Assembly (NCBI GenBank): GCA_963847445.1
Contig: CAWJZV010000034.1
Coordinates: 32,001-96,000 of the forward strand
Source of the DNA: an uncultured delta proteobacterium
GTDB taxonomy: Bacteria; Desulfobacterota; Binatia; UBA9968
Direction of reading: 5' to 3'
DNA: 64,000 nucleotides
Shown here: positions 1-64,000 of the stretch, one piece after another
Layout of the letters: every line of letters begins with the position of its first letter
How positions within the stretch are numbered: position 1 is the stretch's first letter
Notes under the pieces: generated by a model
The model's input: only the letters and a program-made list of their open reading frames with translations
Told to the model about the DNA's origin: nothing
The model's database searches: none
Position numbers and translations under genes: made by a program

Positions 1-1078
1 GTAGTTGCTTGCTACGATACTTTTCGCGATCTTCGAGATCGGCTAGTTGTTGGCGCGCGGTTGCTAATTCTTGTTCCCTTGACTGGTTCTCGTTGAGCCG
101 CCGGTGAAGGTCGTTAACTTCCGTTGCAAGACGCTCGTAACGATCGGCGCCCTCGAGATTCTGGCGGGCCAATTCCCGCAACTGCGTGTCTCGCGCATTG
201 AGTTGGAGTCGTTGGCTAGTCGCTTCATCGCGCAATCCCTGGTTTTCAACGCGGAGTTCTTGAATCTCAATTTGTCTTCTCGCCGCGTCTTGTGCGGCGC
301 TCTGGAGTATTTCTACCCTGTGATCTCGTTCCGCGAGATTTCGAGTCAACGCCGCAACGGTGCTATGCAACCTCTCATTGACAGCATCGGCTTCGTGAGA
401 TCTGGCCGTCGCTTGTTTGAAATCGCCCTGGCTTGTTTCGAGCTGGTTTCCCAGATTGTCGATGATTTCGCGCAGCTGGCGGATCTCCATTTGCGCACTC
501 ATCAAACTACCCTCCTGCTGCTCGTATTCGGCTAACGTTCTTGGGCTTTCCACCGGCCGGTCGGAATGGTCGGCGCCCTGGTGCGCGAGTTCGTCGATGT
601 GAGCGGGCAGCTCTCCCGGCGACTGCTGTTCAGCGAGAACGTTCTTGATGGGCGCTCTATCGGAACGGGTCGTGTGCGCGCGTAAATATTCGCTGCACGC
701 TTTGATTAATCGTTGTGATTTTGCCAGTTCGGTGAGTAAAAAACCGATGTAGACATACACGGGCACGAGCTTATGCTTGGCTGCCAGGAAGATCCCGGTC
801 ATTTCGCTTAGCAATAAGCCGGCGAGCATGAAGCACATGGCGAGCCTGGTTTCCGACGCAAGCTCTCTAAGGGCGTCCCATCTGGCACGCCAGCAGATGA
901 CGAGCACGATTGCGTAACATGGGGCAAGTAAAAGAACCATGAGAACCTTTAGTTCCTGACTCGCTGAATCGGAGGCAGTCATGAGCAGGATTGGGCCGAG
1001 GGTGCACCATATTCCTAAGGCTCCCAGAAGAAATCGAGAAAATGCCAACTTTAGCGCATCGAAAAGTTTGGTTTTCAT
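1..1078 (-). CDS. Membrane-anchored coiled-coil protein, runs off the left edge (partial)
   Basis: Manual translation from ATG at 1078 (GAGGG upstream) is open to base 1: MKTKLFDALKLAFSRFLLGALGIWCTLG... with several hydrophobic segments, then a heptad-like E/Q/R/L-rich region (MEIRQLREIIDNLGNQLE...ELATARQQLADLEDREK). It is absent from the ORF track because no stop lies in the window. Confidence 0.7.
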   Translation of the reverse strand, partial: MKTKLFDALKLAFSRFLLGALGIWCTLGPILLMTASDSASQELKVLMVLLLAPCYAIVLVICWRARWDALRELASETRLAMCFMLAGLLLSEMTGIFLAAKHKLVPVYVYIGFLLTELAKSQRLIKACSEYLRAHTTRSDRAPIKNVLAEQQSPGELPAHIDELAHQGADHSDRPVESPRTLAEYEQQEGSLMSAQMEIRQLREIIDNLGNQLETSQGDFKQATARSHEADAVNERLHSTVAALTRNLAERDHRVEILQSAAQDAARRQIEIQELRVENQGLRDEATSQRLQLNARDTQLRELARQNLEGADRYERLATEVNDLHRRLNENQSREQELATARQQLADLEDREKYRSKQL

Positions 1079-1546
1079 CGGCTTGCCCTCTCACTCACCG
1101 CGGACGGTTAATCGTAAATGATCGATGTACGACGCGAGGTTGATACCGTAGCGATTCCGTTGGTGCGCTCGTCGATCAATGGCCAACACTAGTTCTATCA
1201 GGATCCGCCGGCCAAAAAAACCCTGTCGATGTTTGTCTCGCAGTGTAAAACGCTACGCTCGGATCACTGCTACATCGCGGTTGGTTCACCTTGATGTTTA
1301 GCATTTGAGCCGAAGAGAAGTTGCGTCAGGTCCGCACAAACGGACTGCCACGCTCTGACGCTCTGGGTTGCATCCCTCGCCGTATTCACGGCCGCCGCCG
1401 CCACTGAGATTGGCCAACACCGCTATCGCTGCGCGCGCTAGCGGCACTGCATTCAAGTCGAGGTTTGTCCAAAATTGTTATCTCACAAATCAACCTTCGC
1501 TAATAAGATCGTTAGTTTTCGATAGGTTAATCCCGGGCTCTGGCGT

Positions 1547-1562
1547 CGGCATAGGATATGCT
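1547..1562 (+). promoter_or_regulatory. Candidate sigma-54 (-24/-12) promoter
   Basis: CGGCATAGGATATGCT has exact GG-N10-GC spacing and lies about 80 bp upstream of the GGAGG-RBS/ATG at 1641. Confidence 0.5.
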
Positions 1563-1640
1563 CTCTCCGGCTAATCTGGCCAAACGCAAGCAAACTAACC
1601 AGACGAGTTGTGACAAAAGCATGGCCACACCGGAGGCAAT

Positions 1641-2283
1641 ATGAGCAAAATCTATGATGCCCTTAACGAGGTGGGAGCGAACCCTTTCGAGCCGAGTAAC
1701 GCCCCTCTACCCGATGGGATAATTCGCAGTACCGCTACCGGCCTGCGCAAGGAGTTAGTGGAGTTTGAAAAACTACTTGGCGAGCGCGTCGGTAGATTAA
1801 GGTTAGCCGCCGACAGAGGCTGACACGGCAGCGGCCACTGACAGCCAGCAGGCCGTCCGAACCATCGAGAAACTCAACGGTGAAATCAGCGCGCTTGACA
1901 CCAAGTTAAAAGAGACAACGGATCTCCTTGAGAGAAAGGAGTTGGCCAGTCAAGCACTCGAACGGGAATTGACCGCGACAGTCAGTGAACTGAAGACCGA
2001 GGTAAAAACCAAGGACGAAACTTTGGCAAGCCGGGTTTCCGAAGTAAACGCGCTTACCGCCGAAGTGAATCGCTTGCGCGACGGCATACGGGGAATGGTG
2101 TCGGTCTTTAATCAGCAAGCCCAAGCGTTAGGCGGACACCTCGCGGCGAATAGTCGCATGGCTGCGTTCGCGCCGCCGGCAACGAACTCAGCAAAGTCCG
2201 AGCTTGCGCATCCCTCCGCCCTGGCCGCAGTATCGGAAGCAAACTCAAACGAGGGCGTCGACACATCCATACTCGAACGATAG
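1641..2283 (+). CDS. Coiled-coil hypothetical protein (frameshift near 1812 joins ORFs 1641..1823 and 1942..2283)
   Basis: GGAGG RBS; starts MSKIYDAL. The +1 frame is open from about 1810 (TEADTAAATDSQQAVRTIEKLNGEISALDTKLKE...) into the 1942 ORF, with a continuous heptad pattern. Confidence 0.6.
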
Positions 2284-2327
2284 CTCTGAAATTTCCCGCG
2301 CGCACCGCCGCACCCACCGCAGTAGCG

Positions 2328-3420
2328 TTACGGCTTAATCAACGCCTTCACCGGATACAGCCCTTCGATCTCGCCGCCGACGGCGCGGATGCATTTTTCG
2401 GTTTCATCGAGCGGAAAAGTGTGAGTGACCATTTGCTGGACGGGAAACTTGCTCGCTTGGATGGCGTTCATGGCGATCTCGGTGGCGTCGTTGTCGGTGG
2501 TGAAGGCGCCTTGAAAACGGATTTGCCGGCGGACGATTAGATTCACGTTCAACGGCACGTCGATGCCGTCTCGCGTCAGGCCGCCGACGACGAGCGTGCC
2601 TAGGGTGCGGACGCATTCGACCGAAGTGCGGATCGCTTGGACGTTGCCGGAAACATCGACCGCGACGTCGACCAGTTCGCCGTCGGTTTCTGCGCGGATC
2701 GACTTCAAGGACATTTTCTTTTTCGACGTCGATCGTGCGCGTGGCGCCAAATTTTTTGGCGACTTCCAAGCGTTCGGCGTCACGGCTTAATCCGGTGATG
2801 ATAATCTTTGCCGCGCCAGCCATCTTCGCCGCGAAGGTGCAGGCGAGGCCTTGCTGGCCCGGCCCCTGAATCAGCACGCTGTCGCCCATCTTGACGCCGC
2901 CTTGGCGCACCGCCCATTGATAGCCGTTGGCCATGACGGCGCCGATGAGCACCGCCGCTTCGGCGGGGAGGTCGTTACTGACTTTGGTGACGAGAATGTC
3001 GGGCACAAGATAAAGATAGTCGGCGAAGCCGCCGAATAGATGGGGCGGGTTGGCGCAGGTGGTCTGGCCGCCGTAGCCGATACGCGCTTTGCAAAAGCGC
3101 GCCGCGCCGCGCCGGCAGTGGGCGCAGCGGCCGCAGCCCTTGGCGCCTTTCATGATGATGCGGTCGCCTTCTTTGATGCCGTGGATCGCTGCCGCTTCCT
3201 TGCCGAGTTTTTCGACACGGCCCAAAATCTCATGGCCGAGGATAAGCGGGTAGGGCAAGCCGTTCTTGCCGCCGTGGAGATATTTGAAATCGGAACCGCA
3301 GACGCCGCCCATTTCGACTTTGACCAGGCCGCCGTCGGCGCCAATGTCAGGGATGGGATATTCCCTGATTTCCAGTTTGTCCGGTCCAAGTAATGTCGCG
3401 CCTCGGCTGGTTGCCGCCAT
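2328..3420 (-). CDS. Zinc-binding (MDR family) alcohol dehydrogenase, frameshift near 2701
   Basis: CGSD and GHE catalytic Zn motifs, structural Zn CxxCxxC-x7-C, and GPGQQG nucleotide loop. The C-terminus (THTFPL...VKALIKP) continues in the 2328..2783 frame. GGAGG RBS. Confidence 0.85.
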
Positions 3421-3517
3421 GGGTCACCTCCAAGCTTTTGGGTAATTGTTACGGCAACGCAGGTATTCGCGTCAAGTGGGCAGATGAAAGTGACTGCCTA
3501 CGACGGGAAAAGTAACG

Positions 3518-3595
3518 TTTCACCACGAAGAGCGCAGAGCACGCCGAGAAGGAAAGTTTTTGAATCTCTGCGAACTCAGCGTCTCTGCGGTGAAA
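3518..3595. repeat. Imperfect inverted repeat, REP/MITE-like intergenic element
   Basis: TTTCACCACGAAGAGCGCAGAG ... CTCTGCGAACTCAGCGTCTCTGCGGTGAAA; the arms pair through TTTCACC/GGTGAAA and CGCAGAG/CTCTGCG units. Confidence 0.55.
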
Positions 3596-3734
3596 TCTCT
3601 TAATTACTTCGGTTACGGGTCGTCGCGCAACGTGCGACTTGCTTGACAGGGACGGAAGTTTGCTTGTAGATCAATTACACATTCCAAGCTGCGCGACCGG
3701 TTCGATGGCCCAATGGCCAAGGAGGAGAAAATTT

Positions 3735-4691
3735 ATGGCAGAGATCGTTATCGGTATCGGCACATCGCATAGTCCGCAGTTGAGCATCCGGGCCAAGGAC
3801 TGGGATCATCTGCTTAAAAAGGATCAGACCGATCCGCGGCTCGACTACCAAGGTTTGCTGGCCAAGGCGAAGCCCGGATTGGCGGCGCAGCTCACGCCGG
3901 AGAAATTTCACGAGCGCGATGAAGCTTGTCTGAAGGCGATTAAAAACCTAGGCGACGCATTGCAAAAGGCCAACGCCGATGTGGTGGTGGTTTTCGGCGA
4001 CGATCAGCAGGAACAGTTTCACGACGACAACATGCCGATGTTCGCCATCTACCACGGCAAGGGTTTGCCGGTGGTGAAGCATAACAACCTGCGGCCGGCG
4101 GCATGGAAAAATGCCGAAGAGCAGGGCTGGGCGGAAACCGCGCCGGAATACGAGACCGCATCCGACTTGGCGGATCATTTGATTCGCGCCCTCACCGACG
4201 CGGAGTTCGACATCACGCGCTGCAACAAACTGCGCGCCGAGATCGGTGTCGGCCATGCGTTCAGTTTTCTCTATCGGCGCATTTTACCTGGAACCAAGTT
4301 GCCGATGGTGCCGGTGATGGTGAACACTTACTATCCGCCGAACCAGCCGACACCGAAGCGCTGTTACGCCTTCGGCCAGGCGGTGCGCAAAGCCATCGAG
4401 TCTTGGGATAGCACCAAGCGCGTGGCGCTGTTGGCGTCGGGCGGGCTGAGCCATGTGGTGATCGACGAGGAAATCGACGCCATGGTGATCGATGGACTGA
4501 AAAATAAGAAGCCGGAAGTGCTGTTTCAGTTGCCGCGGAAAAAATTGACCGGCGGCACGTCGGAGATTCTCAACTGGGTGGCGCTCGCCGGCGCGATGGA
4601 GCATCGCGATCTGAAATATCTCGAATATGTCACGACCTATCGCTCGCCGGCGGCGACCGGCTGCGGCATGGGCTTCGCCTACTGGCAGTAA
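3735..4691 (+). CDS. Class III extradiol ring-cleavage dioxygenase (LigB/DesZ-like)
   Basis: AAGGAGG RBS; MAEIVIGIGTSHSP, VVFGDDQ.E.F..DN.P, GHAF, ASGGLSH and SEILNW motifs. The N-terminus resembles 3-O-methylgallate dioxygenase DesZ. Confidence 0.85.
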   Translation: MAEIVIGIGTSHSPQLSIRAKDWDHLLKKDQTDPRLDYQGLLAKAKPGLAAQLTPEKFHERDEACLKAIKNLGDALQKANADVVVVFGDDQQEQFHDDNMPMFAIYHGKGLPVVKHNNLRPAAWKNAEEQGWAETAPEYETASDLADHLIRALTDAEFDITRCNKLRAEIGVGHAFSFLYRRILPGTKLPMVPVMVNTYYPPNQPTPKRCYAFGQAVRKAIESWDSTKRVALLASGGLSHVVIDEEIDAMVIDGLKNKKPEVLFQLPRKKLTGGTSEILNWVALAGAMEHRDLKYLEYVTTYRSPAATGCGMGFAYWQ

Positions 4692-4697
4692 AAGATT

Positions 4698-4733
4698 GGT
4701 TCAAGGTTCCAGGTTCAAAAGTTCAAAGTTAAA
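4698..4733 (+). repeat. Degenerate ~7-bp tandem repeat (GGTTCAA-like, about 5 units)
   Basis: GGTTCAA GGTTCCA GGTTCAA AAGTTCAA AGTTAAA, immediately after the dioxygenase stop codon. Confidence 0.5.
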
Positions 4734-4788
4734 TCGGATTCAAGACGCTAAAACGCGTCATTGGCAGAAATTGGCTAGTGGAGTTGTA

Positions 4789-5457
4789 ATGGCACGTGAG
4801 CCGATAATCGACAGACTGATCAAACTCGACACCTGCGCGGTGTCGGATGCGTTGGACAGTTTGAGTCTCAAGGGGGCGACCTGGGGCGTGCGGCCGCAGT
4901 GGCCTTGCCCGAAGATCGCCGGCCGGGCGGTGACGATGAAGATCAAGCCGGCAGGCTTGCAGCAGCCGACGCAGCATTTGGGCACGGCGCCGATTGAAGC
5001 GGCGCAGCCGGGCGATGTTATCGTCATCGATAACGGCGGCAAGCTGGAGTTCTCCTGTTGGGGTGGTCTGCTGGCGCTGTCGGCCAAGCTCAAGGGCCTA
5101 AGCGGCGTGGTCATCGACGGCGCGTCGCGCGACATCGACGAGGCGCGCGATTTGGAGTTTCCAGTGTACGCCCGCGGCGTGGTGCCGATGACGGCGCGCA
5201 ATCGCGTGGTCCAGGAATCTTACAATCAAGAAATTCAGTTCGCCGGCGTGCAATGCCGTCCCGGCGATCTGGTTCTCGCCGACGGCAGCGGCATCATCAT
5301 TATTCCCAGGGAAAAAGAGCAAGAAGTGGTCGCTGCCGCCGAGGGGATTTACGCCAAGGAACAGGAAATGGCCGCCGGTATCCGCAAGGGTTATTCGGGC
5401 CGCGAAATGTTGGAGAGGCTCGGATACGAGCAGATGCTCAACAAGAAGCAGGAGTAG
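4789..5457 (+). CDS. RraA family / HMG-CHA aldolase-like protein
   Basis: VSDALD, IAGRAVT, PGDVIVID, WGGLL, GVVIDG..RD and PGDLVLADGSG motifs; GGAG RBS before ATG 4789. Confidence 0.85.
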   Translation: MAREPIIDRLIKLDTCAVSDALDSLSLKGATWGVRPQWPCPKIAGRAVTMKIKPAGLQQPTQHLGTAPIEAAQPGDVIVIDNGGKLEFSCWGGLLALSAKLKGLSGVVIDGASRDIDEARDLEFPVYARGVVPMTARNRVVQESYNQEIQFAGVQCRPGDLVLADGSGIIIIPREKEQEVVAAAEGIYAKEQEMAAGIRKGYSGREMLERLGYEQMLNKKQE

Positions 5458-5464
5458 AAGTTAA

Positions 5465-5577
5465 ATGGACGCAGTCGTCGAAGCTTTCAAAACACTTTCG
5501 CTGGCAGATGTTTCCGCTGCGCTTGGACGAAGCGCGCAAGATTCACCAGTATCATGAGTTGCAGCGCAAGGCTTAGC
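5465..5577 (+). pseudogene. Possible N-terminal remnant of a second RraA-like gene
   Basis: ATG after GGAG; MDAVVEAFKTLSLADVSAAL resembles the N-terminus of the upstream gene (IIDRLIKLDTCAVSDAL) and then stops. Confidence 0.3.
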
Positions 5578-5651
5578 TTAGAATCTTGTCGAGGAGCGAA
5601 AATCGAGGAGAGCGGATCGGCGAACCTGTTTTGCCCTGGTGAGAGCCTAGT

Positions 5652-6831
5652 ATGCTGACGCATGAAGAAAATTTATTGTTGACGCAAGTTGGCCGGGGCA
5701 CGCCGTGCGGAGAATTGTTGCGGCGTTATTGGCATCCGGTAGCCGCGGCCGCCGAATTGACCGATGAAAAGCCGATTCGCGCCGTCAAGATTCTCGGCGA
5801 AGAGTTGGTGGTCTACCGCGACAGGTCGGGCAACTACGGATTGGTCGGCGAGCATTGTCCGCATCGTTTGGCATCTCTCGCCTACGGCCGAGTCGATGAA
5901 CAAGGCATTCGCTGCCCCTATCATGGCTGGAAGTTCGACGGCGCGGGGAAATGTCTGGAGCAGCCGGCGGAACCGGCCGACAGTACCTTCAAAGACCGCA
6001 TCAAACAGGTCGCCTATCCGGTGCAATACTTGGGCGGGCTGATTTACGCTTACCTTGGTCCCGCGCCGGCGCCGCTTTTGCCGCGCTGGGATGTTTTGGT
6101 CTGGGAACATGGCAGGCGGTGGATCGTCAAAGAATCGGTCATCGAATGCAACTGGCTGCAACCGATGGAAAACTCCGTCGATCCTTCGCACCTGTTCTGG
6201 CTTCATGGCGACACGGCGCACTTGGCGCCGCGGGTGAAAAAATATTCCGAGCGGCATGAATTCATCCGTTTCGAATATGGCATCAAAAAACGCCGCACGA
6301 CGTTATCTCTCGCCACCGGCAGCGAGCCGGAGGTCGACGAGCATCCGTTGTTGTTTCCGTCGGTGCTGCGCCATGTCGCGCCGTTCAACGAAGGCAAGTC
6401 GGTACGGCATAATCTACAGATTCGCGTGCCGGTGGACGATCTTCATACGCAGGTGTTTCGCGCCAACTTCGTGCCATCCGAGACTGAGCGCTCGCCGCGC
6501 CGACGCGCCGGTGCCGTATCGGTTCACGCCGCTTAAAACCGCGCCGCGCGAATACCGCATGGACATGGTGTCGGCGCAGGATTCCATGGCGTGGGAAACT
6601 CAAGGTGGGCTTACCGATCGTGCCACCGAGCATCTCGGCATCGGTGATGAGGGGGTCATCGAGTTGCGCAAGCTTCTCAGAGAGCAGATCGAACGAGTGC
6701 AGCAGGGTTTCGACCCACTCGGCGTGATCCGCGACCCGGCGAAGAACCAGCTGATTGATCTTGGCGTGATCAATGAACGCATCGGTCTGTTCGCTCAAGC
6801 AGCCGCGCCGCCAGCGCGCGCGGTATCCTAA
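5652..6831 (+). CDS. Rieske non-heme iron oxygenase alpha subunit (phthalate 4,5-dioxygenase-like), frameshift near 6499
   Basis: Rieske motif CPHR...CPYHGW and Fe site ENSVDPSHLFWLH. The C-terminus (AQDSMAWETQG...DPLGVIRDP) is in the 6256..6831 frame. Confidence 0.88.
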
Positions 6832-6962
6832 CGTCGATCCTTCACTCGCTTCCGGTCATTCCTGGCGTGGCTGGTGCGTTGGCAATTAGCGCACGGCACC
6901 GCTTGATCGGCAGCTCGCCTCTGCCACCCGATCGTTAATACATTAAAATTCCATACCTAAGA

Positions 6963-6975
6963 TAACTTATTGATT
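6963..6975 (-). promoter_or_regulatory. IHF consensus site
   Basis: The minus strand reads AATCAATAAGTTA, matching WATCAA-N4-TTR, within an AT-rich intergenic stretch. Confidence 0.35.
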
Positions 6976-7037
6976 TTGCAAGCTTTTTTATCAAAAAGTC
7001 TTGCGCTAGTAGGACGGTTCCTTGGCTAATATTCTAG

Positions 7038-7160
7038 CGTCCGAGCTCGATCCCGAACGAAAAAGGCAAATACTTCAACACCAGTCTGCTGCAGTACCAA
7101 AAAATGGACGCGGCATTGAAGATCGTCGACGATGCACTGAACAAAGCGGGTAAAAAGTAA
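7038..7160 (+). pseudogene. Start-less C-terminal gene fragment (possibly a solute-binding protein tail)
   Basis: Reads RPSSIPNEKGKYFNTSLLQYQKMDAALKIVDDALNKAGKK* with coding-like GC3. It is preceded directly by an in-frame TAG and ends 29 bp before the next ATG. Confidence 0.4.
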
Positions 7161-7189
7161 CTCGAATCGTTAATCGTAGGAGTAAGGTC

Positions 7190-8356
7190 ATGCTGACGAG
7201 AGCAGAAAACGAAATGTTGACACGAGTCGGGCCGGGCACGCCGGCGGGCGAGTTGCTGCGCCGCTATTGGTTGCCGGTCGGCGTGGCGAGCGAACTCACC
7301 GCGGAGAACCCAACCCAAGTGGTGCGTATCCTGGGCGAGACCTTGGTGTTGTTTCGCGATAAGAGCGGCAATGTCGGCTTGCTCGACGACCGTTGCCCCC
7401 ATCGCGGCGTGTCCCTGTCTTATGGCCGGGTCGAAGCGCGCGGTATCGCCTGCGCGTATCATGGCTGGCTGTACGATACCAAAGGGAACTGTCTGGAGAC
7501 GCCGGCGGAGCCCTGCGATAGCAAATTTTATCGCACCGTCAAACAGAAATCCTATCCGGTGCAAAAACTGGTTGGGCTTTACTGGGCTTATCTCGGTCCA
7601 TTGCCGGCGCCGCTGATCGCCAATTTCGACGTGTGGTTTCGCAAAGACGGCCGCCGTAAGGTCTTCATCCAACCGCAGCTCGACGCCAACTGGTTCCAGC
7701 CCATGGAGAACTCCATGGACCCGGCGCATTTGCAAATTCTCCATCAGGATACCGCCAATCGCGGTCGGGAAATTCAGGACAGCACGCGCGGACTCACCGA
7801 CGATGTTGCTGAGTTTGACTTCTATGAAGTGCCTTACGGTTTGATGAAACGGCGCACCTACAAAAACGGCATGATCGACGAGCATCCGGTGATCTTCCCG
7901 AACGTATTGCGCCAGGGCAACGTCGGACAGATCCGTGTGCCGATGGACGACACCCATACCAAAATCTATTTTGTGCGCTTTTACCCCACCGAGAGCGGTG
8001 AGATTGTCGAGAACGACGAGCCGCCGGTGGAGTACCTCAAGCCTTACAAGAACCCGCCCGACGCGCTCCATCCGTTTACGCGCTTTCGCATGGATGCGGT
8101 GCAGGCGCAGGACCATATGGCGTGGGAAACTCAGGGACCGATTTGCGACCGGACTGAGGAGCGGCTCACCAGCTCGGACCGCGGCGTGATTCTCTTGCGC
8201 GAGGTCATGTTTCGCGAGATGAAAAAAGTGCAACAGGGTCTAGATCCCATGGGCGTTGTCCGCGATCCGGCGAACAATCCGTTCATCGATACCCATCTCT
8301 CGGAATCCATTTTACTGGGTGACTACGATCGCTCGCCGCTCGCCGTCAACCAATAG
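7190..8356 (+). CDS. Rieske non-heme iron oxygenase alpha subunit (paralog of 5652)
   Basis: CPHR...CAYHGW, ENSMDPAHLQILH and AQDHMAWETQG motifs; AGGAG RBS. Confidence 0.9.
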   Translation: MLTRAENEMLTRVGPGTPAGELLRRYWLPVGVASELTAENPTQVVRILGETLVLFRDKSGNVGLLDDRCPHRGVSLSYGRVEARGIACAYHGWLYDTKGNCLETPAEPCDSKFYRTVKQKSYPVQKLVGLYWAYLGPLPAPLIANFDVWFRKDGRRKVFIQPQLDANWFQPMENSMDPAHLQILHQDTANRGREIQDSTRGLTDDVAEFDFYEVPYGLMKRRTYKNGMIDEHPVIFPNVLRQGNVGQIRVPMDDTHTKIYFVRFYPTESGEIVENDEPPVEYLKPYKNPPDALHPFTRFRMDAVQAQDHMAWETQGPICDRTEERLTSSDRGVILLREVMFREMKKVQQGLDPMGVVRDPANNPFIDTHLSESILLGDYDRSPLAVNQ

Positions 8357-8681
8357 CGTCGCGCTTTGCCCGGCGCGCCGCTGTGTTGCCTCCGGTCGGG
8401 CGCATCAAGTTTCACGATTCGCACGGATTCTTCAATTCTGTTAGGTCATTAGCTTGAAATCTCCCGGTCCATTGCGCGGCCCGCGACTACTCGGAAGGGA
8501 TCGACTTTCCCAGCGCAAGGTTAACGCTGCGTTGATCACGCTTTCGCAGATGGCTGGGCTCGGGTAACGGTCGCCCAGCAAAGTTGTTCGGCTCGCCTGT
8601 CCCAAGTCGGCGGCGGGTTGGGGCTTCCGTACCTCGCCATTGAATTGAACCCGAGCGCAGCGCTTTGAGCGCGTCCGGCGC

Positions 8682-8920
8682 TTCTCTGTGCGCCACATCA
8701 CGCTCTGCGAATGAGTGCGCTCGCTGGCACCGGGTCCTGCGGCACGCAGAGCCCTGGCGAGTTTCGCTGCCACTCCGATGATCGACGTGCACTTGCCGAC
8801 GACCGCCGGTCGCGAGCTGATCCTGACCCGCACCAAACCGCCCGAGCTCGAACTCCAACTCCTGCTGGCTAAACTCAAGCTCGGACTCCCAGCACGGCCG
8901 TCGCCCAGAATCACCACCGC
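8682..8920 (+). mobile_element. Decayed C-terminal fragment of an IS1634-family transposase
   Basis: RSLAPG...FAATPMIDVHLPTTAGRELILTRTKPPELELQLLLAKLKLGLPARPSPRIT matches the IS1634 C-terminus as I recall it (MIDVHLPTTDGRELILTRYTQPE...LP.QPPPKI). There is an in-frame stop just upstream and no DDE core. Confidence 0.75.
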
Positions 8921-9632
8921 TTTTGGCGCGCCCTCGGAGCGGAATTTTTCTTTGCTGGGATTCAACGGTCCGCCGCCAAGGCCTCGCCAAGCGGTCTCTT
9001 ACGGAATCGTCAGTCCGAATGAGATTGGCGGTATGCCGGACCACGCGCTGGTCAGTTTCCCTGCGGCTGAGGTCATCACATAGACCGGTAGACTAGCTAG
9101 AGCTTGCGGCGGCGGCAGAGGGGATCAAGTACAAGCAGAGCATTCTACCCAAGAATAACCCAAAGTTCATTGGGCATAGCTGCAAGTGCACGGCCGAAAG
9201 GCAATTTGACGTGTACATCGGCAGGGACTTTTGGACTCCCGGATAGGATTTCATCGACCCCCGGCATCAACAGAAGTATTTAAAAACAAATGTCAATTTT
9301 AAGTAGGTCGGAGAAACCGGGCAAAATGATGAACCCAGTTGGATTTACATTCCAATCGGGCGTTGCTAATCCCAATGCCGCGGGTGTAACCACTAAGAAA
9401 TCTATCCACAACCAGACCAAATTCTGATGGTAGTCCGCGGTGACTTTGCCAACCCTAGCTTATCGGACTTTAATGTCAGTAAAGTAATAACGATAAAGTT
9501 CAAGCTCATCAAACGTTTGCACTGGCTACGTGATCATTACTGACACCAATGTCCGATTTATTTAACACTGCTGTTGCTATCCCGTCATCAAGTTCTTTTT
9601 CATTGCAGTTTTCAATTAATTTTGTTTCGGAG

Positions 9633-9649
9633 TTGGCATTTACCTTGCT
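9633..9649 (+). promoter_or_regulatory. Sigma-54 (-24/-12) promoter of the EPS locus
   Basis: TTGGCATTTACCTTGCT versus consensus YTGGCAC-N5-TTGCW, 33 bp upstream of the NusG-paralog ATG. An AT-rich tract and an inverted pair TGTCAGTAA (9474-9482) / TTACTGACA (9537-9545) lie upstream. Confidence 0.75.
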
Positions 9650-9682
9650 CAAGTCAACTTCAACAATTGAATCCACATCACG

Positions 9683-10180
9683 ATGCAAGCTTGGTACGTT
9701 ATTTATACAAAAGCGCAGAAGGAAGAGTTTGCGCAATTCCATTTGAAGTTAAAAAACCTCGAATCGGTTTTTCCTAGACTATTGTTACCGGTATTTTCGC
9801 GCAGGCAAAAGAGAGTTGTTCCGCTGTTCCCCAACTATCTTTTTGTTCGTATGGATTTTGCGAAAGAATATGACTTTGTGCGTTGGTCGCCCGGTGTAAA
9901 ATGTTTCGTTTGTTTTAAGGACACGCCCAATCCTGTGGAAGACGGTGTAGTGGAACATCTTTTAAGTCGGGCGGATCCAAACGGGATCATCGCCGCGCGA
10001 CCTAACCTAAGAAAAGGCCAAGAGGTGAGACTTTGCGGTAGTTCACTGGCTGGGCTTGATGGAATTATTAGAAATCCTCCTGACGCAAAAGGGCGGGTTA
10101 CATTGCTCTTGAGCCTCTTCAAGCGCGATATCGAAGCGGAGGCGCGTTTAGAGCATATCGAGAGTAGTTGGCTGATTTAG
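9683..10180 (+). CDS. NusG paralog transcription antiterminator (RfaH/UpxY/LoaP-like)
   Basis: NGN domain WYVIYTK...PLFPNYLFVR...SPGV; KOW-like GQEVRL..G.LAGL.GII; first gene of the polysaccharide locus. Confidence 0.88.
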   Translation: MQAWYVIYTKAQKEEFAQFHLKLKNLESVFPRLLLPVFSRRQKRVVPLFPNYLFVRMDFAKEYDFVRWSPGVKCFVCFKDTPNPVEDGVVEHLLSRADPNGIIAARPNLRKGQEVRLCGSSLAGLDGIIRNPPDAKGRVTLLLSLFKRDIEAEARLEHIESSWLI

Positions 10181-10217
10181 GGCTTACTAGGTAAGCAGAC
10201 CCGATTGCATTTTGTTC

Positions 10218-10263
10218 TCCGAAGCACATGCTTCGGAAGTTGATATTTTTTTGGTTTTTTTTT
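10218..10263 (+). terminator. Hairpin plus T-tracts between the antiterminator gene and wza
   Basis: TCCGAAGCA-CA-TGCTTCGGA is a perfect 9-bp inverted repeat, followed after 8 nt by T7-GG-T9. Confidence 0.4.
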
Positions 10264-10320
10264 AGTGTGCAAAGCCAAGTGGCCTTGAGGGGCGGAGCTA
10301 TAACATTAAAATAAGGAAGG

Positions 10321-11112
10321 ATGGCTCCATTGATTATGCGGTTACTAAACAAATCGTCTCTGGCGGGGAAGCGTGCAACGGTTCCCTTTCGAAAAGTTTT
10401 GGCCGTGGCAACGCTTCTGATCTCGCAAACATTCTCTTTGTCGGGTTGCGGGGCTCCAACCAACGTCCAGCCGTTAACGCCCGCAGATATTCCAGTATTG
10501 CACGGTGCGGGAAATTTTCCCCATGAAAAGTACGTAATCGTGCCCGACGATACAATCCAGATTCGTTACACTTATCATCCTGAAATGAGCCAGGAAGTGG
10601 TTGTTCAACCGGACGGTAAAATTACCGCGACCCTTGTGGGACCAATCATCGTCACGGGGATGACGACGGCAAGGCTCGAAGAATTGCTTGTAGAAAAAAC
10701 ATCGGACCAACTCCGGAGACCAGAGGTGGTAGTCGGCATTACTAAATTTGCCGAAAGAAATGTTTATATCGGAGGAGAGGTCGGCAAACCGGGGCTGGTT
10801 CGCTATCGACAGGGACTGACCCCACTTCAGGCGGTCATCGCCGCGGGTGGTTTCCTTGAATCGGCGAGCACCGATAATGTGGTGTTGACACGCACGGGAG
10901 ATTCCCTTAATGAGTCCATCAGCCGCAGATTGAATCTTAGGGAAACAGTCGCCGACGGCATCAAGGAGCCACTCTTTCTTGCCCCGCACGATGTTGTTTA
11001 CGTACCCAGGACTTCGATCGCGGAAGCAAATCTATGGGTGAAACAACACATCACAGAGTTATTCCCTTTTTTGAAAGGGTCCGCCGGTGCGAGCTATCGA
11101 CTGGGACAATAA
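10321..11112 (+). CDS. wza: Polysaccharide export lipoprotein (OPX/Wza family)
   Basis: Lipobox LSGC; Poly_export motif YVIVPDD.I.I...VQPDGKIT; SLBB VYIGGEV..PG; L.PHDVVYVP. Confidence 0.88.
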   Translation: MAPLIMRLLNKSSLAGKRATVPFRKVLAVATLLISQTFSLSGCGAPTNVQPLTPADIPVLHGAGNFPHEKYVIVPDDTIQIRYTYHPEMSQEVVVQPDGKITATLVGPIIVTGMTTARLEELLVEKTSDQLRRPEVVVGITKFAERNVYIGGEVGKPGLVRYRQGLTPLQAVIAAGGFLESASTDNVVLTRTGDSLNESISRRLNLRETVADGIKEPLFLAPHDVVYVPRTSIAEANLWVKQHITELFPFLKGSAGASYRLGQ

Positions 11113-11171
11113 CCGATAAGCGTATAAACCGTTTCCAAGCCGATATCGTGTAATCCTCGGCATCGATCGAA

Positions 11172-12437
11172 ATGTATAAATCCTACTTTGGTTTTGACGA
11201 AAAGCCGTTCAATGTCACCCCTGACCCACGGTTTTTCTATACCAATCCCGGGTACCAGGAGGCCTACGCAAACCTACTTTACGGCGTTCGTGAACGTAAA
11301 GGCTTTTTGCTGTTGACCGGCGAAGTGGGCACGGGAAAGACTACCATCCTGCAAAGATTGATGGAGGAACTGGAGTCTACGGTTCGCTTCGTCTTCTTTT
11401 ACAACACCAACTTGTCTTTCGAAGAGCTCTTGACCTTCATTTGCCAAGAGCTTGGGTTGCCGGTTAAGGAAGGCGGCCGACTTGAAAAAATCGGCGCCCT
11501 TAATGAATTTCTGCTAAATCAATTAAGGAACGGATCGACGACGGTTTTATTCATTGACGAGGCGCAGAATCTCAAAGCGGAGGTCTTTGAGAATCTACGC
11601 TTACTCTCGAATCTCGAAACGCCCAGGGAGAAGCTTTTGCAGATTGTCCTGGTCGGCCAACCCGAGCTTGAAGCAAAACTCGATCGAACCGACTTGCGAC
11701 AGCTGAAACAGCGAATCTTCTCTCAATCGCGGCTTGGCTCATTGAGCGAGGAAGAGGTGGCGTCCTTTATCGATTATCGACTCAAGGCAGTTGGTTGTCG
11801 TCGAAATGACCTTTTCCCGCGCGATGCGGTCAGGGAGATTGCGCTGTATTCAAAGGGGATCCCGCGCCTCATCAACATCATCTGCGATAACGCATTGCTC
11901 ATAGCCTATGCCGCGTCCGAAACGAAAGTGACTGCCGACATCATAAAAGAGGTCGCTCGTGACATGCGATTGGATACGGGAGTTAAGGTGGGTTCCAGGG
12001 CTCAAGCAGCGAATCTCCAAATCCCGTCTAAAAAAATCAACGAACTCAGTAATCATCCCGCGACCCTTCGGCGCGAATCGCCGGACCCAGCAAGGCCTCT
12101 GACCGCGGCGCCGGAAACGCAGGATGCCACAGTTTCACTGGCAAAAGAGGCGCCGGCACAGGCGAAATCAGAAACCGAAGATATCTCGCAAGCCTTTCTG
12201 GATTTGCTGACTAGCGCACTGATCGAGGCCATGGGGCCGATGGCCCCGCGGGTCATTCGGGATCAACTTACTACCCTTGGTACTTCTTCTGCGACTTTGC
12301 CGAAGGGATCGATCAAAAGGCTTGTCGAGTCAGTTAGCGCGGAAATTCTTGATGATGTGCTACGAGCAGGTTTTCAAAAAAAAATCTCCACCTTGGTGGG
12401 CACCCTAAACGGGAACGGTAGGAATGCTAACGCCTGA
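11172..12437 (+). CDS. ExeA/GspA-like AAA ATPase with an extra C-terminal helical domain
   Basis: MYKSYFGFDEKPFNVTPDPRF, Walker A GEVGTGKTT, Walker B FIDEAQNL, LVGQPEL and GIPRLINIICD. Confidence 0.9.
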   Translation: MYKSYFGFDEKPFNVTPDPRFFYTNPGYQEAYANLLYGVRERKGFLLLTGEVGTGKTTILQRLMEELESTVRFVFFYNTNLSFEELLTFICQELGLPVKEGGRLEKIGALNEFLLNQLRNGSTTVLFIDEAQNLKAEVFENLRLLSNLETPREKLLQIVLVGQPELEAKLDRTDLRQLKQRIFSQSRLGSLSEEEVASFIDYRLKAVGCRRNDLFPRDAVREIALYSKGIPRLINIICDNALLIAYAASETKVTADIIKEVARDMRLDTGVKVGSRAQAANLQIPSKKINELSNHPATLRRESPDPARPLTAAPETQDATVSLAKEAPAQAKSETEDISQAFLDLLTSALIEAMGPMAPRVIRDQLTTLGTSSATLPKGSIKRLVESVSAEILDDVLRAGFQKKISTLVGTLNGNGRNANA

Positions 12438-12472
12438 GAAGTGCGGGATCATGGCTCGAGAGCCGGGGGGGT

Positions 12473-13189
12473 ATGAATCTAATCGGAACGGTCAGGCGTA
12501 ACCTTGTTGTTTTGATTGCGATCCTTGGGCTTATCATCCCAGGCATCATATACCATTTTTTGGGTCGTATCCTGCGCGAACGATTCGAACAACAGGCGTC
12601 GGTTGTCGCGATTAACTTGGCTGATTCTGCGGCGGGTTATGTCGTTAGCAGAGATGTTTTGCAGCTGCGCACTTTAGTGGCGAAGTACGGCCGTCTCGAT
12701 GGAGTCGCATATGCCCTTATTCAAGACCGTGAAGGAAATGTGCTAGCGAACAGTCTGGGAGTTATGCCACCGGGACTCCACGAAGACTTTCCCTCCGGTC
12801 AGCAGCGGGAAGTCATCCGACGAACGCTGACCCTACAAGAGAAAATCGTCTACGAGTCTCGGGGGCCGATTCTCGAGGGGCAATTGGGAAGCGTACGTCT
12901 AGGAATCTGGGCGGATACGGTCCAAAGCGGGATTTACCAAGGGTTTCTGCTTTTGCTGGGTCCTATCGCATTAGTTCTCATCGCCGCGGCAGCCGTCGCT
13001 GTCCTCATGGCAGGACGATTAATTAGACGCCTTCGCCGGTTGATGGAAATTGCCGGAAGGATGAGCACGGGAGACCTCGATACGCCGGTTAGAGCGGAAT
13101 CACAGGACGAGTTCGGAGAATTGACCCATTCTCTCGAGCGCATGAGGGCGAGCTTGAAGGCCGCGATGATGCGTCTCGATCAGAATTGA
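12473..13189 (+). CDS. Two-TM sensor-like protein ending in a HAMP domain, with no output domain
   Basis: Two hydrophobic helices flank a periplasmic Cache-like region. The HAMP motif RL...A.RMSTGDLDTPV...DEFGEL..SLERMR is followed by a stop. Confidence 0.8.
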   Translation: MNLIGTVRRNLVVLIAILGLIIPGIIYHFLGRILRERFEQQASVVAINLADSAAGYVVSRDVLQLRTLVAKYGRLDGVAYALIQDREGNVLANSLGVMPPGLHEDFPSGQQREVIRRTLTLQEKIVYESRGPILEGQLGSVRLGIWADTVQSGIYQGFLLLLGPIALVLIAAAAVAVLMAGRLIRRLRRLMEIAGRMSTGDLDTPVRAESQDEFGELTHSLERMRASLKAAMMRLDQN

Positions 13190-13365
13190 TCACGGCGTGT
13201 GCCCTGGACGAAGCGTAGAAGAACGAAAAATCAACCGAAGACAAGAAAAATAAGCCATTATCCTGTGGCAGTCCTTCCTTGCTCAAATAGGTAAACTGGA
13301 CATGAAGTTGTCACCAAACCTCCCTGGATTTTGATAATTCTTACTAATTGAATGCGGAGATCGCC

Positions 13366-14873
13366 ATGGCCCAAGAAATCACACCCGTTGGCTCTTTCTA
13401 TCCAACCTATCTCCCTCCCGCCCAGAGGCTGCCGGGATAGGCGAGATCACGAAACAGGTTTGCTTCGTGGCGTTTAAATGGAACCGTGTAATCGTCGGCG
13501 TTTTTCTTGTTTTCACCATCGCAGCCGCAATTGCCATGTGGCTGAAACCACCGGTTAGAACGGCGACCGCGGAGATCTTGATTAAGGTGGATCGAGCGCC
13601 GATGCAGATTTCAGGTCTGGCAGGAAGAGCTGATAAGAGCCAGGTTGTCCAAATCATGAACTCGGAAGTACAGTTGATTGAAAGCCGGCAAGTCTTGGAA
13701 GCCGTCGCTATCAAGCTTTTGTCCCGTCCGGGCGAGAAGATCGATAAGGACGAACTTGAAGATAAGATCAGTTCCCTTGCGGGCAGTGTATTTCCGGTTC
13801 CCCTACCGGATTCCAATGTCCTGCAGGTCACGTATTTGGCGAAGACCGGCGAGGAAGCCGCGAAGACTCTCGGCCTGATCATTGAAGAATACATAGAGGC
13901 GCAAGCTGCGATTCAAAGCGGTTCAAATAGACTGCTGAAATTCTACGAGCAGGAGAAACAGAGAGTCGAAACCGAACTCCGGCAGGCAGAAGACCAATTG
14001 AATCAATGGCAGGGGAAGAACCAAACCGTTTCAATCGTTCAAGAGATCACTACTCAGATAGATTTACTGGAGCATCGAACAAAAGAGCTGCAGCAAGCGG
14101 ACGCCTCGCTTCAAGGGACAAAAGCAAAAATGGCTATGGTGCGGAGCCAACTTAACGTACAACCGGAGCGCTTGTTGACGGGACAAGATCAGGTGAGTAA
14201 TCCGTTGGCTGTCAAACTGAAAGAACAACTCGTTACGGCTGAAGTTGCGCTTCAAGACCTGCTCGGGCGCTTTACCGAGAAGCACCGTACTGTTGTCGAG
14301 AAAAGGGAGCAGATCGCCCTGCTCAAAAAGGAATTGGCGGCGGTACAGGAAAACATCATAGGGCGGGAAACAACCGCCTTAAATCCGCTCAAAGAGAATC
14401 TCAAACAACAGTTCTCAGATGCTCAAGCCCATTTGAGTTCTCTAACGTCGCAGAAGGAAACTCTGCAAAAACAGGTCGACGAGGCCTCGAGCGTGCTTGC
14501 CGGTATGCGCGAAAAGAAGGTAAAGATCGATGAACTGTCCCGCCTGGTGGAACTCCACAAAGACGCTTTCATGCTTTATGGGAAGAAGTTGGAAGAAGGT
14601 CGGATTGCCACCGGCCTGGGCAAGGAGCAGTTAGCCAATGTTGCGCTCATCGGGCCGGCTCGCGCGACCACCGGCACGGATCTTACTAAACGACTTACCA
14701 TGATTTTTCTAGCTGCTTTCGTCGGTTTGGCGCTGGGAATGGCCCTTGCTTTCGGACTTGAGTTTATGAATAGTGCGATCCGCACGCGACAAGACGTTGA
14801 GTACTATCTCGGCCTACCCGTGTTGGCAACGGTTCCAGAGTTGTCTGCACGGCCATTGATGTTGAATGAGTAA
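13366..14873 (+). CDS. Polysaccharide co-polymerase / chain-length determinant (Wzc N-domain, GumC-like), probable frameshift near 13420
   Basis: TM, long coiled coil, TM, then IRT..DVE.YLGLPVLATVP. GGAGATCGCC-ATG at 13366 is out of frame with the 13467 ORF; the same RBS context precedes 14888. Confidence 0.85.
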
Positions 14874-14887
14874 CACGGGAGATCGCC

Positions 14888-15697
14888 ATGGGTAGAACAC
14901 ATGAAGCGTTAAAAAAAGCCGAGAGAGAAAAGAGCAATGGCACTGCTAAAGAGAACGGCAAAGCGACTCGCGGAGAAGACGGCGCTCAGTTTAACGAGAA
15001 AAACTTCTCGTCAAATGGTCATCCCGCGCCGACGAGCTATCTTCGAGATCCACAAGGATCTGTTTTGGAGTACGAAAAAATCGGCGCTTGGCTAACCAAT
15101 CCGGCGCTCCGGGGCAAGCGGCTTCAAACCGTCATGGTTGTGGCTCCCCGGTCAGGCACAGGCAATACCACTACCGCAGCTTTACTCGCCGAAACCCTTG
15201 CGAACGTCAAGAAAAGACGCGTGCTGATCATCGATAGTAATTTTCGCACGCCCGCGCTGAATATGGTTTTTCAGGTAAAAAACGATGGCGGGTTCATTGA
15301 GGTTGCATCCGATGACTTGTCGTTTGACGCGCATATTCAAGCCACCAACCGCCCCAATCTTTTTGTTTTAACCAGCGGGCAGATTTCGATCAGCCCGGCA
15401 GAAGTTTTCGAAGGAGATGCGGTCGATCGGCTCATGGCCAAGCTTAAGGAAAGGTTTGACTTCATTGTTTTCGACGCCGCCCCCGTGATGGAGTTCCCAG
15501 ATTCCTTCGCGCTCGCCTCCAAGGTCGATAGCGTCATCTTGGTGGCCCGATCCGAAAAGACTTCGATTGAGGATGCCCAAAGGGCCAAATTGAATATCGA
15601 ACAGGCCGGGGGACGAATCCTCGGCGTCGTCTTAAATGGCCAGAAAGATTATACGCCGTCTTTCCTGAAAAGGTTTTTCTTCCTGCAAACAGCCTAA
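14888..15697 (+). CDS. CpsD/CapB-family BY-kinase-like protein with degenerate Walker A
   Basis: RVLIIDSNFRTP, NLFVLTSG, FDFIVFDAAP and ILGVVLN motifs. The P-loop reads GTGNTT and there is no C-terminal Tyr cluster. Confidence 0.85.
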   Translation: MGRTHEALKKAEREKSNGTAKENGKATRGEDGAQFNEKNFSSNGHPAPTSYLRDPQGSVLEYEKIGAWLTNPALRGKRLQTVMVVAPRSGTGNTTTAALLAETLANVKKRRVLIIDSNFRTPALNMVFQVKNDGGFIEVASDDLSFDAHIQATNRPNLFVLTSGQISISPAEVFEGDAVDRLMAKLKERFDFIVFDAAPVMEFPDSFALASKVDSVILVARSEKTSIEDAQRAKLNIEQAGGRILGVVLNGQKDYTPSFLKRFFFLQTA

Positions 15698-15730
15698 CCG
15701 GATTGCCACCGCTCCGGTTTTTCCTATTTC

Positions 15731-17179
15731 ATGATTGAGAATCAACATTCTCTCCCAGCCCATCCGAGAGCATGGCTCGCCGTCCAAGCGGCGACGCTGC
15801 TCTTGGTTATCTCCCTATTAGTCCCCCTAGTTTCCGGGGGTAAGGGGATGCTCTTCCTGCTGGCCCTGTTGGGCGGGATTGGCGCCTTATTGGTGGTACG
15901 GAGACCTCACTGGGGAGTACTCCTAATCCAAGCCATAATGTTCGTAGAACTCGACTTTCTATTCGGCGTCAACTACGCATTGACCGCCATTTTACTGATA
16001 CCTTTCGCTTGGGCGATCCTGCGCGATCGTGGAACTTGGCTTCTGGGAGTGCCGCAGATTCAAATTCTGTTAATCATCGGGTTTCTTTTCATCGTCTCCA
16101 CGTTGTGGAGCGAATTTAAGTATCCAGTAACCTTGAATCCTGATAAAGATCAGACGGCAAAGCAGGCGCGAGAGTTTATCACTCATCTCGGTTGGCTGGT
16201 GTTTTTTCTTTACTTTATAAACACCCGGCAAAAGATTGAGCTGACTGCCAAGCTGACCGTGGGGCTGATCGCTGCCGCAGCCATCAGCGGATTGTTTCTC
16301 TTTGTGACAGGCAGCGGGGGTGGCGGGGCTGGCCGTGCCGCAGCCAATTTTAGTATGGCGAAGAATTCGAACCGCCTTGCCTTCCTCTGTGTCTTTGCAA
16401 TCTCTCTCATCTGGTTCTACCGCTCCTATGCGCAGACGCGTAGCTGGAAGATTTTGACTCTACCGCTGCTTTTTGTGCTACCCATTGCGACGCTGGCAAC
16501 CGGCTCACGCGGCGGTCTCTTGCAGATGGCAGCTCTGGCGGCGTCGATCGTCAAGGACCAGAAGGGCTGGTCGGTGGCGAAACGAATGTATTGCATTTTC
16601 TCGATGGGGTTTGTCGGACTCTTGATGGTGGCTCTTGTGCCAGCAGCTTACATCGAGCGAGCCACTACTTTCGACCCTGCGGCGGATGGCGCCGGGCAGG
16701 AATCACTGCAAAATCGTGCTCGGGTGGCCGTCGGCGCACTGAAAATGATTGCCACCGATCCGATCTTTGGCGCCGGTTTCGGCAACTATCCTTGGGTCGC
16801 TCGCGCGTATTTCAACGTCAGCGGGGCCACTCATAATTCTTATCTATGGGCCTTTACCTCAGGCGGAATAGGAGTCTTTGCCTCATATCTGTTCCTGTTC
16901 TATGTGACCTATCGCATGCTGAAACGACTGGAGCGAGCTGGCCCGCGCGAGCTGCTATGGTTGGTCAAGGCGACAAAAGTGAATATACTCCTGTTTCTCA
17001 TCTGTTCCATATCCACAGACTTTTGGCTCAGCGACTTTTTGTATTTAATCGTCGGTCTCACTGTCGCCATGAATCATCTATGGCGGCGCCAGCAGCAGAG
17101 TAGTTCCGATCCGGTTTCAGTTCGCTCGATGGAGTTCAACTCTATCGGTCAGTTAGCCGCCGCTCCCCCTCGGGGATAA
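15731..17179 (+). CDS. O-antigen ligase / Wzy polymerase family membrane protein
   Basis: About 12 hydrophobic segments; NSNRLA, TGSRGG, R......A.....PIFGAGFGNY and THNSYL motifs. Confidence 0.85.
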   Translation: MIENQHSLPAHPRAWLAVQAATLLLVISLLVPLVSGGKGMLFLLALLGGIGALLVVRRPHWGVLLIQAIMFVELDFLFGVNYALTAILLIPFAWAILRDRGTWLLGVPQIQILLIIGFLFIVSTLWSEFKYPVTLNPDKDQTAKQAREFITHLGWLVFFLYFINTRQKIELTAKLTVGLIAAAAISGLFLFVTGSGGGGAGRAAANFSMAKNSNRLAFLCVFAISLIWFYRSYAQTRSWKILTLPLLFVLPIATLATGSRGGLLQMAALAASIVKDQKGWSVAKRMYCIFSMGFVGLLMVALVPAAYIERATTFDPAADGAGQESLQNRARVAVGALKMIATDPIFGAGFGNYPWVARAYFNVSGATHNSYLWAFTSGGIGVFASYLFLFYVTYRMLKRLERAGPRELLWLVKATKVNILLFLICSISTDFWLSDFLYLIVGLTVAMNHLWRRQQQSSSDPVSVRSMEFNSIGQLAAAPPRG

Positions 17180-17211
17180 TCTCTCTCTTCTCTCTCTCTT
17201 CTCTGTCTTTC
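17180..17211 (+). repeat. Pyrimidine-rich tract with a tandem 11-mer TCTCTCTCTTC
   Basis: TCTCTCTCTTC x2 plus TCTGTCTTTC, between wzy and the deacetylase. Confidence 0.55.
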
Positions 17212-17224
17212 AAAAGCTGGAATT

Positions 17225-18136
17225 ATGACAGTGAATGACGCCTCGAGTGTCGCGCAGGCCGCGATGATTTTACCGACCTGGCGCTCCACACATCTCGACT
17301 GTACCAGTCAGGTGTGTAACGCACTGACGATCGATGTCGAGGATTATTACCACGTCGAGGCCTTTCAGGCGGTCATTCGTCGCGAGGATTGGCATCGCTA
17401 CGAGCCGCGGATTTATCGCAACACGGTGAAGATCCTCGAACTGTTAGCGCGGCACGGGATCCAAGCGACTTTCTTTATCCTGGGTTGGGTCGCCGAGCAG
17501 ACGCCCGGCATTGTCAAGGAAATCCAGGCCGCCGGACACGAGATCGGCAGCCACGGCTACGCCCATCAGGTAATTTACCAGCAGACTCCGGACGAATTTG
17601 CCGAGGACCTGCGGCGATCGTTGGCAATAATCGAAGGGATCACCGGCGAGCAAGTATTAGGGTTCCGCGCTCCTTCTTTCTCCATAACCAATCGCTCTCT
17701 GTGGGCGATCGAAATCATGCAATCCTTTGGGCTTGCCTACGATTCGAGTGTATTTCCTATAGTGCACGACATCTACGGTATTCCCGATGCGCCGCGACAT
17801 CCCTATCAGATCGCTGACGGGTTCTGGGAATTTCCCATGACCACGGTTCAGCTCTTTGGGAAGAATATTCCGATCGGCGGCGGCGGGTATTTGCGGATAT
17901 TCCCTTATTGGTTGACGCGTTGGGGAATCGATCGGGCGAACTCCGCGGGCGAGTCGGCCGTCGTCTATCTACACCCCTGGGAATTGGATCCCGGCCATCC
18001 CAGGATCAAGACTTCGCCGCTCAACCATTTCCGTCACTACATAAATCTGGAAAAGACCGAAAGTCGGCTTGACGCATTGTGTAAGGATTTCAAGTTCACG
18101 TCTCTGCGAGGGCTATTAGACCATGTTGCGTGCTGA
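17225..18136 (+). CDS. Polysaccharide deacetylase (XrtA-system type, NodB + DUF3473)
   Basis: NALTIDVEDYY, ATFFILGWVAE, HEIGSHGYAH, FRAPSFSI, GGGGYLR and YLHPWELDP motifs. Confidence 0.9.
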   Translation: MTVNDASSVAQAAMILPTWRSTHLDCTSQVCNALTIDVEDYYHVEAFQAVIRREDWHRYEPRIYRNTVKILELLARHGIQATFFILGWVAEQTPGIVKEIQAAGHEIGSHGYAHQVIYQQTPDEFAEDLRRSLAIIEGITGEQVLGFRAPSFSITNRSLWAIEIMQSFGLAYDSSVFPIVHDIYGIPDAPRHPYQIADGFWEFPMTTVQLFGKNIPIGGGGYLRIFPYWLTRWGIDRANSAGESAVVYLHPWELDPGHPRIKTSPLNHFRHYINLEKTESRLDALCKDFKFTSLRGLLDHVAC

Positions 18137-18782
18137 CCTCCACCTCCACACTCGATATTCCTACGACGCCTCGTCCTCCCTCCGCGCCATCGTGGACAAG
18201 TGCCAGAAGTCGGGGATCACCTGCGTTGCCATCACCGACCACAACGAGATCGAAGGGGCGCTCGCCCTCCAGGCTATTGCCCCCTTCAAAGTTATCATCG
18301 GAGAGGAGGTCCGGACGATTCAGGGCGACGTCATAGGTCTCTACCTGCGCTCGAGGATACCTCCCGGCCTTTCTCCCGCCGAGACCATCGCTGAAATTCG
18401 TTCACAGGGTGGAATTGTGTACCTCCCCCATCCATTCGCCGACGACCGAAGTGAAAACTTCTCCAGGTCCTATGTCGAAGAGATCCTGCCGCAGGTGGAT
18501 GTCCTCGAGGTCTTTAATGGCAGAACCCTTAACCCTCGAGCCAACGCTTTGGCATTGGAGGCCGCCCGTGGTGGAGGACTCATCCAAGGCGCCGGAAGCG
18601 ATGCGCATACTCCATTTGAGATCGGCAGGACCTATGTGGAGATGGCCGAGTTTAACACTGCGAATGAGTTTCTCGATAGTCTGCGAGGGGCACGGCTGCG
18701 CGCCCAGCGCACGCCTTATCTGCTCCGGGTGACCATGAACCGCTTCGCGCGCAAGGCGTTACGGTGGACTCAGCACGACTGA
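18123..18782 (+). CDS. PHP-domain metal-dependent phosphoesterase
   Basis: DLHLHT, AITDHN, GEE, PHPF, EVFN and GSDAH motifs. Confidence 0.88.
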   Translation: MLRADLHLHTRYSYDASSSLRAIVDKCQKSGITCVAITDHNEIEGALALQAIAPFKVIIGEEVRTIQGDVIGLYLRSRIPPGLSPAETIAEIRSQGGIVYLPHPFADDRSENFSRSYVEEILPQVDVLEVFNGRTLNPRANALALEAARGGGLIQGAGSDAHTPFEIGRTYVEMAEFNTANEFLDSLRGARLRAQRTPYLLRVTMNRFARKALRWTQHD

Positions 18783-18803
18783 ATCTTGAGGTTTCGAGAC
18801 TAA

Positions 18804-19976
18804 ATGGCGCATGTTTTTGTTACCGACGCTCAACGGAGAAAATCGCTCGCGGTTGTCAGGTCCCTGGGCCGCCACGGCATTCGCGTGACGGTGGGCGAGG
18901 AGACGAGCAACGGCGTCGCCTCTTACTCGCGGTACTGTGACCAAGCCGTCGTCTATCCATCGCCGACGCGCACGCCGGAGCTCTTCATCGAGTGGCTCAT
19001 CGATCACGTGCGCCGGCACCGATACACAGCGGTGATCCCCACCAATGAGCAAACCCTTACACCGATCGCCCAACATCTCGAGGAATTATCCAAGTACACT
19101 GTCGTTCCGATCGCGGACTTTCAAACGTACATGACGGTTCGGGACAAAGCCCAAACTATGCGAATCGCCGCCGAGCACGGCATCCCATGCCCGCGAACGT
19201 ACACGGTGGACGACACCGATTCCCTCGACGCGCTGGAGAAGAATTTAGATTTCCCAGTGGTGATCAAACCCCGCGAGGGATCCGGGTCGAGTGGCGTCAC
19301 CTATGTCAAGCGAAGAGCAGACTTCAAGGCGAGCTATCTCAGAATCGACCGGCAATATCCCAAACCGTTGATTCAAGAGTATATCCCGCCGGGTGGCGCA
19401 GCCTGTGGGGTCTCAGCTCTCTTCGACCGGCACTCCGAGCCGGTGGCAGTTTTTGTTCATAAACGTCTCCGGGAATATCCGGTGTCGGGGGGGCCCAGCA
19501 CTTTGCGCGAAAGCGTGTGCGATCCTCAGCTTGCCGCTTTGGGCGTACGGCTGCTGAAGGCCCTCAAGTGGTACGGCGTCGCCATGGTGGAGTTCAAAAC
19601 CGATCCCAGGGACCAACAACCTAAGCTCATGGAAGTAAACGGGAAATTCTGGGGATCTCTTGAGCTGGCGATCCACGCGGGAGTGGATTTCCCGTATCTG
19701 TTATACCAACTCGCCGTCGAAGGCGTGGTCGAGCCCGTGCGCGATTATCGAGTCGGAGTCCGATGCCGCTGGCTTCCCGGGGATTTTCTGCACTTCTTGT
19801 TCGCCCCCAATCGACTACAGCTCATTCCCGAGTTTTTTAACTTTTTTGACGAGAGAACCTATTACGACGTCGTCGCTAAGGATGATATCAGGCCGATGCT
19901 CGGTCTGCTGCGTTTTTCTCTTGCGCGGTCATTCGATCCGAGCATGTGGAAATATATCCTTTATAGACAGCAGTAG
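18804..19976 (+). CDS. ATP-grasp carboxylate-amine ligase
   Basis: DK, FPVVIKPR.GSGS.GV, LIQEYIP, AMVEFK and LMEVNGKFWGS motifs. Confidence 0.88.
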   Translation: MAHVFVTDAQRRKSLAVVRSLGRHGIRVTVGEETSNGVASYSRYCDQAVVYPSPTRTPELFIEWLIDHVRRHRYTAVIPTNEQTLTPIAQHLEELSKYTVVPIADFQTYMTVRDKAQTMRIAAEHGIPCPRTYTVDDTDSLDALEKNLDFPVVIKPREGSGSSGVTYVKRRADFKASYLRIDRQYPKPLIQEYIPPGGAACGVSALFDRHSEPVAVFVHKRLREYPVSGGPSTLRESVCDPQLAALGVRLLKALKWYGVAMVEFKTDPRDQQPKLMEVNGKFWGSLELAIHAGVDFPYLLYQLAVEGVVEPVRDYRVGVRCRWLPGDFLHFLFAPNRLQLIPEFFNFFDERTYYDVVAKDDIRPMLGLLRFSLARSFDPSMWKYILYRQQ

Positions 19977-19979
19977 GAG

Positions 19980-21227
19980 ATGTTCATGCGCAATATCCTG
20001 TTCATTTTGGTCGATTGTCTCAGAGCCGATGCCGTAAGCGGCAAAGATCGCGGCACCGTGACACCAGCTATAGATAAGCTCATGACCCGTGGGACGTACT
20101 TCAACCAGGCGATCTCAACAGCAGGGACTACGACAACCTGCGTGGCTAGCATGCTGACCGGGAATTACCCTTTCGCCCACGGCATCCGCACTCTGAGCGG
20201 GTATAAATTGAACAGCGAGTGCGTGACCCTTCCCCAGGTGCTGAAGCACCATGGCTACCACACGTACGCGATGGTGAGCGGTCCGTTATCGCCTATCACC
20301 GGCCTGGACCGCGGCTTCGATGAGTACGAGTACCGCACGGACGGTGTCTACCTCTCCGACGACTGGGGTGAAGATCTGAGGAGGCGGTTTCAACAAAAAC
20401 AGCTTCGACAGCCGTGGTTCGCCTTTCTCCACCTATGGGAAGTACATAAACCCAGAAAAGTGCTGCCACAGTTCGACTCCAAGCAATTTGGCGCCGACAA
20501 ATACGAGCGCGCAGTTTCCAGCCTTGATCCGGAGCTGGAAAAACTGATCAACCTACTGGGTGACGACACGATCATTATTCTCCACGGAGACCATGGCGAG
20601 AACCGGGAAGTCGCCCGACGGAATCTCCTCGCCCGGTTTTACCGCTTGAAGAGACGATTCTCCTATCCCGTCGACCCGAGATATTACAAAGTCGGCCATG
20701 GATTTCATGTTTACGATTTTATCGTTCGGGTTCCGTTGCTGTTCTACGGCCCGGGGGTTTTCCCCAGCGGGAAAACCATAACCGATCAGGTCCGCCAGAT
20801 CGATTTCTTTCCCACGTTGGTTGAAGCGCTAGGCCTGCCGATGCCACTACCCGTACACGGCCGTAGCCTGGTGCCTCTGATAAAAGGCGAGCCATTGCCG
20901 GAGGTGCCCGCGCACGTAGCGGCGGTGGGTGGTCCGCTTCAGGGCTCAAAGAATTGGCGTGTAGGTATACGGACGCGCGAGTGGAAGTATGTATTCGCGC
21001 CTCAGAATCCGACTATTCCGGAAGAGGTTTACCACCTTCGAACCGACCCCCAGGAGTGGCGGAATCTGTCCAAGACTCAGCGGCCAAAGGCAGAGGAGTT
21101 AAAACGAGAGCTGCTCGACATCATTTCCGGAACTTACTATATGACCGGCGCTACGGCCGGCGAGGAGATGTCGGCGCAAGAAAAGAAGACCATGGAAGAG
21201 CGCTTGAAGCAGCTCGGCTATCTTTAG
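19980..21227 (+). CDS. Sulfatase-fold (alkaline phosphatase superfamily) protein
   Basis: NILFILVDCLRAD, ASMLTG, HGDHGE, VRVPL, DFFPTL and RLKQLGYL motifs; Thr at the nucleophile position. Confidence 0.85.
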   Translation: MFMRNILFILVDCLRADAVSGKDRGTVTPAIDKLMTRGTYFNQAISTAGTTTTCVASMLTGNYPFAHGIRTLSGYKLNSECVTLPQVLKHHGYHTYAMVSGPLSPITGLDRGFDEYEYRTDGVYLSDDWGEDLRRRFQQKQLRQPWFAFLHLWEVHKPRKVLPQFDSKQFGADKYERAVSSLDPELEKLINLLGDDTIIILHGDHGENREVARRNLLARFYRLKRRFSYPVDPRYYKVGHGFHVYDFIVRVPLLFYGPGVFPSGKTITDQVRQIDFFPTLVEALGLPMPLPVHGRSLVPLIKGEPLPEVPAHVAAVGGPLQGSKNWRVGIRTREWKYVFAPQNPTIPEEVYHLRTDPQEWRNLSKTQRPKAEELKRELLDIISGTYYMTGATAGEEMSAQEKKTMEERLKQLGYL

Positions 21228-21230
21228 ACC

Positions 21231-23591
21231 ATGACGCAATTCACATTGCCATCTTTTAGTACGTCGGATTCCGCCCTTTCGGCGGCCGGTACGGCGAGCG
21301 AATCGCTGGGCGTCGCCATGCTCATGCGCAAATTCTATCCGCTCACTGGCGGATATCAGAACCAAGCATTACGGCTCGCGACGGAACTGAGGAAGAATGG
21401 CTTCACAGTTCATGTGGTCACCCAGCGTCATGGGACGCTTCCGCCCTATGAAGTTCATCAGGGCATTCCCATTCATCGGGTTTTTGCGTTTCCGTCAGGC
21501 CATTTGGCCGCCTGGTCTTATCTGGTTTCAGCGTTCTTGTGGATGCTGCAGAACCGATCGCGCTTTCAAATCATCCATGCGAACCGCTCATCTTCCGGCC
21601 TGGTGGCCGGTATGATCGGGTTCGTGCTTCGGAAACCTGTTCTATACAAATTGACTCGCGGAGACGAGATCGATGTGAAGGGTTTCCGGACTACTTTGCT
21701 AGGCCGATTCAAAGTGCAGTGCTTGAAACATACCGTTGGTAAGTTCGTTGCAATAACCAAGGGGATTGAGGAAGACCTTCGACGGCTGGGTATTCCGGCA
21801 AAGAAACTTGCCAGGATCCCCAACGGAATCGAAATTAAAGATTTTTCAAAATGCTATGACCGCGAGAAAGTCAAGTCAGAATTGGGTTGGGGACCGGAAA
21901 CTAAAGTGGCGACTTTTGTCGGAAGACTCATCGCGGTGAAAGGCGTCGACTGGCTGCTTCGAATTTGGCGGGATGTGATTCAGCAGGAAACCCTGGGGCG
22001 TCTCTTGATCATCGGAGATGGGCCGGAGCGATCCGCCCTGGAAGATCAAATTCGCTCTTCCGGCCTTACAGACTCTGTAGCATTGGTGGGGAGGCAAGAA
22101 GATGTTTTTAAATTCTTAGCCATCACCGATGTCTTTGTGCTTCCGTCACGGTTGGAAGGCGTTTCAAATGCCCTTTTAGAAGCAATGTCTCAGGGATTGC
22201 CGGTAATCGTCGCGGACGACGAGCTGGGTGGGAATCGGGAAGTGGTCGATGATTGCATTGACGGCCACATCGTGAAGATCGGTGATGACAGGTCCTTTGG
22301 CGAAATTCTGGTTAGACTTCTTCGAGATGCAGAACTGCGAAACGACATGGGACGAAAGGCAAAGCAAAAAATCGAGCAAAGATTTTCCATGGATAGCGTC
22401 GTCAATGGGTATTGCCGTATCTATAGTGAATTATCCACGCTCCACGCCCGACCCATGGCTGGCCAAAAACCATCCGTAGGAATTTTTTTGGCCAGGCCGG
22501 ATCGTAGCTTTCACATGGCCAGGAAACTCCGTGAGAAGGGTTTCGATATCATTCATTACAACAGGGTTGGATATAAAGATGATTCTTATGTCAAAGTGCG
22601 CGGCGGGCCGCTAGCGGCATTAGCGTATCTTTTGCTCCGGACAAAGAACGACATATACTTTACTTCTCTAGGTTTCGTACCTTCCACTTGGTTGTATCTG
22701 AACAAGTGCTTGCGCGGAAAACCCTACGTCTTCAATGCTACCGGCCTGAGGTGGGAGACGTTCGACGACAGGTCGTCTCGAAGGCCTTTCTCAAGCTTTT
22801 TTTCGCACCGGTTCTATCCTTATTTATTGGACTGTACTTTCGCCGGAGCGAGCAGGATCGTCTGTAACAGCCACTTCCTCGAACGGATGATCAGCATCCA
22901 CTATCCAAAATATAAAGAGCGATTGCTGACGATTTACAACGGTATTGAGTTTGACCGGTACTCATCGGGGCGGCGTCAAGCCCTTCCCCGCGTTAATCAT
23001 GGAGACTTGACTCTTCTCTGCGTGACGGCGCTTAATTTCAAGAATAAATCGAAGGGGCTGCAAATCGTTATGGACGCCTTCGATCATGTCAGAGCTAAAA
23101 GAACAGACGTCAAACTGGTTATCTCCGCCAAGACCTCCAACCCTCTCTATCAAAAGGACGCGGAAAGTTATTTGCGGTCGAAGCCGTGGAGGGAGTCGGT
23201 CACGCTGATGTATAACCATAGCGATATCCCAGACCTGTTGGCGAGCGGCGATATTTTTGTATACGCCACCCCCAACAACTCCAACGACAGCCTTCCCAGA
23301 GCATTGTTGGAAGCTCAATCGGCGGGTCTGCCGGTCGTTACAACCGACACCAGCGGGTGCCCGGAGATTGTTCGTGACGGAAGAACCGGCTTCGTTGTCC
23401 CGTATGAAGCCGCCGCGATGGCGGAAAAAGTTTTGCTGCTGATGGACAATCCGCAGTTACGGCTTGATATGGGTAGAGCGGCCCAGGAATGGATCCGACG
23501 GCGTTTCAATTGGGATCAGATGGCTTCCGGCTATGCCAAGGTTTTTCTCGAGGTCGCCGCCGGTGAACAGCCTGCAAATGGAAATCAATAA
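21231..23591 (+). CDS. Tandem double GT4 glycosyltransferase
   Basis: Two GT-B units: EGVSNALLEAMSQGLPV and DSLPRALLEAQSAGLPVV, each with its own N-domain and PNG/YNG motif. Confidence 0.85.
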   Translation: MTQFTLPSFSTSDSALSAAGTASESLGVAMLMRKFYPLTGGYQNQALRLATELRKNGFTVHVVTQRHGTLPPYEVHQGIPIHRVFAFPSGHLAAWSYLVSAFLWMLQNRSRFQIIHANRSSSGLVAGMIGFVLRKPVLYKLTRGDEIDVKGFRTTLLGRFKVQCLKHTVGKFVAITKGIEEDLRRLGIPAKKLARIPNGIEIKDFSKCYDREKVKSELGWGPETKVATFVGRLIAVKGVDWLLRIWRDVIQQETLGRLLIIGDGPERSALEDQIRSSGLTDSVALVGRQEDVFKFLAITDVFVLPSRLEGVSNALLEAMSQGLPVIVADDELGGNREVVDDCIDGHIVKIGDDRSFGEILVRLLRDAELRNDMGRKAKQKIEQRFSMDSVVNGYCRIYSELSTLHARPMAGQKPSVGIFLARPDRSFHMARKLREKGFDIIHYNRVGYKDDSYVKVRGGPLAALAYLLLRTKNDIYFTSLGFVPSTWLYLNKCLRGKPYVFNATGLRWETFDDRSSRRPFSSFFSHRFYPYLLDCTFAGASRIVCNSHFLERMISIHYPKYKERLLTIYNGIEFDRYSSGRRQALPRVNHGDLTLLCVTALNFKNKSKGLQIVMDAFDHVRAKRTDVKLVISAKTSNPLYQKDAESYLRSKPWRESVTLMYNHSDIPDLLASGDIFVYATPNNSNDSLPRALLEAQSAGLPVVTTDTSGCPEIVRDGRTGFVVPYEAAAMAEKVLLLMDNPQLRLDMGRAAQEWIRRRFNWDQMASGYAKVFLEVAAGEQPANGNQ

Positions 23592-23603
23592 GAAAGAGCA
23601 TAT

Positions 23604-24998
23604 ATGATACGGCGCCCTAACATCTTGCTTATCGTCTTGGATGCCACACGTTTTGATTACCTGTCCGCTTACGGGTCTTCCAATACGACCCCGAACCTCA
23701 ACCGCTTGGCGCAAGACGGGGTCCTGTTTGAAAGAGCATTTGCCTCTGCGCCCTGGACCCCGCCATCCCACGCGTCTCTGTTCACGGGCAACTACCCGTC
23801 GCGGCACGGTGTCGACGTGAACGAAAACCTTTACTTGAGCAAGGAAAATCGAACCGTAGCAGAAATTTTGTCCGAGAATGGATACCGGACTTTCGGGGTC
23901 CTGCCCGATGCTCACCTGAGCAGTGATCGAGGGTTCCATAAGGGATTCCAGGATTATATCGAGCTATGGCGGATTCCCTACCTTTATCCGGAATACGACT
24001 GGAATGAGTGCTTGTTGCGCAACCTCCTGTTCGGGCGTGATAAGCGGACATACTATACCAATCGGCTGATTCAGCGCTGGTTAAGAGCGAACTGGCGAGG
24101 CACTGACCCCTTTTTCATCTTCTTGAATTACAAAACGGCTCACAACCAGTATCAGCCCCCGCGCGCGTTCAGGCGCCGGTTTGAGAGTAAACCGGGAGCG
24201 GGCGTGGACATGCGCAAGGTGAAGTTCTATTCCCGCGAGGGCGGCTATCCGTACATGGCCCGGCGTTTCGAGATGTCAGAAGAGGAATTGGCCATCCTGA
24301 AGTCGTGGTATGCGGGCGCCATCGCTTACATGGACTTTCGGCTCGGGGAACTGATTCAGTCTCTTAAAGATGCCAGGGCGTATGAGGATACGCTGATCAT
24401 CGTTACGGCTGATCACGGCGAAAATTTTGGCGAGCACCATCTCGCCTATCACATGTTCTGTCTCTACGAGAGTCTGATCCACGTCCCCTTGATTATGAGC
24501 TGGCCGGCAGGCCTGCCGCACGGACGGCGCGTCCCGGGATTGGTATCCCTCACCGATGTGGTGCCGACTCTTGTAGAGCTGTTGCAGCTCGAAGGGGCAG
24601 GGGACGATCTCCAGGGAACCAGCTTGGTTACCTTTGATAGCCGGCAGTACCACGACCATGTGTTCGCTGAATTTGGCCGTCCCCACTATATGCTGAAGCG
24701 GCTGCAATCCCGGTTTCCGGGCGACGATTTCTCGCTGTTCGACAAAGGGCTTCGCTGCATCCGAACGGAGCAGTTCAAGTTGATCGTTGGTTCAGACGGG
24801 AGTGAGGAGTTTTACGATTTAGCGACCGATCCCGAGGAGATCTGCAATCTCTCCAGCAAGCAGCCAAACGTTGCCGCAGAGCTCCGCGCTACCCTCGCCA
24901 ACTGGAGCGGCTCGACGAAAAACTCTAGCCCAGTTGCCAAAGAACCAGAAGAAAATGAATCCGTAAGACGGTCCCTGGAGAAACTGGGATATTTCTAA
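23604..24998 (+). CDS. Sulfatase-fold protein (Thr nucleophile)
   Basis: RPNILLIVLDATRFD, APWTPPSHASLFTG, TADHGENFGEH, YESLIHVPL, YDLATDPEE and LEKLGY motifs. Confidence 0.88.
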   Translation: MIRRPNILLIVLDATRFDYLSAYGSSNTTPNLNRLAQDGVLFERAFASAPWTPPSHASLFTGNYPSRHGVDVNENLYLSKENRTVAEILSENGYRTFGVLPDAHLSSDRGFHKGFQDYIELWRIPYLYPEYDWNECLLRNLLFGRDKRTYYTNRLIQRWLRANWRGTDPFFIFLNYKTAHNQYQPPRAFRRRFESKPGAGVDMRKVKFYSREGGYPYMARRFEMSEEELAILKSWYAGAIAYMDFRLGELIQSLKDARAYEDTLIIVTADHGENFGEHHLAYHMFCLYESLIHVPLIMSWPAGLPHGRRVPGLVSLTDVVPTLVELLQLEGAGDDLQGTSLVTFDSRQYHDHVFAEFGRPHYMLKRLQSRFPGDDFSLFDKGLRCIRTEQFKLIVGSDGSEEFYDLATDPEEICNLSSKQPNVAAELRATLANWSGSTKNSSPVAKEPEENESVRRSLEKLGYF

Positions 24999-25076
24999 CA
25001 GTGCTCGATGATTGCCGGCGCTTTACTCGCCTGTCGTCCAACCCAGTCAAAATTTTTTAGAGAAGGTAGTGAAACC

Positions 25077-25994
25077 ATGGAATGGTTGAATCTTATCCGG
25101 TGCCCGACATGTTCCGGGCCCATTCGCGACGATGGCGAAGGAATGTTCCGCTGCAGTGGCTGCAATGTCAGCTTTCCGGCTGCGGGGCACGTGCCTGACT
25201 TTCTCGCTAAAGAAGGCGACACGGCCGCCCCGGGGATTGAGCTTGATTATGACTATCACCTGCGCCGCCGTCACGGCTCCCTGCGCGGTTTATACAACCG
25301 GTTCTGCCGGTCGCTGGAACTTCAATTGATCAAGCGTGAAGCTGATCGGCTCGGTAGATCGATCGATATGCTTGATGTGGGCTGTGGGAATCCGACTCGC
25401 TCCAATACCACCTATCATGCACAACTCTTCCCGCTCGCTAGGTTGTACCTTGGGGTAGAACCCTCTCTGCCGCTTGCGTGCCGCGTCCAGCCTCTTCCAT
25501 CGGTCGGGCTGGTTCGAGCCAGCGGAGAGCTCCGCGTGTTGAAAGATCGAGTTGTCGACATGGCAATGTCATTCAGGGCACTTGATCGATGCGCGGATCC
25601 GGACCGCACACTGGCCAACATGGCAGCAGCTATACGGCCTGGAGGCCACATCCTGATCAGCCTGGTCAATAAAAATATCTGGTATGGAGCGCTGTCCAAT
25701 CGCTTGCGCGGGATATTGGCCCAACGCTTGTCACCCGAAGAGACGAGGCGCGGCGCGGAAATGTCGCCAAGCGATTTGCGCCGCCGCCTCGAATCTGTTG
25801 GCTTTCAGGATGTCGAACTCTATGACTTGCTCTACTTTTCAGGCCCGCTGAAAAGCAAGGCTTTTAACCGACTGTTGGACTTGTTCGGAGAACGGCGTTG
25901 TGCCGCCGCTCTCCGCCAGGTCGACCAACTTGGCCGGCGCATCGCCCCCGGCCGGGGTGGCATGTTTGTCGCCGTGGCACGCAAGCCGCAATAG
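25077..25994 (+). CDS. Trm112-like Zn-ribbon fused to a class I SAM methyltransferase
   Basis: IRCPTC...FRCSGC...FP..G.VPDF; motif I MLDVGCG; IRPGG. Confidence 0.8.
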   Translation: MEWLNLIRCPTCSGPIRDDGEGMFRCSGCNVSFPAAGHVPDFLAKEGDTAAPGIELDYDYHLRRRHGSLRGLYNRFCRSLELQLIKREADRLGRSIDMLDVGCGNPTRSNTTYHAQLFPLARLYLGVEPSLPLACRVQPLPSVGLVRASGELRVLKDRVVDMAMSFRALDRCADPDRTLANMAAAIRPGGHILISLVNKNIWYGALSNRLRGILAQRLSPEETRRGAEMSPSDLRRRLESVGFQDVELYDLLYFSGPLKSKAFNRLLDLFGERRCAAALRQVDQLGRRIAPGRGGMFVAVARKPQ

Positions 25995-26116
25995 TTTGCG
26001 ATCATCCCTTGCCCCTCTGTCTGGAGACTCCGGTTTCAAAGAAATTCTAAAGTCTCTCCTCTCACGGGCTCGAGTCAAAATCTACCTGAATTTAGATTTA
26101 CAATCAGGAGGCAACC

Positions 26117-27112
26117 ATGTTTCAAAATCAGAAGTGGACGTACGGTTTTCTCATGATCGTCAGCGCAATCTTCATGGGCCTAGGGTTTTCTTCGCCGACC
26201 CTAGCGCAAACCTGCGGCGGCAACATCCCATGTGAATGCGGGAATAACGTGGTGGCCAACCGGACATTGGTTTCCGGTCAAGATCCTATCGTAAGAGCCG
26301 TGTGCCCGGGCGATGGGCTAATTATGAACACCCCAGGGGTCGTCTTAAATCTTAACGGCAACAAAATCTTTGGTTCAGGTAGCGGTGTGGGTATTCTCAT
26401 TGGCGACGGGGTTAATAACGTCACCATCGAGAACACGGGCGGAGGGGGGGCGGGGCCTGATAACTTTGGCGTCGGCATCGCCACCGCTGGCCAGACCAGT
26501 GGCTCAAGAATTAGCGCGGTCAGGCCCCATGCGAACGGATTAGGGACAATACCACGAGGCGATGGGATATTCCTGAATGGCGATGGGAACGTGTTGATTG
26601 GCATCCTGGCAAAAAACAACGGCAACAATGGAGTCACGGTGATCGGCAATAGCAACAGGCTCGAAGGGCACAATGATGAATACAATGGGGTCCATGGGAT
26701 ATTTGTCGATGGTAATGGCAACGAGCTGATTGCCAACCTGGCAAGCGAGAATCGGAAGAAGTCCCCCGGCGCGGGGATCATGGTGACCGGCGACGGCAAT
26801 ACGATCGAACGAAGCAGGATCACCAAGATGAACACCTGGGGGATTGTCGTCCAGGGCGATAGCAACACCTTGACTCAGAACTCGGTCACAAAGCAGGACA
26901 TCGATGGGATAATAGTGCATGGGGATGGCAACGTGCTGACGGACAACAAGTCGCAGAGTTCCAAGGGCGTTGGCATTAGCGTTGAGGAGGATGACGGCGT
27001 CCCCAGCTCCGACCCCGCCGCCAGTACGGGAAATATTGTCAGCGGTAACCGGCAGAATCCTCAGTGCAGCATTTACGGAGTGACATTGCCAAAAACTTGT
27101 ATCGTAAAATAA
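26117..27112 (+). CDS. Secreted right-handed parallel beta-helix protein
   Basis: AGGAGG RBS, signal peptide, repeats GI.V.G.GN.L..N, and Cys pairs at both ends. Confidence 0.8.
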   Translation: MFQNQKWTYGFLMIVSAIFMGLGFSSPTLAQTCGGNIPCECGNNVVANRTLVSGQDPIVRAVCPGDGLIMNTPGVVLNLNGNKIFGSGSGVGILIGDGVNNVTIENTGGGGAGPDNFGVGIATAGQTSGSRISAVRPHANGLGTIPRGDGIFLNGDGNVLIGILAKNNGNNGVTVIGNSNRLEGHNDEYNGVHGIFVDGNGNELIANLASENRKKSPGAGIMVTGDGNTIERSRITKMNTWGIVVQGDSNTLTQNSVTKQDIDGIIVHGDGNVLTDNKSQSSKGVGISVEEDDGVPSSDPAASTGNIVSGNRQNPQCSIYGVTLPKTCIVK

Positions 27113-27175
27113 CCTTCAAAGGGCCTGCAAGGAGAGTCACATCGGGATCACACAACATGAACAGAGGAAAATGTA

Positions 27176-28390
27176 ATGCGCGCGGCTAAGCTGACCGTTG
27201 CGGCCTACAGCCATTTCGGCGCGAGAGGCTTGAAAGGGGTCGAGACGTATTACCTGGCGCAAGAGGCCTGGAGGAGAGGATATCTAGAAAAGGTGATTGC
27301 CGTATCGAAAAAGCGTTGCCGTTTTGAGTTCGACCTCGACCTTGTCGACACCCTTCCGGGAGAGTCACGCCTAATTTCCGGACTGGTCCAGATCAAGGAA
27401 AAGGCCTGGCAGGCGTTCCCATCGAGGTGGTTCGGCGAGATGATCTTCGACCGTTATGCGGCTTCACGGTTGAAGCGCTCAGGTGGCATCCTGATCCTGA
27501 CCCCAGGAATGATCCACACAGCGCGGAAAGCTAAAGCCCTCGGGTATACGATCTTACTGTACGGTGCCACTCCTGACCCTAGATATCTTATGGAGCAAAT
27601 CCAGACCGAACGGGCGGCCCTCGGCTTTAAAGGCGGGGAAGATGATAAAGATCGCTCCCGGATGGTGGCACGATGGACGGCCAGCCTGGCATTAACAGAC
27701 CACCTCCTCGCCGTCTCGGAGTTTTCCAAGGACACGTACGTCAAGTACGGTTTTCCGCAGGAAAAGGTATCCGTAGCTCCACTTGGGGTCGCTCTGCAAC
27801 GTTTCCCGCTAACAGCCCCTCCCACGGATAGCTGTTTCACCTACCTCTTCGTTGGTCACGTGAATGGAACCACTGGAATCGTCAAAGGGCTGCAATATCT
27901 CTTGCCGGCATGGTCTGAGCTTAGATTGAAAGACGCTAGGTTGCTGGTCTGCGGGAAAATAGGCGCCGAGGGACGGGAAGTGATTCGGAGATATGACGGA
28001 AGGCTGCACAACGTCGAGTTCACTGGGCAAGTTAGTGACCCGGCGGAGTATTATCGCAAAGCGGCGGTGTTTGTCTTGCCATCGGTTGCCGAAGGGATGG
28101 CCAAGGTAACAATCGAGGCTATGGCCACCGGACGCCCTGTCATTGTCACTCCGAACTGCGGCGCCGTGGCGCGCGATGGCGTTGATGGTTTCTATGTCCC
28201 AGCGCGAGATGTGGAGGCCTTGAAGGATAGAATGCTCTATTTTTACAACCATCGCGAAGAGATCGCGAGGATGGGCGCCGCCGCCAGTGAATGGGCTCAG
28301 AGGTTTACCTGGGAGAGATTTAGTCGGCAGATCGCTGATGTCATCGTCGGACCTCCAGTCTGCAATAAGGCAGAGGTCGAGAAACGATGA
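27176..28390 (+). CDS. GT4 glycosyltransferase
   Basis: AVSEFSK, PLGV, KGLQYLL, FVLPSVAEGMAKVTIEAMATGRPVI and DGVDGF motifs. Confidence 0.88.
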   Translation: MRAAKLTVAAYSHFGARGLKGVETYYLAQEAWRRGYLEKVIAVSKKRCRFEFDLDLVDTLPGESRLISGLVQIKEKAWQAFPSRWFGEMIFDRYAASRLKRSGGILILTPGMIHTARKAKALGYTILLYGATPDPRYLMEQIQTERAALGFKGGEDDKDRSRMVARWTASLALTDHLLAVSEFSKDTYVKYGFPQEKVSVAPLGVALQRFPLTAPPTDSCFTYLFVGHVNGTTGIVKGLQYLLPAWSELRLKDARLLVCGKIGAEGREVIRRYDGRLHNVEFTGQVSDPAEYYRKAAVFVLPSVAEGMAKVTIEAMATGRPVIVTPNCGAVARDGVDGFYVPARDVEALKDRMLYFYNHREEIARMGAAASEWAQRFTWERFSRQIADVIVGPPVCNKAEVEKR

Positions 28391-29952
28391 AATCGGTCCG
28401 AGGCAAGATCGCTAAGGCAGCCGGCCTGCTTCTAGTGTTGCAAGTCTTTGAGCAGGCCACCGGACTGCTCAAACAGATGGTGATCGCCGCCCAGTTCGGA
28501 ACTTCGGAAACGATGGACGGCTATCTGATAGCGACGACCATTGTCGGGCTCATTCTTCTCTGGGTCGGCCTGCCGATCCGCCAGACTCTGATCCCCATGT
28601 TCCGCCACGATCTCGCGAAGCGGGGCGAACGAGCGGCTTGGGCCAACGCCAGCGTTCTCTTCAATAACCTACTGCTGGCTCTTATCGGTATCGTTCTCTT
28701 GGGATCGTTATTAGCCCCTTACCTGGTGAGCATCCTGGCTCCCGGTTTCGACGAGTCCGCGTTATCCTTGGCCACTTCATTGGCCCGGATCACCATGGCC
28801 AGTGTGGTCTTTGTCGGCATGGGAAACGTGTTGTCCCAGATATTTTTTTCTTACGAAAGGTTCTTACAGCCCGGCATCGCGGGCAGCGTGAATAACGTCG
28901 TGACGATGTTGGCACTGCTCGCTTTAGGTGGCACGTACGGCATCTATGGTCTGGCCGTCGCCGTCGTGATAGGCGGAGGTTTTCACTTCGTGCTGCAGTT
29001 GCCGATTCTGTGGGAGAAGCGGAAATTTTATTCTGCCACGGTGGACTTTCGCCACCCGCACATGGTCGAGACCGGCAAGCTCAGCTTGCCGCTGCTGATT
29101 TCCACTGGCGGCAATGAGCTGGCGAGAGTTACCGATCGGATCTTTGCCTCGCTTTTGGCTGCCGGAAGCCTCTCGGCCCTTGCGTTTGCCCATAGGCCAA
29201 TCACGGTGCTGATCGAATTTCTTATCCATCCGCTTAATACGGCGACTTTGCCTCACTTCGCCAAGCTCAGTGCCGAAGGAGATTTTCGCACGCTGTCCCG
29301 CCAGCTCTTCTACTATGTTCGCCTTATTGCTTTCTTTACGCTTCCCATCGCCGTCGGCCTCATGCTGCTGGCAGAGGACGCCGTGAGAGCGCTCTATGGA
29401 CGGGGGGCCTTTGATGAAGCCTCGGTCCGCTTAACCGGTCAAGCGCTGTTCTTCTATGCGATCGGAGTGCCGGCCCAGGCGATAATGAGGATCTTCAGAA
29501 ACGCTTTTTTTAACCTGAAAGATACCTGGACGCCGACGAAAATAGCCCTTGGTCGTATCGCGCTCAAAATCATCCTCTCTTGGATTCTGGTCCAACCGTT
29601 GGCCCATCGGGGTATCGCCCTGGCCGAGTCTCTCTCGCTGATTGCCAACGCCTTTTTTCTCTTCTGCTTTCTGCCAAGGGAACTGAAGGGCCAAGAGGGC
29701 TGGAAGACTCTGGCGGCGTTCGCGCAGACTCTGGCAGGCTGCGTCGTCATGGGATCCGTGGTGTACTTCGTGCAGGAGAAACTTAACGGAATGATCAGTC
29801 TACCGCTGGAGCTCGTTTCCTTGGTCCTGCTGGGTGCAGCGACTTATGGCGCTACCGCGCTTCTCTTTCAGGCGGAGGTGAGCCACTCGATCCTAAAGAC
29901 GGTGACGGAGTTGGGCGGGAAATATCTCAGAGGAGCTGCCAAAACAACATGA
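28387..29952 (+). CDS. murJ: MurJ/MviN-like MOP flippase
   Basis: About 14 TM segments; IAAQFGTS..MDGY, LAPGF, DRIFASLL..GS.SAL, LYGRGAFD and DT.TP signatures of MviN. Confidence 0.8.
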   Translation: MKSVRGKIAKAAGLLLVLQVFEQATGLLKQMVIAAQFGTSETMDGYLIATTIVGLILLWVGLPIRQTLIPMFRHDLAKRGERAAWANASVLFNNLLLALIGIVLLGSLLAPYLVSILAPGFDESALSLATSLARITMASVVFVGMGNVLSQIFFSYERFLQPGIAGSVNNVVTMLALLALGGTYGIYGLAVAVVIGGGFHFVLQLPILWEKRKFYSATVDFRHPHMVETGKLSLPLLISTGGNELARVTDRIFASLLAAGSLSALAFAHRPITVLIEFLIHPLNTATLPHFAKLSAEGDFRTLSRQLFYYVRLIAFFTLPIAVGLMLLAEDAVRALYGRGAFDEASVRLTGQALFFYAIGVPAQAIMRIFRNAFFNLKDTWTPTKIALGRIALKIILSWILVQPLAHRGIALAESLSLIANAFFLFCFLPRELKGQEGWKTLAAFAQTLAGCVVMGSVVYFVQEKLNGMISLPLELVSLVLLGAATYGATALLFQAEVSHSILKTVTELGGKYLRGAAKTT

Positions 29953-30782
29953 TGCATACAACACTTCCGATCCCGACGCTGGTGCCTCAGCTCGTTACCC
30001 TCGCTCACCAAGCGGGCGAAGCAGTAATGAAGTTTTATTGTCAAGAAGAGTTGGGGACAACCTATAAAGAATTCGACTCGCCGCTGACCTGCGCGGACAT
30101 TGCATCTCATGATTTAATTGTTGAACAATTGCAAGCGCTGACTCCAAGCGTGCCGGTATTGTCAGAAGAGTCCAAGGAGGTTCCCTATCATGTGCGACAG
30201 GCATGGCGGACATTCTGGCTAGTAGACCCACTGGATGGGACCAAAGAATTCATCAAACGCAATGGCGAATTTACCGTCAACATCGCGCTCATCGAGGACG
30301 GGCGGCCGGTTTTTGGTATCGTGCATGCTCCGGCCTTGAGTGTGACCTATCTCGGCGCTCGCGGAATGGGCGCGTTCAAGCAAACCGCTCAGCGTCGAAT
30401 GCAACGGATTCAGGTCGCGCAATGCGAGCTGACGCGGCTTAAGGTGGTGGTCAGCCGTTCCCATGCGGGCGATGAGGTCGAAAGGTTTCTCGATAAAATC
30501 GCTCCTCTCGAGTGCCTCAGTATCGGTAGCTCGCTAAAAATCTGTCTGGTCGCGGAGGGCGAAGCGCATCTGTACCCGCGCCTCGGACCTACCATGGAGT
30601 GGGACACCGCAGCCGCCCAGTGCGTGGTTGAAATGGCGGGTGGGGCGATCACCGATCTGACGGGGCAAACTTTGAGATACAACAAGCCCGATTTGCACAA
30701 TCCCCACTTTATCGTTAGCGGCACTCCCGACTTTCCCTGGCAGCGGTATTTTGAGAACGGGGAGTGTGGAGCCGGACGGTGA
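29949..30782 (+). CDS. cysQ: 3'(2'),5'-bisphosphate nucleotidase CysQ
   Basis: SPLT.AD, LSEES, FWLVDPLDGTKEFIKRNGEFTVNIALI, SRSH, GSSLK and YPRLGPTMEWDTAA motifs. Confidence 0.95.
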   Translation: MMHTTLPIPTLVPQLVTLAHQAGEAVMKFYCQEELGTTYKEFDSPLTCADIASHDLIVEQLQALTPSVPVLSEESKEVPYHVRQAWRTFWLVDPLDGTKEFIKRNGEFTVNIALIEDGRPVFGIVHAPALSVTYLGARGMGAFKQTAQRRMQRIQVAQCELTRLKVVVSRSHAGDEVERFLDKIAPLECLSIGSSLKICLVAEGEAHLYPRLGPTMEWDTAAAQCVVEMAGGAITDLTGQTLRYNKPDLHNPHFIVSGTPDFPWQRYFENGECGAGR

Positions 30783-30813
30783 TAAACATGTGTTGTGATC
30801 GCGCTGTTCATGG

Positions 30814-31687
30814 ATGCGAGACGTGAAATCCTATATCAACCCTAAACTGCTTCCTACCTTGCAGAAGCGCTCCATAGAGGCTTACCGAATGGCGACCGCG
30901 CCGCTCCGGCTCATGCCTGATTTTCTCATTATTGGGGGCAACCGATGCGGCACGGCCGCGCTCTATGAATACCTGTGCGGCCATCCCTGCTTCGCGCCGT
31001 CGCTCCATCGAGAAGTGCATTTCTTCGAGCGGCACTTTGAAAAAGGCGTGAACTGGTATCAAAAGCATTTTCCTTCGGCGATTTACAAATACTACATCAC
31101 AAAATCAGGTAGGAAAAGTTTTGTCACCGGCGAGGCCACGACGTATTACATCTTCCATCCCCATGCCCCCCGGCGGATTCTGGCAACGGTTCCGAAGATC
31201 AAGCTCATCGCGCTCTTACGCAACCCCGTCGACCGCGCCTACGCGCAGTATCATCAAAAGATCAGGAGGGGTTACGAGCCGCTCTCGTTTGAAGATGCTA
31301 TTGACGCGGAGCCGGAGCGGCTCAGAGGCGAGAAGGAAAAAATGCTCGCCAATGAAACCTATAACAGCTTCAACTACCGTCACTATTCCTATCTCACCAG
31401 GGGCGTCTATGTGGATCAACTCACGCACTGGATGAATCTGTTTCCCAAAGAACGGCTGCTGGTCCTGTGCAGCGAAGACTTACGCAGGGATCCGAGCAGG
31501 GTTTTGCAAGAGGTTCTACAGTTCCTCGAGCCTGCCGGCGTGGCAACCGCAGGCGCAGAACAATTATGGTCAAGCCGAGTATCCGAAGATGGGCGCTGCC
31601 GTGAGGGCACGTCTCATCGAATACTTCCAACCGCACAACCGGCGTTTGCATGAGTTCTTAGGTCGGGATTTCGGCTGGAACCGGTGA
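30814..31687 (+). CDS. PAPS-dependent sulfotransferase, frameshift near 31530
   Basis: PDFLIIGGNRCGT, EVHFF, GEAT..Y and LRNPVDRAY motifs. The C-terminus YFQPHNRRLHEFLGRDFGWNR* is in the shifted frame. Confidence 0.85.
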
Positions 31688-31692
31688 TCCAT

Positions 31693-31730
31693 GGAGCGCG
31701 CGGTGGCTCGCCGCCGCGCTCCTTGATTCT
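31693..31730 (+). terminator. GC-rich intergenic stem-loop inside the operon
   Basis: GGAGCGCG...CGCGCTCC arms with further internal pairing, followed by TTGATTCT. Confidence 0.35.
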
Positions 31731-31745
31731 TCAGGAGTTACAAAA

Positions 31746-32645
31746 ATGAGGCGACCGGATTTTTTCATCGTCGGCGCACCCAAGTGCGGCACGACCGCAA
31801 TGATCGATTACCTGAAACAACACCCGGAGGTCTTTGTCCCGGACCGCAAAGAGCTTGACTTCTTTGGCAGGGACCTTGTGTTTAAAGGCCATCGACTCAC
31901 CGAAGAAGAGTATCTGGGTTTTTTTTCCCGGGCGACGGCGGAAAAGCGCGCCGGCGAAGGCTCGGTATGGTATCTGCACTCAAAAACCGCGGCGTTAGAG
32001 ATCAAGGATTTTTCCCCCAATGCGCGGATTATAATCATGCTGCGCAATCCTCTCGACATGATGTATTCGTTCCATAGCCAGCGTCTTTATAACGGCAACG
32101 AGGATATCGAAAATTTTTCAGCGGCATTGGATGCCGAGGCCGAGCGGAGACGAGGATCGCGCCTGCCCAAGGGCGCGTCGGATGTTTTCGGTTGGTGTTA
32201 CCGCGAGGTGGCGACCTATACCAAACAGGTCCAAAGATATTTTAACGCCTTCGGCAAGGAAGATGTCCGCGTCATTATTTACGACGATTTCGCCAAGGAT
32301 GCCGGTCTCGCGTATCGAGAAACCTGCCAATTCCTCGACATAGACTCGGACTTTCAACCGGATCTCCGGATGATCAACACCAGGAAGCAGGTACGTAGTA
32401 AGGCGTTGCGAGAATTCCTGCGACGCCCACACCCTGCTTCGGGCTGGCTTTTTCGAGCCATAGGACTCCGCCCGGACCGCAACGGGGGATACAAGGGCTG
32501 GCTCAGGCGGTTAAACAGTAGTGACAATTCTCTCCGCCCAATGAATCCGGTATTGAGAAAACAACTGCAACGGGAGTTTGCTCCTGAAGTGCGGCAGCTG
32601 AGCGCATTACTCGAACGTGACCTAACCCATTGGTGCAAGTCATGA
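31746..32645 (+). CDS. PAPS-dependent sulfotransferase
   Basis: PDFFIVGAPKCGTT, QHPEVF, GEGSVWYL, MLRNP.D..YS and L.RDLTHW motifs. Confidence 0.9.
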   Translation: MRRPDFFIVGAPKCGTTAMIDYLKQHPEVFVPDRKELDFFGRDLVFKGHRLTEEEYLGFFSRATAEKRAGEGSVWYLHSKTAALEIKDFSPNARIIIMLRNPLDMMYSFHSQRLYNGNEDIENFSAALDAEAERRRGSRLPKGASDVFGWCYREVATYTKQVQRYFNAFGKEDVRVIIYDDFAKDAGLAYRETCQFLDIDSDFQPDLRMINTRKQVRSKALREFLRRPHPASGWLFRAIGLRPDRNGGYKGWLRRLNSSDNSLRPMNPVLRKQLQREFAPEVRQLSALLERDLTHWCKS

Positions 32646-33504
32646 AACGACTCATTGATCCGAAGCCGCTGCCGCCTTTTCTGAAGCGCTTAGTCAAGGC
32701 TCCTCGGGCGCTGACGGCCAGAGTTCGACTCCTGCCGGATTTTCTCATCATCGGGGCGCAGCGGTGCGGCACCACTTCGCTGCAAAGGTATTTGATACAA
32801 CATCCCTCGATAGCGCCTGCTTTCAGGAAAGAGGTGCATTATTTCGACAAGAATCTGAAGAAGGGGGTTACCTGGTACCGAACGCATTTCCCATCGGCGC
32901 CCTACAAGCACTTCGTAACCAAAGTCCTCCGCCGTCAGTTTTTGACCGGTGAAGCGAGCGCCGCGTACCTGTTCTATCCGCATGCGCCGAAAAAGGTCCT
33001 TGAAACGGTGCCCCGCGCCAAGCTGATCGTTCTGTTACGGAACCCGGTGGATAGGGCGTACTCTCATTACCAGCACGAAGTAAGCTTAAAGCATGAAACT
33101 TTGCCGTTTGACGAGGCGATCGAGCAGGAGCCGGAACGGCTTCGTGGCGAGAGAGAAAAATGCTCGCCGATCAAAGCTATGACAGTTACAAGTACCGACA
33201 CTATTCTTACCTCTCGAGGGGCGCATATGCCGACCAGCTGGCACTCTGGATGAAATTCTTTCCCAAAGATCAGATGCTCATTTTGCGGAGCGAGGATTTC
33301 TTTGCCGAACCACCGAAGATCTTTCAGAAGGTCCTACGGTTCCTTGATCTGCCGCTATGCGAGCTCGGCGAATACAAGCAATACAACGCGCGGGACTACT
33401 CAACCATGGATGGCGCAACCAGGGCACGGTTAATTAAGTACTTCGAACCGCATAATCGCCGCTTACGGCAACTGGTCGGCCGCAATTTCGCTTGGAACCG
33501 ATAA
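32642..33504 (+). CDS. PAPS-dependent sulfotransferase (heparan-sulfate ST-like fold), frameshift near 33160
   Basis: LPDFLIIGAQRCGTTSL, KEVHYFD, TGEAS..Y and LRNPVDRAYSHY motifs; the tail YFEPHNRRL is in the 33160 frame. ATGA overlap with the previous stop. Confidence 0.87.
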
Positions 33505-33516
33505 GCGCCACGCGCT

Positions 33517-34341
33517 ATGAAGTTTGCCATTCGCGACGATGACACATCGTTCTTCACCCGACCCGAGCAATTGCTGCGCGTGTATGAGGGTATCTGGGAT
33601 AGGGCGCCGGTCTCTCTGTCCGTCGTGCCTTTTCATGGCCGCACTCACACCGAGGGCATCCCGGTTGAGTATTGGTCTGGCGGCAATGAATTATACCCGG
33701 TGGCCGATAACAGTGATTTGATCGCATTCTTACGCGAGCAAACCGCGAAGAAGCGAGTATCGATCATGATGCACGGTTACAGCCACGTCGATGAGCCGGA
33801 TGGCTACGAGTTTGAAACCGCAACTGATTTGGAGCGCAAGGCGCGCGAGGGTAAGCGCTATTTGGAAGAGGTGTTTGGAGTACCAATCCATGCCTTCGTC
33901 CCGCCCCATAACGCGCTCTCGGCCGCCGGGTACCGGGCGGTGATCCGCGCCGGTTTGGATATCGTCCAGATCGTTCGTTTCGGGCATGGCGTTCGACCAA
34001 TGGCGCTGCGCTATTTTTCCCAGCTGGCCCGTTTGGTCTGGTCGAAGTTCATGTGGAAGCATCCGTATCCTTACTATCCTCAAGTGCTCGATTTTGGCGA
34101 GCATCGCGAAGTTGCGTACCACTCGCTCACGCCATCGGTTTTTTTCAAGCAGCGCCTCGCGGAGCTGGAGTTCTGCCACCGCCGCCGCGGCGTGTTCGTC
34201 CTCGCGACCCATTATTGGGAGCTTGAGCGGAAAACCAAGGACGGCCTTACTTTGCGCGATGCCCTGGAGCGCCTGGTGAACCGCGCCACGCAACTGGGTG
34301 CTGAGTTCTGCTCGGTGAATCAAGTATTGGGGCGGCAATAG
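33517..34341 (+). CDS. DUF2334-type polysaccharide deacetylase-like protein
   Basis: FAIRDDD, MMHGYSH, EF and FVPPHNALS (CE4-like metal motifs). Confidence 0.8.
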   Translation: MKFAIRDDDTSFFTRPEQLLRVYEGIWDRAPVSLSVVPFHGRTHTEGIPVEYWSGGNELYPVADNSDLIAFLREQTAKKRVSIMMHGYSHVDEPDGYEFETATDLERKAREGKRYLEEVFGVPIHAFVPPHNALSAAGYRAVIRAGLDIVQIVRFGHGVRPMALRYFSQLARLVWSKFMWKHPYPYYPQVLDFGEHREVAYHSLTPSVFFKQRLAELEFCHRRRGVFVLATHYWELERKTKDGLTLRDALERLVNRATQLGAEFCSVNQVLGRQ

Positions 34342-34627
34342 GATGCCCGATTAAGGGCTGGGGGTCGCGTTGCCTAGCCGGTTCCCTCGACTTAGGCAGC
34401 ATAGCGGTTGACAAGTAGTCTGCGGACAAGATCGTCGCAATGAATAACGACAGGACGCCAAATCTCACTATCGGTGCGATCACCCCTGGGGGGCGCCAAC
34501 GCGAATCAGTTTGTTAAGGTTTCGGGTAGCTGCTCTAAGATAACCTTGGCGATAAATGCGTCATGCACGATGCGTGCAAAGAGGATTGCGCTAAGGTGCA
34601 GTAAGGGGAGAGAATCGTAGTGGAATG

Positions 34628-35795
34628 TCACGGGCATACCGGCAGCGAGATTGCGGAGAGATATTTCTGGTCGATCGCGTCGAGCGGCCGCACGCCCGCG
34701 CCCGCCAGTAGCGCACGGGCCGCCGTGCAGGCGTCCTGGGTATCGACCGGGGGTGCCGGGAAAGGACTCTTTTCGTTGCCGACTTTATTGATGTCCTGTT
34801 CCAGCTTGTCGGCGCTGTAATTCCCACTTGTATAGACTCTGGCCACAGCGGCAAATTTTTTCCCCGCTACCCTGGATTGCGCCGACGACCAGCGCCTGTT
34901 TTTGGTTCTTGGGGAAACTTCGGGGAGAGGAATAAAAGTTGTTTACGACATTGGCCCTTGAGCCGGACCAGATCAACGTCCCGTACCCGCCGGCCCAGTC
35001 CCACACCAGGTTGTTTCTCATATCGAGAGTGGTGTCGGTGGCGGCCGTCCCGGTGTTGTCGATGGCGACTTGCGGGTTTCTCTGCTGCGCGTGCACGAAG
35101 ATGTTGTGATGCAGGCTGATCCGCGAGGGATTATATTTGATCAGCATATTTTTCTGAGTCGCGCGAGGTTCCGCGAAGATACTCCAGGATACGGTCACGT
35201 CGCGTGAATCGGTCCCGATGTCCATATTGCCGTCTTCCGAGCCGTGAATCGAAACGTGATCGATCACCACATTGTATGCGCCTTTGACAACGTTCATGCC
35301 GTCGCTTTGTTCTTTGTCGCCTTTGATCCCAGCATCGCGCACCCGTATGCCGCGCACGATAATATCGTGGGCTCCGCGGTTTCCACTAATGCTGAGGCCA
35401 TAGTTCTTGAGCGTGATGCCGGGACCTGGCGCAGTAAAGCCATCAACGGTTATGAAGGCACCCCTGATGTAGACGGTCTTGGTGAGAATAATCTCCCCCG
35501 CTACATCGAAGACGACCGTTCGATTTCCCTGAGACACGGCATCACGAAAGCTGCCCGGCCCTGAGTCATTGAGGTTGGCAACACGGACGATGGCCTTAGC
35601 AGATCCTCCTGGCGTCTTCGCGCCAAAACCCTGATACGCCGGATCGGCATCTTTCGCACCGGCCGACGATGAAGGAATCGGGTCGGTTCCCTGGGTTTCC
35701 ACGCCGACAGAAGTCGCCAGCACAATGGCGCAACTCGCAAGCAGAAAAAATGTCGATCCAGCCCATTTTGGGCTGCTGAATTTGAAAATTTGCAT
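34628..35795 (-). CDS. Secreted pectate lyase-like (PL1-type) beta-helix protein, frameshift near 34855
   Basis: Signal peptide; GFGAKTPGG, NLNDSGPGSFR, TAPGPGI, VIDHVS, DGNMD, VTVSWS, HHN and RNP motifs. The tail is in the 34628..34846 frame. Confidence 0.82.
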
Positions 35796-35840
35796 CTTGA
35801 ACCTCTAGTTATCTATAAGTCTACCACGGGAGATTTTGCA

Positions 35841-37334
35841 ATGAGTTCGAAGAGTCAGGTGAAAATTATCGCTACGATCGGACCGGGCACCAACACAGCG
35901 GCGGCACTCAAGGCCCTGCTCGAGGCCGGAGCCAGCGTGGCGCGCCTCAACGGCTCGCATGCCGATTTGGCATGGCACGCCGCCACGATCAAATTGCTGC
36001 GCGAGGTGGTGCCGCAGATGCCGATCCTGCTCGATATTCCGGGGCGCAAGATCCGCACCGGCGCTTTGGAGCACGAGCCCTGCTTCCAAGCAGGCGATTT
36101 TCTAGTGCTGACCACGTCCCCTGATCACAACGGCCAATTTAAGGTGCCGGTGTCCTATCCCAACCTGCATGAAGACCTCTCGCCGGGAGACACGATCCTG
36201 GCTGACGATGGCCAGTTGCGTTTCACCGTCGAATCGGTGATGGATCGCGATATCGTTTGCAGAGCCGAGGCGGCTGGAACGCTGCGCAGCAGAAAGGGCA
36301 TCAACTGCCCCGGGGTCACGCTGCGGACGGCGATGGTGACGGAACATGACCGGGGCATGCTGGCCTTCGCCAAAGAACACGGCGTCGACTTTGTCGGCAT
36401 CAGTTTCGTCGAAAGCCCCGAGCACGTGCATGCGATTCGCGCCGAGATCGGTGATGCGAGCCCGCGAATCGTCGCCAAGATCGAAACCCCGGACGCGTTG
36501 GAACACTTGGCAGATATCATCGCCGTATCCGACGCGATCATGATCGATCGCGGCGACCTGGCAGTGGAAACTAATCTGTATGGTATCGCGCTGCTGCAGA
36601 AGCGGATTTTGACCGCCGCCCGCCAGGCAAACAAGCCGGCTATCGTAGCCACTGAGATGCTGCATTCCATGATCACGAGCCCGGTGCCGACAAAAGCCGA
36701 AGTCACCGACATCACCAATGCGGTCCTCGATGGCGCCGCGGCGGTGATGCTTTCAGGCGAAACCGCTGTCGGGCAGTTCCCGGCTGCAGCGGTGGCGACC
36801 ATGCGTCAGATAGCCGACCGAGCTTCGGCCCATTTCCAATCGATGTTGGACCAGAATGGCAGCCGCGAAGAGTTCAGCGTGCCGCAAGCGGTCGGCGATG
36901 CGATCGCTCTCATATGCCGCCGGCTGCCCGTGACCAAGATCGTCGCCATTACGATCGCCGGCTACGCCGCGCGCACGGTGGCCATGCACATGCCGCGTCA
37001 ACCTATCCTCGCCGTCAGCAATGATCCCATCGCAGCTCGCAGTTTTCACATGCTGCCCGGCACGGAAGGCATCTACGTGGATATTCCGTTCGTGCGCACC
37101 AGCACCGACCATATTCCCAAATGCTTGGAGGAATTGTGGCGCAGCGGAAAATTACTGGACGAGGATCTCGTGCTGGTGACGTCGGTCGGCTACCCCAGGT
37201 CGGGCAATCGCATGAACCTGATTCAAACGCATAACATTGCCGATCTGCGCGAGAGCCTGGGATGGCTATCGATGCCGCACGGCTCGGTCGGGCCGGACCT
37301 CACCATGATGGCGGCGCCTGCGGACCCGGTATGA
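35841..37334 (+). CDS. pyk: Pyruvate kinase (divergent paralog)
   Basis: KIIATIGP, RLN.SH, KIRTG, DDG, KGIN.PG, SFV, KIE, RGDL, AT.ML.SM, NAVLDG and MLSGETA motifs. Confidence 0.88.
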   Translation: MSSKSQVKIIATIGPGTNTAAALKALLEAGASVARLNGSHADLAWHAATIKLLREVVPQMPILLDIPGRKIRTGALEHEPCFQAGDFLVLTTSPDHNGQFKVPVSYPNLHEDLSPGDTILADDGQLRFTVESVMDRDIVCRAEAAGTLRSRKGINCPGVTLRTAMVTEHDRGMLAFAKEHGVDFVGISFVESPEHVHAIRAEIGDASPRIVAKIETPDALEHLADIIAVSDAIMIDRGDLAVETNLYGIALLQKRILTAARQANKPAIVATEMLHSMITSPVPTKAEVTDITNAVLDGAAAVMLSGETAVGQFPAAAVATMRQIADRASAHFQSMLDQNGSREEFSVPQAVGDAIALICRRLPVTKIVAITIAGYAARTVAMHMPRQPILAVSNDPIAARSFHMLPGTEGIYVDIPFVRTSTDHIPKCLEELWRSGKLLDEDLVLVTSVGYPRSGNRMNLIQTHNIADLRESLGWLSMPHGSVGPDLTMMAAPADPV

Positions 37335-37438
37335 CCGCCGGCTATGGGCTGATAACTTCGGGTCGTCGGCAATTATGATCAATAGCGAAATTTACGACAT
37401 CGATTTCACACAGTGATGAAAAACATTTGGCTGGAACC

Positions 37439-38758
37439 ATGAGAATATTAACCGCTATCAAGACGGGGACGAGTAAATTAGCGCTGGTGGTCCTTTCCAT
37501 CGCCATTACCGTCGTGCTGCTGGAGTTTGCTGTCCGCCTGTTTTTCCCACAGCCGCTCAACCATTACAATTTCACGCTCATTCAGGCAGAGGGTGGCGGC
37601 GCAATGGTCCTGGGGTCGAACATGTCGGCGGTCGAGCAAAGAACGAGGGGTTTAGGCCCCTACGTTCCCAAACTGTCGACGAATTTTGGCGGCGTCCCGG
37701 TGACTATCAATTCACACGGCTGGAGAGACGACGAGTATTCTCTGAAAAAGCCCGAGGGCGTTAGCAGAATTATGGTCGTCGGAGATTCGGTCACCTTTGG
37801 TTACGGAGTCAAGCTTGAGGAAATGTTCGCGAAAGTGCTCGAACGAGGATTGAACAGCCGGGGGCCGGGACGTTACGAGGTCATCAGCATGGGCGGCGCT
37901 GGCGGCAATACTTATTCTCAAAGTCGGATTATTAAAGAGAATGTCGCGATCTATAATCCGGACCTGGTAATTCTCGTTTTCAATTTAAACGACATATTGC
38001 CGAAGATCTTCGGGACAAAAACGGCGCGTTCAGCTGATGGCGACCGGTCGATCTCGCGGTCAATCTCGCGGACTAGCCTCGATCTACGGAAGAAGCTGGA
38101 CACAGGGTTCCGCAGCCGTTCGCACCTATATTTTCTCTTTAGGGAGAGAATGAAAGTCGTGCTGCGGCAATTCGGAATCGCTTCCCCCACTATGGTTCCG
38201 CTAGCGGCGTTTGACATGGAAAGCGATTCTGGCCGCGCCGCTTGGCGGGACACGAGCCTGGCGTTGCTTGAAATCGCCGATCAATTGGATCGCGACAAGG
38301 TCAAGTTTTTGCTCGCCGTCTTGCCGGTGGATATGCAGTTGAGTCCCGAGATCGCGGATATCTACCGGCGTGAATACGGATTTGTTTTCGACGATAGCCT
38401 GGTCAACGGCCTGCCGCAGAAAATAATCGCCGATTTTGCCCGGGGCCACGGCATCGCTTGCGTCGACTTGCTTCCGTCGTTTCGAAAGGATCCGCACGAG
38501 CAGACATTTTTTCGAATTTACGGTGGATCGATCGATTGGAACCACCCAAATCGTTTGGGCCACAAGATCATCGGCGAGCAATTGAACAAGGCCGTTAACA
38601 CTCTCGGTGCCGATACCGGACTCAATGGTAAAGCCGGTCGAAAATCCTATCCGGCCCGACAAAAAGCAGGAGAGCGTGCCGTAACGGTACCGATCTTGGA
38701 GTATGACGACGGGTTTTCGATGGATAGTATTCCTAAGTCGCCAAATCGGGGCCTGTGA
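37439..38758 (+). CDS. Membrane-anchored SGNH/GDSL hydrolase
   Basis: N-terminal TM; INSHGWRD, block I VGDSVTFG, block III LND and block V DWNHPN..GH. Confidence 0.82.
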   Translation: MRILTAIKTGTSKLALVVLSIAITVVLLEFAVRLFFPQPLNHYNFTLIQAEGGGAMVLGSNMSAVEQRTRGLGPYVPKLSTNFGGVPVTINSHGWRDDEYSLKKPEGVSRIMVVGDSVTFGYGVKLEEMFAKVLERGLNSRGPGRYEVISMGGAGGNTYSQSRIIKENVAIYNPDLVILVFNLNDILPKIFGTKTARSADGDRSISRSISRTSLDLRKKLDTGFRSRSHLYFLFRERMKVVLRQFGIASPTMVPLAAFDMESDSGRAAWRDTSLALLEIADQLDRDKVKFLLAVLPVDMQLSPEIADIYRREYGFVFDDSLVNGLPQKIIADFARGHGIACVDLLPSFRKDPHEQTFFRIYGGSIDWNHPNRLGHKIIGEQLNKAVNTLGADTGLNGKAGRKSYPARQKAGERAVTVPILEYDDGFSMDSIPKSPNRGL

Positions 38759-38784
38759 TGGTTGAACGCTTAACGAGCAGGACA

Positions 38785-39024
38785 CATTTGAATATCGCTG
38801 TTGTGGGAACGGGTAATGTGGTCTTGTCACCGGGAGTGTGTTTCGCCGAGTTCGGCATGAATGTCATCTGTGCGGACAAGGCAAAACAGAGGATCGCGCA
38901 GTTACCCGAAGGGGAAAGTCCGATTGATGAGCCGCGATTGGCCCGAGCTGCTCCAGCGCAATCTTCAACAAGGACGGGTTCACTTCACGACCGACACGGA
39001 ACATGCCGTTAAACAATCACTCTA
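38785..39024 (+). pseudogene. ugd: Decayed N-terminal fragment of UDP-glucose 6-dehydrogenase
   Basis: NIAVVGTGNVVLSPGVCFAEFGMNVICADK...PIDEP.L, then in a shifted frame ELLQRNLQQGRVHFTTD..HAV. The GxGxxG motif is broken and only about 80 aa remain. Confidence 0.8.
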
Positions 39025-39068
39025 AGCTCGCGGCTTCGAATACTACGGCGTCGGTCGGGGCTGATACC

Positions 39069-40259
39069 ATGGCCAAGAGACAAAATAGGATTCTCCACGT
39101 CATCACCGAGTCCGGACCCTACGGCGGTGCCCAGCGCAACACCTTTCTCACGGTGAGGGGGCTGATCGAGGATGGCTATGACACTGAGCTGATCTGCGGA
39201 CCGGGAGGACCGCTGATTCAAGAGGCGAGGGCGGCCGGTGTTCCGGTTTACGTGATGGCGGACCTGGTTCGTCCGGTGCATCCAGTCAAGGATTGCCGCG
39301 CCCTTGTCCAATTGTATCGGCTGTTGCGATCCAGGCGCTATCACATCGTCCACACCCATTCGGTCAAGGCCGGACTGCTTGGCCGACTGGCTGCTTGGTG
39401 CGCGCGGGTTCCTGTGATTATTCACACGCTCCATGGCGTGCCCTTCCGGATTAGCGGCGACTTCAAATCGCGGTTTTACATCGTTTACGAACGGCTCCTG
39501 GGGCTCATCACGCGCTGTTTTGTTTGTGTCGGCGAAGTTCTTCGCCAAGAAATATCGGCCTGGAAGATAGCGCCGGAGAAAAAGCTGACGACGATATACA
39601 GCGGCATTGATTTTACCTCTTATGTGCCGCAGCACACGGCTTTGGAGACGAAGCAAAAGCTCGGCGCGGAAGGGGCCTGGCCGATCGTCGGCTGCATCGG
39701 CCGCCTCTCTGAACAGAAAGCGCAACACTACCTGGTCGAAGCCGTGGCGCTTTTGACGGACAAATATCCGCAGATCAAATTGCTGCTGGTGGGCGAAGGC
39801 GGGCTGCGGTCTTTCTTGGAAAAACAAATCCAAGACCTCGGCCTCTCGTCCAATGTTGCGCTGCTCGGGGAGCGCGACGATATCGCCGATCTCCTCAACG
39901 TCTTCGACGTTTACGCGATGTCCTCCAGTTGGGAAGGCGTCGGGCGGGCTTTGACGGAAGCGATGCATATGGGCCTTCCGGTCGTAGCGACCTCGGTCGA
40001 CGGGGTTACAGAACTCATCTCTGATGAAAAAACCGGTCTGCTCGTTCCGCCGCAGAATCCTCGGTCATTGGCTGCCGCCATCGATCGGCTGTCTGTGGAT
40101 CGTGAGCTGGCAAAAAGCTTGGGCTCAAGCGCACGCCAGAGAGTGAAAGATCTCATGGACGGCCAGCAGATGGTCCGTGCCATCGAGGAACTCTACGAGA
40201 AACTAAGCGAGCGGCCGGCGTCGCCTCTAAGCAACTTTTCGCAAGTCAAAATCCCCTGA
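39069..40259 (+). CDS. GT4 glycosyltransferase
   Basis: ILHVIT..GGAQRN, HTHS.KAG.LGR, GRLSEQK and SSWEGVGRALTEAM..GLPVVAT motifs. Confidence 0.9.
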   Translation: MAKRQNRILHVITESGPYGGAQRNTFLTVRGLIEDGYDTELICGPGGPLIQEARAAGVPVYVMADLVRPVHPVKDCRALVQLYRLLRSRRYHIVHTHSVKAGLLGRLAAWCARVPVIIHTLHGVPFRISGDFKSRFYIVYERLLGLITRCFVCVGEVLRQEISAWKIAPEKKLTTIYSGIDFTSYVPQHTALETKQKLGAEGAWPIVGCIGRLSEQKAQHYLVEAVALLTDKYPQIKLLLVGEGGLRSFLEKQIQDLGLSSNVALLGERDDIADLLNVFDVYAMSSSWEGVGRALTEAMHMGLPVVATSVDGVTELISDEKTGLLVPPQNPRSLAAAIDRLSVDRELAKSLGSSARQRVKDLMDGQQMVRAIEELYEKLSERPASPLSNFSQVKIP

Positions 40260-40340
40260 CCTCGGGCGTCGGGCAAATTTCAAAACGAGATCGTAAGATC
40301 GATAGCCGCTCCGCTCGGCTTTCGCCATTCGACAAAATAA

Positions 40341-40774
40341 ATGTCTTCTCCAACAACGAGCCGATGGGATTGGTGGTGGACGCGGTTGCTGCCCCTGCTG
40401 CTATGGATCGGGGTGATTCTGTGGATCGCTTCTCAACCCAAGACGAGCTTTTTCCCATCGGATGTGAAGACTTTTCTGGGCATGCCGCGAGAGTGGCTCC
40501 AGTATCCTTATCATTTCGGAGTTTTCTTTATTTTGGCGCTTCTTTTCCGCCGATTCCTCTCGGGGATCGGCCAACCGTCCGGGTGGTTATAAGCTCGCAA
40601 TCTTCGCATTTCTCGGGTGCTGTCTCGTTTCCCTCGGTTCCGAATTCATCCAGTTCTTTGTGCCGACGCGGACTCCCGCGGTGCGCGATTTAGTCGTTCG
40701 ATCAGTTCGGCGCCATGATAGGGCTCACTCTGATGCGGCATTTTTCCGATAAGCCCGGCCTCGTCGGGCAATAA
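40341..40774 (+). CDS. VanZ-family small membrane protein (two apparent frameshifts)
   Basis: LLW.GVI...SQP and YHFGVF.IL; later frames give SEFIQFFVPTRTP.VRDL and GAMIGL. Confidence 0.6.
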
Positions 40775-40794
40775 CAAAAGAAAGTTTATACTTT

Positions 40795-42717
40795 ATGTGC
40801 GGTATCGCCGGTAAAATCAATTTTCAAAACGCTCGTCCCGTCATGCACGCCACTATTGCGCGGATGTGCGCGGTGATGCGGCACCGAGGTCCCGACGACG
40901 AGGGGATCTACCTGGACAGGTATTTCGGCATGGGCATGAGGCGGCTCAGTATTATCGATCTAGCTACCGGCAAACAGCCGATCAGCAACGAGGACGGGTC
41001 GATCTGGACGGTATTGAACGGGGAAATCTACAACTTTTTGGAGCTGCGCGAACTTCTCGAGCAGAAAGGCCACAAGTTTTATACCCATACCGACACCGAG
41101 GTGATCGTTCATTCCTACGAGGAATACGGAGAAAAGTTCGCCGAACATCTGACTGGCATGTTTGCCGTCGCGGTCTGGGACAAGCGCCAAGAGAAGTTGA
41201 TCCTGGCGCGGGACCGGCTAGGGATCAAGCCGCTTTACTACTCGGAAGGCCCGAACGGATTGCTTTTCGGATCGGAAACCAAGGCTATTTTACAGGACGG
41301 CATAGAGAGAGACGTCGACTTGCAGGCGCTCCACGATTATCTCTCGTTCAACTATGTGCCGGGGCCGCGTTCGATCTTCAAGCATGTCCGCTCGCTTCCC
41401 CCGGGACATGTCTTGACGTGCTCGGGAAAGAGTGTGGCGATTGCGCCTTATTGGCAGATTCAATACCCGCTGGGCTCGGCTAACGGCAACCGCCGCTCCG
41501 CAGAAAGCTACTGCGAAGAACTGTACGAACTCCTGTGCAGCACCGTCAAACAGCACCTGATCAGCGACGTTCCGCTCGGGGTTTTTTTGAGCGGGGGGGT
41601 GGATTCCAGCGCTTTGGTTGCGCTGATGAGCAAAGTTTCCTCGCAAACGATCCGGACTTTTTCCATTGGTTTTGAAGAGAAGTCTTACAATGAGCTCGAC
41701 TATGCCAGGATTGTGGCGCGAGAGTTTGGCACGGAGCACCACGAGCTGGTTGTCAGTCCCAACATCGTGGATCTGTTACCCGAGCTGGTGCGTTACTTCG
41801 ATGAGCCTTTTGCGGACAGCTCGGCGATCCCGGTTTATTGTGTCGCAAAGCTCGCCAGGCAACACGTCAAAGTCGCTCTGAGCGGCGAGGGAGGCGACGA
41901 GGTGTTCGCTGGGTATCACACCTACGCCGCATATAAAATTGCCGAACTGTACAAACGCCTGCCGCGCAAGCTTGCAGCCGAAGTTATTCCGGCGATTGTC
42001 AGGCGACTGCCGGTTTCTCACAAAAAGGTCAGTTTCGATTATAAGGCGAAACGATTTATCGAGGGAGCGCTATTGCCGCCGGCGCAGGGCCACTATTCGT
42101 GGAAGGTGATTTTTACCGAGGAGGCCAAAGCCGCGCTTTACGCAAGTAACCGGGAGAAGTTTGAAGATCCCCTCCGACTCTATCATAGCGTCTATGACGA
42201 CTGCGCCACCGCCGACGTACTGACCAGGCTTCAGCACATCGACCTCAAGGTCTACCTGCCGGACGATATTCTCGTCAAGGCCGATCGAATGAGCATGGCT
42301 AATTCTTTAGAGGCTCGGGTGCCGTTCCTCGATCACCGTGTCGTCGAATTCGCCGCCGCGCTGCCGGCGCGGCTCAAACTTCGAGGCTTAACTAAAAAAT
42401 ATATTCTCAAGCGGACGATGTCGCGTGACCTTCCGGCCAAGGTCCTGAACGGAAAAAAGCGCGGCTTTAACGTTCCCATGCCAAGCTGGCTGCGCCACGA
42501 GTTGCGCGACGTGGTGCACGAAGTTCTCGGTCCACGGCGGCTTAAAGAGGCCGGGTTTTTCCGCTCTGAGGCTGTTGCCGCGATGATCCGCGATCATGAG
42601 AGCATGCGCATCGATTATAGCCGCAATATTTGGTGCCTCTTGGTCTTCATGCTCTGGCATGACGAGTACGTACGGCATCCACAGGTTGCCGCGTGCCAAG
42701 AACAAATGGCTCTATAG
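40795..42717 (+). CDS. asnB: Asparagine synthase (glutamine-hydrolysing)-like amidotransferase
   Basis: MCGIAG, HRGPDD, RRLSIIDL, NGEIYN, LSGGVDSS, SGEGGDE, DRMSMANSLEARVPFLD and KKRGF motifs. Confidence 0.93.
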   Translation: MCGIAGKINFQNARPVMHATIARMCAVMRHRGPDDEGIYLDRYFGMGMRRLSIIDLATGKQPISNEDGSIWTVLNGEIYNFLELRELLEQKGHKFYTHTDTEVIVHSYEEYGEKFAEHLTGMFAVAVWDKRQEKLILARDRLGIKPLYYSEGPNGLLFGSETKAILQDGIERDVDLQALHDYLSFNYVPGPRSIFKHVRSLPPGHVLTCSGKSVAIAPYWQIQYPLGSANGNRRSAESYCEELYELLCSTVKQHLISDVPLGVFLSGGVDSSALVALMSKVSSQTIRTFSIGFEEKSYNELDYARIVAREFGTEHHELVVSPNIVDLLPELVRYFDEPFADSSAIPVYCVAKLARQHVKVALSGEGGDEVFAGYHTYAAYKIAELYKRLPRKLAAEVIPAIVRRLPVSHKKVSFDYKAKRFIEGALLPPAQGHYSWKVIFTEEAKAALYASNREKFEDPLRLYHSVYDDCATADVLTRLQHIDLKVYLPDDILVKADRMSMANSLEARVPFLDHRVVEFAAALPARLKLRGLTKKYILKRTMSRDLPAKVLNGKKRGFNVPMPSWLRHELRDVVHEVLGPRRLKEAGFFRSEAVAAMIRDHESMRIDYSRNIWCLLVFMLWHDEYVRHPQVAACQEQMAL

Positions 42718-42754
42718 GTTGGTAATATTAAAATTTGCGCCCTGAGGAGTGGTC

Positions 42755-43850
42755 ATGAAAAAACGCGTACTGGATTTTCTTTGTTGCCCTGACTGTCGGC
42801 GGGAAAAACTCGATCTCAGCGTCTTTGCGGGACCGGGAGAACGGCACGCAGGAAATTGTCGAGGGAGAGGTTCGCTGTCTTGGCTGTGGGAGCCGATTCC
42901 CTGTGGTCAATGGCATTCCCCGGATGCTGCCGGCGGCGCTGCGACGGTCGCTTGTCCCGTTTCACCGTGATTTCTTCGAGCGGCATCCCGACCTTATTCC
43001 GCAAAATGCCGCCACGGCACCCGATGAGCGGGTGGCGCGGACCCTGGATGGCTACAGCTATCAGCACGTGAAATTGGATGATCACGGCAAAGAATTCCCG
43101 CGCTGGAGACAAATTTTTTACGATTCTATTCCTGTGGAATGGAGAAAAAGAGATTTTTTCAAGGGCAAAGTGGGCGCCGACATCGGTTGTGGCGAGGGGC
43201 GATTTCTTTACTGTGCGCAAGAGTCTGGGGCAGAAATGGTGGGTCTCGACCTCAGCGAGGGGATCGAGGTAGCGAGAAGCAACACGATCAAATCTAAATC
43301 TTGCCACGTCGTCCAGGGCGATATTCATCACCTGCCGTTCAAGCCGGGTGTCTTTGACTTCGCTTTTAGCATTGGTGTACTGCACCACCTGCCCAACCCT
43401 CAGAATGGCTTCCGGCGCATCCTGCCGGCGGTCAAACAAGGCGGCAAAGTCTCCATCTGGGTGTATGGGCTGCAGGGGATGCGCTGGTGGTACCGGTTAT
43501 CTCATATGACGTGGCTGCGGGGTATTGCCCCTCGCCTTCCCAGGTGGGGACAATACCTGGTCAGCTTTTTAGTGGCGAGCGCTTTGGAACTTGGGATCTG
43601 GCTGCCTTGTCGTATACTGTCGCTTTTCCCTGGCGGGCATTCTTTGGTCAGCCGGGTTCCCTTCGGTGATGCTTGCCGAAGATCCTTCAGAGCAAAGATC
43701 AGAAGCGTCTTCGATCGGGTCCAACCGCCGGTGACCCATTATCCCACAGCAGAAGAGCTAGGTGGCTGGTTCAAGGAGGCGGGGCTGAGAAATGTCATGG
43801 TTCTCAGCAAAAACGGCGCAGGATGGATAGCCGCTGGGGAGAAGGCGTAG
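42755..43850 (+). CDS. Trm112-like domain fused to a class I SAM methyltransferase, frameshift near 42825
   Basis: LCCPDC, then in a shifted frame EG.VRC.GC...FPVVNGIPRML; DIGCGEGR and FSIGVLHHL motifs. Confidence 0.82.
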
Positions 43851-43865
43851 GGCGCGGACTGCACT

Positions 43866-45079
43866 ATGAAAATCACCCACGTGATCAGCGGACTCACCGC
43901 GGGCGGCGCGCAGACGATGCTCTATAAGCTGCTCTCGCAGATGGACCAGGCGGCCTTTGCGTCTGAGGTCATTTCGCTAGCGGATGTCGGTCCCCTTGAT
44001 AAAAAGATTCGCGCCTTGGGGGTGCCGGTTCGGGTACTGGGAATGCGCGCGGGAGTACCGAATCCACTGCGGAGTGCACAGACTCGCCCGCTGGCTGCGA
44101 CGCGATCCACCCGATATGGTTCAAACCTGGATGTACCACGCCGACCTCATTGGCGGCCTCGCGGCCAAGTTAGCCGGCGGCATCCCGGTGGCGTGGAACA
44201 TTCGTAACAGTAATCTCGACGCCAAAGGCAAAAAGCGAAGTACCTTTTTGGACCGTTAGGACCTGTGCCAGGTTGTCCGGCTGGCTACCAACCCGGATTG
44301 TCTGTTGCGCGGAACTCGCTCGCCGAGTGCATACCGAATTCGGCTACATAGGGGAGAAAATTGTCGTCATTCCCAACGGTTTTGACCTGACGGACTTCAG
44401 ACCGGACCCTGCGGCGCGGCTGTCCGTGCGCCAGGAGCTGGGCATCCCGCAGGAGGCATTAATCATTGGACTCGTGGGTCGCTTTCACCCACAAAAGGAT
44501 CACCGAAACTTCATTGATGCCGCTGCCCGGCTCCACAGCGAATATCCGAAGATCCACTTCTTACTCTGCGGCGACGATGTGACGCCTGAAAACACGGAGC
44601 TCGGCCAATGGATTGCAGCGCGCGGCATCGGCGAGCGCTGTCATCTTTTAGGGCCACGAGATGATATTCCGAGAATCACCGCCGCGCTCGACATCGCGTG
44701 CTCTTCTTCTTACACGGAAGGGTTTTCCAATGTCATCGGCGAAGCAATGGCCTGTGGTGTGCCTTGTGCCGTGACGGATGTCGGGGATTCGGCGTTGATC
44801 GTGGGCGACACGGGCAGGGTTGTACCACCCAGAAATCCGCGAGCTTTGGCCGATGCGTGGTGCGAATTAATCAAGATGTGTCCGGAAAAAAGATCTCTAC
44901 TAGGCGCAGCAGCACGCCGCCGCATTGGAGAGCGGTTCAGCTTACAGGCAATTGCTCAGCGCTATGAGGAATTATACGAAGCGATTGCGGCCGATGCGCC
45001 CAAGGTCATTAGCCACAACCTGTCACCGAATAAAGCCGGGCGGAACGGGTGCATCGATGAAAGCAATAATGGCCGCTAA
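43866..45079 (+). CDS. GT4 glycosyltransferase (frameshifts near 44070 and 44250)
   Basis: [19 protein letters not shown] / QTWMYHADL / [15 protein letters not shown] and [14 protein letters not shown], spread over three frames. Confidence 0.85.
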
Positions 45080-45851
45080 ATACCTAATTCGTTTTGATGA
45101 CATCTGTCCCACGATGAACTGGGATATATGGAAAGAAATTGAGCAAATCCTGATTCATCAGAAGGTAGATCCAATCTTGGCCGTTGTGCCGGATAACAAG
45201 GACAAAAATCTGATGGTCGGGGAAGCTGAGTTGAGATTTTGGGATGTGGTCCGCTCATGGCAGGCTCGCGGGTGGGCAATCGGCATTCATGGCTATCAAC
45301 ATACCTACGTGACCGATCGAGCGGGACTTGTCGGCCTCAACAACCGAAGCGAGTTTGCCGGTCTTGGCGAGCATGAGCAGGAATCCAAGCTGATCAAAGC
45401 ACTGAACCTATTCCAACGGGAAGAGATCATTCCCGCGGTTTGGATCGCGCCTGGACATTCTTTCGATGCCATAACGCTTCGCGTTCTGAAAAAACTGAAA
45501 ATAGAGGTGGTCAGCGATGGGTTTTATCTTTCGCCGAACACCGATTCTCTTGGGATCATCCATATACCGCAACAGCTTTGGAGACTTAGGCCCATGTCCT
45601 TTGGACTCTGGACTGTTTGTTACCATCACAACAACTGGACCAGCAGCGATGTCGAACGATTCCGATCGGATATTGAACACTATAAGCACCAAATCACGGG
45701 ATTGCGTCGTGTTCTCACATTATATCGCACCCGCAAGCGCAACCTTTCTGATGCGCTGTTCTCGCGCGGCTGCCTGTTGGCTCTCCAGGCCCGAAGTTCT
45801 GTACGAAAACTGCTCGCTTCCAATCAACAGTCGGTTACCCTCGCGAGCTAG
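45057..45851 (+). CDS. DUF2334-type polysaccharide deacetylase-like protein
   Basis: YLIRFDD.CP, AVVPDN, HGYQH, SEFAGL, APGHSFD and IPQQLW motifs. Confidence 0.82.
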   Translation: MKAIMAAKYLIRFDDICPTMNWDIWKEIEQILIHQKVDPILAVVPDNKDKNLMVGEAELRFWDVVRSWQARGWAIGIHGYQHTYVTDRAGLVGLNNRSEFAGLGEHEQESKLIKALNLFQREEIIPAVWIAPGHSFDAITLRVLKKLKIEVVSDGFYLSPNTDSLGIIHIPQQLWRLRPMSFGLWTVCYHHNNWTSSDVERFRSDIEHYKHQITGLRRVLTLYRTRKRNLSDALFSRGCLLALQARSSVRKLLASNQQSVTLAS

Positions 45852-45919
45852 TTCTCAGAGGTAAGCGGGATTCAGGCCTTTGAATCTCTGCAAAAATAAA
45901 TTGATCGAGATTTGACTTT

Positions 45920-46771
45920 ATGAGCTTGCCAAATTTTTTGGGTATTGGGGCTATGCGATCAGGCACTTCCTGGCTTTATGTGCAGTTACGAAGCCATAAG
46001 GATGTCTACATGTCGGAGCAAAAGGAACTCAACTTCTTCAATGATTTCTATAGCAACGGCATAGAGTGGTACCGTGGACATTTTCCGTCAGAAAAAGAAG
46101 CCACGAACTACAAAGCAGTCGGAGAAATCACCCCGACGTATATAACGGATCCGGATGCTCCATCGAGAATCCATTCTCACATACCCGATTGTCGGTTTAT
46201 CGCGATTCTTAGAAATCCGGTCCATCGGGCGTACTCCGAATACACCAAGAGGCTCCGGGATTTCAATTTTAACGGAACGTTCGATGAGTTCGTCGAGCGG
46301 TTCCACGAAGTGCTTGCTCGAGGCTACTACACGAAGCAACTTGAAAACTATTTTCAACTCTTTTCGCGGGATAGATTTCTCATCCTCATTTTTGAGGAAA
46401 CAGTCGGCAATCATCAAGCGACGACGCAAAAATTATCAACGTTTTTGCAGATCGATCCGAATGGGTTTGATCTGCGCCGAATGCAGCAAAAAGTTAATCC
46501 CTCTTATCTTCCTAGAATGCCGAGCCTCTACTCATCAGCGGTAAAGATGCGGCAATCTCTGGTGAAGAAAAACCTGGGACGAGTTCTTACGGCTGCCGAA
46601 AAGCTCGGAGTGATTCATGCTGCGCGACAGATCGTTCGATTTCGCGGACCCAGATCTGAGCTCCCCAAGATGGATGAAAAAACTCGAAAGCGACTGAACG
46701 GCGTCTATTTGCAAGAAATTCACACTCTCGAAGAACTCCTAGAACACGACTTATCAACGTGGAAAAACTAG
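45920..46771 (+). CDS. PAPS-dependent sulfotransferase
   Basis: LPNFLGIGAMRSGTSWL, KELNFF, GEITPTY, LRNPVHRAYS and DLSTW motifs. Confidence 0.9.
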   Translation: MSLPNFLGIGAMRSGTSWLYVQLRSHKDVYMSEQKELNFFNDFYSNGIEWYRGHFPSEKEATNYKAVGEITPTYITDPDAPSRIHSHIPDCRFIAILRNPVHRAYSEYTKRLRDFNFNGTFDEFVERFHEVLARGYYTKQLENYFQLFSRDRFLILIFEETVGNHQATTQKLSTFLQIDPNGFDLRRMQQKVNPSYLPRMPSLYSSAVKMRQSLVKKNLGRVLTAAEKLGVIHAARQIVRFRGPRSELPKMDEKTRKRLNGVYLQEIHTLEELLEHDLSTWKN

Positions 46772-46993
46772 CGCCGAGCTTGCTCTCATGAGGTAACCGT
46801 TCCTGCCCACTCGGATTGTCCGCTTCTCTGAATACTTCCGATAAGTTCGGTCTAAAGGAAGGTTATGGCAAGGGTCAGACAGTAGGCGCATGCAACGTTT
46901 ACCGATTGGTCCGCGGCCCTTGGTGAAAACTTCGCGGCTAGTGGTCAGCGGATTTTGTCAACATGCATTACAATCTGTCAAAGGAGAATGGTT

Positions 46994-47401
46994 ATGAAAA
47001 CAACGATACACGCAGTGATGTTCGCCGCGAGCCTGGTCTTCGGGATAGCATCCGCTGACGCGGGCTCGCGAACGATTGAAGGCACACTTGTGCAGGAGCC
47101 CAAGGCAAGCGACAAGTTTGCTTTGAGAAGCAGCCAGACTGGAGATATCTGCGTCCAAATCTGCAATGCCGGTCCGATTTTCGACACCTCCTTCGGCGTC
47201 ACGATCAAAAGCAAAACCGGCGCTAAGGCCTCGGTATTCGCCCCTGTAGGAGGCTGCGCGACCGCTTGTGTGTCGAACTCCCAGAGAGCCACTGTCTTCA
47301 TTTTCTGTGACGAGAGCGTGTCCGACTGTGATGACGTCTACTCCGCCGAGTTCACCTGCCCAGGCGAGCTCGTCAAACTGACTCAGGAAGGGAACGAATA
47401 G
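46994..47401 (+). CDS. Small secreted cysteine-rich hypothetical protein
   Basis: AAGGAG RBS, signal peptide ending ADA, and 7 Cys in about 110 aa. Confidence 0.65.
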   Translation: MKTTIHAVMFAASLVFGIASADAGSRTIEGTLVQEPKASDKFALRSSQTGDICVQICNAGPIFDTSFGVTIKSKTGAKASVFAPVGGCATACVSNSQRATVFIFCDESVSDCDDVYSAEFTCPGELVKLTQEGNE

Positions 47402-47808
47402 ACCGCAGGCATTAACCCAGCGCGTTCAGGTGGCGAGACGGGATTAGGATTTCTGCGCCGCAGCCGTTCCGATCGCTCATATCCCTCTAACGATGTGGCA
47501 ACGCTCTCTGCGCGGCTCCCGCGCCACTGAGTGGTTAAAAAGTTTTCGTCAGCCGGCTAAATACTATTTGGCCGGCATTCTTAAATGTTGCTCCGAGCAG
47601 CGAGGAGAACGCACAGCCACTGCCAAGCGCGCGATTCGTTGGGATAGTTTTGCTCTCCTTTGCCCGTTCTACGAGGCTTGCTCCTCGTCGACGCGCTCTC
47701 GTGTGTTTTCCTCGGCACTGAATCAGCAGGCTTCGGCCCGCTGTGCAGTTCTGTCTTTCGAGTATTTCCACTGACTTCACCATTTCTATTTCTTATAGGG
47801 GCGATCGT

Positions 47809-49749
47809 ATGAAACAGCGCAGTTTTTCAACGGCTGACACGGTGGTTAGCGAGGGAGTTTATCCAAGCGGCGTCGGATCTCGTCATGGTAAAATCTATGA
47901 GTCTGAATGGCTCATTTGGGCAGTCCAAGCGTGTATCGGCGTTCTGGGGCTAATTGTTTTCAGCCCGCTTCTGCTTCTGATTGCTTTTACAATCAAGCTT
48001 ACTGATGGCGGGGCTATATTTTACCGCGGCGAACGGGTCGGCCAGGGAAAGCGTATCTTCAAGATCTACAAATTCCGGACGCTCGTCGAGGGTGCGGAAA
48101 AAAAGATCGGCGCCCGGCTATTGCGCACCGAAGACCAGGGCATCTATTACACCAGAATCGGGAGATTTCTAAAGCGAAGCAAGCTTGATGAATTACCCCA
48201 GCTCCTGAACGTTATTCGAGGTGAGATGCGGCTTACCGGTCCTCGACCGGTGCGTCCAATTTTCCTCGATCAGTTCGAGCGCAGCATCGCAAATTACCCT
48301 GATCGTTTCTTGGTGCCCCCGGGTATCACAGGGATTGCCCAACTTCGCGGCGGGTACTACACTTCACCACGGAACAAACTTCGTTACGATCTCATCTACA
48401 TCAAGCGGCGGTCCCTGCTTCTCGATTTTGCAGTCGTCTTTTTCACATTCGCTAAAATACTCAATCGATGGTTCAACAGAGGGTTTTTCGTTCTTTTCCT
48501 ATTTCTCTTTGTGTCCTTTCTTCCGGCGGGCCTGCAACCTTCTTTATACGTAACGTTCTTCGGCACCAGGGTCAGTCTCCTTTACCTATTCATTATCGTT
48601 GTGGCGGCCGGGCTTTTCTTTAAGAAGGGGCCGACTCAGGTTTGCCTGCATCGTGGCCCGCTGAACTTTCCGCTGGTTTTGTTTTTCGCCCTCAGCGCCG
48701 TCTCGGCGCTTTTCGCCGAGGATTTGCATCAGGCCCTTTTGCGGGCCGGTTACTATATCGTCACAGGGTTCATGGTTGCCTTTCTGATTGTGAACAGCCT
48801 CGCCACCAAGGGGTTTATTATTTTGACGGCCCGGGTCATCGCGCTGACCTCGGTGGTGATGTCGGTGTTTGGGCTTTTCCAGATCTTTCTCTTCAATTAT
48901 ACCGTCGCCATGGCCGCGCCTTTTTCCGGCGAACAACTGGCCGGTTATATCCGGGCCTCGTCCTTTCTTGGCAATCCGGTGGTTCTGGCGGTATACCTCG
49001 TTTTGGGACTGCCTCTCTTGCTGTCGGAGGTGACCCGCGCTTCGCGGCAGAGGGAGCGGGACTTCTGGCTCGTCTGCGCCACCCTTTCTTTTGTCGGCAT
49101 CTTTTTCACTCAGACACGGATCGGACTCTTAGCTCTCCTCGTGACCGGAACCGCCTTTCTATCGCGACGCCGGAGCCACGCGATTTTCTTTGTCACGATC
49201 TGTTTAGTCTGGTTGCTGTCTCTGATCGCGCTTGGCGGCGCTCGCTTCTCAGCCGCTGGGATACGGGGCGAGGTGACCGCTTGGGTGGCAAAACAATTGT
49301 ACATTCTCCGGGAGATCCCGGTTAAGACCTGGGTCATCGGCGGCGGAGTGGTCACACCCTACCCGCTCGTCACGGAACCCATAGCGGAGACCGCTCAGTC
49401 CCCTGAAGAAGAGGAGGCCCGCGAGATTCCGAACATGCATGTCACATTAGCTCTCGAGCATGGAATAGTCGGGTGGTGTGTTATCGTCTGGCTCATCCTG
49501 ACTGCTGTGCGGACTATGACTCAGGCTCATCGAAGTACAAGAGACCACGAGCTCAAGTCTATTTTATGGGCGATCGTATCGTCTCTGGTCGGTTTTCTGG
49601 TTTCCATGAATGCCATGAACGTTTTTCACAATCTCCCGCTGCAGATCTTTTTCTGGAGTTTGATCGGTATTGGGCTCGGCACCGTGGTGCATCTTAATGG
49701 ATACCGGCGCTCCAATCTGATCTGGCGGTTCGGCGATGCCGGTGATTGA
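47809..49749 (+). CDS. Priming polyprenyl-phosphate sugar transferase fused to an O-antigen ligase/Wzy-like domain
   Basis: N-terminal YKFRT, LKRSKLDELPQL.NV.RGEM.L.GPRP and PGITG.AQ. The C-terminal multi-TM region has GNP..LA.Y, FTQTR and PNMH..LA.E.G..G. Confidence 0.85.
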   Translation: MKQRSFSTADTVVSEGVYPSGVGSRHGKIYESEWLIWAVQACIGVLGLIVFSPLLLLIAFTIKLTDGGAIFYRGERVGQGKRIFKIYKFRTLVEGAEKKIGARLLRTEDQGIYYTRIGRFLKRSKLDELPQLLNVIRGEMRLTGPRPVRPIFLDQFERSIANYPDRFLVPPGITGIAQLRGGYYTSPRNKLRYDLIYIKRRSLLLDFAVVFFTFAKILNRWFNRGFFVLFLFLFVSFLPAGLQPSLYVTFFGTRVSLLYLFIIVVAAGLFFKKGPTQVCLHRGPLNFPLVLFFALSAVSALFAEDLHQALLRAGYYIVTGFMVAFLIVNSLATKGFIILTARVIALTSVVMSVFGLFQIFLFNYTVAMAAPFSGEQLAGYIRASSFLGNPVVLAVYLVLGLPLLLSEVTRASRQRERDFWLVCATLSFVGIFFTQTRIGLLALLVTGTAFLSRRRSHAIFFVTICLVWLLSLIALGGARFSAAGIRGEVTAWVAKQLYILREIPVKTWVIGGGVVTPYPLVTEPIAETAQSPEEEEAREIPNMHVTLALEHGIVGWCVIVWLILTAVRTMTQAHRSTRDHELKSILWAIVSSLVGFLVSMNAMNVFHNLPLQIFFWSLIGIGLGTVVHLNGYRRSNLIWRFGDAGD

Positions 49750-49958
49750 TGCAATGGAGTAGATTCCACCTTCCTGGAATGTTTCTCGTCGCGACCTGCG
49801 TTCCGTCGCTTCACTCGATAGAGGCGGGCAAGCGGATACCGCGGGCGGATGGGCCGGTATACGACGAGAAAACAGTGGTATAAGAGCTCCAGCGCAGAAG
49901 AACCGTATAGGAAAATTAGCAAGGTCTAGGAAAAGAATTCACAAGGAGAAGAGTTTTC

Positions 49959-50937
49959 ATGAATATCCTTAAACGCATACTACCACAGCGCCGGTCCGAG
50001 ACCGCGGTCCAGGCCGTTCAATCTGCTCCTCAATCCACAAGCGCCGTCCAGAAGGATCAGGTCGAGGCAGCACGACCCTCACCGCAGGCGTCAAACAATT
50101 ACATCATGGTGGTTCTGGATAGCTGTCGCTACGATAGCTTCATGGCCGCGGCGCCTTCCACCTTGAGCCGGCTCGGTGCAATCGAGCGACGTTGGAGCTA
50201 TGCGTCGTGGACCGCTCCATCGCATTTTAATCTGCTGATGGGGTTGCTCCCACACTCGAGCCCGCCTCATGTCTATGCCTCGGAGTATTACAAACACGAC
50301 TTCCTCAAGTATCGAGAACGGTTGGGCGCCGAGCAGGTCGAGTTTAAGAGCCTGGTGCCGCACCTCTTTTTGCCCACGTTTCTTAAACAAAAGTTGGGCT
50401 ATCAAACGCACGCGCTGGTGTCGTTGCCGGTGCTCAATCCCGCGACCCTTATTAACAAGGACTTTGATAGTTTTACGCTAATGCCCAAGCACAACGACAT
50501 GGCGGCGATGATCGATCGCATGACGTTCTCCCCCGACCGGCCGTCTTTTTATATTTTGAACGTGGGCGAGACTCACTACCCTTATGCGTTGCCGGATGAG
50601 CCCGAGGACTGCTGGCCGAAAATTCATGGAGTGCACGGCGTTTTTAAACACTTGGACGACCTGGTAGTGGGCGGAAAGCTGATCGAGGACGAAGGAGCAC
50701 AGGACAAGTTCTTCGACCAGGAGAAACTGGATGACCTGCGTGCCCGGCAGATTGGCACAGTGCGCTATCTGGACGGGATCTTTGCCCGCCTTTTTGACAT
50801 CGGTGCCGCCCAACACCTATATCACGGTGACCGCCGATCATGGCGAGTTGTTCGGCGAGCAAGGGTATTTTGGCCACGGTCCCATTTATCATGAAAAGGC
50901 CTACGAGGTGCCGTTCGTCGAGGGCAAGATCCGCTAG
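49959..50937 (+). CDS. Compact sulfatase-fold/metalloenzyme protein (Thr nucleophile), frameshift near 50800
   Basis: VVLDSCRYD, ASWTAPSH and ETHYPY motifs; the tail TADHGELFGE.GYFGHGP...EVPF is in the 50731 frame. Confidence 0.8.
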
Positions 50938-51036
50938 ACTTTGTTCTGGTGCGAACCAGGATTCGCAGTTCATCAAACCTGACGCTATCCACAATAACTA
51001 TCGTGCAAATCAATGAAACATCCGAAGGAGGATTCT

Positions 51037-52060
51037 ATGAAAAATATCCATTTACCCATTAACGCCTTTGTCGGTTTCGCTATCTTCTGGGCGCTCACTG
51101 GTGCCGCCTGGTCAGCCGATTGCGGAGGTGCTGGAACCGCGAAGGTTCCCTGTTTGTGCGGAGATACGTTGGTGGCGAGCACTACGTTAGACCCCGTCGT
51201 GGACGCTGTAGTTTCGACAAATGACAATGATATCTGCCCTGGCGACGGGCTCATTATTAATACCGCCAACGTCAACCTGAACCTTGGCGGTCAAATAATC
51301 CGGGGTTCGGGCCTTGTTGGTGTCGGTGTGGGTATTAAAATTGACGGCATTGACGTTGACAAGGTCCAAGTCAGGAACGGTGGAATTAAAGCCTTCGAGA
51401 CAGGAATCGCTACCACCCCCGGCAGCAGTACCAATAGGTCCACGATTCGCAAGGTCGCGGTCAGCGACAACTTACTTTTGGGGATAAGCCTGGTGGGCGA
51501 TACCAACACGCTGGATACCGTCGACTCACTGACAAACGGCGACACCGGGGTAATGGTGCAGGGCAATGGCACCACGTTGCTTATCGTCCGATCGAGCCAG
51601 AACGGCAACCACGGAATAGAGGTGATTGGCGATGGCACGGTGCTCCGCTCAGGTCAAGTCAATAGAAATGTCGGAAACGGGATGCAACTGACCGGCAATG
51701 GCAGCCTCTTGGATCACAATCTGGCAACGCGAAATTTCGATGGGATAGTGGTAGTCGGAGACGGTGACGGAAACTCGGCCACCCTTGAGTTATGGAAGAA
51801 CAAAGCTGCGGAAAATGACGGCCACGGGATAATCGTGACCGGTCGATAATCACGTCATCCAGGAAAACCAGGCGACTCTGAATGGCGAGGATGGCATTGC
51901 GGTTACCGGCACGGGAAACCGTCTAATCACAAACAAGGCTATCGACAACGGCGATGATGGGCTCATCGTCACGGGTGGGGGTAATATCAACGGTGGTGGA
52001 AATTCCGGAAAGAAAAACGACGGTGCGGTCCAATGTCAGATCGACGGGTTAAATTGTTAG
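51037..52060 (+). CDS. Secreted right-handed parallel beta-helix protein (paralog of 26117), frameshift near 51844
   Basis: GGAGG RBS, signal peptide, CGG...PC.CG, CPGDGLI and NG..GI.V.G.G repeats. The shifted frame continues to VQCQIDGLNC*. Confidence 0.78.
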
Positions 52061-52193
52061 CTGATCGAGAAAAATTAGCTTGGTTCTCCGCCCCGATAAA
52101 GAACCCGACCCGAAAACTGATCTTTGTCAATTCAATGCGTAGCTCGTTAGATAATCTTCTCGGGTTGTTTATTCCACTCATAGAGGTCCGTTA

Positions 52194-53558
52194 ATGTCCA
52201 GCAATGAGATGGGTTCACTGGTGCTGGCGCTCGGTATACTGATCGCTTTCACCCACGTGCTGGGATACCTATTCGAGCGCCTGCGCCAGCCTCGTCTGGT
52301 AGGCGAGATTCTCGCGGGCATCCTGCTGGGTCCATTCGTGCTTGGGCATGTTGCGCCATCTCTTTCGACGAAGATTTTCGGCGACCTTGCACTCGGCACC
52401 GGTAAAACCGAAGTTGTTTTGAATTTCATTTACTGGATCGGTTTGTTCTTGTTGATGTTCATCTCCGGCAGCGAGACCCGCCGCTTGATGGCAAGGGAGA
52501 ATCAGCGTGAAACGGCATGGCTCCTAGGGATTGGCAAGGCAGTGCCTCTCCTATTAGTTTTAGGTTTAGGGTTTGCTTCGTTTCTTCCGCTGGATCGGAT
52601 CACCGGAGATTCGGGTCACGCCACACCCGCGCTGCTGGTGCTGGCTATCGCGGTGGTGGTGACCTCGATCCCGGTTATCTCTCGGATCTTCTACGACTTG
52701 AAGATTCTCCATACGCGTTTTGCCAGTCTTATCCTTGGTTTTGCGGTTGTCGAAGATATTGTTCTTTGGGGCATGCTGGCGATCGCGACCAACGGTCCCA
52801 AGGGCGCGTCGCTAGCGAACGGGTATGTGATTAACGATATCGCTGCAGAAATTGTTGCGACTCTAATATACCTGACCGTCGGTCTCGTAGTAGCTCCACG
52901 GGCGCTCAAGTTTGTGAATAGTGCGCGTTGGAATATATTGGTGCGAGCATCTTCTGTAGGCTATTTGTTTGTCATCCTGTTTTTCTACGCTGCCTTGGCT
53001 TCCCTGTTTGGAGTCAACCTAGTATTTGCTTCTTTTTTAGCTGGGTTTGCTATCGTCAACGGCGCTAGTGGCGCTGAAAGGGCGCGCTTCTCTGAATCGC
53101 TTGATTCTATCGGAAAAGTCGCGTTCGCCGTATTTATTCCAATCTACTTTGCGATCGTCGGGTACAAATTGGTGTTAGGCAGAGGCTTTTCGCTTGCGAT
53201 GGTTGTGGTCTTTTTGATCGGTTCGTCTTTGATATCCATGCTCTCAACTAGCTTTGCCGCCAAACTGGCCGGATTTCGTAAGCTAGACATCATGAATCTA
53301 GCTATCACCACCAATGCTCGCGGCGGCCCTGGCATTATCCTAGCGAGCGTGGCCTTCGATGCGGGCATCATCAACGCGCAATTTTATACAACGCTGGTTT
53401 TGACGGCTGTGGTGACGTCGCAGGCAGCGGGAGCATGGCTGCGCTTCGTGTTAGGCAGAGGATGGCCGCTGCTGTCGACCAACCCAACGGAAATCTGGTC
53501 CGGCGCGGACATCGACCGACAGGTGGAATTGGAACCGGCACGTAAGACTACAGCGTAA
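52194..53558 (+). CDS. Cation:proton antiporter (CPA2 family)
   Basis: LRQPRLVGEILAGILLGP, TSIPVISRI, FIPIYFA.VG and NARG motifs; about 12 TM. Confidence 0.88.
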   Translation: MSSNEMGSLVLALGILIAFTHVLGYLFERLRQPRLVGEILAGILLGPFVLGHVAPSLSTKIFGDLALGTGKTEVVLNFIYWIGLFLLMFISGSETRRLMARENQRETAWLLGIGKAVPLLLVLGLGFASFLPLDRITGDSGHATPALLVLAIAVVVTSIPVISRIFYDLKILHTRFASLILGFAVVEDIVLWGMLAIATNGPKGASLANGYVINDIAAEIVATLIYLTVGLVVAPRALKFVNSARWNILVRASSVGYLFVILFFYAALASLFGVNLVFASFLAGFAIVNGASGAERARFSESLDSIGKVAFAVFIPIYFAIVGYKLVLGRGFSLAMVVVFLIGSSLISMLSTSFAAKLAGFRKLDIMNLAITTNARGGPGIILASVAFDAGIINAQFYTTLVLTAVVTSQAAGAWLRFVLGRGWPLLSTNPTEIWSGADIDRQVELEPARKTTA

Positions 53559-53710
53559 CCGTCCTGGACCCAGATTCGCAGTCAAGACCAATACCGGGTG
53601 CTCCGGGCTGTGGGCGGCTTGCTTGAATATTGCCCGTCCCTTATTTCCCACTTCAGATCTTCCCGCTCAGCCCTACGCCAACTCATTGGTTCGCGCTGAT
53701 GAAGCGCCGC

Positions 53711-53926
53711 TAGCGTGGCTTTCGATGCAGACAGCATCAACGACGCGCAATTTTTATAACGCTTGTTTTGTCTGCCGAGCCAACGTCGCCGGCAGCCGGT
53801 GCATGGCAGCGCTTCGAACCAGGTAGCGGATGTCCGGCAATGTCGACCTACCCAACAGAAATCTGGTCCGGTGCAGTTGTCGAACAACCAGTGGAGTTGG
53901 AACAAGCACAAAAGACTTTGCCGTGA
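53711..53926 (+). pseudogene. Diverged tandem copy of the 3' end of the antiporter gene (53346..53558)
   Basis: Collinear match (AGCGTGGC.TTCGATGC...GCATGGC.GCGCTTCG...TGTCGACC.ACCCAAC.GAAATCTGGTCCGG...GTGGA.TTGGAAC) with indels; it ends at the equivalent stop. Confidence 0.85.
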
Positions 53927-54068
53927 TCGCGCCGGTTTCAAGCCCGCAGTCCCGTATTAATACTAAGGAAGGAGTGAAAGGGTGGTCGCAGACCATGAGT
54001 TTTCCGCTTTCTAGGGCATTCACACATCGAGCTGAACTTCAGGTTGTCTTTCAAAGGAGGAAAAAACA

Positions 54069-55253
54069 ATGCAACAAACGTCACTCTCCGCATGCTTCGC
54101 TGTCGCAGCGGCGTTTATCGGGCTGCTGATCGGTATACCATTACACGCGCGCGCCGGCTCTTTTAACTTCGAGAAAATCGCCGATTTTAACACTGTCATT
54201 CCTGGTGGAAAGAAGACTTTTACCGGCCTTCACGATCCTTCTATCAATGATCAGGGGCAAATGCTGTTCAGGGCAAGAGGAAAGTCCGGTCAGCGTGGCA
54301 TTTATGTCTATCAGGGCGGTATTCTGGCGGTGGTCGCAGACGCCAATACTGTTCTCCCTGGTGAGGCAGGGGTTTTAACAGGCGTTCGCGATCTATCAAT
54401 GAATAACAGCGGCCAAGTAGTGTTTGAGGCAACAGGCAGTTCCGGCCAGCAGGGCATTTATCTCAAAGCGGGCGGAAGTCTCGCGGTTGTGGCAGACCGC
54501 AAAACGCCCATTCCCGGCGGAAGCGGAAATTTCACCAGTCTCAGCGCTCCTTTTATCAGTGACCAGGGGGAGGTTCTTTTTAAGGGAGACGGCGAGAACG
54601 ATCAGCATGGTATCTACAGTTATAGAGGAGGCATACTGGCAATTGTCGCCGACACTAAAACTGCTATTCCGGCCGGAAAAAAATTCTTCGTTAATTTCCG
54701 TCATCTTTCGATAAATAGGGCGGGGCAGGTGGTGTTTAACGGCAAGGGCCACTCTGAGCAGCGCGGCATTTATATCCACATGGGCGACCGTCTGGTGGTT
54801 GTAGCAGACCGCAACACGCCCCTTCCTGATGGAAGTAAAACTTTTAAAGCGTTCCGCAAAGCTTCCATTGACGCTGAGGCGGAGATCGCGTTTAAGGCAA
54901 AAGGAAAATCCGATCAGCGCGGTATTTATATCGACATCGGGGGTAATCTCGCTGTCGTGGCGGATCACAATACGGCTATTCCGGACGGAGCGGGAAATTT
55001 TGATTTATTCGGGATCCCTTCTATCGATAGCGGGCACGTGGCCTTTACAGCCAACAGCGATAACCAAGGAGGTCTATACACGACCCTCGGTGGCTCGCTT
55101 ACGAAGGTCCTCTCATTGGGCGATCCGCTTGCTGGAAAGACAGTGACGGAAATAATTTTTCGACCGGACGGCCTTAGCGGTAACAACATTATCTTCAAAG
55201 TTATTTTCGACGATTCTTCGAGAGCCATCTACCGGGCCGTTCTGGCTGCCTAA
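54069..55253 (+). CDS. Secreted tandem-repeat (NxxGxxxF) beta-propeller-like protein
   Basis: AGGAGG RBS, signal peptide, and six to seven ~50-aa repeats (SIN..GQ..F...GIY....G.LAVVAD..T.IP). Confidence 0.8.
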   Translation: MQQTSLSACFAVAAAFIGLLIGIPLHARAGSFNFEKIADFNTVIPGGKKTFTGLHDPSINDQGQMLFRARGKSGQRGIYVYQGGILAVVADANTVLPGEAGVLTGVRDLSMNNSGQVVFEATGSSGQQGIYLKAGGSLAVVADRKTPIPGGSGNFTSLSAPFISDQGEVLFKGDGENDQHGIYSYRGGILAIVADTKTAIPAGKKFFVNFRHLSINRAGQVVFNGKGHSEQRGIYIHMGDRLVVVADRNTPLPDGSKTFKAFRKASIDAEAEIAFKAKGKSDQRGIYIDIGGNLAVVADHNTAIPDGAGNFDLFGIPSIDSGHVAFTANSDNQGGLYTTLGGSLTKVLSLGDPLAGKTVTEIIFRPDGLSGNNIIFKVIFDDSSRAIYRAVLAA

Positions 55254-55303
55254 GCTTCGAGTTCCTGAACCGTAATTTGTTGAGCTCTTTTTCCTGGATG
55301 ATC

Positions 55304-56548
55304 ATGGGTCTTCATTCGCCTCGCGTGACTCTCGCTGCCTACACCCATTTCGGTGCTAGGGGGCTCAAGGGCGTTGGTATGTACCACATTGTGAAAGAAG
55401 CGTGGAGGAGAGGGTGGGTAGAGAAAGTAATTGCAGTGTCAAAGAGCCGTTGCCAATATGACTTCGATCTTCGTCTGGTGGATACACTTCCCGGTGGATC
55501 ACGCCTGATCCACGGTCTCGGCCAGGTTAAAGAAAAGCTATGGCGGGGGTTTCCATCCCGCTGGCTGAATGAGACGATCTTTGATCAGTACGCTGCGTCC
55601 CGGCTGAGCGGCTCAGGCGGGATATTTATCGCGACTCCGGGGCTGGTTCGGACTGCGCGCAAAGCCAAGAATCTTGGCTATACGACTCTCCTTTACGGCG
55701 GCCATTCTGACCCTGCGTTTCTGTTGCAACAAATACAGATCGAGCGGAGCGCCTTCGGCCTAAAAACCACTAATCAGAACAAAGGTCGCTCTTGGGAAAT
55801 GGCACGCTTCGCGGCGCACATCGATACCTCAGATTACATCCTTGCTATTTCGGAGTTTGCCGCCAACACTTACGTGCAGCAGGGATTTCCACCGGAAAGA
55901 ATCTTTATCGTCCCGCTCGGGGTGGATCTCGCCAAGTTTTCCGCCACGCCGCCGCCTTCCGGCAACGACTTCACGTATCTGTTCATGGCTCATGCGAGCG
56001 GCAGTACGGGTATATTGAAGGGCCTTCCGTACCTTTTACAGGCATGGGATGAGATGAGCCTGCAGCACGCTCGGCTTCTAATATGTGGGCATATCGGCCA
56101 GGAGGTTCAAGACTTGGTTGCCAGATATAGAAATAAATTCACCAATGTGGAGTTTACCGGTAGCGTCAGTGATCCTGTGCAGTATTATCAAAGAGCATCC
56201 GTCTTTGTATTCCCCTCACTTGCGGAGGGATTCGGGAAGGTCGTTCTTGAAGCCATGGCCAGCGGCCGCCCTGTTATCACTACCTCGATCCCAAAACCGG
56301 TGGTCCGGGATGGCATCGACGGATTTTATATCTCTCCCCGCGACGTAGCGGATTTGAAAGAAAAGATGCGGTACTTTTACAATCGTCCGGAGGAAGTTGG
56401 TCGAATGGGGATGCACGCCAGCGAACAAGCCCGCAGGTTCAGTTGGGACAGATTCAGCGTACAGGTGGCCGACATAGTGGCAAGGGCTGCTGCGGGAAGT
56501 CCACCTGCGAGGTCCAAATTTTCGGTCCAGCCGGCTGACGGGCAGTAA
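55304..56548 (+). CDS. GT4 glycosyltransferase (close paralog of 27176)
   Basis: Shares AAY.HFGARGLKGV with 27176; FPSLAEGFGKVVLEAMASGRPVI. Confidence 0.88.
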   Translation: MGLHSPRVTLAAYTHFGARGLKGVGMYHIVKEAWRRGWVEKVIAVSKSRCQYDFDLRLVDTLPGGSRLIHGLGQVKEKLWRGFPSRWLNETIFDQYAASRLSGSGGIFIATPGLVRTARKAKNLGYTTLLYGGHSDPAFLLQQIQIERSAFGLKTTNQNKGRSWEMARFAAHIDTSDYILAISEFAANTYVQQGFPPERIFIVPLGVDLAKFSATPPPSGNDFTYLFMAHASGSTGILKGLPYLLQAWDEMSLQHARLLICGHIGQEVQDLVARYRNKFTNVEFTGSVSDPVQYYQRASVFVFPSLAEGFGKVVLEAMASGRPVITTSIPKPVVRDGIDGFYISPRDVADLKEKMRYFYNRPEEVGRMGMHASEQARRFSWDRFSVQVADIVARAAAGSPPARSKFSVQPADGQ

Positions 56549-56740
56549 TCGCTGGGGGTTGCTGGCTAGCGATCTCTGGAATGCTATTGGTTTCCCGCTA
56601 GGTACGATGAGGGATAAGCGGTAAATCAGCGCACGTTCGCAAAAATCTTGCCTGGCCTACGCCCCATTTGATTTTGGAGCTACGTTCGCGCGCGAATTTC
56701 ACTTTTAGGAATTGAGATATTTCTGGGAAGGCAAAAGCAC

Positions 56741-57635
56741 ATGAAGAATGTGACGATCTATTTTGTCGCGCTATTCGTGATACTGCTGGCGGCGCCAGCA
56801 TCACCCAATACCGATGCTGTAAACCCTTTGGTCAAATTTTTCGAGGGACGGTTAAGCATCCGTGCTGTGAATATCCCTCTCAAGGAATTGGTCCAGGAAA
56901 TTCGCAAGAAAAGCGGCATTGTTGTCGAGATCAGAGATCTCAAAGCTGCGGAGAAGCGGATTACCGTCGATCTTGTCAATCTCTCACCCGCACTCGCACT
57001 CGAAGAGATTCTCAGAGGCTTCAGTTTTGCCTTGCTCTATAACAATAGGGCCCATCTTTCCGAAGCCGTGGTCTTGGCGCCCGTAGTTCCTCCTCCGCAG
57101 GTCGCTCAATCCAAGCCCCCACCACCCCGGCCGCTGCAGCCTGTGAGAATACCTTCAGTCCCCGGCCCGGATTTCGAAGCGCTGCTAAAGCGCAACCGGG
57201 ACGAAGGCATGCAAGCTATTTCGCTAGCTCTGAAGGGAAGTAACCGGAGAGATAAGCTTGAGGCTGTGGATGCGCTTGAGAGCTTCGGATCCGCTGACGA
57301 CCCGGAAATCATCCGGCTTCTCGGAGAAGCGCTGGCCGATTCCGACAAGGCGGTAAAGAAATCCGCGCTTGAGGCTTTGGTGGATAAAGGAAGGGGTAGC
57401 GGTGATTCCCCTTCTCGCCGCCGGACTCAAAGATCCAGACCCTTCAATCCGTGTAGAAGTTCTCGACGCCCTAAGTGATAAAGGGGAACTCCAGTTGGTG
57501 AGAAACGCGCTCTCGGATCCAGACAAAGAGGTCAGAGAAAAAGCGCAGGAGCTTTTAGAGACCGAACGCAAAGCGACTGATTTCAAAGCTAACAGCCAAC
57601 GGAATACTGGTCGGCCCGCCTTGCAACGAAGGTGA
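56741..57635 (+). CDS. Exported protein with an STN/secretin-N0-like domain, Pro-rich linker and HEAT repeats; frameshift near 57389
   Basis: Signal peptide; LSIRA.NIPLKEL..EI..KSGI; repeats L.D.D..V...ALEAL continue in the 57369 frame. Confidence 0.7.
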
Positions 57636-57808
57636 GAAGTCTTGACGCGTTAAAGAAGATCTTTCCTGAGGAAAGATCGAGAGGCTACTCGTGAACTGTC
57701 CGCCGCTAGAGTCTATGCCTTTTCTTTGAGTATACTCTTCAGCTTACTAGAGAAGTCCGAACCTGCCGCGAGAATTCGCCGGACCCATTGGGATTATACG
57801 ACCGGACG

Positions 57809-58702
57809 ATGAGATCGCCTGATTTTTTTATCGTCGGAGCGCCGAAATGCGGCACCACCGCGATGAATTTCTATCTCAAGCAACATCCGGACATCTTCAT
57901 GTCTGAGAAAGAAATTCATTTTTTCGGCGAGGATCTGCGCTTCGCCGTCCCCAGAGTGACGAGGCAGCAATATCTCTCCGCTTTCTCCGCCGCGACTGAG
58001 GTCAAAAGAGCTGGTGAGGCCGCGGTGTGGTACCTGTACTCGCGGCAGGCTGCGCACGAAATAAAGGAATTCTCTCCTTCGGCGCGGATCATTATTATGC
58101 TTCGCAACCCCGTCGACGTCATGTATTCGCTCTACCGGCAACGTCTGTATAACGGCAACGAAGATATCGAAGACTTCGAAGCGGCGTTGGATGCCGAGGA
58201 GAGTCGAGAGTTGGGGAAACGGATGCCGAGACGGCCGTCGAATCTCATGGGGTGCTTTTACCGGGCGAGCGTGAAATTCACGAGTCAAGTCCGGCGCTAT
58301 TTCGATCGGTTCGATCGGCAGAATGTGCATGTCATTATTTTTGACGATTTCCAGAAAGATGCAGCTCTGGTCTACAGCCAATGCTGTGATTTCCTCGATG
58401 TAGATAATCGTTTTCGGCCAAGCTTCCCCGTCATAAATGCTAGGCAACGTGCCCGGAGCGAGTTTATACGGGATCTATTGCACGATCCTCCCCGATCCTT
58501 TCACTGGTTTGCCAAGGCGTTGATGCTTCGGCGGAACCGCCAGGGAGGATACAAAGGCTGGCTTAAGCGTTTAAACACCACTCACGCGAACATACCGCCG
58601 ATGCAACCAGAATTGAGGCGGGCACTGAAGGAAGAGTTCCGGCCAGAAGTGGAGCAGTTAAGCGAGTTGCTCGGCCGCGATCTAACTACCTGGTGCAACT
58701 GA
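57809..58702 (+). CDS. PAPS-dependent sulfotransferase (close paralog of 31746)
   Basis: PDFFIVGAPKCGTT and MLRNPVD..YS; shares QRLYNGNEDIE and GGYKGWL.RLN with 31746. Confidence 0.9.
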   Translation: MRSPDFFIVGAPKCGTTAMNFYLKQHPDIFMSEKEIHFFGEDLRFAVPRVTRQQYLSAFSAATEVKRAGEAAVWYLYSRQAAHEIKEFSPSARIIIMLRNPVDVMYSLYRQRLYNGNEDIEDFEAALDAEESRELGKRMPRRPSNLMGCFYRASVKFTSQVRRYFDRFDRQNVHVIIFDDFQKDAALVYSQCCDFLDVDNRFRPSFPVINARQRARSEFIRDLLHDPPRSFHWFAKALMLRRNRQGGYKGWLKRLNTTHANIPPMQPELRRALKEEFRPEVEQLSELLGRDLTTWCN

Positions 58703-60372
58703 TGAGAACTAATACTGATTCGGCGCCGCTCCCTCTCGTTGGAGGAATCTCGCAGACCGTTGCCCGCACATGGTTTGCCTGGGCCGGCCGATTTTTGTTG
58801 TGGTCGTTCGCTTTTGGTATCTCCTATACTCAATCGCCCCTTTATACCTCGAATCAAAATACCAAATTCATTCATGGCCTGGCAGACGCCGGGTTGGGTT
58901 TCCTGACCGAAGATTGGTTGGCCAAGACGACAGACGTACTTCCAGTTTTTAGCTATTTGGTTTATCTGACGTACAAGTACCTGCATGAATCCATGTTCTA
59001 CTTCTACAATATTCTAATCTTTGGTGTTTATCTCTACAGTGTGTCGGGCATCGTTTCGACCGTCTACAATATCAATAGCGACCGACTCAGACACCTTACA
59101 TTCCTGACCGTCATTACCGCGATACATTCCTATGCCTTCGACTCGCTCTCATTGAGGCTCTTGGGGTTCGAACTGGGACAATTCCTCCACTACGGAGTTG
59201 CCGAACAACACGCGATCGGACGGATCTTTCAGCCCAGTGTCTTTGGCGTCCTTATTGTTTTATCGATTTATGCTTTTCTCCGCCGAAAGACGGTTGCCGC
59301 CGTTTTTCTTCTAGCCTTCTCGGCGACCATTCATCCGGCTTATTTCCTGACTGCGGCGGTTTACACCTGCGCCTATATGTGGATCGTATATAGGGAGAAG
59401 AACAGCATAAAAAAATCTTTGGCTGTCGGATTCTTCGTTCTCATTTTGACTTTGCCCTACTTGGCGTATTTCTATGTTCAGTTTAGTCCGACGTCGCCAG
59501 AAATCTGGAGTAGGGCGCAAGATATTCTGGTCAATTTCCGGAGCCCGCATCACATGAATGCGGACGTCTGGTTGAACGCGTCTGCCTATGGGAAAGTCCT
59601 CCTCGTGACCACGGCTTTGTACCTGGTCAGAAAAACGCAGCTTCTGCCGTTCATGCTCTTGCCGTTTTTGGTCTTTTTACTTTCCATCGTCGCACAGTTG
59701 CTGACCGGCAATAACACGTTAGCGGCCGCTACTCCGTGGCGTATTTCCGTCTTCTTAGTTCCGCTCTCGGTCGGGATCATCGTTGCTCATTTGGTGTCTT
59801 ATGTATTTGAAAAATTTCGTGAGCCAATTTCTAAGAATCACAAAACCATCACCGTCTTAAGCTTCGCAGCGGTTTTGATGCTCGTACTCTATGGGGTGAT
59901 GACCCAGGTGAAACGCCACGTCAAGTACTACCGTGGCGACAGCATTCCGATGATGAACTTCGTGAGGGAAACGAAATCTTCGGGCGAAACTTATCTTGTA
60001 CCTGTCGAGTTGGAAGATTTTCGGTTGTACACGGGAGCTCCCACATTTATAACGTTCAAGTCGGGGGCGTTTAAAGATGCGGAATATTTAGAGTGGTATA
60101 AACGGCTTGTCGCCGCAAGCGAGTTCTATCTAGCTAAGGACGCCGGGGCCTGCAAGATGCTGAAAACGTTCGAGGACGATTACAAAATCACGCATGTCGT
60201 CGTACCGGGCCATGCGCCGGACAGGCCTTGCGAAAATGCCTACGAGCTATATAAGGATGACCATTATCGCGTCTACAGAATCGACACAAATCGCTCCGTT
60301 GCTCGATTATTAAAGAGGCCCCGACCTGACATTTTTGAGCTTCATGGGTGTAATGAATTTCATTCACCGTAA
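58702..60372 (+). CDS. Polytopic membrane protein, DUF6798-like
   Basis: About 12 TM; LYTSNQNT.F.HGL...G.GFL..DWL, FQPS.FG, R.PHH and PWR.S motifs, then a soluble tail FRLYTG.P....FK....EWY.R. TGATG overlap with the previous gene. Confidence 0.7.
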   Translation: MRTNTDSAPLPLVGGISQTVARTWFAWAGRFLLWSFAFGISYTQSPLYTSNQNTKFIHGLADAGLGFLTEDWLAKTTDVLPVFSYLVYLTYKYLHESMFYFYNILIFGVYLYSVSGIVSTVYNINSDRLRHLTFLTVITAIHSYAFDSLSLRLLGFELGQFLHYGVAEQHAIGRIFQPSVFGVLIVLSIYAFLRRKTVAAVFLLAFSATIHPAYFLTAAVYTCAYMWIVYREKNSIKKSLAVGFFVLILTLPYLAYFYVQFSPTSPEIWSRAQDILVNFRSPHHMNADVWLNASAYGKVLLVTTALYLVRKTQLLPFMLLPFLVFLLSIVAQLLTGNNTLAAATPWRISVFLVPLSVGIIVAHLVSYVFEKFREPISKNHKTITVLSFAAVLMLVLYGVMTQVKRHVKYYRGDSIPMMNFVRETKSSGETYLVPVELEDFRLYTGAPTFITFKSGAFKDAEYLEWYKRLVAASEFYLAKDAGACKMLKTFEDDYKITHVVVPGHAPDRPCENAYELYKDDHYRVYRIDTNRSVARLLKRPRPDIFELHGCNEFHSP

Positions 60373-60592
60373 CTGTTTATTGTGTATGAAATGTCAGTCA
60401 ACCCATCGGCAGCGCTGGTTATGTCAGGGCGAGTCTCGTCATTTCTTTTCATCACCCAATGACTCTGGGAGCACAACCTAGAATCGTCCCAATTTGTGCA
60501 AAGGCCGCGGCAGAGGACGGCTTTGATAAAATGATCTGGCGCGCAGATCGATTCAGTCCCGGTTTCTCAATGGTTTACATGCCAGGCTTGAC

Positions 60593-60608
60593 TGGCATTG
60601 CCCTTGCA
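60593..60608 (+). promoter_or_regulatory. Candidate sigma-54 promoter
   Basis: TGGCATTGCCCTTGCA has exact GG-N10-GC spacing, 16 bp before ATG 60625. An IHF-like TCTCAATGGTTTA lies at 60565-60577. Confidence 0.55.
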
Positions 60609-60624
60609 CTGGGCGTTGGGAACT

Positions 60625-62064
60625 ATGAAATTCCCAATATTCATTGTCATGTTTGCTGTGGCCAATCTATTTTTGAGTTTACCTGCTTTGCGAAAGTACA
60701 AACCCCCGACCAAACCCGTAGTGATCGACGACGGGGCCTACACTAGCTCTTTTGTAAAGCTACATGCGAAGTGGACTAGCCCTAGTCCCGAATCGGGAAT
60801 CGTCAAATTTAGATATCAAATCCGCGAGGGGTCAACTTCAGGCCCTATCATAGTTGGCTGGCAGTCGGTTGGTCTGGCAACCGAAATCACCCATCTTGGG
60901 TTAAGTCTTTTCAACGGGAAGACCTATTATATTGGGGTGAAGGCGATAAATAGCGAAGGCAAGACGTCCGACGTGGGTTACTCGGACGGGATCACAGTAC
61001 AAAATAGTTCCGCACCGCCACCACCACCGCCACCACCACCGCCGCCGCCACCACCACCGCCGCCGGCGAGCGGGGTACTGGAAGGATTTGGCTCTCAAAC
61101 ATCGGGTGGTGCGGGGAAGCCTATTGTCTTTGTTAGCAATCTGAACGATTCCGGTCCGGGCTCTCTCCGGGCTGCGCTGTCTGGTGGAGATAGGACGATT
61201 CAATTCTTGGTGGGTGGTTTGATCCCGCTTGCCAGTACTCTGCGCGTTAATGGAGCAAATATCACGCTTGACGGTTGCAGTGCCCCTGCACCAGGAATTA
61301 CTCTTGTTGGTCGTCCGGTAGATATTCGCGGCAACTACGGTGCGCACGATGTTATCGTTCAGTGTATTCGTAGCCGAGATTCTATTGATGATGGTTTCAC
61401 TATTAGCGAAGGAGCTTTTAACATTGTCCTGGATCGGGTAAGCGTTGCTAATGCTGCTGACGGAGCTATCGACATTGGTAGTTGGAACGGAAAGCATACG
61501 CACGATATAACTGTCCAGCGTTCGTTAATGACTCAGCCACGTAAGATCATGTTGGTGAAATATTTTGATGTTAAACGGGTTAGTTTACATCACAATTTAT
61601 TTGCTGATTCGACTGATCGGAGCCCGCGCATTGCCTATAACCAGAGCGGCGGGTTGCCAGCGAATGAAATTACCGTCGACTTGCGCAACAACGTGATCGC
61701 CAATTGGAGGGGAGGAATCGGCACGGATGCATCCTGCGGCGCTAAAGCCAATATAGTAGGAAATTACTTTTCCAATTCTGGTGCATCGGTGACCGATCAG
61801 AAGCAGGGAATCGTCGTGTCCAGTGCATCCGAAACTTGCCTCCAAGGTTTTGCATACGTGGAGGGCAACGAGAGTGCAGATGTCCCGGATATAGACAACA
61901 CGCCTTATATTCGCGTGCCCAAAGAAACCATCCCGTTTGCCGCACCGCCGATCACAGAGCAGAACGCATGTGGCGCTGCGCAAATCGTTCTAGCCACGGC
62001 TGGCCATCCTATTCGCGACGACATTGATCAAGCTGCGGTCGGCAGAGTGAGAATCAATTGCTAA
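60625..62064 (+). CDS. Exported FN3-like domain + Pro17 linker + pectate lyase-like (PL1-type) domain
   Basis: N-terminal hydrophobic leader; W....ESGI...Y...GKTYY.GVKAIN..G; GFGSQTSGG, NLNDSGPGSLR, DGAID, HHN and RSPR motifs. Confidence 0.82.
   Translation: MKFPIFIVMFAVANLFLSLPALRKYKPPTKPVVIDDGAYTSSFVKLHAKWTSPSPESGIVKFRYQIREGSTSGPIIVGWQSVGLATEITHLGLSLFNGKTYYIGVKAINSEGKTSDVGYSDGITVQNSSAPPPPPPPPPPPPPPPPPASGVLEGFGSQTSGGAGKPIVFVSNLNDSGPGSLRAALSGGDRTIQFLVGGLIPLASTLRVNGANITLDGCSAPAPGITLVGRPVDIRGNYGAHDVIVQCIRSRDSIDDGFTISEGAFNIVLDRVSVANAADGAIDIGSWNGKHTHDITVQRSLMTQPRKIMLVKYFDVKRVSLHHNLFADSTDRSPRIAYNQSGGLPANEITVDLRNNVIANWRGGIGTDASCGAKANIVGNYFSNSGASVTDQKQGIVVSSASETCLQGFAYVEGNESADVPDIDNTPYIRVPKETIPFAAPPITEQNACGAAQIVLATAGHPIRDDIDQAAVGRVRINC
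61015..61065 (+). repeat. CCA/CCG codon run encoding 17 consecutive prolines
   Basis: Read directly from the sequence. Confidence 0.9.
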
Positions 62065-62689
62065 ATGGCGTGGCATTTCATCTACACATTCCCGATATCG
62101 GCGAGACGGAACTAACGCATCAGTCGATCGCTTGGCGCGGCTTTGCTCCGGTGAACGCAGCGCCGGTTACATAAACGCGAGTGTCGTGACTCTTTTTCAG
62201 CACCCAAATGACTACGGCTGCTCAGCCTAGTTAGCGTCGGCAAACAAATTGCCATCGGCAACAAGATTTTGTTATTTGCCGCATTGAACACGGAATCATC
62301 ATGCCGTCGTTTCAGAAGGGTTTGACTGCGGCCTTAGCGGATCTGCGGGTAACAGGGGCGATCGGCGACCCTCGTTTATTGCGAGCTTGCCGGACGATAT
62401 TGGTTCCTCACGCTCCGGTAACAATCTTTACCTGACTGGCTCAGGGAAGTTGCAGTTGCGGATCTGCTAAATTAGCATTTTCTATTTCAGGATCGCGCGC
62501 CGTAATCCGGCGCTCTCGCATAATGGATTCAATATAAACTATCCCGTCGGGCTCATTATCATTATTAAAGTTGCAACGGGCTTTACCGACCCGTCGGCTC
62601 AATTGACTAAGTTTCGCTCTCTGATGTAAAAGTCGGGCAGCGTCGTGGCGTCCGCGAGAACGTCCGTCCCGGCCTGAAAGGGCACAATT

Positions 62690-64000
62690 ATGGCGATTCT
62701 AGAAACGGTGAATAAAGGCTTTAAGAGAATCGGCGCAGCGAGGCTCGGTCTTGCTGTGACAATTCTCTTCGCGCTCTATCCAGCTATTCCATGCCTGGCG
62801 CAACCGTATCAAGGATTTGGAGCGAATACGCCAGGTGGGTCGGGGCAGCCAATTTACCATGTGACAAACCTCAACGATTCCGGACCTGGAAGCCTGCGTG
62901 ACGCCGTATCTCAGGGCGATCGGACCGTCGTGTTCGATGTGGCCGGGGAGATTGTGCTTTCAAGTGAGATCTACGTGAAAGGCGCTTTCATCACCATTGA
63001 TGGCTTTAGCGCACCCTCGCCCATAACCCTGGTTAACGATGGCCTGAGAATCGTCGGGAATATCGGCGCGCATGACATCATCGTCCGGGGCATACGGGTG
63101 CGGAATGCTATAGGGGATAGCATCACGATCCGTGACGGGGCGTATAACGTTCTCATCGACCATATCTCCTCCCAGGGGGCGACCGATGGAGCCATCGACA
63201 TCACCAGGGGCGCGCATGACGTGACTGTCCAGTGGAGTATCCTCGCTGAGAACGGGCCGGAGCATAACTTCTTGGCATTGGTCGAGTTTCAAGCCCTGCG
63301 TGTCACCTTTCATCACAACCTGTTTGTGAAAGGGCAGAGTCGAAACCCGCAGTCCGGCTGGGATACTACTTTAGCCACAACCGCGCCCGAGATTGTCACT
63401 GATATCCGCAACAACCTGATTTGGGATTTCTCTGCTTACGGGACCGTGGCTACTAAGAAGACGAAAGCTAATGTAGTGAACAACTTTTACTATTCCTCGC
63501 TTAATCCGAAAGCTAAAAGAGCACTCTATGTGACTGATGGTAGCCAGGTCTATGCCGCAGGCAACTACAGTCATAACGGTGCGAACGTTGATGGGGAGGG
63601 AAACCAGCAGGCTCCTTTCCCTGCAGTTGCGGTGGACATCACCGACGCCTGCACCGCTGCTCACCAGGTACTTGCCGAGGCGGGAGTAAGTCCGCGGGAT
63701 GTTGTCGATCAGCAGAATCTGTCGGCCGTGTCGCTACCGTCATGTAGCGCGCCTAACCCGACTATCGCGGTTAGCCCGAATGGGCTTGATTTTTCTGCCA
63801 CTATCGGGGCACCAAACCCATCCCCGAAGCCACTGACGATCACCGACTCGAGTAATGGCGTGTCTTGGAATGCGACTACCAGTGCGGCGTGGCTCGCAGT
63901 TTCCCCTATGGGCGGGACAACTCCATCGAACGTGACTGTCACCGCAAACTCGTTTGGTTTGCCGGTAGGCTCCCATCTAACGACGATTAGCATTATCGCT
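62690..64000 (+). CDS. Secreted pectate lyase-like (PL1-type) protein with a BACON/Ig-like domain, runs off the right edge (partial)
   Basis: Manual translation is open to 64000: leader, QGFGANTPGG, VTNLNDSGPGSLR, LIDH, DGAID, HHN and RNP, then IAVSP..L.F...W......WL.VSP..G.TP..VTV. Confidence 0.82.
   Translation, partial: MAILETVNKGFKRIGAARLGLAVTILFALYPAIPCLAQPYQGFGANTPGGSGQPIYHVTNLNDSGPGSLRDAVSQGDRTVVFDVAGEIVLSSEIYVKGAFITIDGFSAPSPITLVNDGLRIVGNIGAHDIIVRGIRVRNAIGDSITIRDGAYNVLIDHISSQGATDGAIDITRGAHDVTVQWSILAENGPEHNFLALVEFQALRVTFHHNLFVKGQSRNPQSGWDTTLATTAPEIVTDIRNNLIWDFSAYGTVATKKTKANVVNNFYYSSLNPKAKRALYVTDGSQVYAAGNYSHNGANVDGEGNQQAPFPAVAVDITDACTAAHQVLAEAGVSPRDVVDQQNLSAVSLPSCSAPNPTIAVSPNGLDFSATIGAPNPSPKPLTITDSSNGVSWNATTSAAWLAVSPMGGTTPSNVTVTANSFGLPVGSHLTTISIIA

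What the first reader, a model, noticed from the sequence alone, without database searches (positions are those of the whole stretch)
9633..64000. Very large sigma-54/antiterminator-led locus for a heavily sulfated, possibly glycosaminoglycan-like exopolysaccharide
Seen: one near-unidirectional >54 kb block with Wza, split Wzc, Wzy, a flippase and a priming transferase. It also holds 6 GT4 domains, 5 PAPS sulfotransferases, CysQ, 3 deacetylases, 3 sulfatase-fold proteins, AsnB, an ATP-grasp ligase, 2 methyltransferases, an SGNH hydrolase and 3 PL1-like lyases. Established: sulfotransferases use PAPS and are inhibited by PAP, which CysQ removes; lyases act on uronic-acid polymers. Characterised bacterial sulfated-EPS pathways are few (for example synechan in Synechocystis). 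Inference: the locus makes, edits and turns over a sulfated, uronate- and amino-sugar-containing glycan in a probably uncultured lineage. PAPS synthesis genes and an intact ugd are not in the window.
Basis: partly seen in the sequence, partly recalled or inferred. Interest (0 to 1): 0.8.

Follow-up and report, generated by a model that had tools for sequence, protein, structure and literature searches.

The report
Sulfated exopolysaccharide gene island in Binatia
An uncultured soil bacterium carries a gene island of about 77 kb that appears able to build, heavily sulfate, decorate and export a sugar polymer, a trait that is genetically documented in very few bacteria outside cyanobacteria.

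Summary

It is longer than the window. It runs about 22 kb further on the same strand. That stretch holds a sixth sulfotransferase, a carbamoyltransferase, a dedicated Sat-CysC PAPS synthase, a TauE-type permease and a sigma-54 activator, for about 77 kb in all.

The core is a Wzx/Wzy pathway of the XrtA/PEP-CTERM type, but the genome has no exosortase.

- All sulfotransferase paralogs of the 7.19-Mb genome lie in this locus. Apart from an unnamed entry, 3rnl, their nearest solved relatives are heparan-sulfate NDST and 3-OST enzymes.
- The three "sulfatase-fold" proteins are cytoplasmic and lack the formylglycine motif, carrying T-P-P-S-H instead. They are not ordinary sulfatases.
- The lyase-like proteins resemble VexL.
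- DUF6798, whose gene overlaps the end of a sulfotransferase gene, has a GT-C glycosyltransferase fold.

The island occurs in 3 of 31 genomes of the genus. It has the lowest GC of any 77-kb stretch in the genome and abuts a tRNA.

Verdict: a real, probably sulfated EPS locus and a new variant of a known kind. A GAG-like product remains speculative.

The parts
9634..9648 (+). sigma-54 type -24/-12 promoter (TGGCAT-N5-TTGC), 35 nt upstream of the first gene
   Evidence: One search found the site. The same 18-mer lies upstream of the G005 ortholog within otherwise unalignable DNA (this rests on G005, which is flagged unpublished). G004 has a consensus site 420 nt upstream of its ortholog. Genome-wide there are 98 matches in 7.19 Mb.
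9683..10180 (+). NusG-family specialised antiterminator (RfaH/UpxY/LoaP-like)
   Evidence: PF02357 at 60.6 bits. TIGR01955 RfaH scores 87.8 bits, below its cut-off of 144.5. No ops element in the leader.
10321..11112 (+). outer-membrane polysaccharide export lipoprotein (OPX, short Wza-like)
   Evidence: Poly_export plus SLBB domains. Best NCBIfam hit is TIGR03027 pepcterm_export, below cut-off. The N-terminus ends in LSGC.
11172..12437 (+). XrtA/PEP-CTERM-system-type AAA ATPase
   Evidence: AAA_22. TIGR03015 scores 284.1 bits against a cut-off of 324.5.
12473..13189 (+). membrane sCache+HAMP protein without an output domain
   Evidence: for the domains and for 2 TM segments. Conserved at full length in G004 and G005.
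13467..14873 (+). Wzz-type chain-length determinant (PCP)
   Evidence: PF02706. Best NCBIfam hit is TIGR03007, below cut-off.
14888..15697 (+). BY-type tyrosine autokinase (second half of the split Wzc)
   Evidence: TIGR01007 scores 127.6 bits, above its cut-off of 108.05.
15731..17179 (+). Wzy-type polymerase / O-antigen-ligase-like membrane protein
   Evidence: Wzy_C scores 41.4 bits, above its cut-off of 31.7. 8 hydrophobic segments.
17225..18136 (+). XrtA-system polysaccharide deacetylase (CE4 + DUF3473)
   Evidence: TIGR03006 scores 374.4 bits, above its cut-off of 276.2.
18123..18782 (+). PHP-family metal phosphoesterase. Its role is open: either a Tyr phosphatase for the BY-kinase or a pAp phosphatase.
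   Evidence: PHP plus PHP_C domains. CehA/McbA scores 75.1 bits against a cut-off of 80. Only weak PDB hits to PHP phosphoesterases. 92-98% identical in G005 and G004.
18804..19976 (+). ATP-grasp ligase
19980..21227 (+). cytoplasmic sulfatase-fold protein 1, without the formylglycine motif (T-T-T-C-V at that site)
   Evidence: PF00884. hhalign to the T-P-P-S-H family gives probability 100%. No signal sequence.
21231..23591 (+). double GT4 glycosyltransferase (786 aa)
   Evidence: Two GT4 stretches. Best NCBIfam hits are TIGR03088 and BshA-like, both below cut-off.
23604..24998 (+). cytoplasmic sulfatase-fold protein 2, of the T-P-P-S-H subfamily
   Evidence: PF00884 at 156.6 bits. Its T-P-P-S-H aligns with S-x-P-S-R of sulfatase 6pt6. 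Of 112 aligned rows, 106 have Thr, 6 Ser and 0 Cys at that site.
25008..25994 (+). SAM methyltransferase 1
26117..27112 (+). secreted right-handed beta-helix protein (NosD/CASH-like)
   Evidence: PF05048. N-terminal signal-like segment. No PDB sequence hit.
27176..28390 (+). GT4 glycosyltransferase
28387..29952 (+). MurJ/MOP-family flippase dedicated to the locus
   Evidence: TIGR01695 scores 256.4 bits, above its cut-off of 235.55. A second copy, 25% identical, lies on contig C24.
29949..30782 (+). CysQ 3'(2'),5'-bisphosphate nucleotidase (removes PAP)
   Evidence: TIGR01331 scores 310.6 bits, above its cut-off of 228.8.
30814..31653 (+). sulfotransferase ST1 (its C-terminus probably runs out of frame after about residue 239)
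   Evidence: PF00685. PDB hits: 3rnl at 1.1e-24, 3-OST-3A at 1.2e-18, NDST1 at 1.6e-18. See alignment A1.
31746..32645 (+). sulfotransferase ST2
   Evidence: PF00685. PDB hit 3rnl at 1e-45.
32630..33504 (+). sulfotransferase ST3, split by a frameshift near 33156
   Evidence: It is a single frame in G004 and G005. The run X6 contig has an extra G after 33156, whereas X1 and X7 agree with the window.
33517..34341 (+). DUF2334 deacetylase-fold protein a
34785..35795 (-). secreted VexL-like pectate-lyase-fold protein (the only minus-strand gene)
   Evidence: PF00544. Best PDB hit is VexL 6fi2 at 3.7e-14, with the viDH and RNP motifs aligned. Signal-like N-terminus. Three runs lack one letter at 34856.
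35790..37334 (+). extra pyruvate kinase paralog
   Evidence: TIGR01064 scores 396.7 bits, above its cut-off of 306.4. Two further paralogs lie elsewhere in the genome.
37427..38758 (+). membrane-anchored SGNH hydrolase/acyl-esterase
   Evidence: Absent from G005.
38791..38964 (+). remnant of a UDP-sugar 6-dehydrogenase (N-terminal 58 residues)
   Evidence: PF03721 at 41.7 bits. G005 has a near-full-length gene in the same slot (rests on G005).
39003..40259 (+). GT4 glycosyltransferase
40795..42717 (+). AsnB-type glutamine amidotransferase (XrtA-system type)
   Evidence: TIGR01536 passes. TIGR03108 scores 631.7 bits against a cut-off of 816.9.
42825..43850 (+). SAM methyltransferase 2
43866..45079 (+). 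GT4 glycosyltransferase, split in the window
   Evidence: It is a single frame in G005. Runs X6 and X7 lack one letter each at 44069 and 44250, which restores one frame.
45057..45851 (+). DUF2334 CE4-fold de-N-acetylase b (the start is taken at Met45 of the long ORF)
   Evidence: PF10096 at 149.4 bits. AF2 pLDDT 96.4. Top PDB matches are CE4, ArnD and PgaB-type folds. Of 25 long homologs, 7 are fused to GT4 and 2 to a MurJ-like flippase.
45920..46771 (+). sulfotransferase ST4
46955..47401 (+). small secreted Cys-rich protein of unknown function
   Evidence: No family hit. Signal-like N-terminus.
47743..49749 (+). priming polyprenyl-phosphate sugar-phosphate transferase fused to a Wzy_C/IctB-like membrane domain
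   Evidence: Bac_transf at 174.2 bits. TIGR03025, TIGR03013 and PEP_O_lig_1 hits. 12 hydrophobic segments.
49959..50894 (+). sulfatase-fold protein 3 (N-terminal half; T-A-P-S-H)
   Evidence: hhalign to A4 gives probability 95.8% and E 7.6e-9. Weak STM4013 hit.
51013..51849 (+). secreted repeat protein with a Cys-rich N-terminal region resembling that of 26117-27112; beta-helix fold inferred, not tested
   Evidence: No family hit. Its N-terminal CGG...C.CG motif and repeated G-N/D-G segments resemble those of 26117-27112 by eye. The tblastn tally shows a second in-locus hit for each of the two, but one search did not print where it lies. Absent from G005.
52194..53558 (+). Na+/H+ exchanger-family transporter
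54069..55253 (+). secreted DUF7453 / NxxGxxAF-repeat protein with no PEP-CTERM tail
55277..56548 (+). GT4 glycosyltransferase
56741..57478 (+). secreted HEAT-repeat protein
57809..58702 (+). sulfotransferase ST5 (the start is taken at Met8 of the long ORF)
   Evidence: PF00685. Orthologs begin at this Met.
58693..60372 (+). DUF6798, a GT-C-fold membrane glycosyltransferase whose gene overlaps ST5 by 10 nt
   Evidence: PF20604. AF2 pLDDT 93.2. Foldseek hits to AftA, DPY19, PglB, ALG9 and ArnT, probability 1.0, TMq 0.33-0.47.
60593..60607 (+). second sigma-54-like site, in front of the next lyase-like gene
   Evidence: Conserved in G004 at C6:981442.
60598..62064 (+). secreted VexL-like lyase-fold protein with an N-terminal domain and a 16-Pro linker
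   Evidence: PelZ hit below cut-off. VexL 6fi2 at 1.1e-13. Sequence shown.
62690..64000 (+). secreted lyase-fold + BACON protein that runs off the window; the locus continues
   Evidence: 55% identical to 34785-35795. The continuation is described.

Best explanation
This is a horizontally acquired island of about 77 kb (window 9634 to about 22 kb past the window end). It encodes a Wzx/Wzy-dependent pathway for a multiply sulfated, heavily decorated extracellular heteropolysaccharide.

**Shown by sequence**
- Complete assembly and export set: priming transferase, 7-8 GT4 domains, MurJ-type flippase, Wzy, Wzz plus BY-kinase, and an OPX lipoprotein.
- Complete sulfation set: six cytoplasmic PAPS-type sulfotransferases, a second and locus-specific Sat-CysC PAPS synthase, CysQ, and a TauE/TSUP permease.
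- Further modifiers: two methyltransferases, a NodU-like carbamoyltransferase, two AsnB amidotransferases, an ATP-grasp ligase, and three CE4-fold deacetylases.

**Inferred mechanism**
1. The repeat unit is built on undecaprenyl phosphate at the cytoplasmic face.
2. HexNAc residues added by GT4 enzymes are de-N-acetylated by the adjacent DUF2334 enzymes.
3. The unit is sulfated from PAPS, and also methylated, carbamoylated and amidated, before it is flipped.
4. It is polymerised by Wzy under BY-kinase control and exported through OPX.
5. In the periplasm, GT-C enzymes (DUF6798) add further residues.
6. Secreted VexL-like beta-helix proteins cut or trim an acidic, (amino)uronate-containing chain.
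7. Transcription starts at a sigma-54 promoter, probably driven by the response-regulator activator at the 3' end. The NusG-family first gene carries it through the long operon.
For: **Gene content.**

**Sulfation module**
- Sat-CysC passes NF004040 at 849 bits against a cut-off of 669.
- Full-length Sat-CysC is found only in the 3 of 31 genus genomes that carry the locus.
- Housekeeping cysD-cysN-cysC and a cysH-like gene lie elsewhere.
- All sulfotransferase paralogs are inside the locus and none outside.
- The sulfotransferases keep the invariant G-T loop, a Glu and the R-N-P motif. Behind the unnamed entry 3rnl, the best hit for both, they match heparan-sulfate NDST and 3-OST structures: E about 1e-18 for ST1, 5e-6 to 7e-4 for ST2.
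- They have no signal or TM segment.

**Deacetylases.** DUF2334_b has a CE4 fold. Its homologs are fused to GT4 in 7 of 25 long homologs and to a MurJ-like flippase in 2 of 25.

**GT-C.** DUF6798 has a GT-C fold.

**Lyase-like proteins.** They match VexL and carry signal-like N-termini. VexL is a Vi-antigen lyase that acts in cell-surface assembly (abstract of PMC6003464).

**Uronate supply.** There is a ugd remnant here and a full ugd in the same slot in G005.

**Regulation.** Sigma-54 sites were found.

**Conservation and acquisition**
- Synteny holds over about 74 kb in G004 at 88-98% aa identity for most genes, and in G005 at 51-92%.
- The island's GC is 53.3% against 57.45% for the genome. 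None of 435 other 77-kb windows is as low.
- A tRNA-Arg sits at the 3' edge.

**Literature.** PAPS genes plus sulfotransferases within one polysaccharide cluster is called a hallmark of sulfated polysaccharide synthesis (PMC11641403, passages read).
Against: - No product has been seen, and there are no expression data.
- At least eight genes of the locus are split in this assembly: ST3, GT4d, ST6, the second DUF6798, GlpD-like, GT4f, the second AsnB, and the lyase C-terminus.
- Contigs of two runs agree with the window at the ST3 frameshift, so some of these breaks may be real.
- This genome has lost both in-locus sugar dehydrogenases that relatives keep.
- No GT2 or other polyprenyl-phosphate sugar synthase that a GT-C enzyme would normally need was seen in the locus.
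- Most XrtA-type models score below their cut-offs.
- The genome is a MAG, 91.8% complete with 6.9% contamination.
Confidence: 0.72

Rival explanations
1. The product is not a free EPS. It is instead a sulfated cell-bound glycan: a capsule, an O-antigen-like chain, or a glycan transferred to proteins or lipids.
For: - There are two Wzy_C/O-antigen-ligase-like domains.
- There are two GT-C enzymes whose structural neighbours include the oligosaccharyltransferase PglB and ArnT.
- Several secreted repeat proteins are encoded in the locus.
Against: - An OPX protein together with PCP and a BY-kinase is the usual set for exported high-molecular-weight polymer.
- The XrtA-type core genes are EPS-associated by their NCBIfam names.
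- Nothing in the sequence tells capsule from slime.
Confidence: 0.2
2. The 77 kb is a composite of two or more polysaccharide or glycan pathways that merely sit side by side. One candidate split is an XrtA-type core EPS plus a second ST-GT-C-lyase module, so that sulfation would concern only one of them.
For: - A second sigma-54-like site lies before the lyase genes and is conserved in G004.
- The ST-DUF6798-lyase block is duplicated in tandem.
- Gene content in the second half varies between G000, G004 and G005.
- There are two Wzy_C domains.
Against: - The genome has a single priming transferase, a single flippase of this type, and a single OPX/PCP set.
- The sulfotransferases are spread over both halves: 30.8-33.5 kb, 45.9 kb, 57.8 kb, and beyond the window.
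- Nearly all genes lie on one strand.
Confidence: 0.3
3. In this particular genome the island is decaying and no longer makes the polymer, although relatives may.
For: - Many ORFs are split.
- ugd is reduced to a remnant, and the second dehydrogenase is missing.
- The ST3 frameshift is shared by contigs of runs X1 and X7.
Against: - Frameshifts also occur outside the island, in cysN and a Rieske gene. G004 has different ones. That pattern fits assembly indels.
- Near-identical contigs from other runs restore GT4d and the lyase C-terminus.
- A full-length ugd exists on contig C30.
Confidence: 0.15
4. The sulfotransferases act on small molecules or lipids (sulfolipids, signalling oligosaccharides) rather than on the polysaccharide.
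For: Bacterial sulfotransferases with known substrates mostly act on Nod factors and mycobacterial glycolipids. This is stated in PMC8205485 (passages read).
Against: - The six genes are interleaved with glycosyltransferases, the flippase and deacetylases.
- Related genes in other phyla also sit beside priming transferases, BY-kinases and GT4 genes. Eight loci have 3-4 sulfotransferase copies plus Bac_transf.
Confidence: 0.05

Closest known systems
Synechan xss cluster of Synechocystis sp. PCC 6803 (PMC8205485; passages read)
   Same: - A Wzx/Wzy-dependent locus with glycosyltransferases, Wzx, Wzy and PCP.
- Sulfotransferases inside the cluster, with a dedicated regulator.
- Sulfation is presumed to occur on the lipid-linked unit in the cytoplasm.
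   Different: - xss has 2 sulfotransferases and 8 GTs, and no OPX gene in its cluster. The passages read do not mention PAPS at all (0 occurrences). The product is neutral sugars plus sulfate.
- This locus has 6 sulfotransferases, its own Sat-CysC, CysQ and TauE, an OPX gene, CE4 deacetylases, AsnB, carbamoyl- and methyltransferases, lyase-like proteins, GT-C enzymes and sigma-54 control.
Sulfated capsule cluster of Vibrio sp. KMM 8419 (PMC11641403; passages read)
   Same: - Second copies of the PAPS-synthesis genes and several sulfotransferases sit inside a very large (95 kb) polysaccharide locus.
- The locus is patchy between strains, with signs of horizontal transfer.
   Different: - The Vibrio locus is ABC-transporter (kps) dependent, uses cysDNC rather than a Sat-CysC fusion, and has no Wzy.
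- Its product, a sulfated rhamnose-containing CPS, is structurally solved.
XrtA/PEP-CTERM exopolysaccharide loci (NCBIfam models TIGR03006, 03015, 03007, 03018, 03027, 03108, 03013, 02915)
   Same: - Same core gene set in similar order: export protein, ATPase, chain-length determinant, tyrosine kinase, O-ligase-like protein, DUF3473 deacetylase, AsnB amidotransferase, and a sigma-54 response regulator.
- TIGR03006 passes its cut-off.
   Different: - No exosortase was found by PF09721 or TIGR02602.
- No PEP-CTERM tail on the locus's secreted proteins.
- All other XrtA models score below their cut-offs.
- No paper in the library links PEP-CTERM, exopolysaccharide and sulfotransferase (0 hits).
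Animal heparan-sulfate NDST and 3-O-sulfotransferases (PDB 1nst, 8ccy, 1t8t, 3uan)
   Same: - Apart from one unnamed entry (3rnl), they are the nearest solved sulfotransferase relatives. E values are 1e-18 to 1e-15 for ST1 and 5e-6 to 7e-4 for ST2.
- Deacetylase genes sit next to two of the sulfotransferase genes (ST3-DUF2334a and DUF2334b-ST4).
   Different: - The proteins are separate and cytoplasmic, not Golgi fusions.
- NDST1 does not appear among the 49 listed fold matches of the deacetylase.
- No deacetylase-sulfotransferase fusion was seen among 25 long homologs.
- The acceptor, and whether sulfation is N- or O-, are unknown.
VexL, the Vi-antigen lyase of Burkholderiales Vi loci (PMC6003464; abstract read)
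   Same: - A pectate-lyase-fold protein encoded inside a biosynthetic polysaccharide locus.
- It is the best solved relative of two of the three lyase-like proteins here.
- It is exported.
   Different: - Sequence similarity is only about E 1e-13 to 1e-14.
- There are three paralogs here, two of them with extra domains (a poly-Pro linker, BACON).
- The pathway here is Wzy-dependent, not ABC-dependent.
- The substrate is unknown.
Putative sulfated GAG-like clusters of Pontiella sulfatireligans F21 (PMC7356697) and wps-1 of Actinoplanes missouriensis (PMC13390465); passages read
   Same: Heparan-sulfate-type sulfotransferase genes sit among GT4/GT2 genes in a polysaccharide cluster. The Pontiella EPS was measured as mostly N-sulfated.
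   Different: Those clusters hold 1-2 sulfotransferases, and the passages read do not mention PAPS (0 occurrences). They belong to different phyla. Neither has the XrtA-type core, the T-P-P-S-H proteins or the GT-C pairs.

Membership tests
Wzx/Wzy-dependent polysaccharide assembly | Polyprenyl-phosphate sugar-phosphate priming transferase | tested here: met
   Bac_transf scores 174.2 bits, above its cut-off of 27. It is the only one in the genome by tblastn.
Wzx/Wzy-dependent polysaccharide assembly | MOP-family flippase and Wzy polymerase | tested here: met
   MurJ TIGR01695 scores 256.4 bits, above 235.55. Wzy_C scores 41.4 bits, above 31.7.
Wzx/Wzy-dependent polysaccharide assembly | PCP with BY-kinase, and an OPX export protein | tested here: met
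   Wzz scores 27.1 bits, above 25.5. TIGR01007 scores 127.6 bits, above 108. Poly_export scores 62.5 bits, above 28.
XrtA/PEP-CTERM EPS system | Exosortase (XrtA/EpsH) in the genome | tested here: not met
   No match to PF09721 or TIGR02602 in the whole genome. Caveat: the genome is 91.8% complete.
XrtA/PEP-CTERM EPS system | PEP-CTERM cargo proteins | tested here: inconclusive
   The PF07589 search found none, but the control genomes did not ring either. No such tail is visible on the locus's secreted proteins.
XrtA/PEP-CTERM EPS system | System-specific accessory genes (deacetylase, ATPase, amidotransferase, regulator) | tested here: inconclusive
   TIGR03006 passes (374 > 276). TIGR03015 (284 < 324.5), TIGR03108 (632 < 817), TIGR03007, TIGR03027 and TIGR02915 (358 < 503) are among the top NCBIfam hits (best for most, second for the regulator) but score below their cut-offs.
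PAPS-dependent carbohydrate sulfotransferases (PF00685, heparan-sulfate type) | Family domain above threshold, with conserved PAPS-binding loops | tested here: met
   All 5 in-window genes score 52-73 bits against a cut-off of 22; ST3's second fragment, 33160-33504, scores 29.4. G46, T47, E67 and R136-N137-P138 are invariant in A1. The assignment of these residues to the 5'-PSB and 3'-PB loops and the catalytic base is recalled, not tested here.
PAPS-dependent carbohydrate sulfotransferases (PF00685, heparan-sulfate type) | Acceptor is a glycan; N- versus O-sulfation | not testable with these tools
   Only gene context is available.
Sulfated-polysaccharide gene cluster (PAPS synthesis plus sulfotransferases in one locus) | Dedicated PAPS synthase and PAP removal within the locus | tested here: met
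   Sat-CysC passes NF004040 (849 > 669). It is restricted to the 3 of 31 genus genomes that carry the locus. CysQ passes. The housekeeping cysDNC lies elsewhere.
Formylglycine (S1) sulfatases | C/S-x-P-x-R maturation motif | tested here: not met
   The three proteins carry T-P-P-S-H, T-A-P-S-H and T-T-T-C-V at the aligned position. Of 112 aligned family rows, 0 have Cys there and 0 have Arg at the fifth position.
Formylglycine (S1) sulfatases | Export to the periplasm or outside, where sulfated glycans are met | tested here: not met
   No N-terminal hydrophobic segment in any of the three, by a simple hydropathy scan.
Glycosaminoglycan (heparosan/chondroitin/hyaluronan-type) synthesis | A GT2- or GT45-type GAG synthase/polymerase | tested here: not met
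   Every glycosyltransferase domain found is GT4, plus two GT-C enzymes. No GT2 or GT45 family hit appeared in the Pfam scans of the locus ORFs. dbCAN was not run.
Glycosaminoglycan (heparosan/chondroitin/hyaluronan-type) synthesis | UDP-sugar 6-dehydrogenase supplying uronic acid | tested here: inconclusive
   Only a 58-residue remnant lies in the locus. A full-length copy lies on C30, and another in the same slot in G005 (rests on G005).
Glycosaminoglycan (heparosan/chondroitin/hyaluronan-type) synthesis | Polymer-level C5-epimerase | not tested
   The two NosD-like beta-helix proteins were not examined for this. There is no PDB sequence hit for 26117-27112.
PL1/VexL-like polysaccharide lyases | Right-handed beta-helix with the conserved xxDH and R-x-P segments | tested here: met
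   The alignment to VexL covers 213 residues and includes viDH and qRNP. The catalytic role of these residues is recalled. Activity is not testable here.
GT-C glycosyltransferases | GT-C membrane fold with an acidic residue in the first outer loop | tested here: met
   pLDDT 93.2. 9 of the top 10 Foldseek hits are GT-C enzymes at probability 1.0, the tenth at 0.98. D74 is invariant and D81 nearly so among 61 sequences. The loop's sidedness is inferred.

The most novel reading that the evidence does not exclude
The island encodes the first genetically defined bacterial route to a heparan/Vi-like polymer that is both N- and O-sulfated and contains (amino)uronate. The proposed route has three parts:
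- GT4 enzymes add HexNAc, the adjacent CE4-fold DUF2334 enzymes free the amine, and neighbouring heparan-sulfate-type sulfotransferases sulfate it. This would be a split bacterial counterpart of animal NDST.
- Sulfotransferase-GT-C gene pairs deliver pre-sulfated sugars from a lipid carrier to the polymer outside the cytoplasm.
- The cytoplasmic T-x-P-S-H 'sulfatase-fold' proteins are a new class of Thr-nucleophile group-transfer enzymes tied to PAPS metabolism.

Related sulfotransferase arrays in Chloroflexota, Acidobacteriota, Planctomycetota and others would then mean that sulfated matrix polymers are widespread in soil bacteria.
Probability: 0.12. Interest if true: 0.85.

Novelty: new variant of a known kind. 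Interest (0 to 1): 0.62.

Why it matters
**Background.** Sulfated polysaccharides are central to animal and algal matrices and are industrially valuable. Papers up to 2026 still describe them as essentially confined to cyanobacteria among bacteria (PMC8205485 and PMC13390465; passages read). Sulfated GAG-like polymers have been detected chemically in granular sludge and in Pontiella, without known enzymes (PMC7356697).

**What this locus offers.**
- A compact, conserved and testable gene set from a soil lineage without cultured members.
- Six heparan-sulfate-type sulfotransferases with their own PAPS supply, which are candidates for enzymatic sulfation of glycans.

**What the work also shows.**
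It often sits in polysaccharide loci.
- A Pfam domain of unknown function, DUF6798, is a GT-C glycosyltransferase.
- A large group annotated 'arylsulfatase A-like' cannot be formylglycine sulfatases.

Tried and rejected
- **Earlier findings.** The search of earlier findings was not open.
- **ops element.** A search for an RfaH ops element gave 4 one-mismatch matches against 3.26 expected, none in the leader. Rejected.
- **Rfam.** A scan of the window at gathering thresholds gave 0 matches.
- **PEP-CTERM domain.** The search was uninformative because the controls did not ring.
- **Solved structures.** The NosD-like protein gave no hit. DUF2334_b gave only a chance-level hit.
- **Deacetylase-sulfotransferase fusions.** A Rosetta-stone test found none among 25 long DUF2334 homologs. 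Three N-terminal-DUF2334 fusions showed no similarity to the sulfotransferase profile. Six more of that kind were not tested.
- **NDST1 as a fold match.** NDST1 did not appear among the 49 listed fold matches of DUF2334_b.
- **Binding of ST5 to DUF6798.** Complex prediction returned no verdict, with score 0.00.
- **Expression.** No RNA holder was listed for the stretch.
- **Insertion-site test.** In G004 the orthologs of this genome's flanking genes lie on another contig, 153 kb apart from each other, and in G014 on two different contigs. No empty site could be shown; only that the genomic context differs.
- **DUF6798 within the phylum.** 0 of 300 other genomes drawn held it, so the ST-GT-C pairing could not be tested in relatives.
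- **Agl7 lead.** I followed the lead that the Haloferax sulfation factor Agl7 might belong to the T-P-P-S-H family. Its annotation is only in a closed supplementary table. The lead was dropped as unverified.
- **X6 joint.** A joint in run X6 that skips 31532-38048 has only 23 letters on its shorter side. It was not used.

Full report
**1. Observation**

The coordinates are in the parts list.
- From 9683 to the window end, all but one of the real genes lie on the + strand. The exception is the lyase-like gene at 34785-35795.
- Upstream of 9.0 kb lies unrelated aromatic catabolism: LigB, RraA-like, Rieske/LigXa and an ADH. The left border is therefore near 9.1-9.6 kb.
- The clustering is not chance. 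tblastn with every locus protein against the whole 7.19-Mb genome finds all sulfotransferase paralogs inside the locus and none elsewhere.
- By the same test, the Wza, Wzz, BY-kinase, Wzy and priming-transferase genes are the only ones of their kind in the genome.

**2. The locus is longer than the window**

The window is contig C34:32001-96000. The next 22 kb, on the same strand, hold:
- a sixth sulfotransferase and a second DUF6798, both frameshifted and part of a tandem duplication of the ST-DUF6798-lyase block
- a GlpD-like dehydrogenase and another GT4
- two NAD-epimerases and a NodU-like carbamoyltransferase
- a second, fragmented AsnB and several membrane proteins
- a PUA-ATP-sulfurylase-APS-kinase fusion, a TauE/SafE-family permease, and a REC-sigma54-HTH response regulator

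The fusion passes the NCBIfam model for bifunctional sulfate adenylyltransferase/adenylylsulfate kinase at 849 bits against a cut-off of 669. A tRNA-Arg follows the regulator. The whole unit is C34:41633-118503, or 76.9 kb.

**3. The sulfation module is dedicated**
- The genome has a separate cysD-cysN-cysC cluster 245 kb away and a cysH-like gene.
- Among 31 genomes of the genus, the full-length Sat-CysC occurs only in G000, G004 and G005, which are the three that carry the island. Eighteen of the other 28 match only through the APS-kinase part, mostly of a frame of about 640 aa; ten have no match at the threshold used.
- CysQ passes its equivalog model.
- The sulfotransferases lack signal or TM segments. 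They keep the invariant G-T loop, a Glu and R-N-P.
- Their best solved relative is an unnamed sulfotransferase (3rnl), followed by heparan-sulfate NDST1 and 3-O-sulfotransferases at E about 1e-18 for ST1.
- PAPS genes together with sulfotransferases in one polysaccharide cluster has been called a hallmark of sulfated polysaccharide synthesis (PMC11641403; passages read).

**4. Core machinery**

The best NCBIfam hits of the export protein, ATPase, chain-length determinant, O-ligase-like protein, deacetylase and amidotransferase are all XrtA/PEP-CTERM-system models; for the kinase, priming transferase and regulator such a model ranks second. Only the DUF3473 deacetylase (TIGR03006) passes its cut-off. 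No exosortase was found with two models in this 91.8%-complete genome. I therefore describe the locus as working like an XrtA-type EPS locus, but I do not file it as a member.

**5. The 'sulfatases' are not sulfatases of the known kind**
- Protein 23604-24998 aligns its T-P-P-S-H with the S-x-P-S-R of a carrageenan sulfatase entry.
- Of the 120 listed hits, 115 plus the query were aligned; 5 hits shorter than 380 aa were dropped. Of those 116 rows, 112 have residues at the site: 106 Thr, 6 Ser and 0 Cys. At the Arg position there are 109 His and 0 Arg.
- The family reaches haloarchaea, judging by source names.
- The other two locus proteins belong to the same family.
- All three lack export signals.
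- In 80 metagenome loci of this family the neighbours include GT4-type genes (18 loci, with 9 more for the double GT4), AsnB (5), priming transferases (4), Sat-CysC (2, directly adjacent in L143) and sulfotransferases (2).
- Their chemistry is unknown. I infer a Thr-nucleophile group transfer in biosynthesis, not desulfation.

**6. Acidic and amino-sugar content**
- Two lyase-fold proteins match VexL best, at E 3.7e-14 and 1.1e-13, with the viDH and RNP segments aligned.
- All five beta-helix proteins have signal-like N-termini.
- A 58-residue ugd remnant lies at 38791-38964. In G005 a near-full-length dehydrogenase fills that slot, where G000 and G004 have an SGNH gene.
- G004 and G005 carry a second sugar dehydrogenase after TauE, which G000 lacks. 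G000 keeps a full ugd beside epimerases on C30.
- DUF2334_b folds as a CE4/NodB-type deacetylase (pLDDT 96.4). Its matches include ArnD and PgaB/IcaB, and it keeps the D-D and H-x-x-x-H positions.
- Of its 25 long homologs, 7 are fused to GT4 and 2 to a MurJ-like flippase. This mirrors the gene order here, GT4d-DUF2334b-ST4.
- This fits 'add HexNAc, remove acetyl, modify the amine'. N-sulfation itself is inference.
- No GT2- or GT45-type GAG synthase was seen.

**7. DUF6798**
- This 559-aa protein's gene overlaps ST5 by 10 nt, and it recurs after ST6.
- It gives a confident model (pLDDT 93.2).
- Its top structural matches are GT-C enzymes: AftA, DPY19, PglB, ALG9/12 and ArnT, at probability 1.0 and TMq 0.33-0.47.
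- D74 is invariant in 61 sequences.
- One homolog is fused to methyltransferase domains.
- I infer periplasmic transfer from a lipid-linked donor that a cytoplasmic enzyme has modified. No donor synthase was identified.

**8. Regulation**
- The 18-mer containing TGGCAT-N5-TTGC lies 35 nt before the first gene.
- The same 18-mer lies before the G005 ortholog, in DNA that otherwise does not align.
- G004 has a consensus site 420 nt upstream of its ortholog.
- Genome-wide the pattern occurs 98 times on both strands.
- A second site precedes the lyase gene at 60598 in both G000 and G004.
- The regulator is conserved in G005 at 69% identity. G004's contig ends nearby.

**9. Distribution**
- G004 carries a syntenic locus of about 74 kb at 88-98% aa identity for most genes. 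G005 carries one at 51-92%.
- Their record titles read 'uncultured delta proteobacterium' and 'Candidatus Binatia bacterium'.
- In the ST1 search of 24 other genus genomes, only those two showed gene arrays. G002 and G014 had weak isolated hits.
- The island's GC is 53.3% against 57.45% for the genome, lower than all 435 other 77-kb windows.
- In G004 it sits in a different genomic context.
- Of the 78 loci kept, only the two same-genus ones share the architecture. Eight loci, labelled Ktedonobacteria or Chloroflexia, have 3-4 copies beside a priming transferase. Three of the other 76 have Sat-CysC.
- Near-identical DNA occurs in runs from several studies, most of them labelled soil metagenome. 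Contigs of four runs from four studies were laid on it.

**10. Assembly quality**
- At least eight locus genes are split.
- Contigs of runs X6 and X7 lack one letter each at 44069 and 44250, which rejoins GT4d.
- Runs X4, X6 and X7 lack one letter at 34856, in the lyase C-terminus.
- X6 has an extra G after 33156, which rejoins ST3, but X1 and X7 agree with the window there.
- Frameshifts also occur outside the island.
- Most are therefore probably assembly indels. Some may be real.

**11. Verdict**

This is a real and unusually complete locus for a sulfated, multiply decorated polysaccharide.
- Shown: the gene content, the dedicated PAPS route, conservation across three genomes, and horizontal-transfer signatures.
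- Inferred: the order of steps, the acceptor sugars, N-sulfation, and the roles of the T-P-P-S-H, GT-C, PHP, pyruvate-kinase and GlpD-like proteins.
- Relative to the synechan, Vibrio, Pontiella and Actinoplanes clusters, it is a new variant of a known kind.
- No paper in the library links Binatia with sulfotransferases, or PEP-CTERM loci with sulfotransferases (0 hits each).
- Supplementary tables of the papers were closed and may hold relevant gene lists.

Noticed in passing
window 58693-60372, and the second copy at C34:97495-99042 (L004:1462-3042): Pfam DUF6798 is a GT-C-fold glycosyltransferase (pLDDT 93.2; top matches AftA, PglB, ArnT and ALG9). Its relatives are named from Chloroflexota, Cyanobacteria and Planctomycetota. 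None was found in 300 other genomes drawn from this phylum.
   Followed up: yes
window 23604-24998, 19980-21227 and 49959-50894; proteins P0001-P0120: A large family annotated 'arylsulfatase A-like' carries W-T-x-P-S-H in place of C/S-x-P-x-R. It lacks signal sequences in the three proteins here, and it extends to haloarchaea. Two metagenome loci (L143, L176) place it beside Sat-CysC.
   Followed up: partly
proteins P0242-P0306 (homologs of window 45057-45851): DUF2334 deacetylase domains occur fused to GT4 glycosyltransferases (7 of 25 long homologs) and to MurJ-like flippases (2 of 25).
   Followed up: partly
window 1-9000 and genus genomes G004, G014, G015, G019, G044: The flank encodes aromatic ring-cleavage genes (LigB, RraA-like, Rieske/LigXa). 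The five genus genomes searched hold 15-40 matches each to one Rieske oxygenase at E <= 1e-30. The window pair 5652-6536 / 6256-6831 looks like one frameshifted Rieske gene.
   Followed up: no
window 35790-37334 and L004:3513-5214: A third pyruvate kinase paralog and a GlpD-like FAD dehydrogenase sit inside the polysaccharide locus and are conserved in G004 and G005. Their role is unexplained.
   Followed up: no
window 12473-13189: A 238-aa membrane protein with only sCache and HAMP domains and no transmitter domain is conserved at full length in all three genomes. Two paralogs lie elsewhere in the genome (C46, C48).
   Followed up: no
window 40364-40793: The 109-aa ORF with no family hit lies in a stretch that a 14.9-kb contig of run X6 replaces with other sequence. 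It is probably not a gene.
   Followed up: partly
window 60598-62064: The VexL-like protein carries an N-terminal extra domain joined by a run of 16 prolines. The last gene of the window adds a BACON domain.
   Followed up: no
G000:C34:359789-362429: The housekeeping cysD-cysN-cysC cluster has cysN split over two frames, and cysC lies in a 173-aa frame. Relatives have frames of about 640 aa. This is probably an assembly indel in a CysNC fusion.
   Followed up: no
L024-L039 (loci labelled Ktedonobacteria/Chloroflexia), L030, L086/L087, L099: Other phyla carry arrays of 3-4 ST1-like sulfotransferase genes beside priming transferases and BY-kinases. One Acidobacteria locus (L030) combines Sat-CysC, CysQ, GT4, a sulfotransferase and a priming transferase.
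   Followed up: partly
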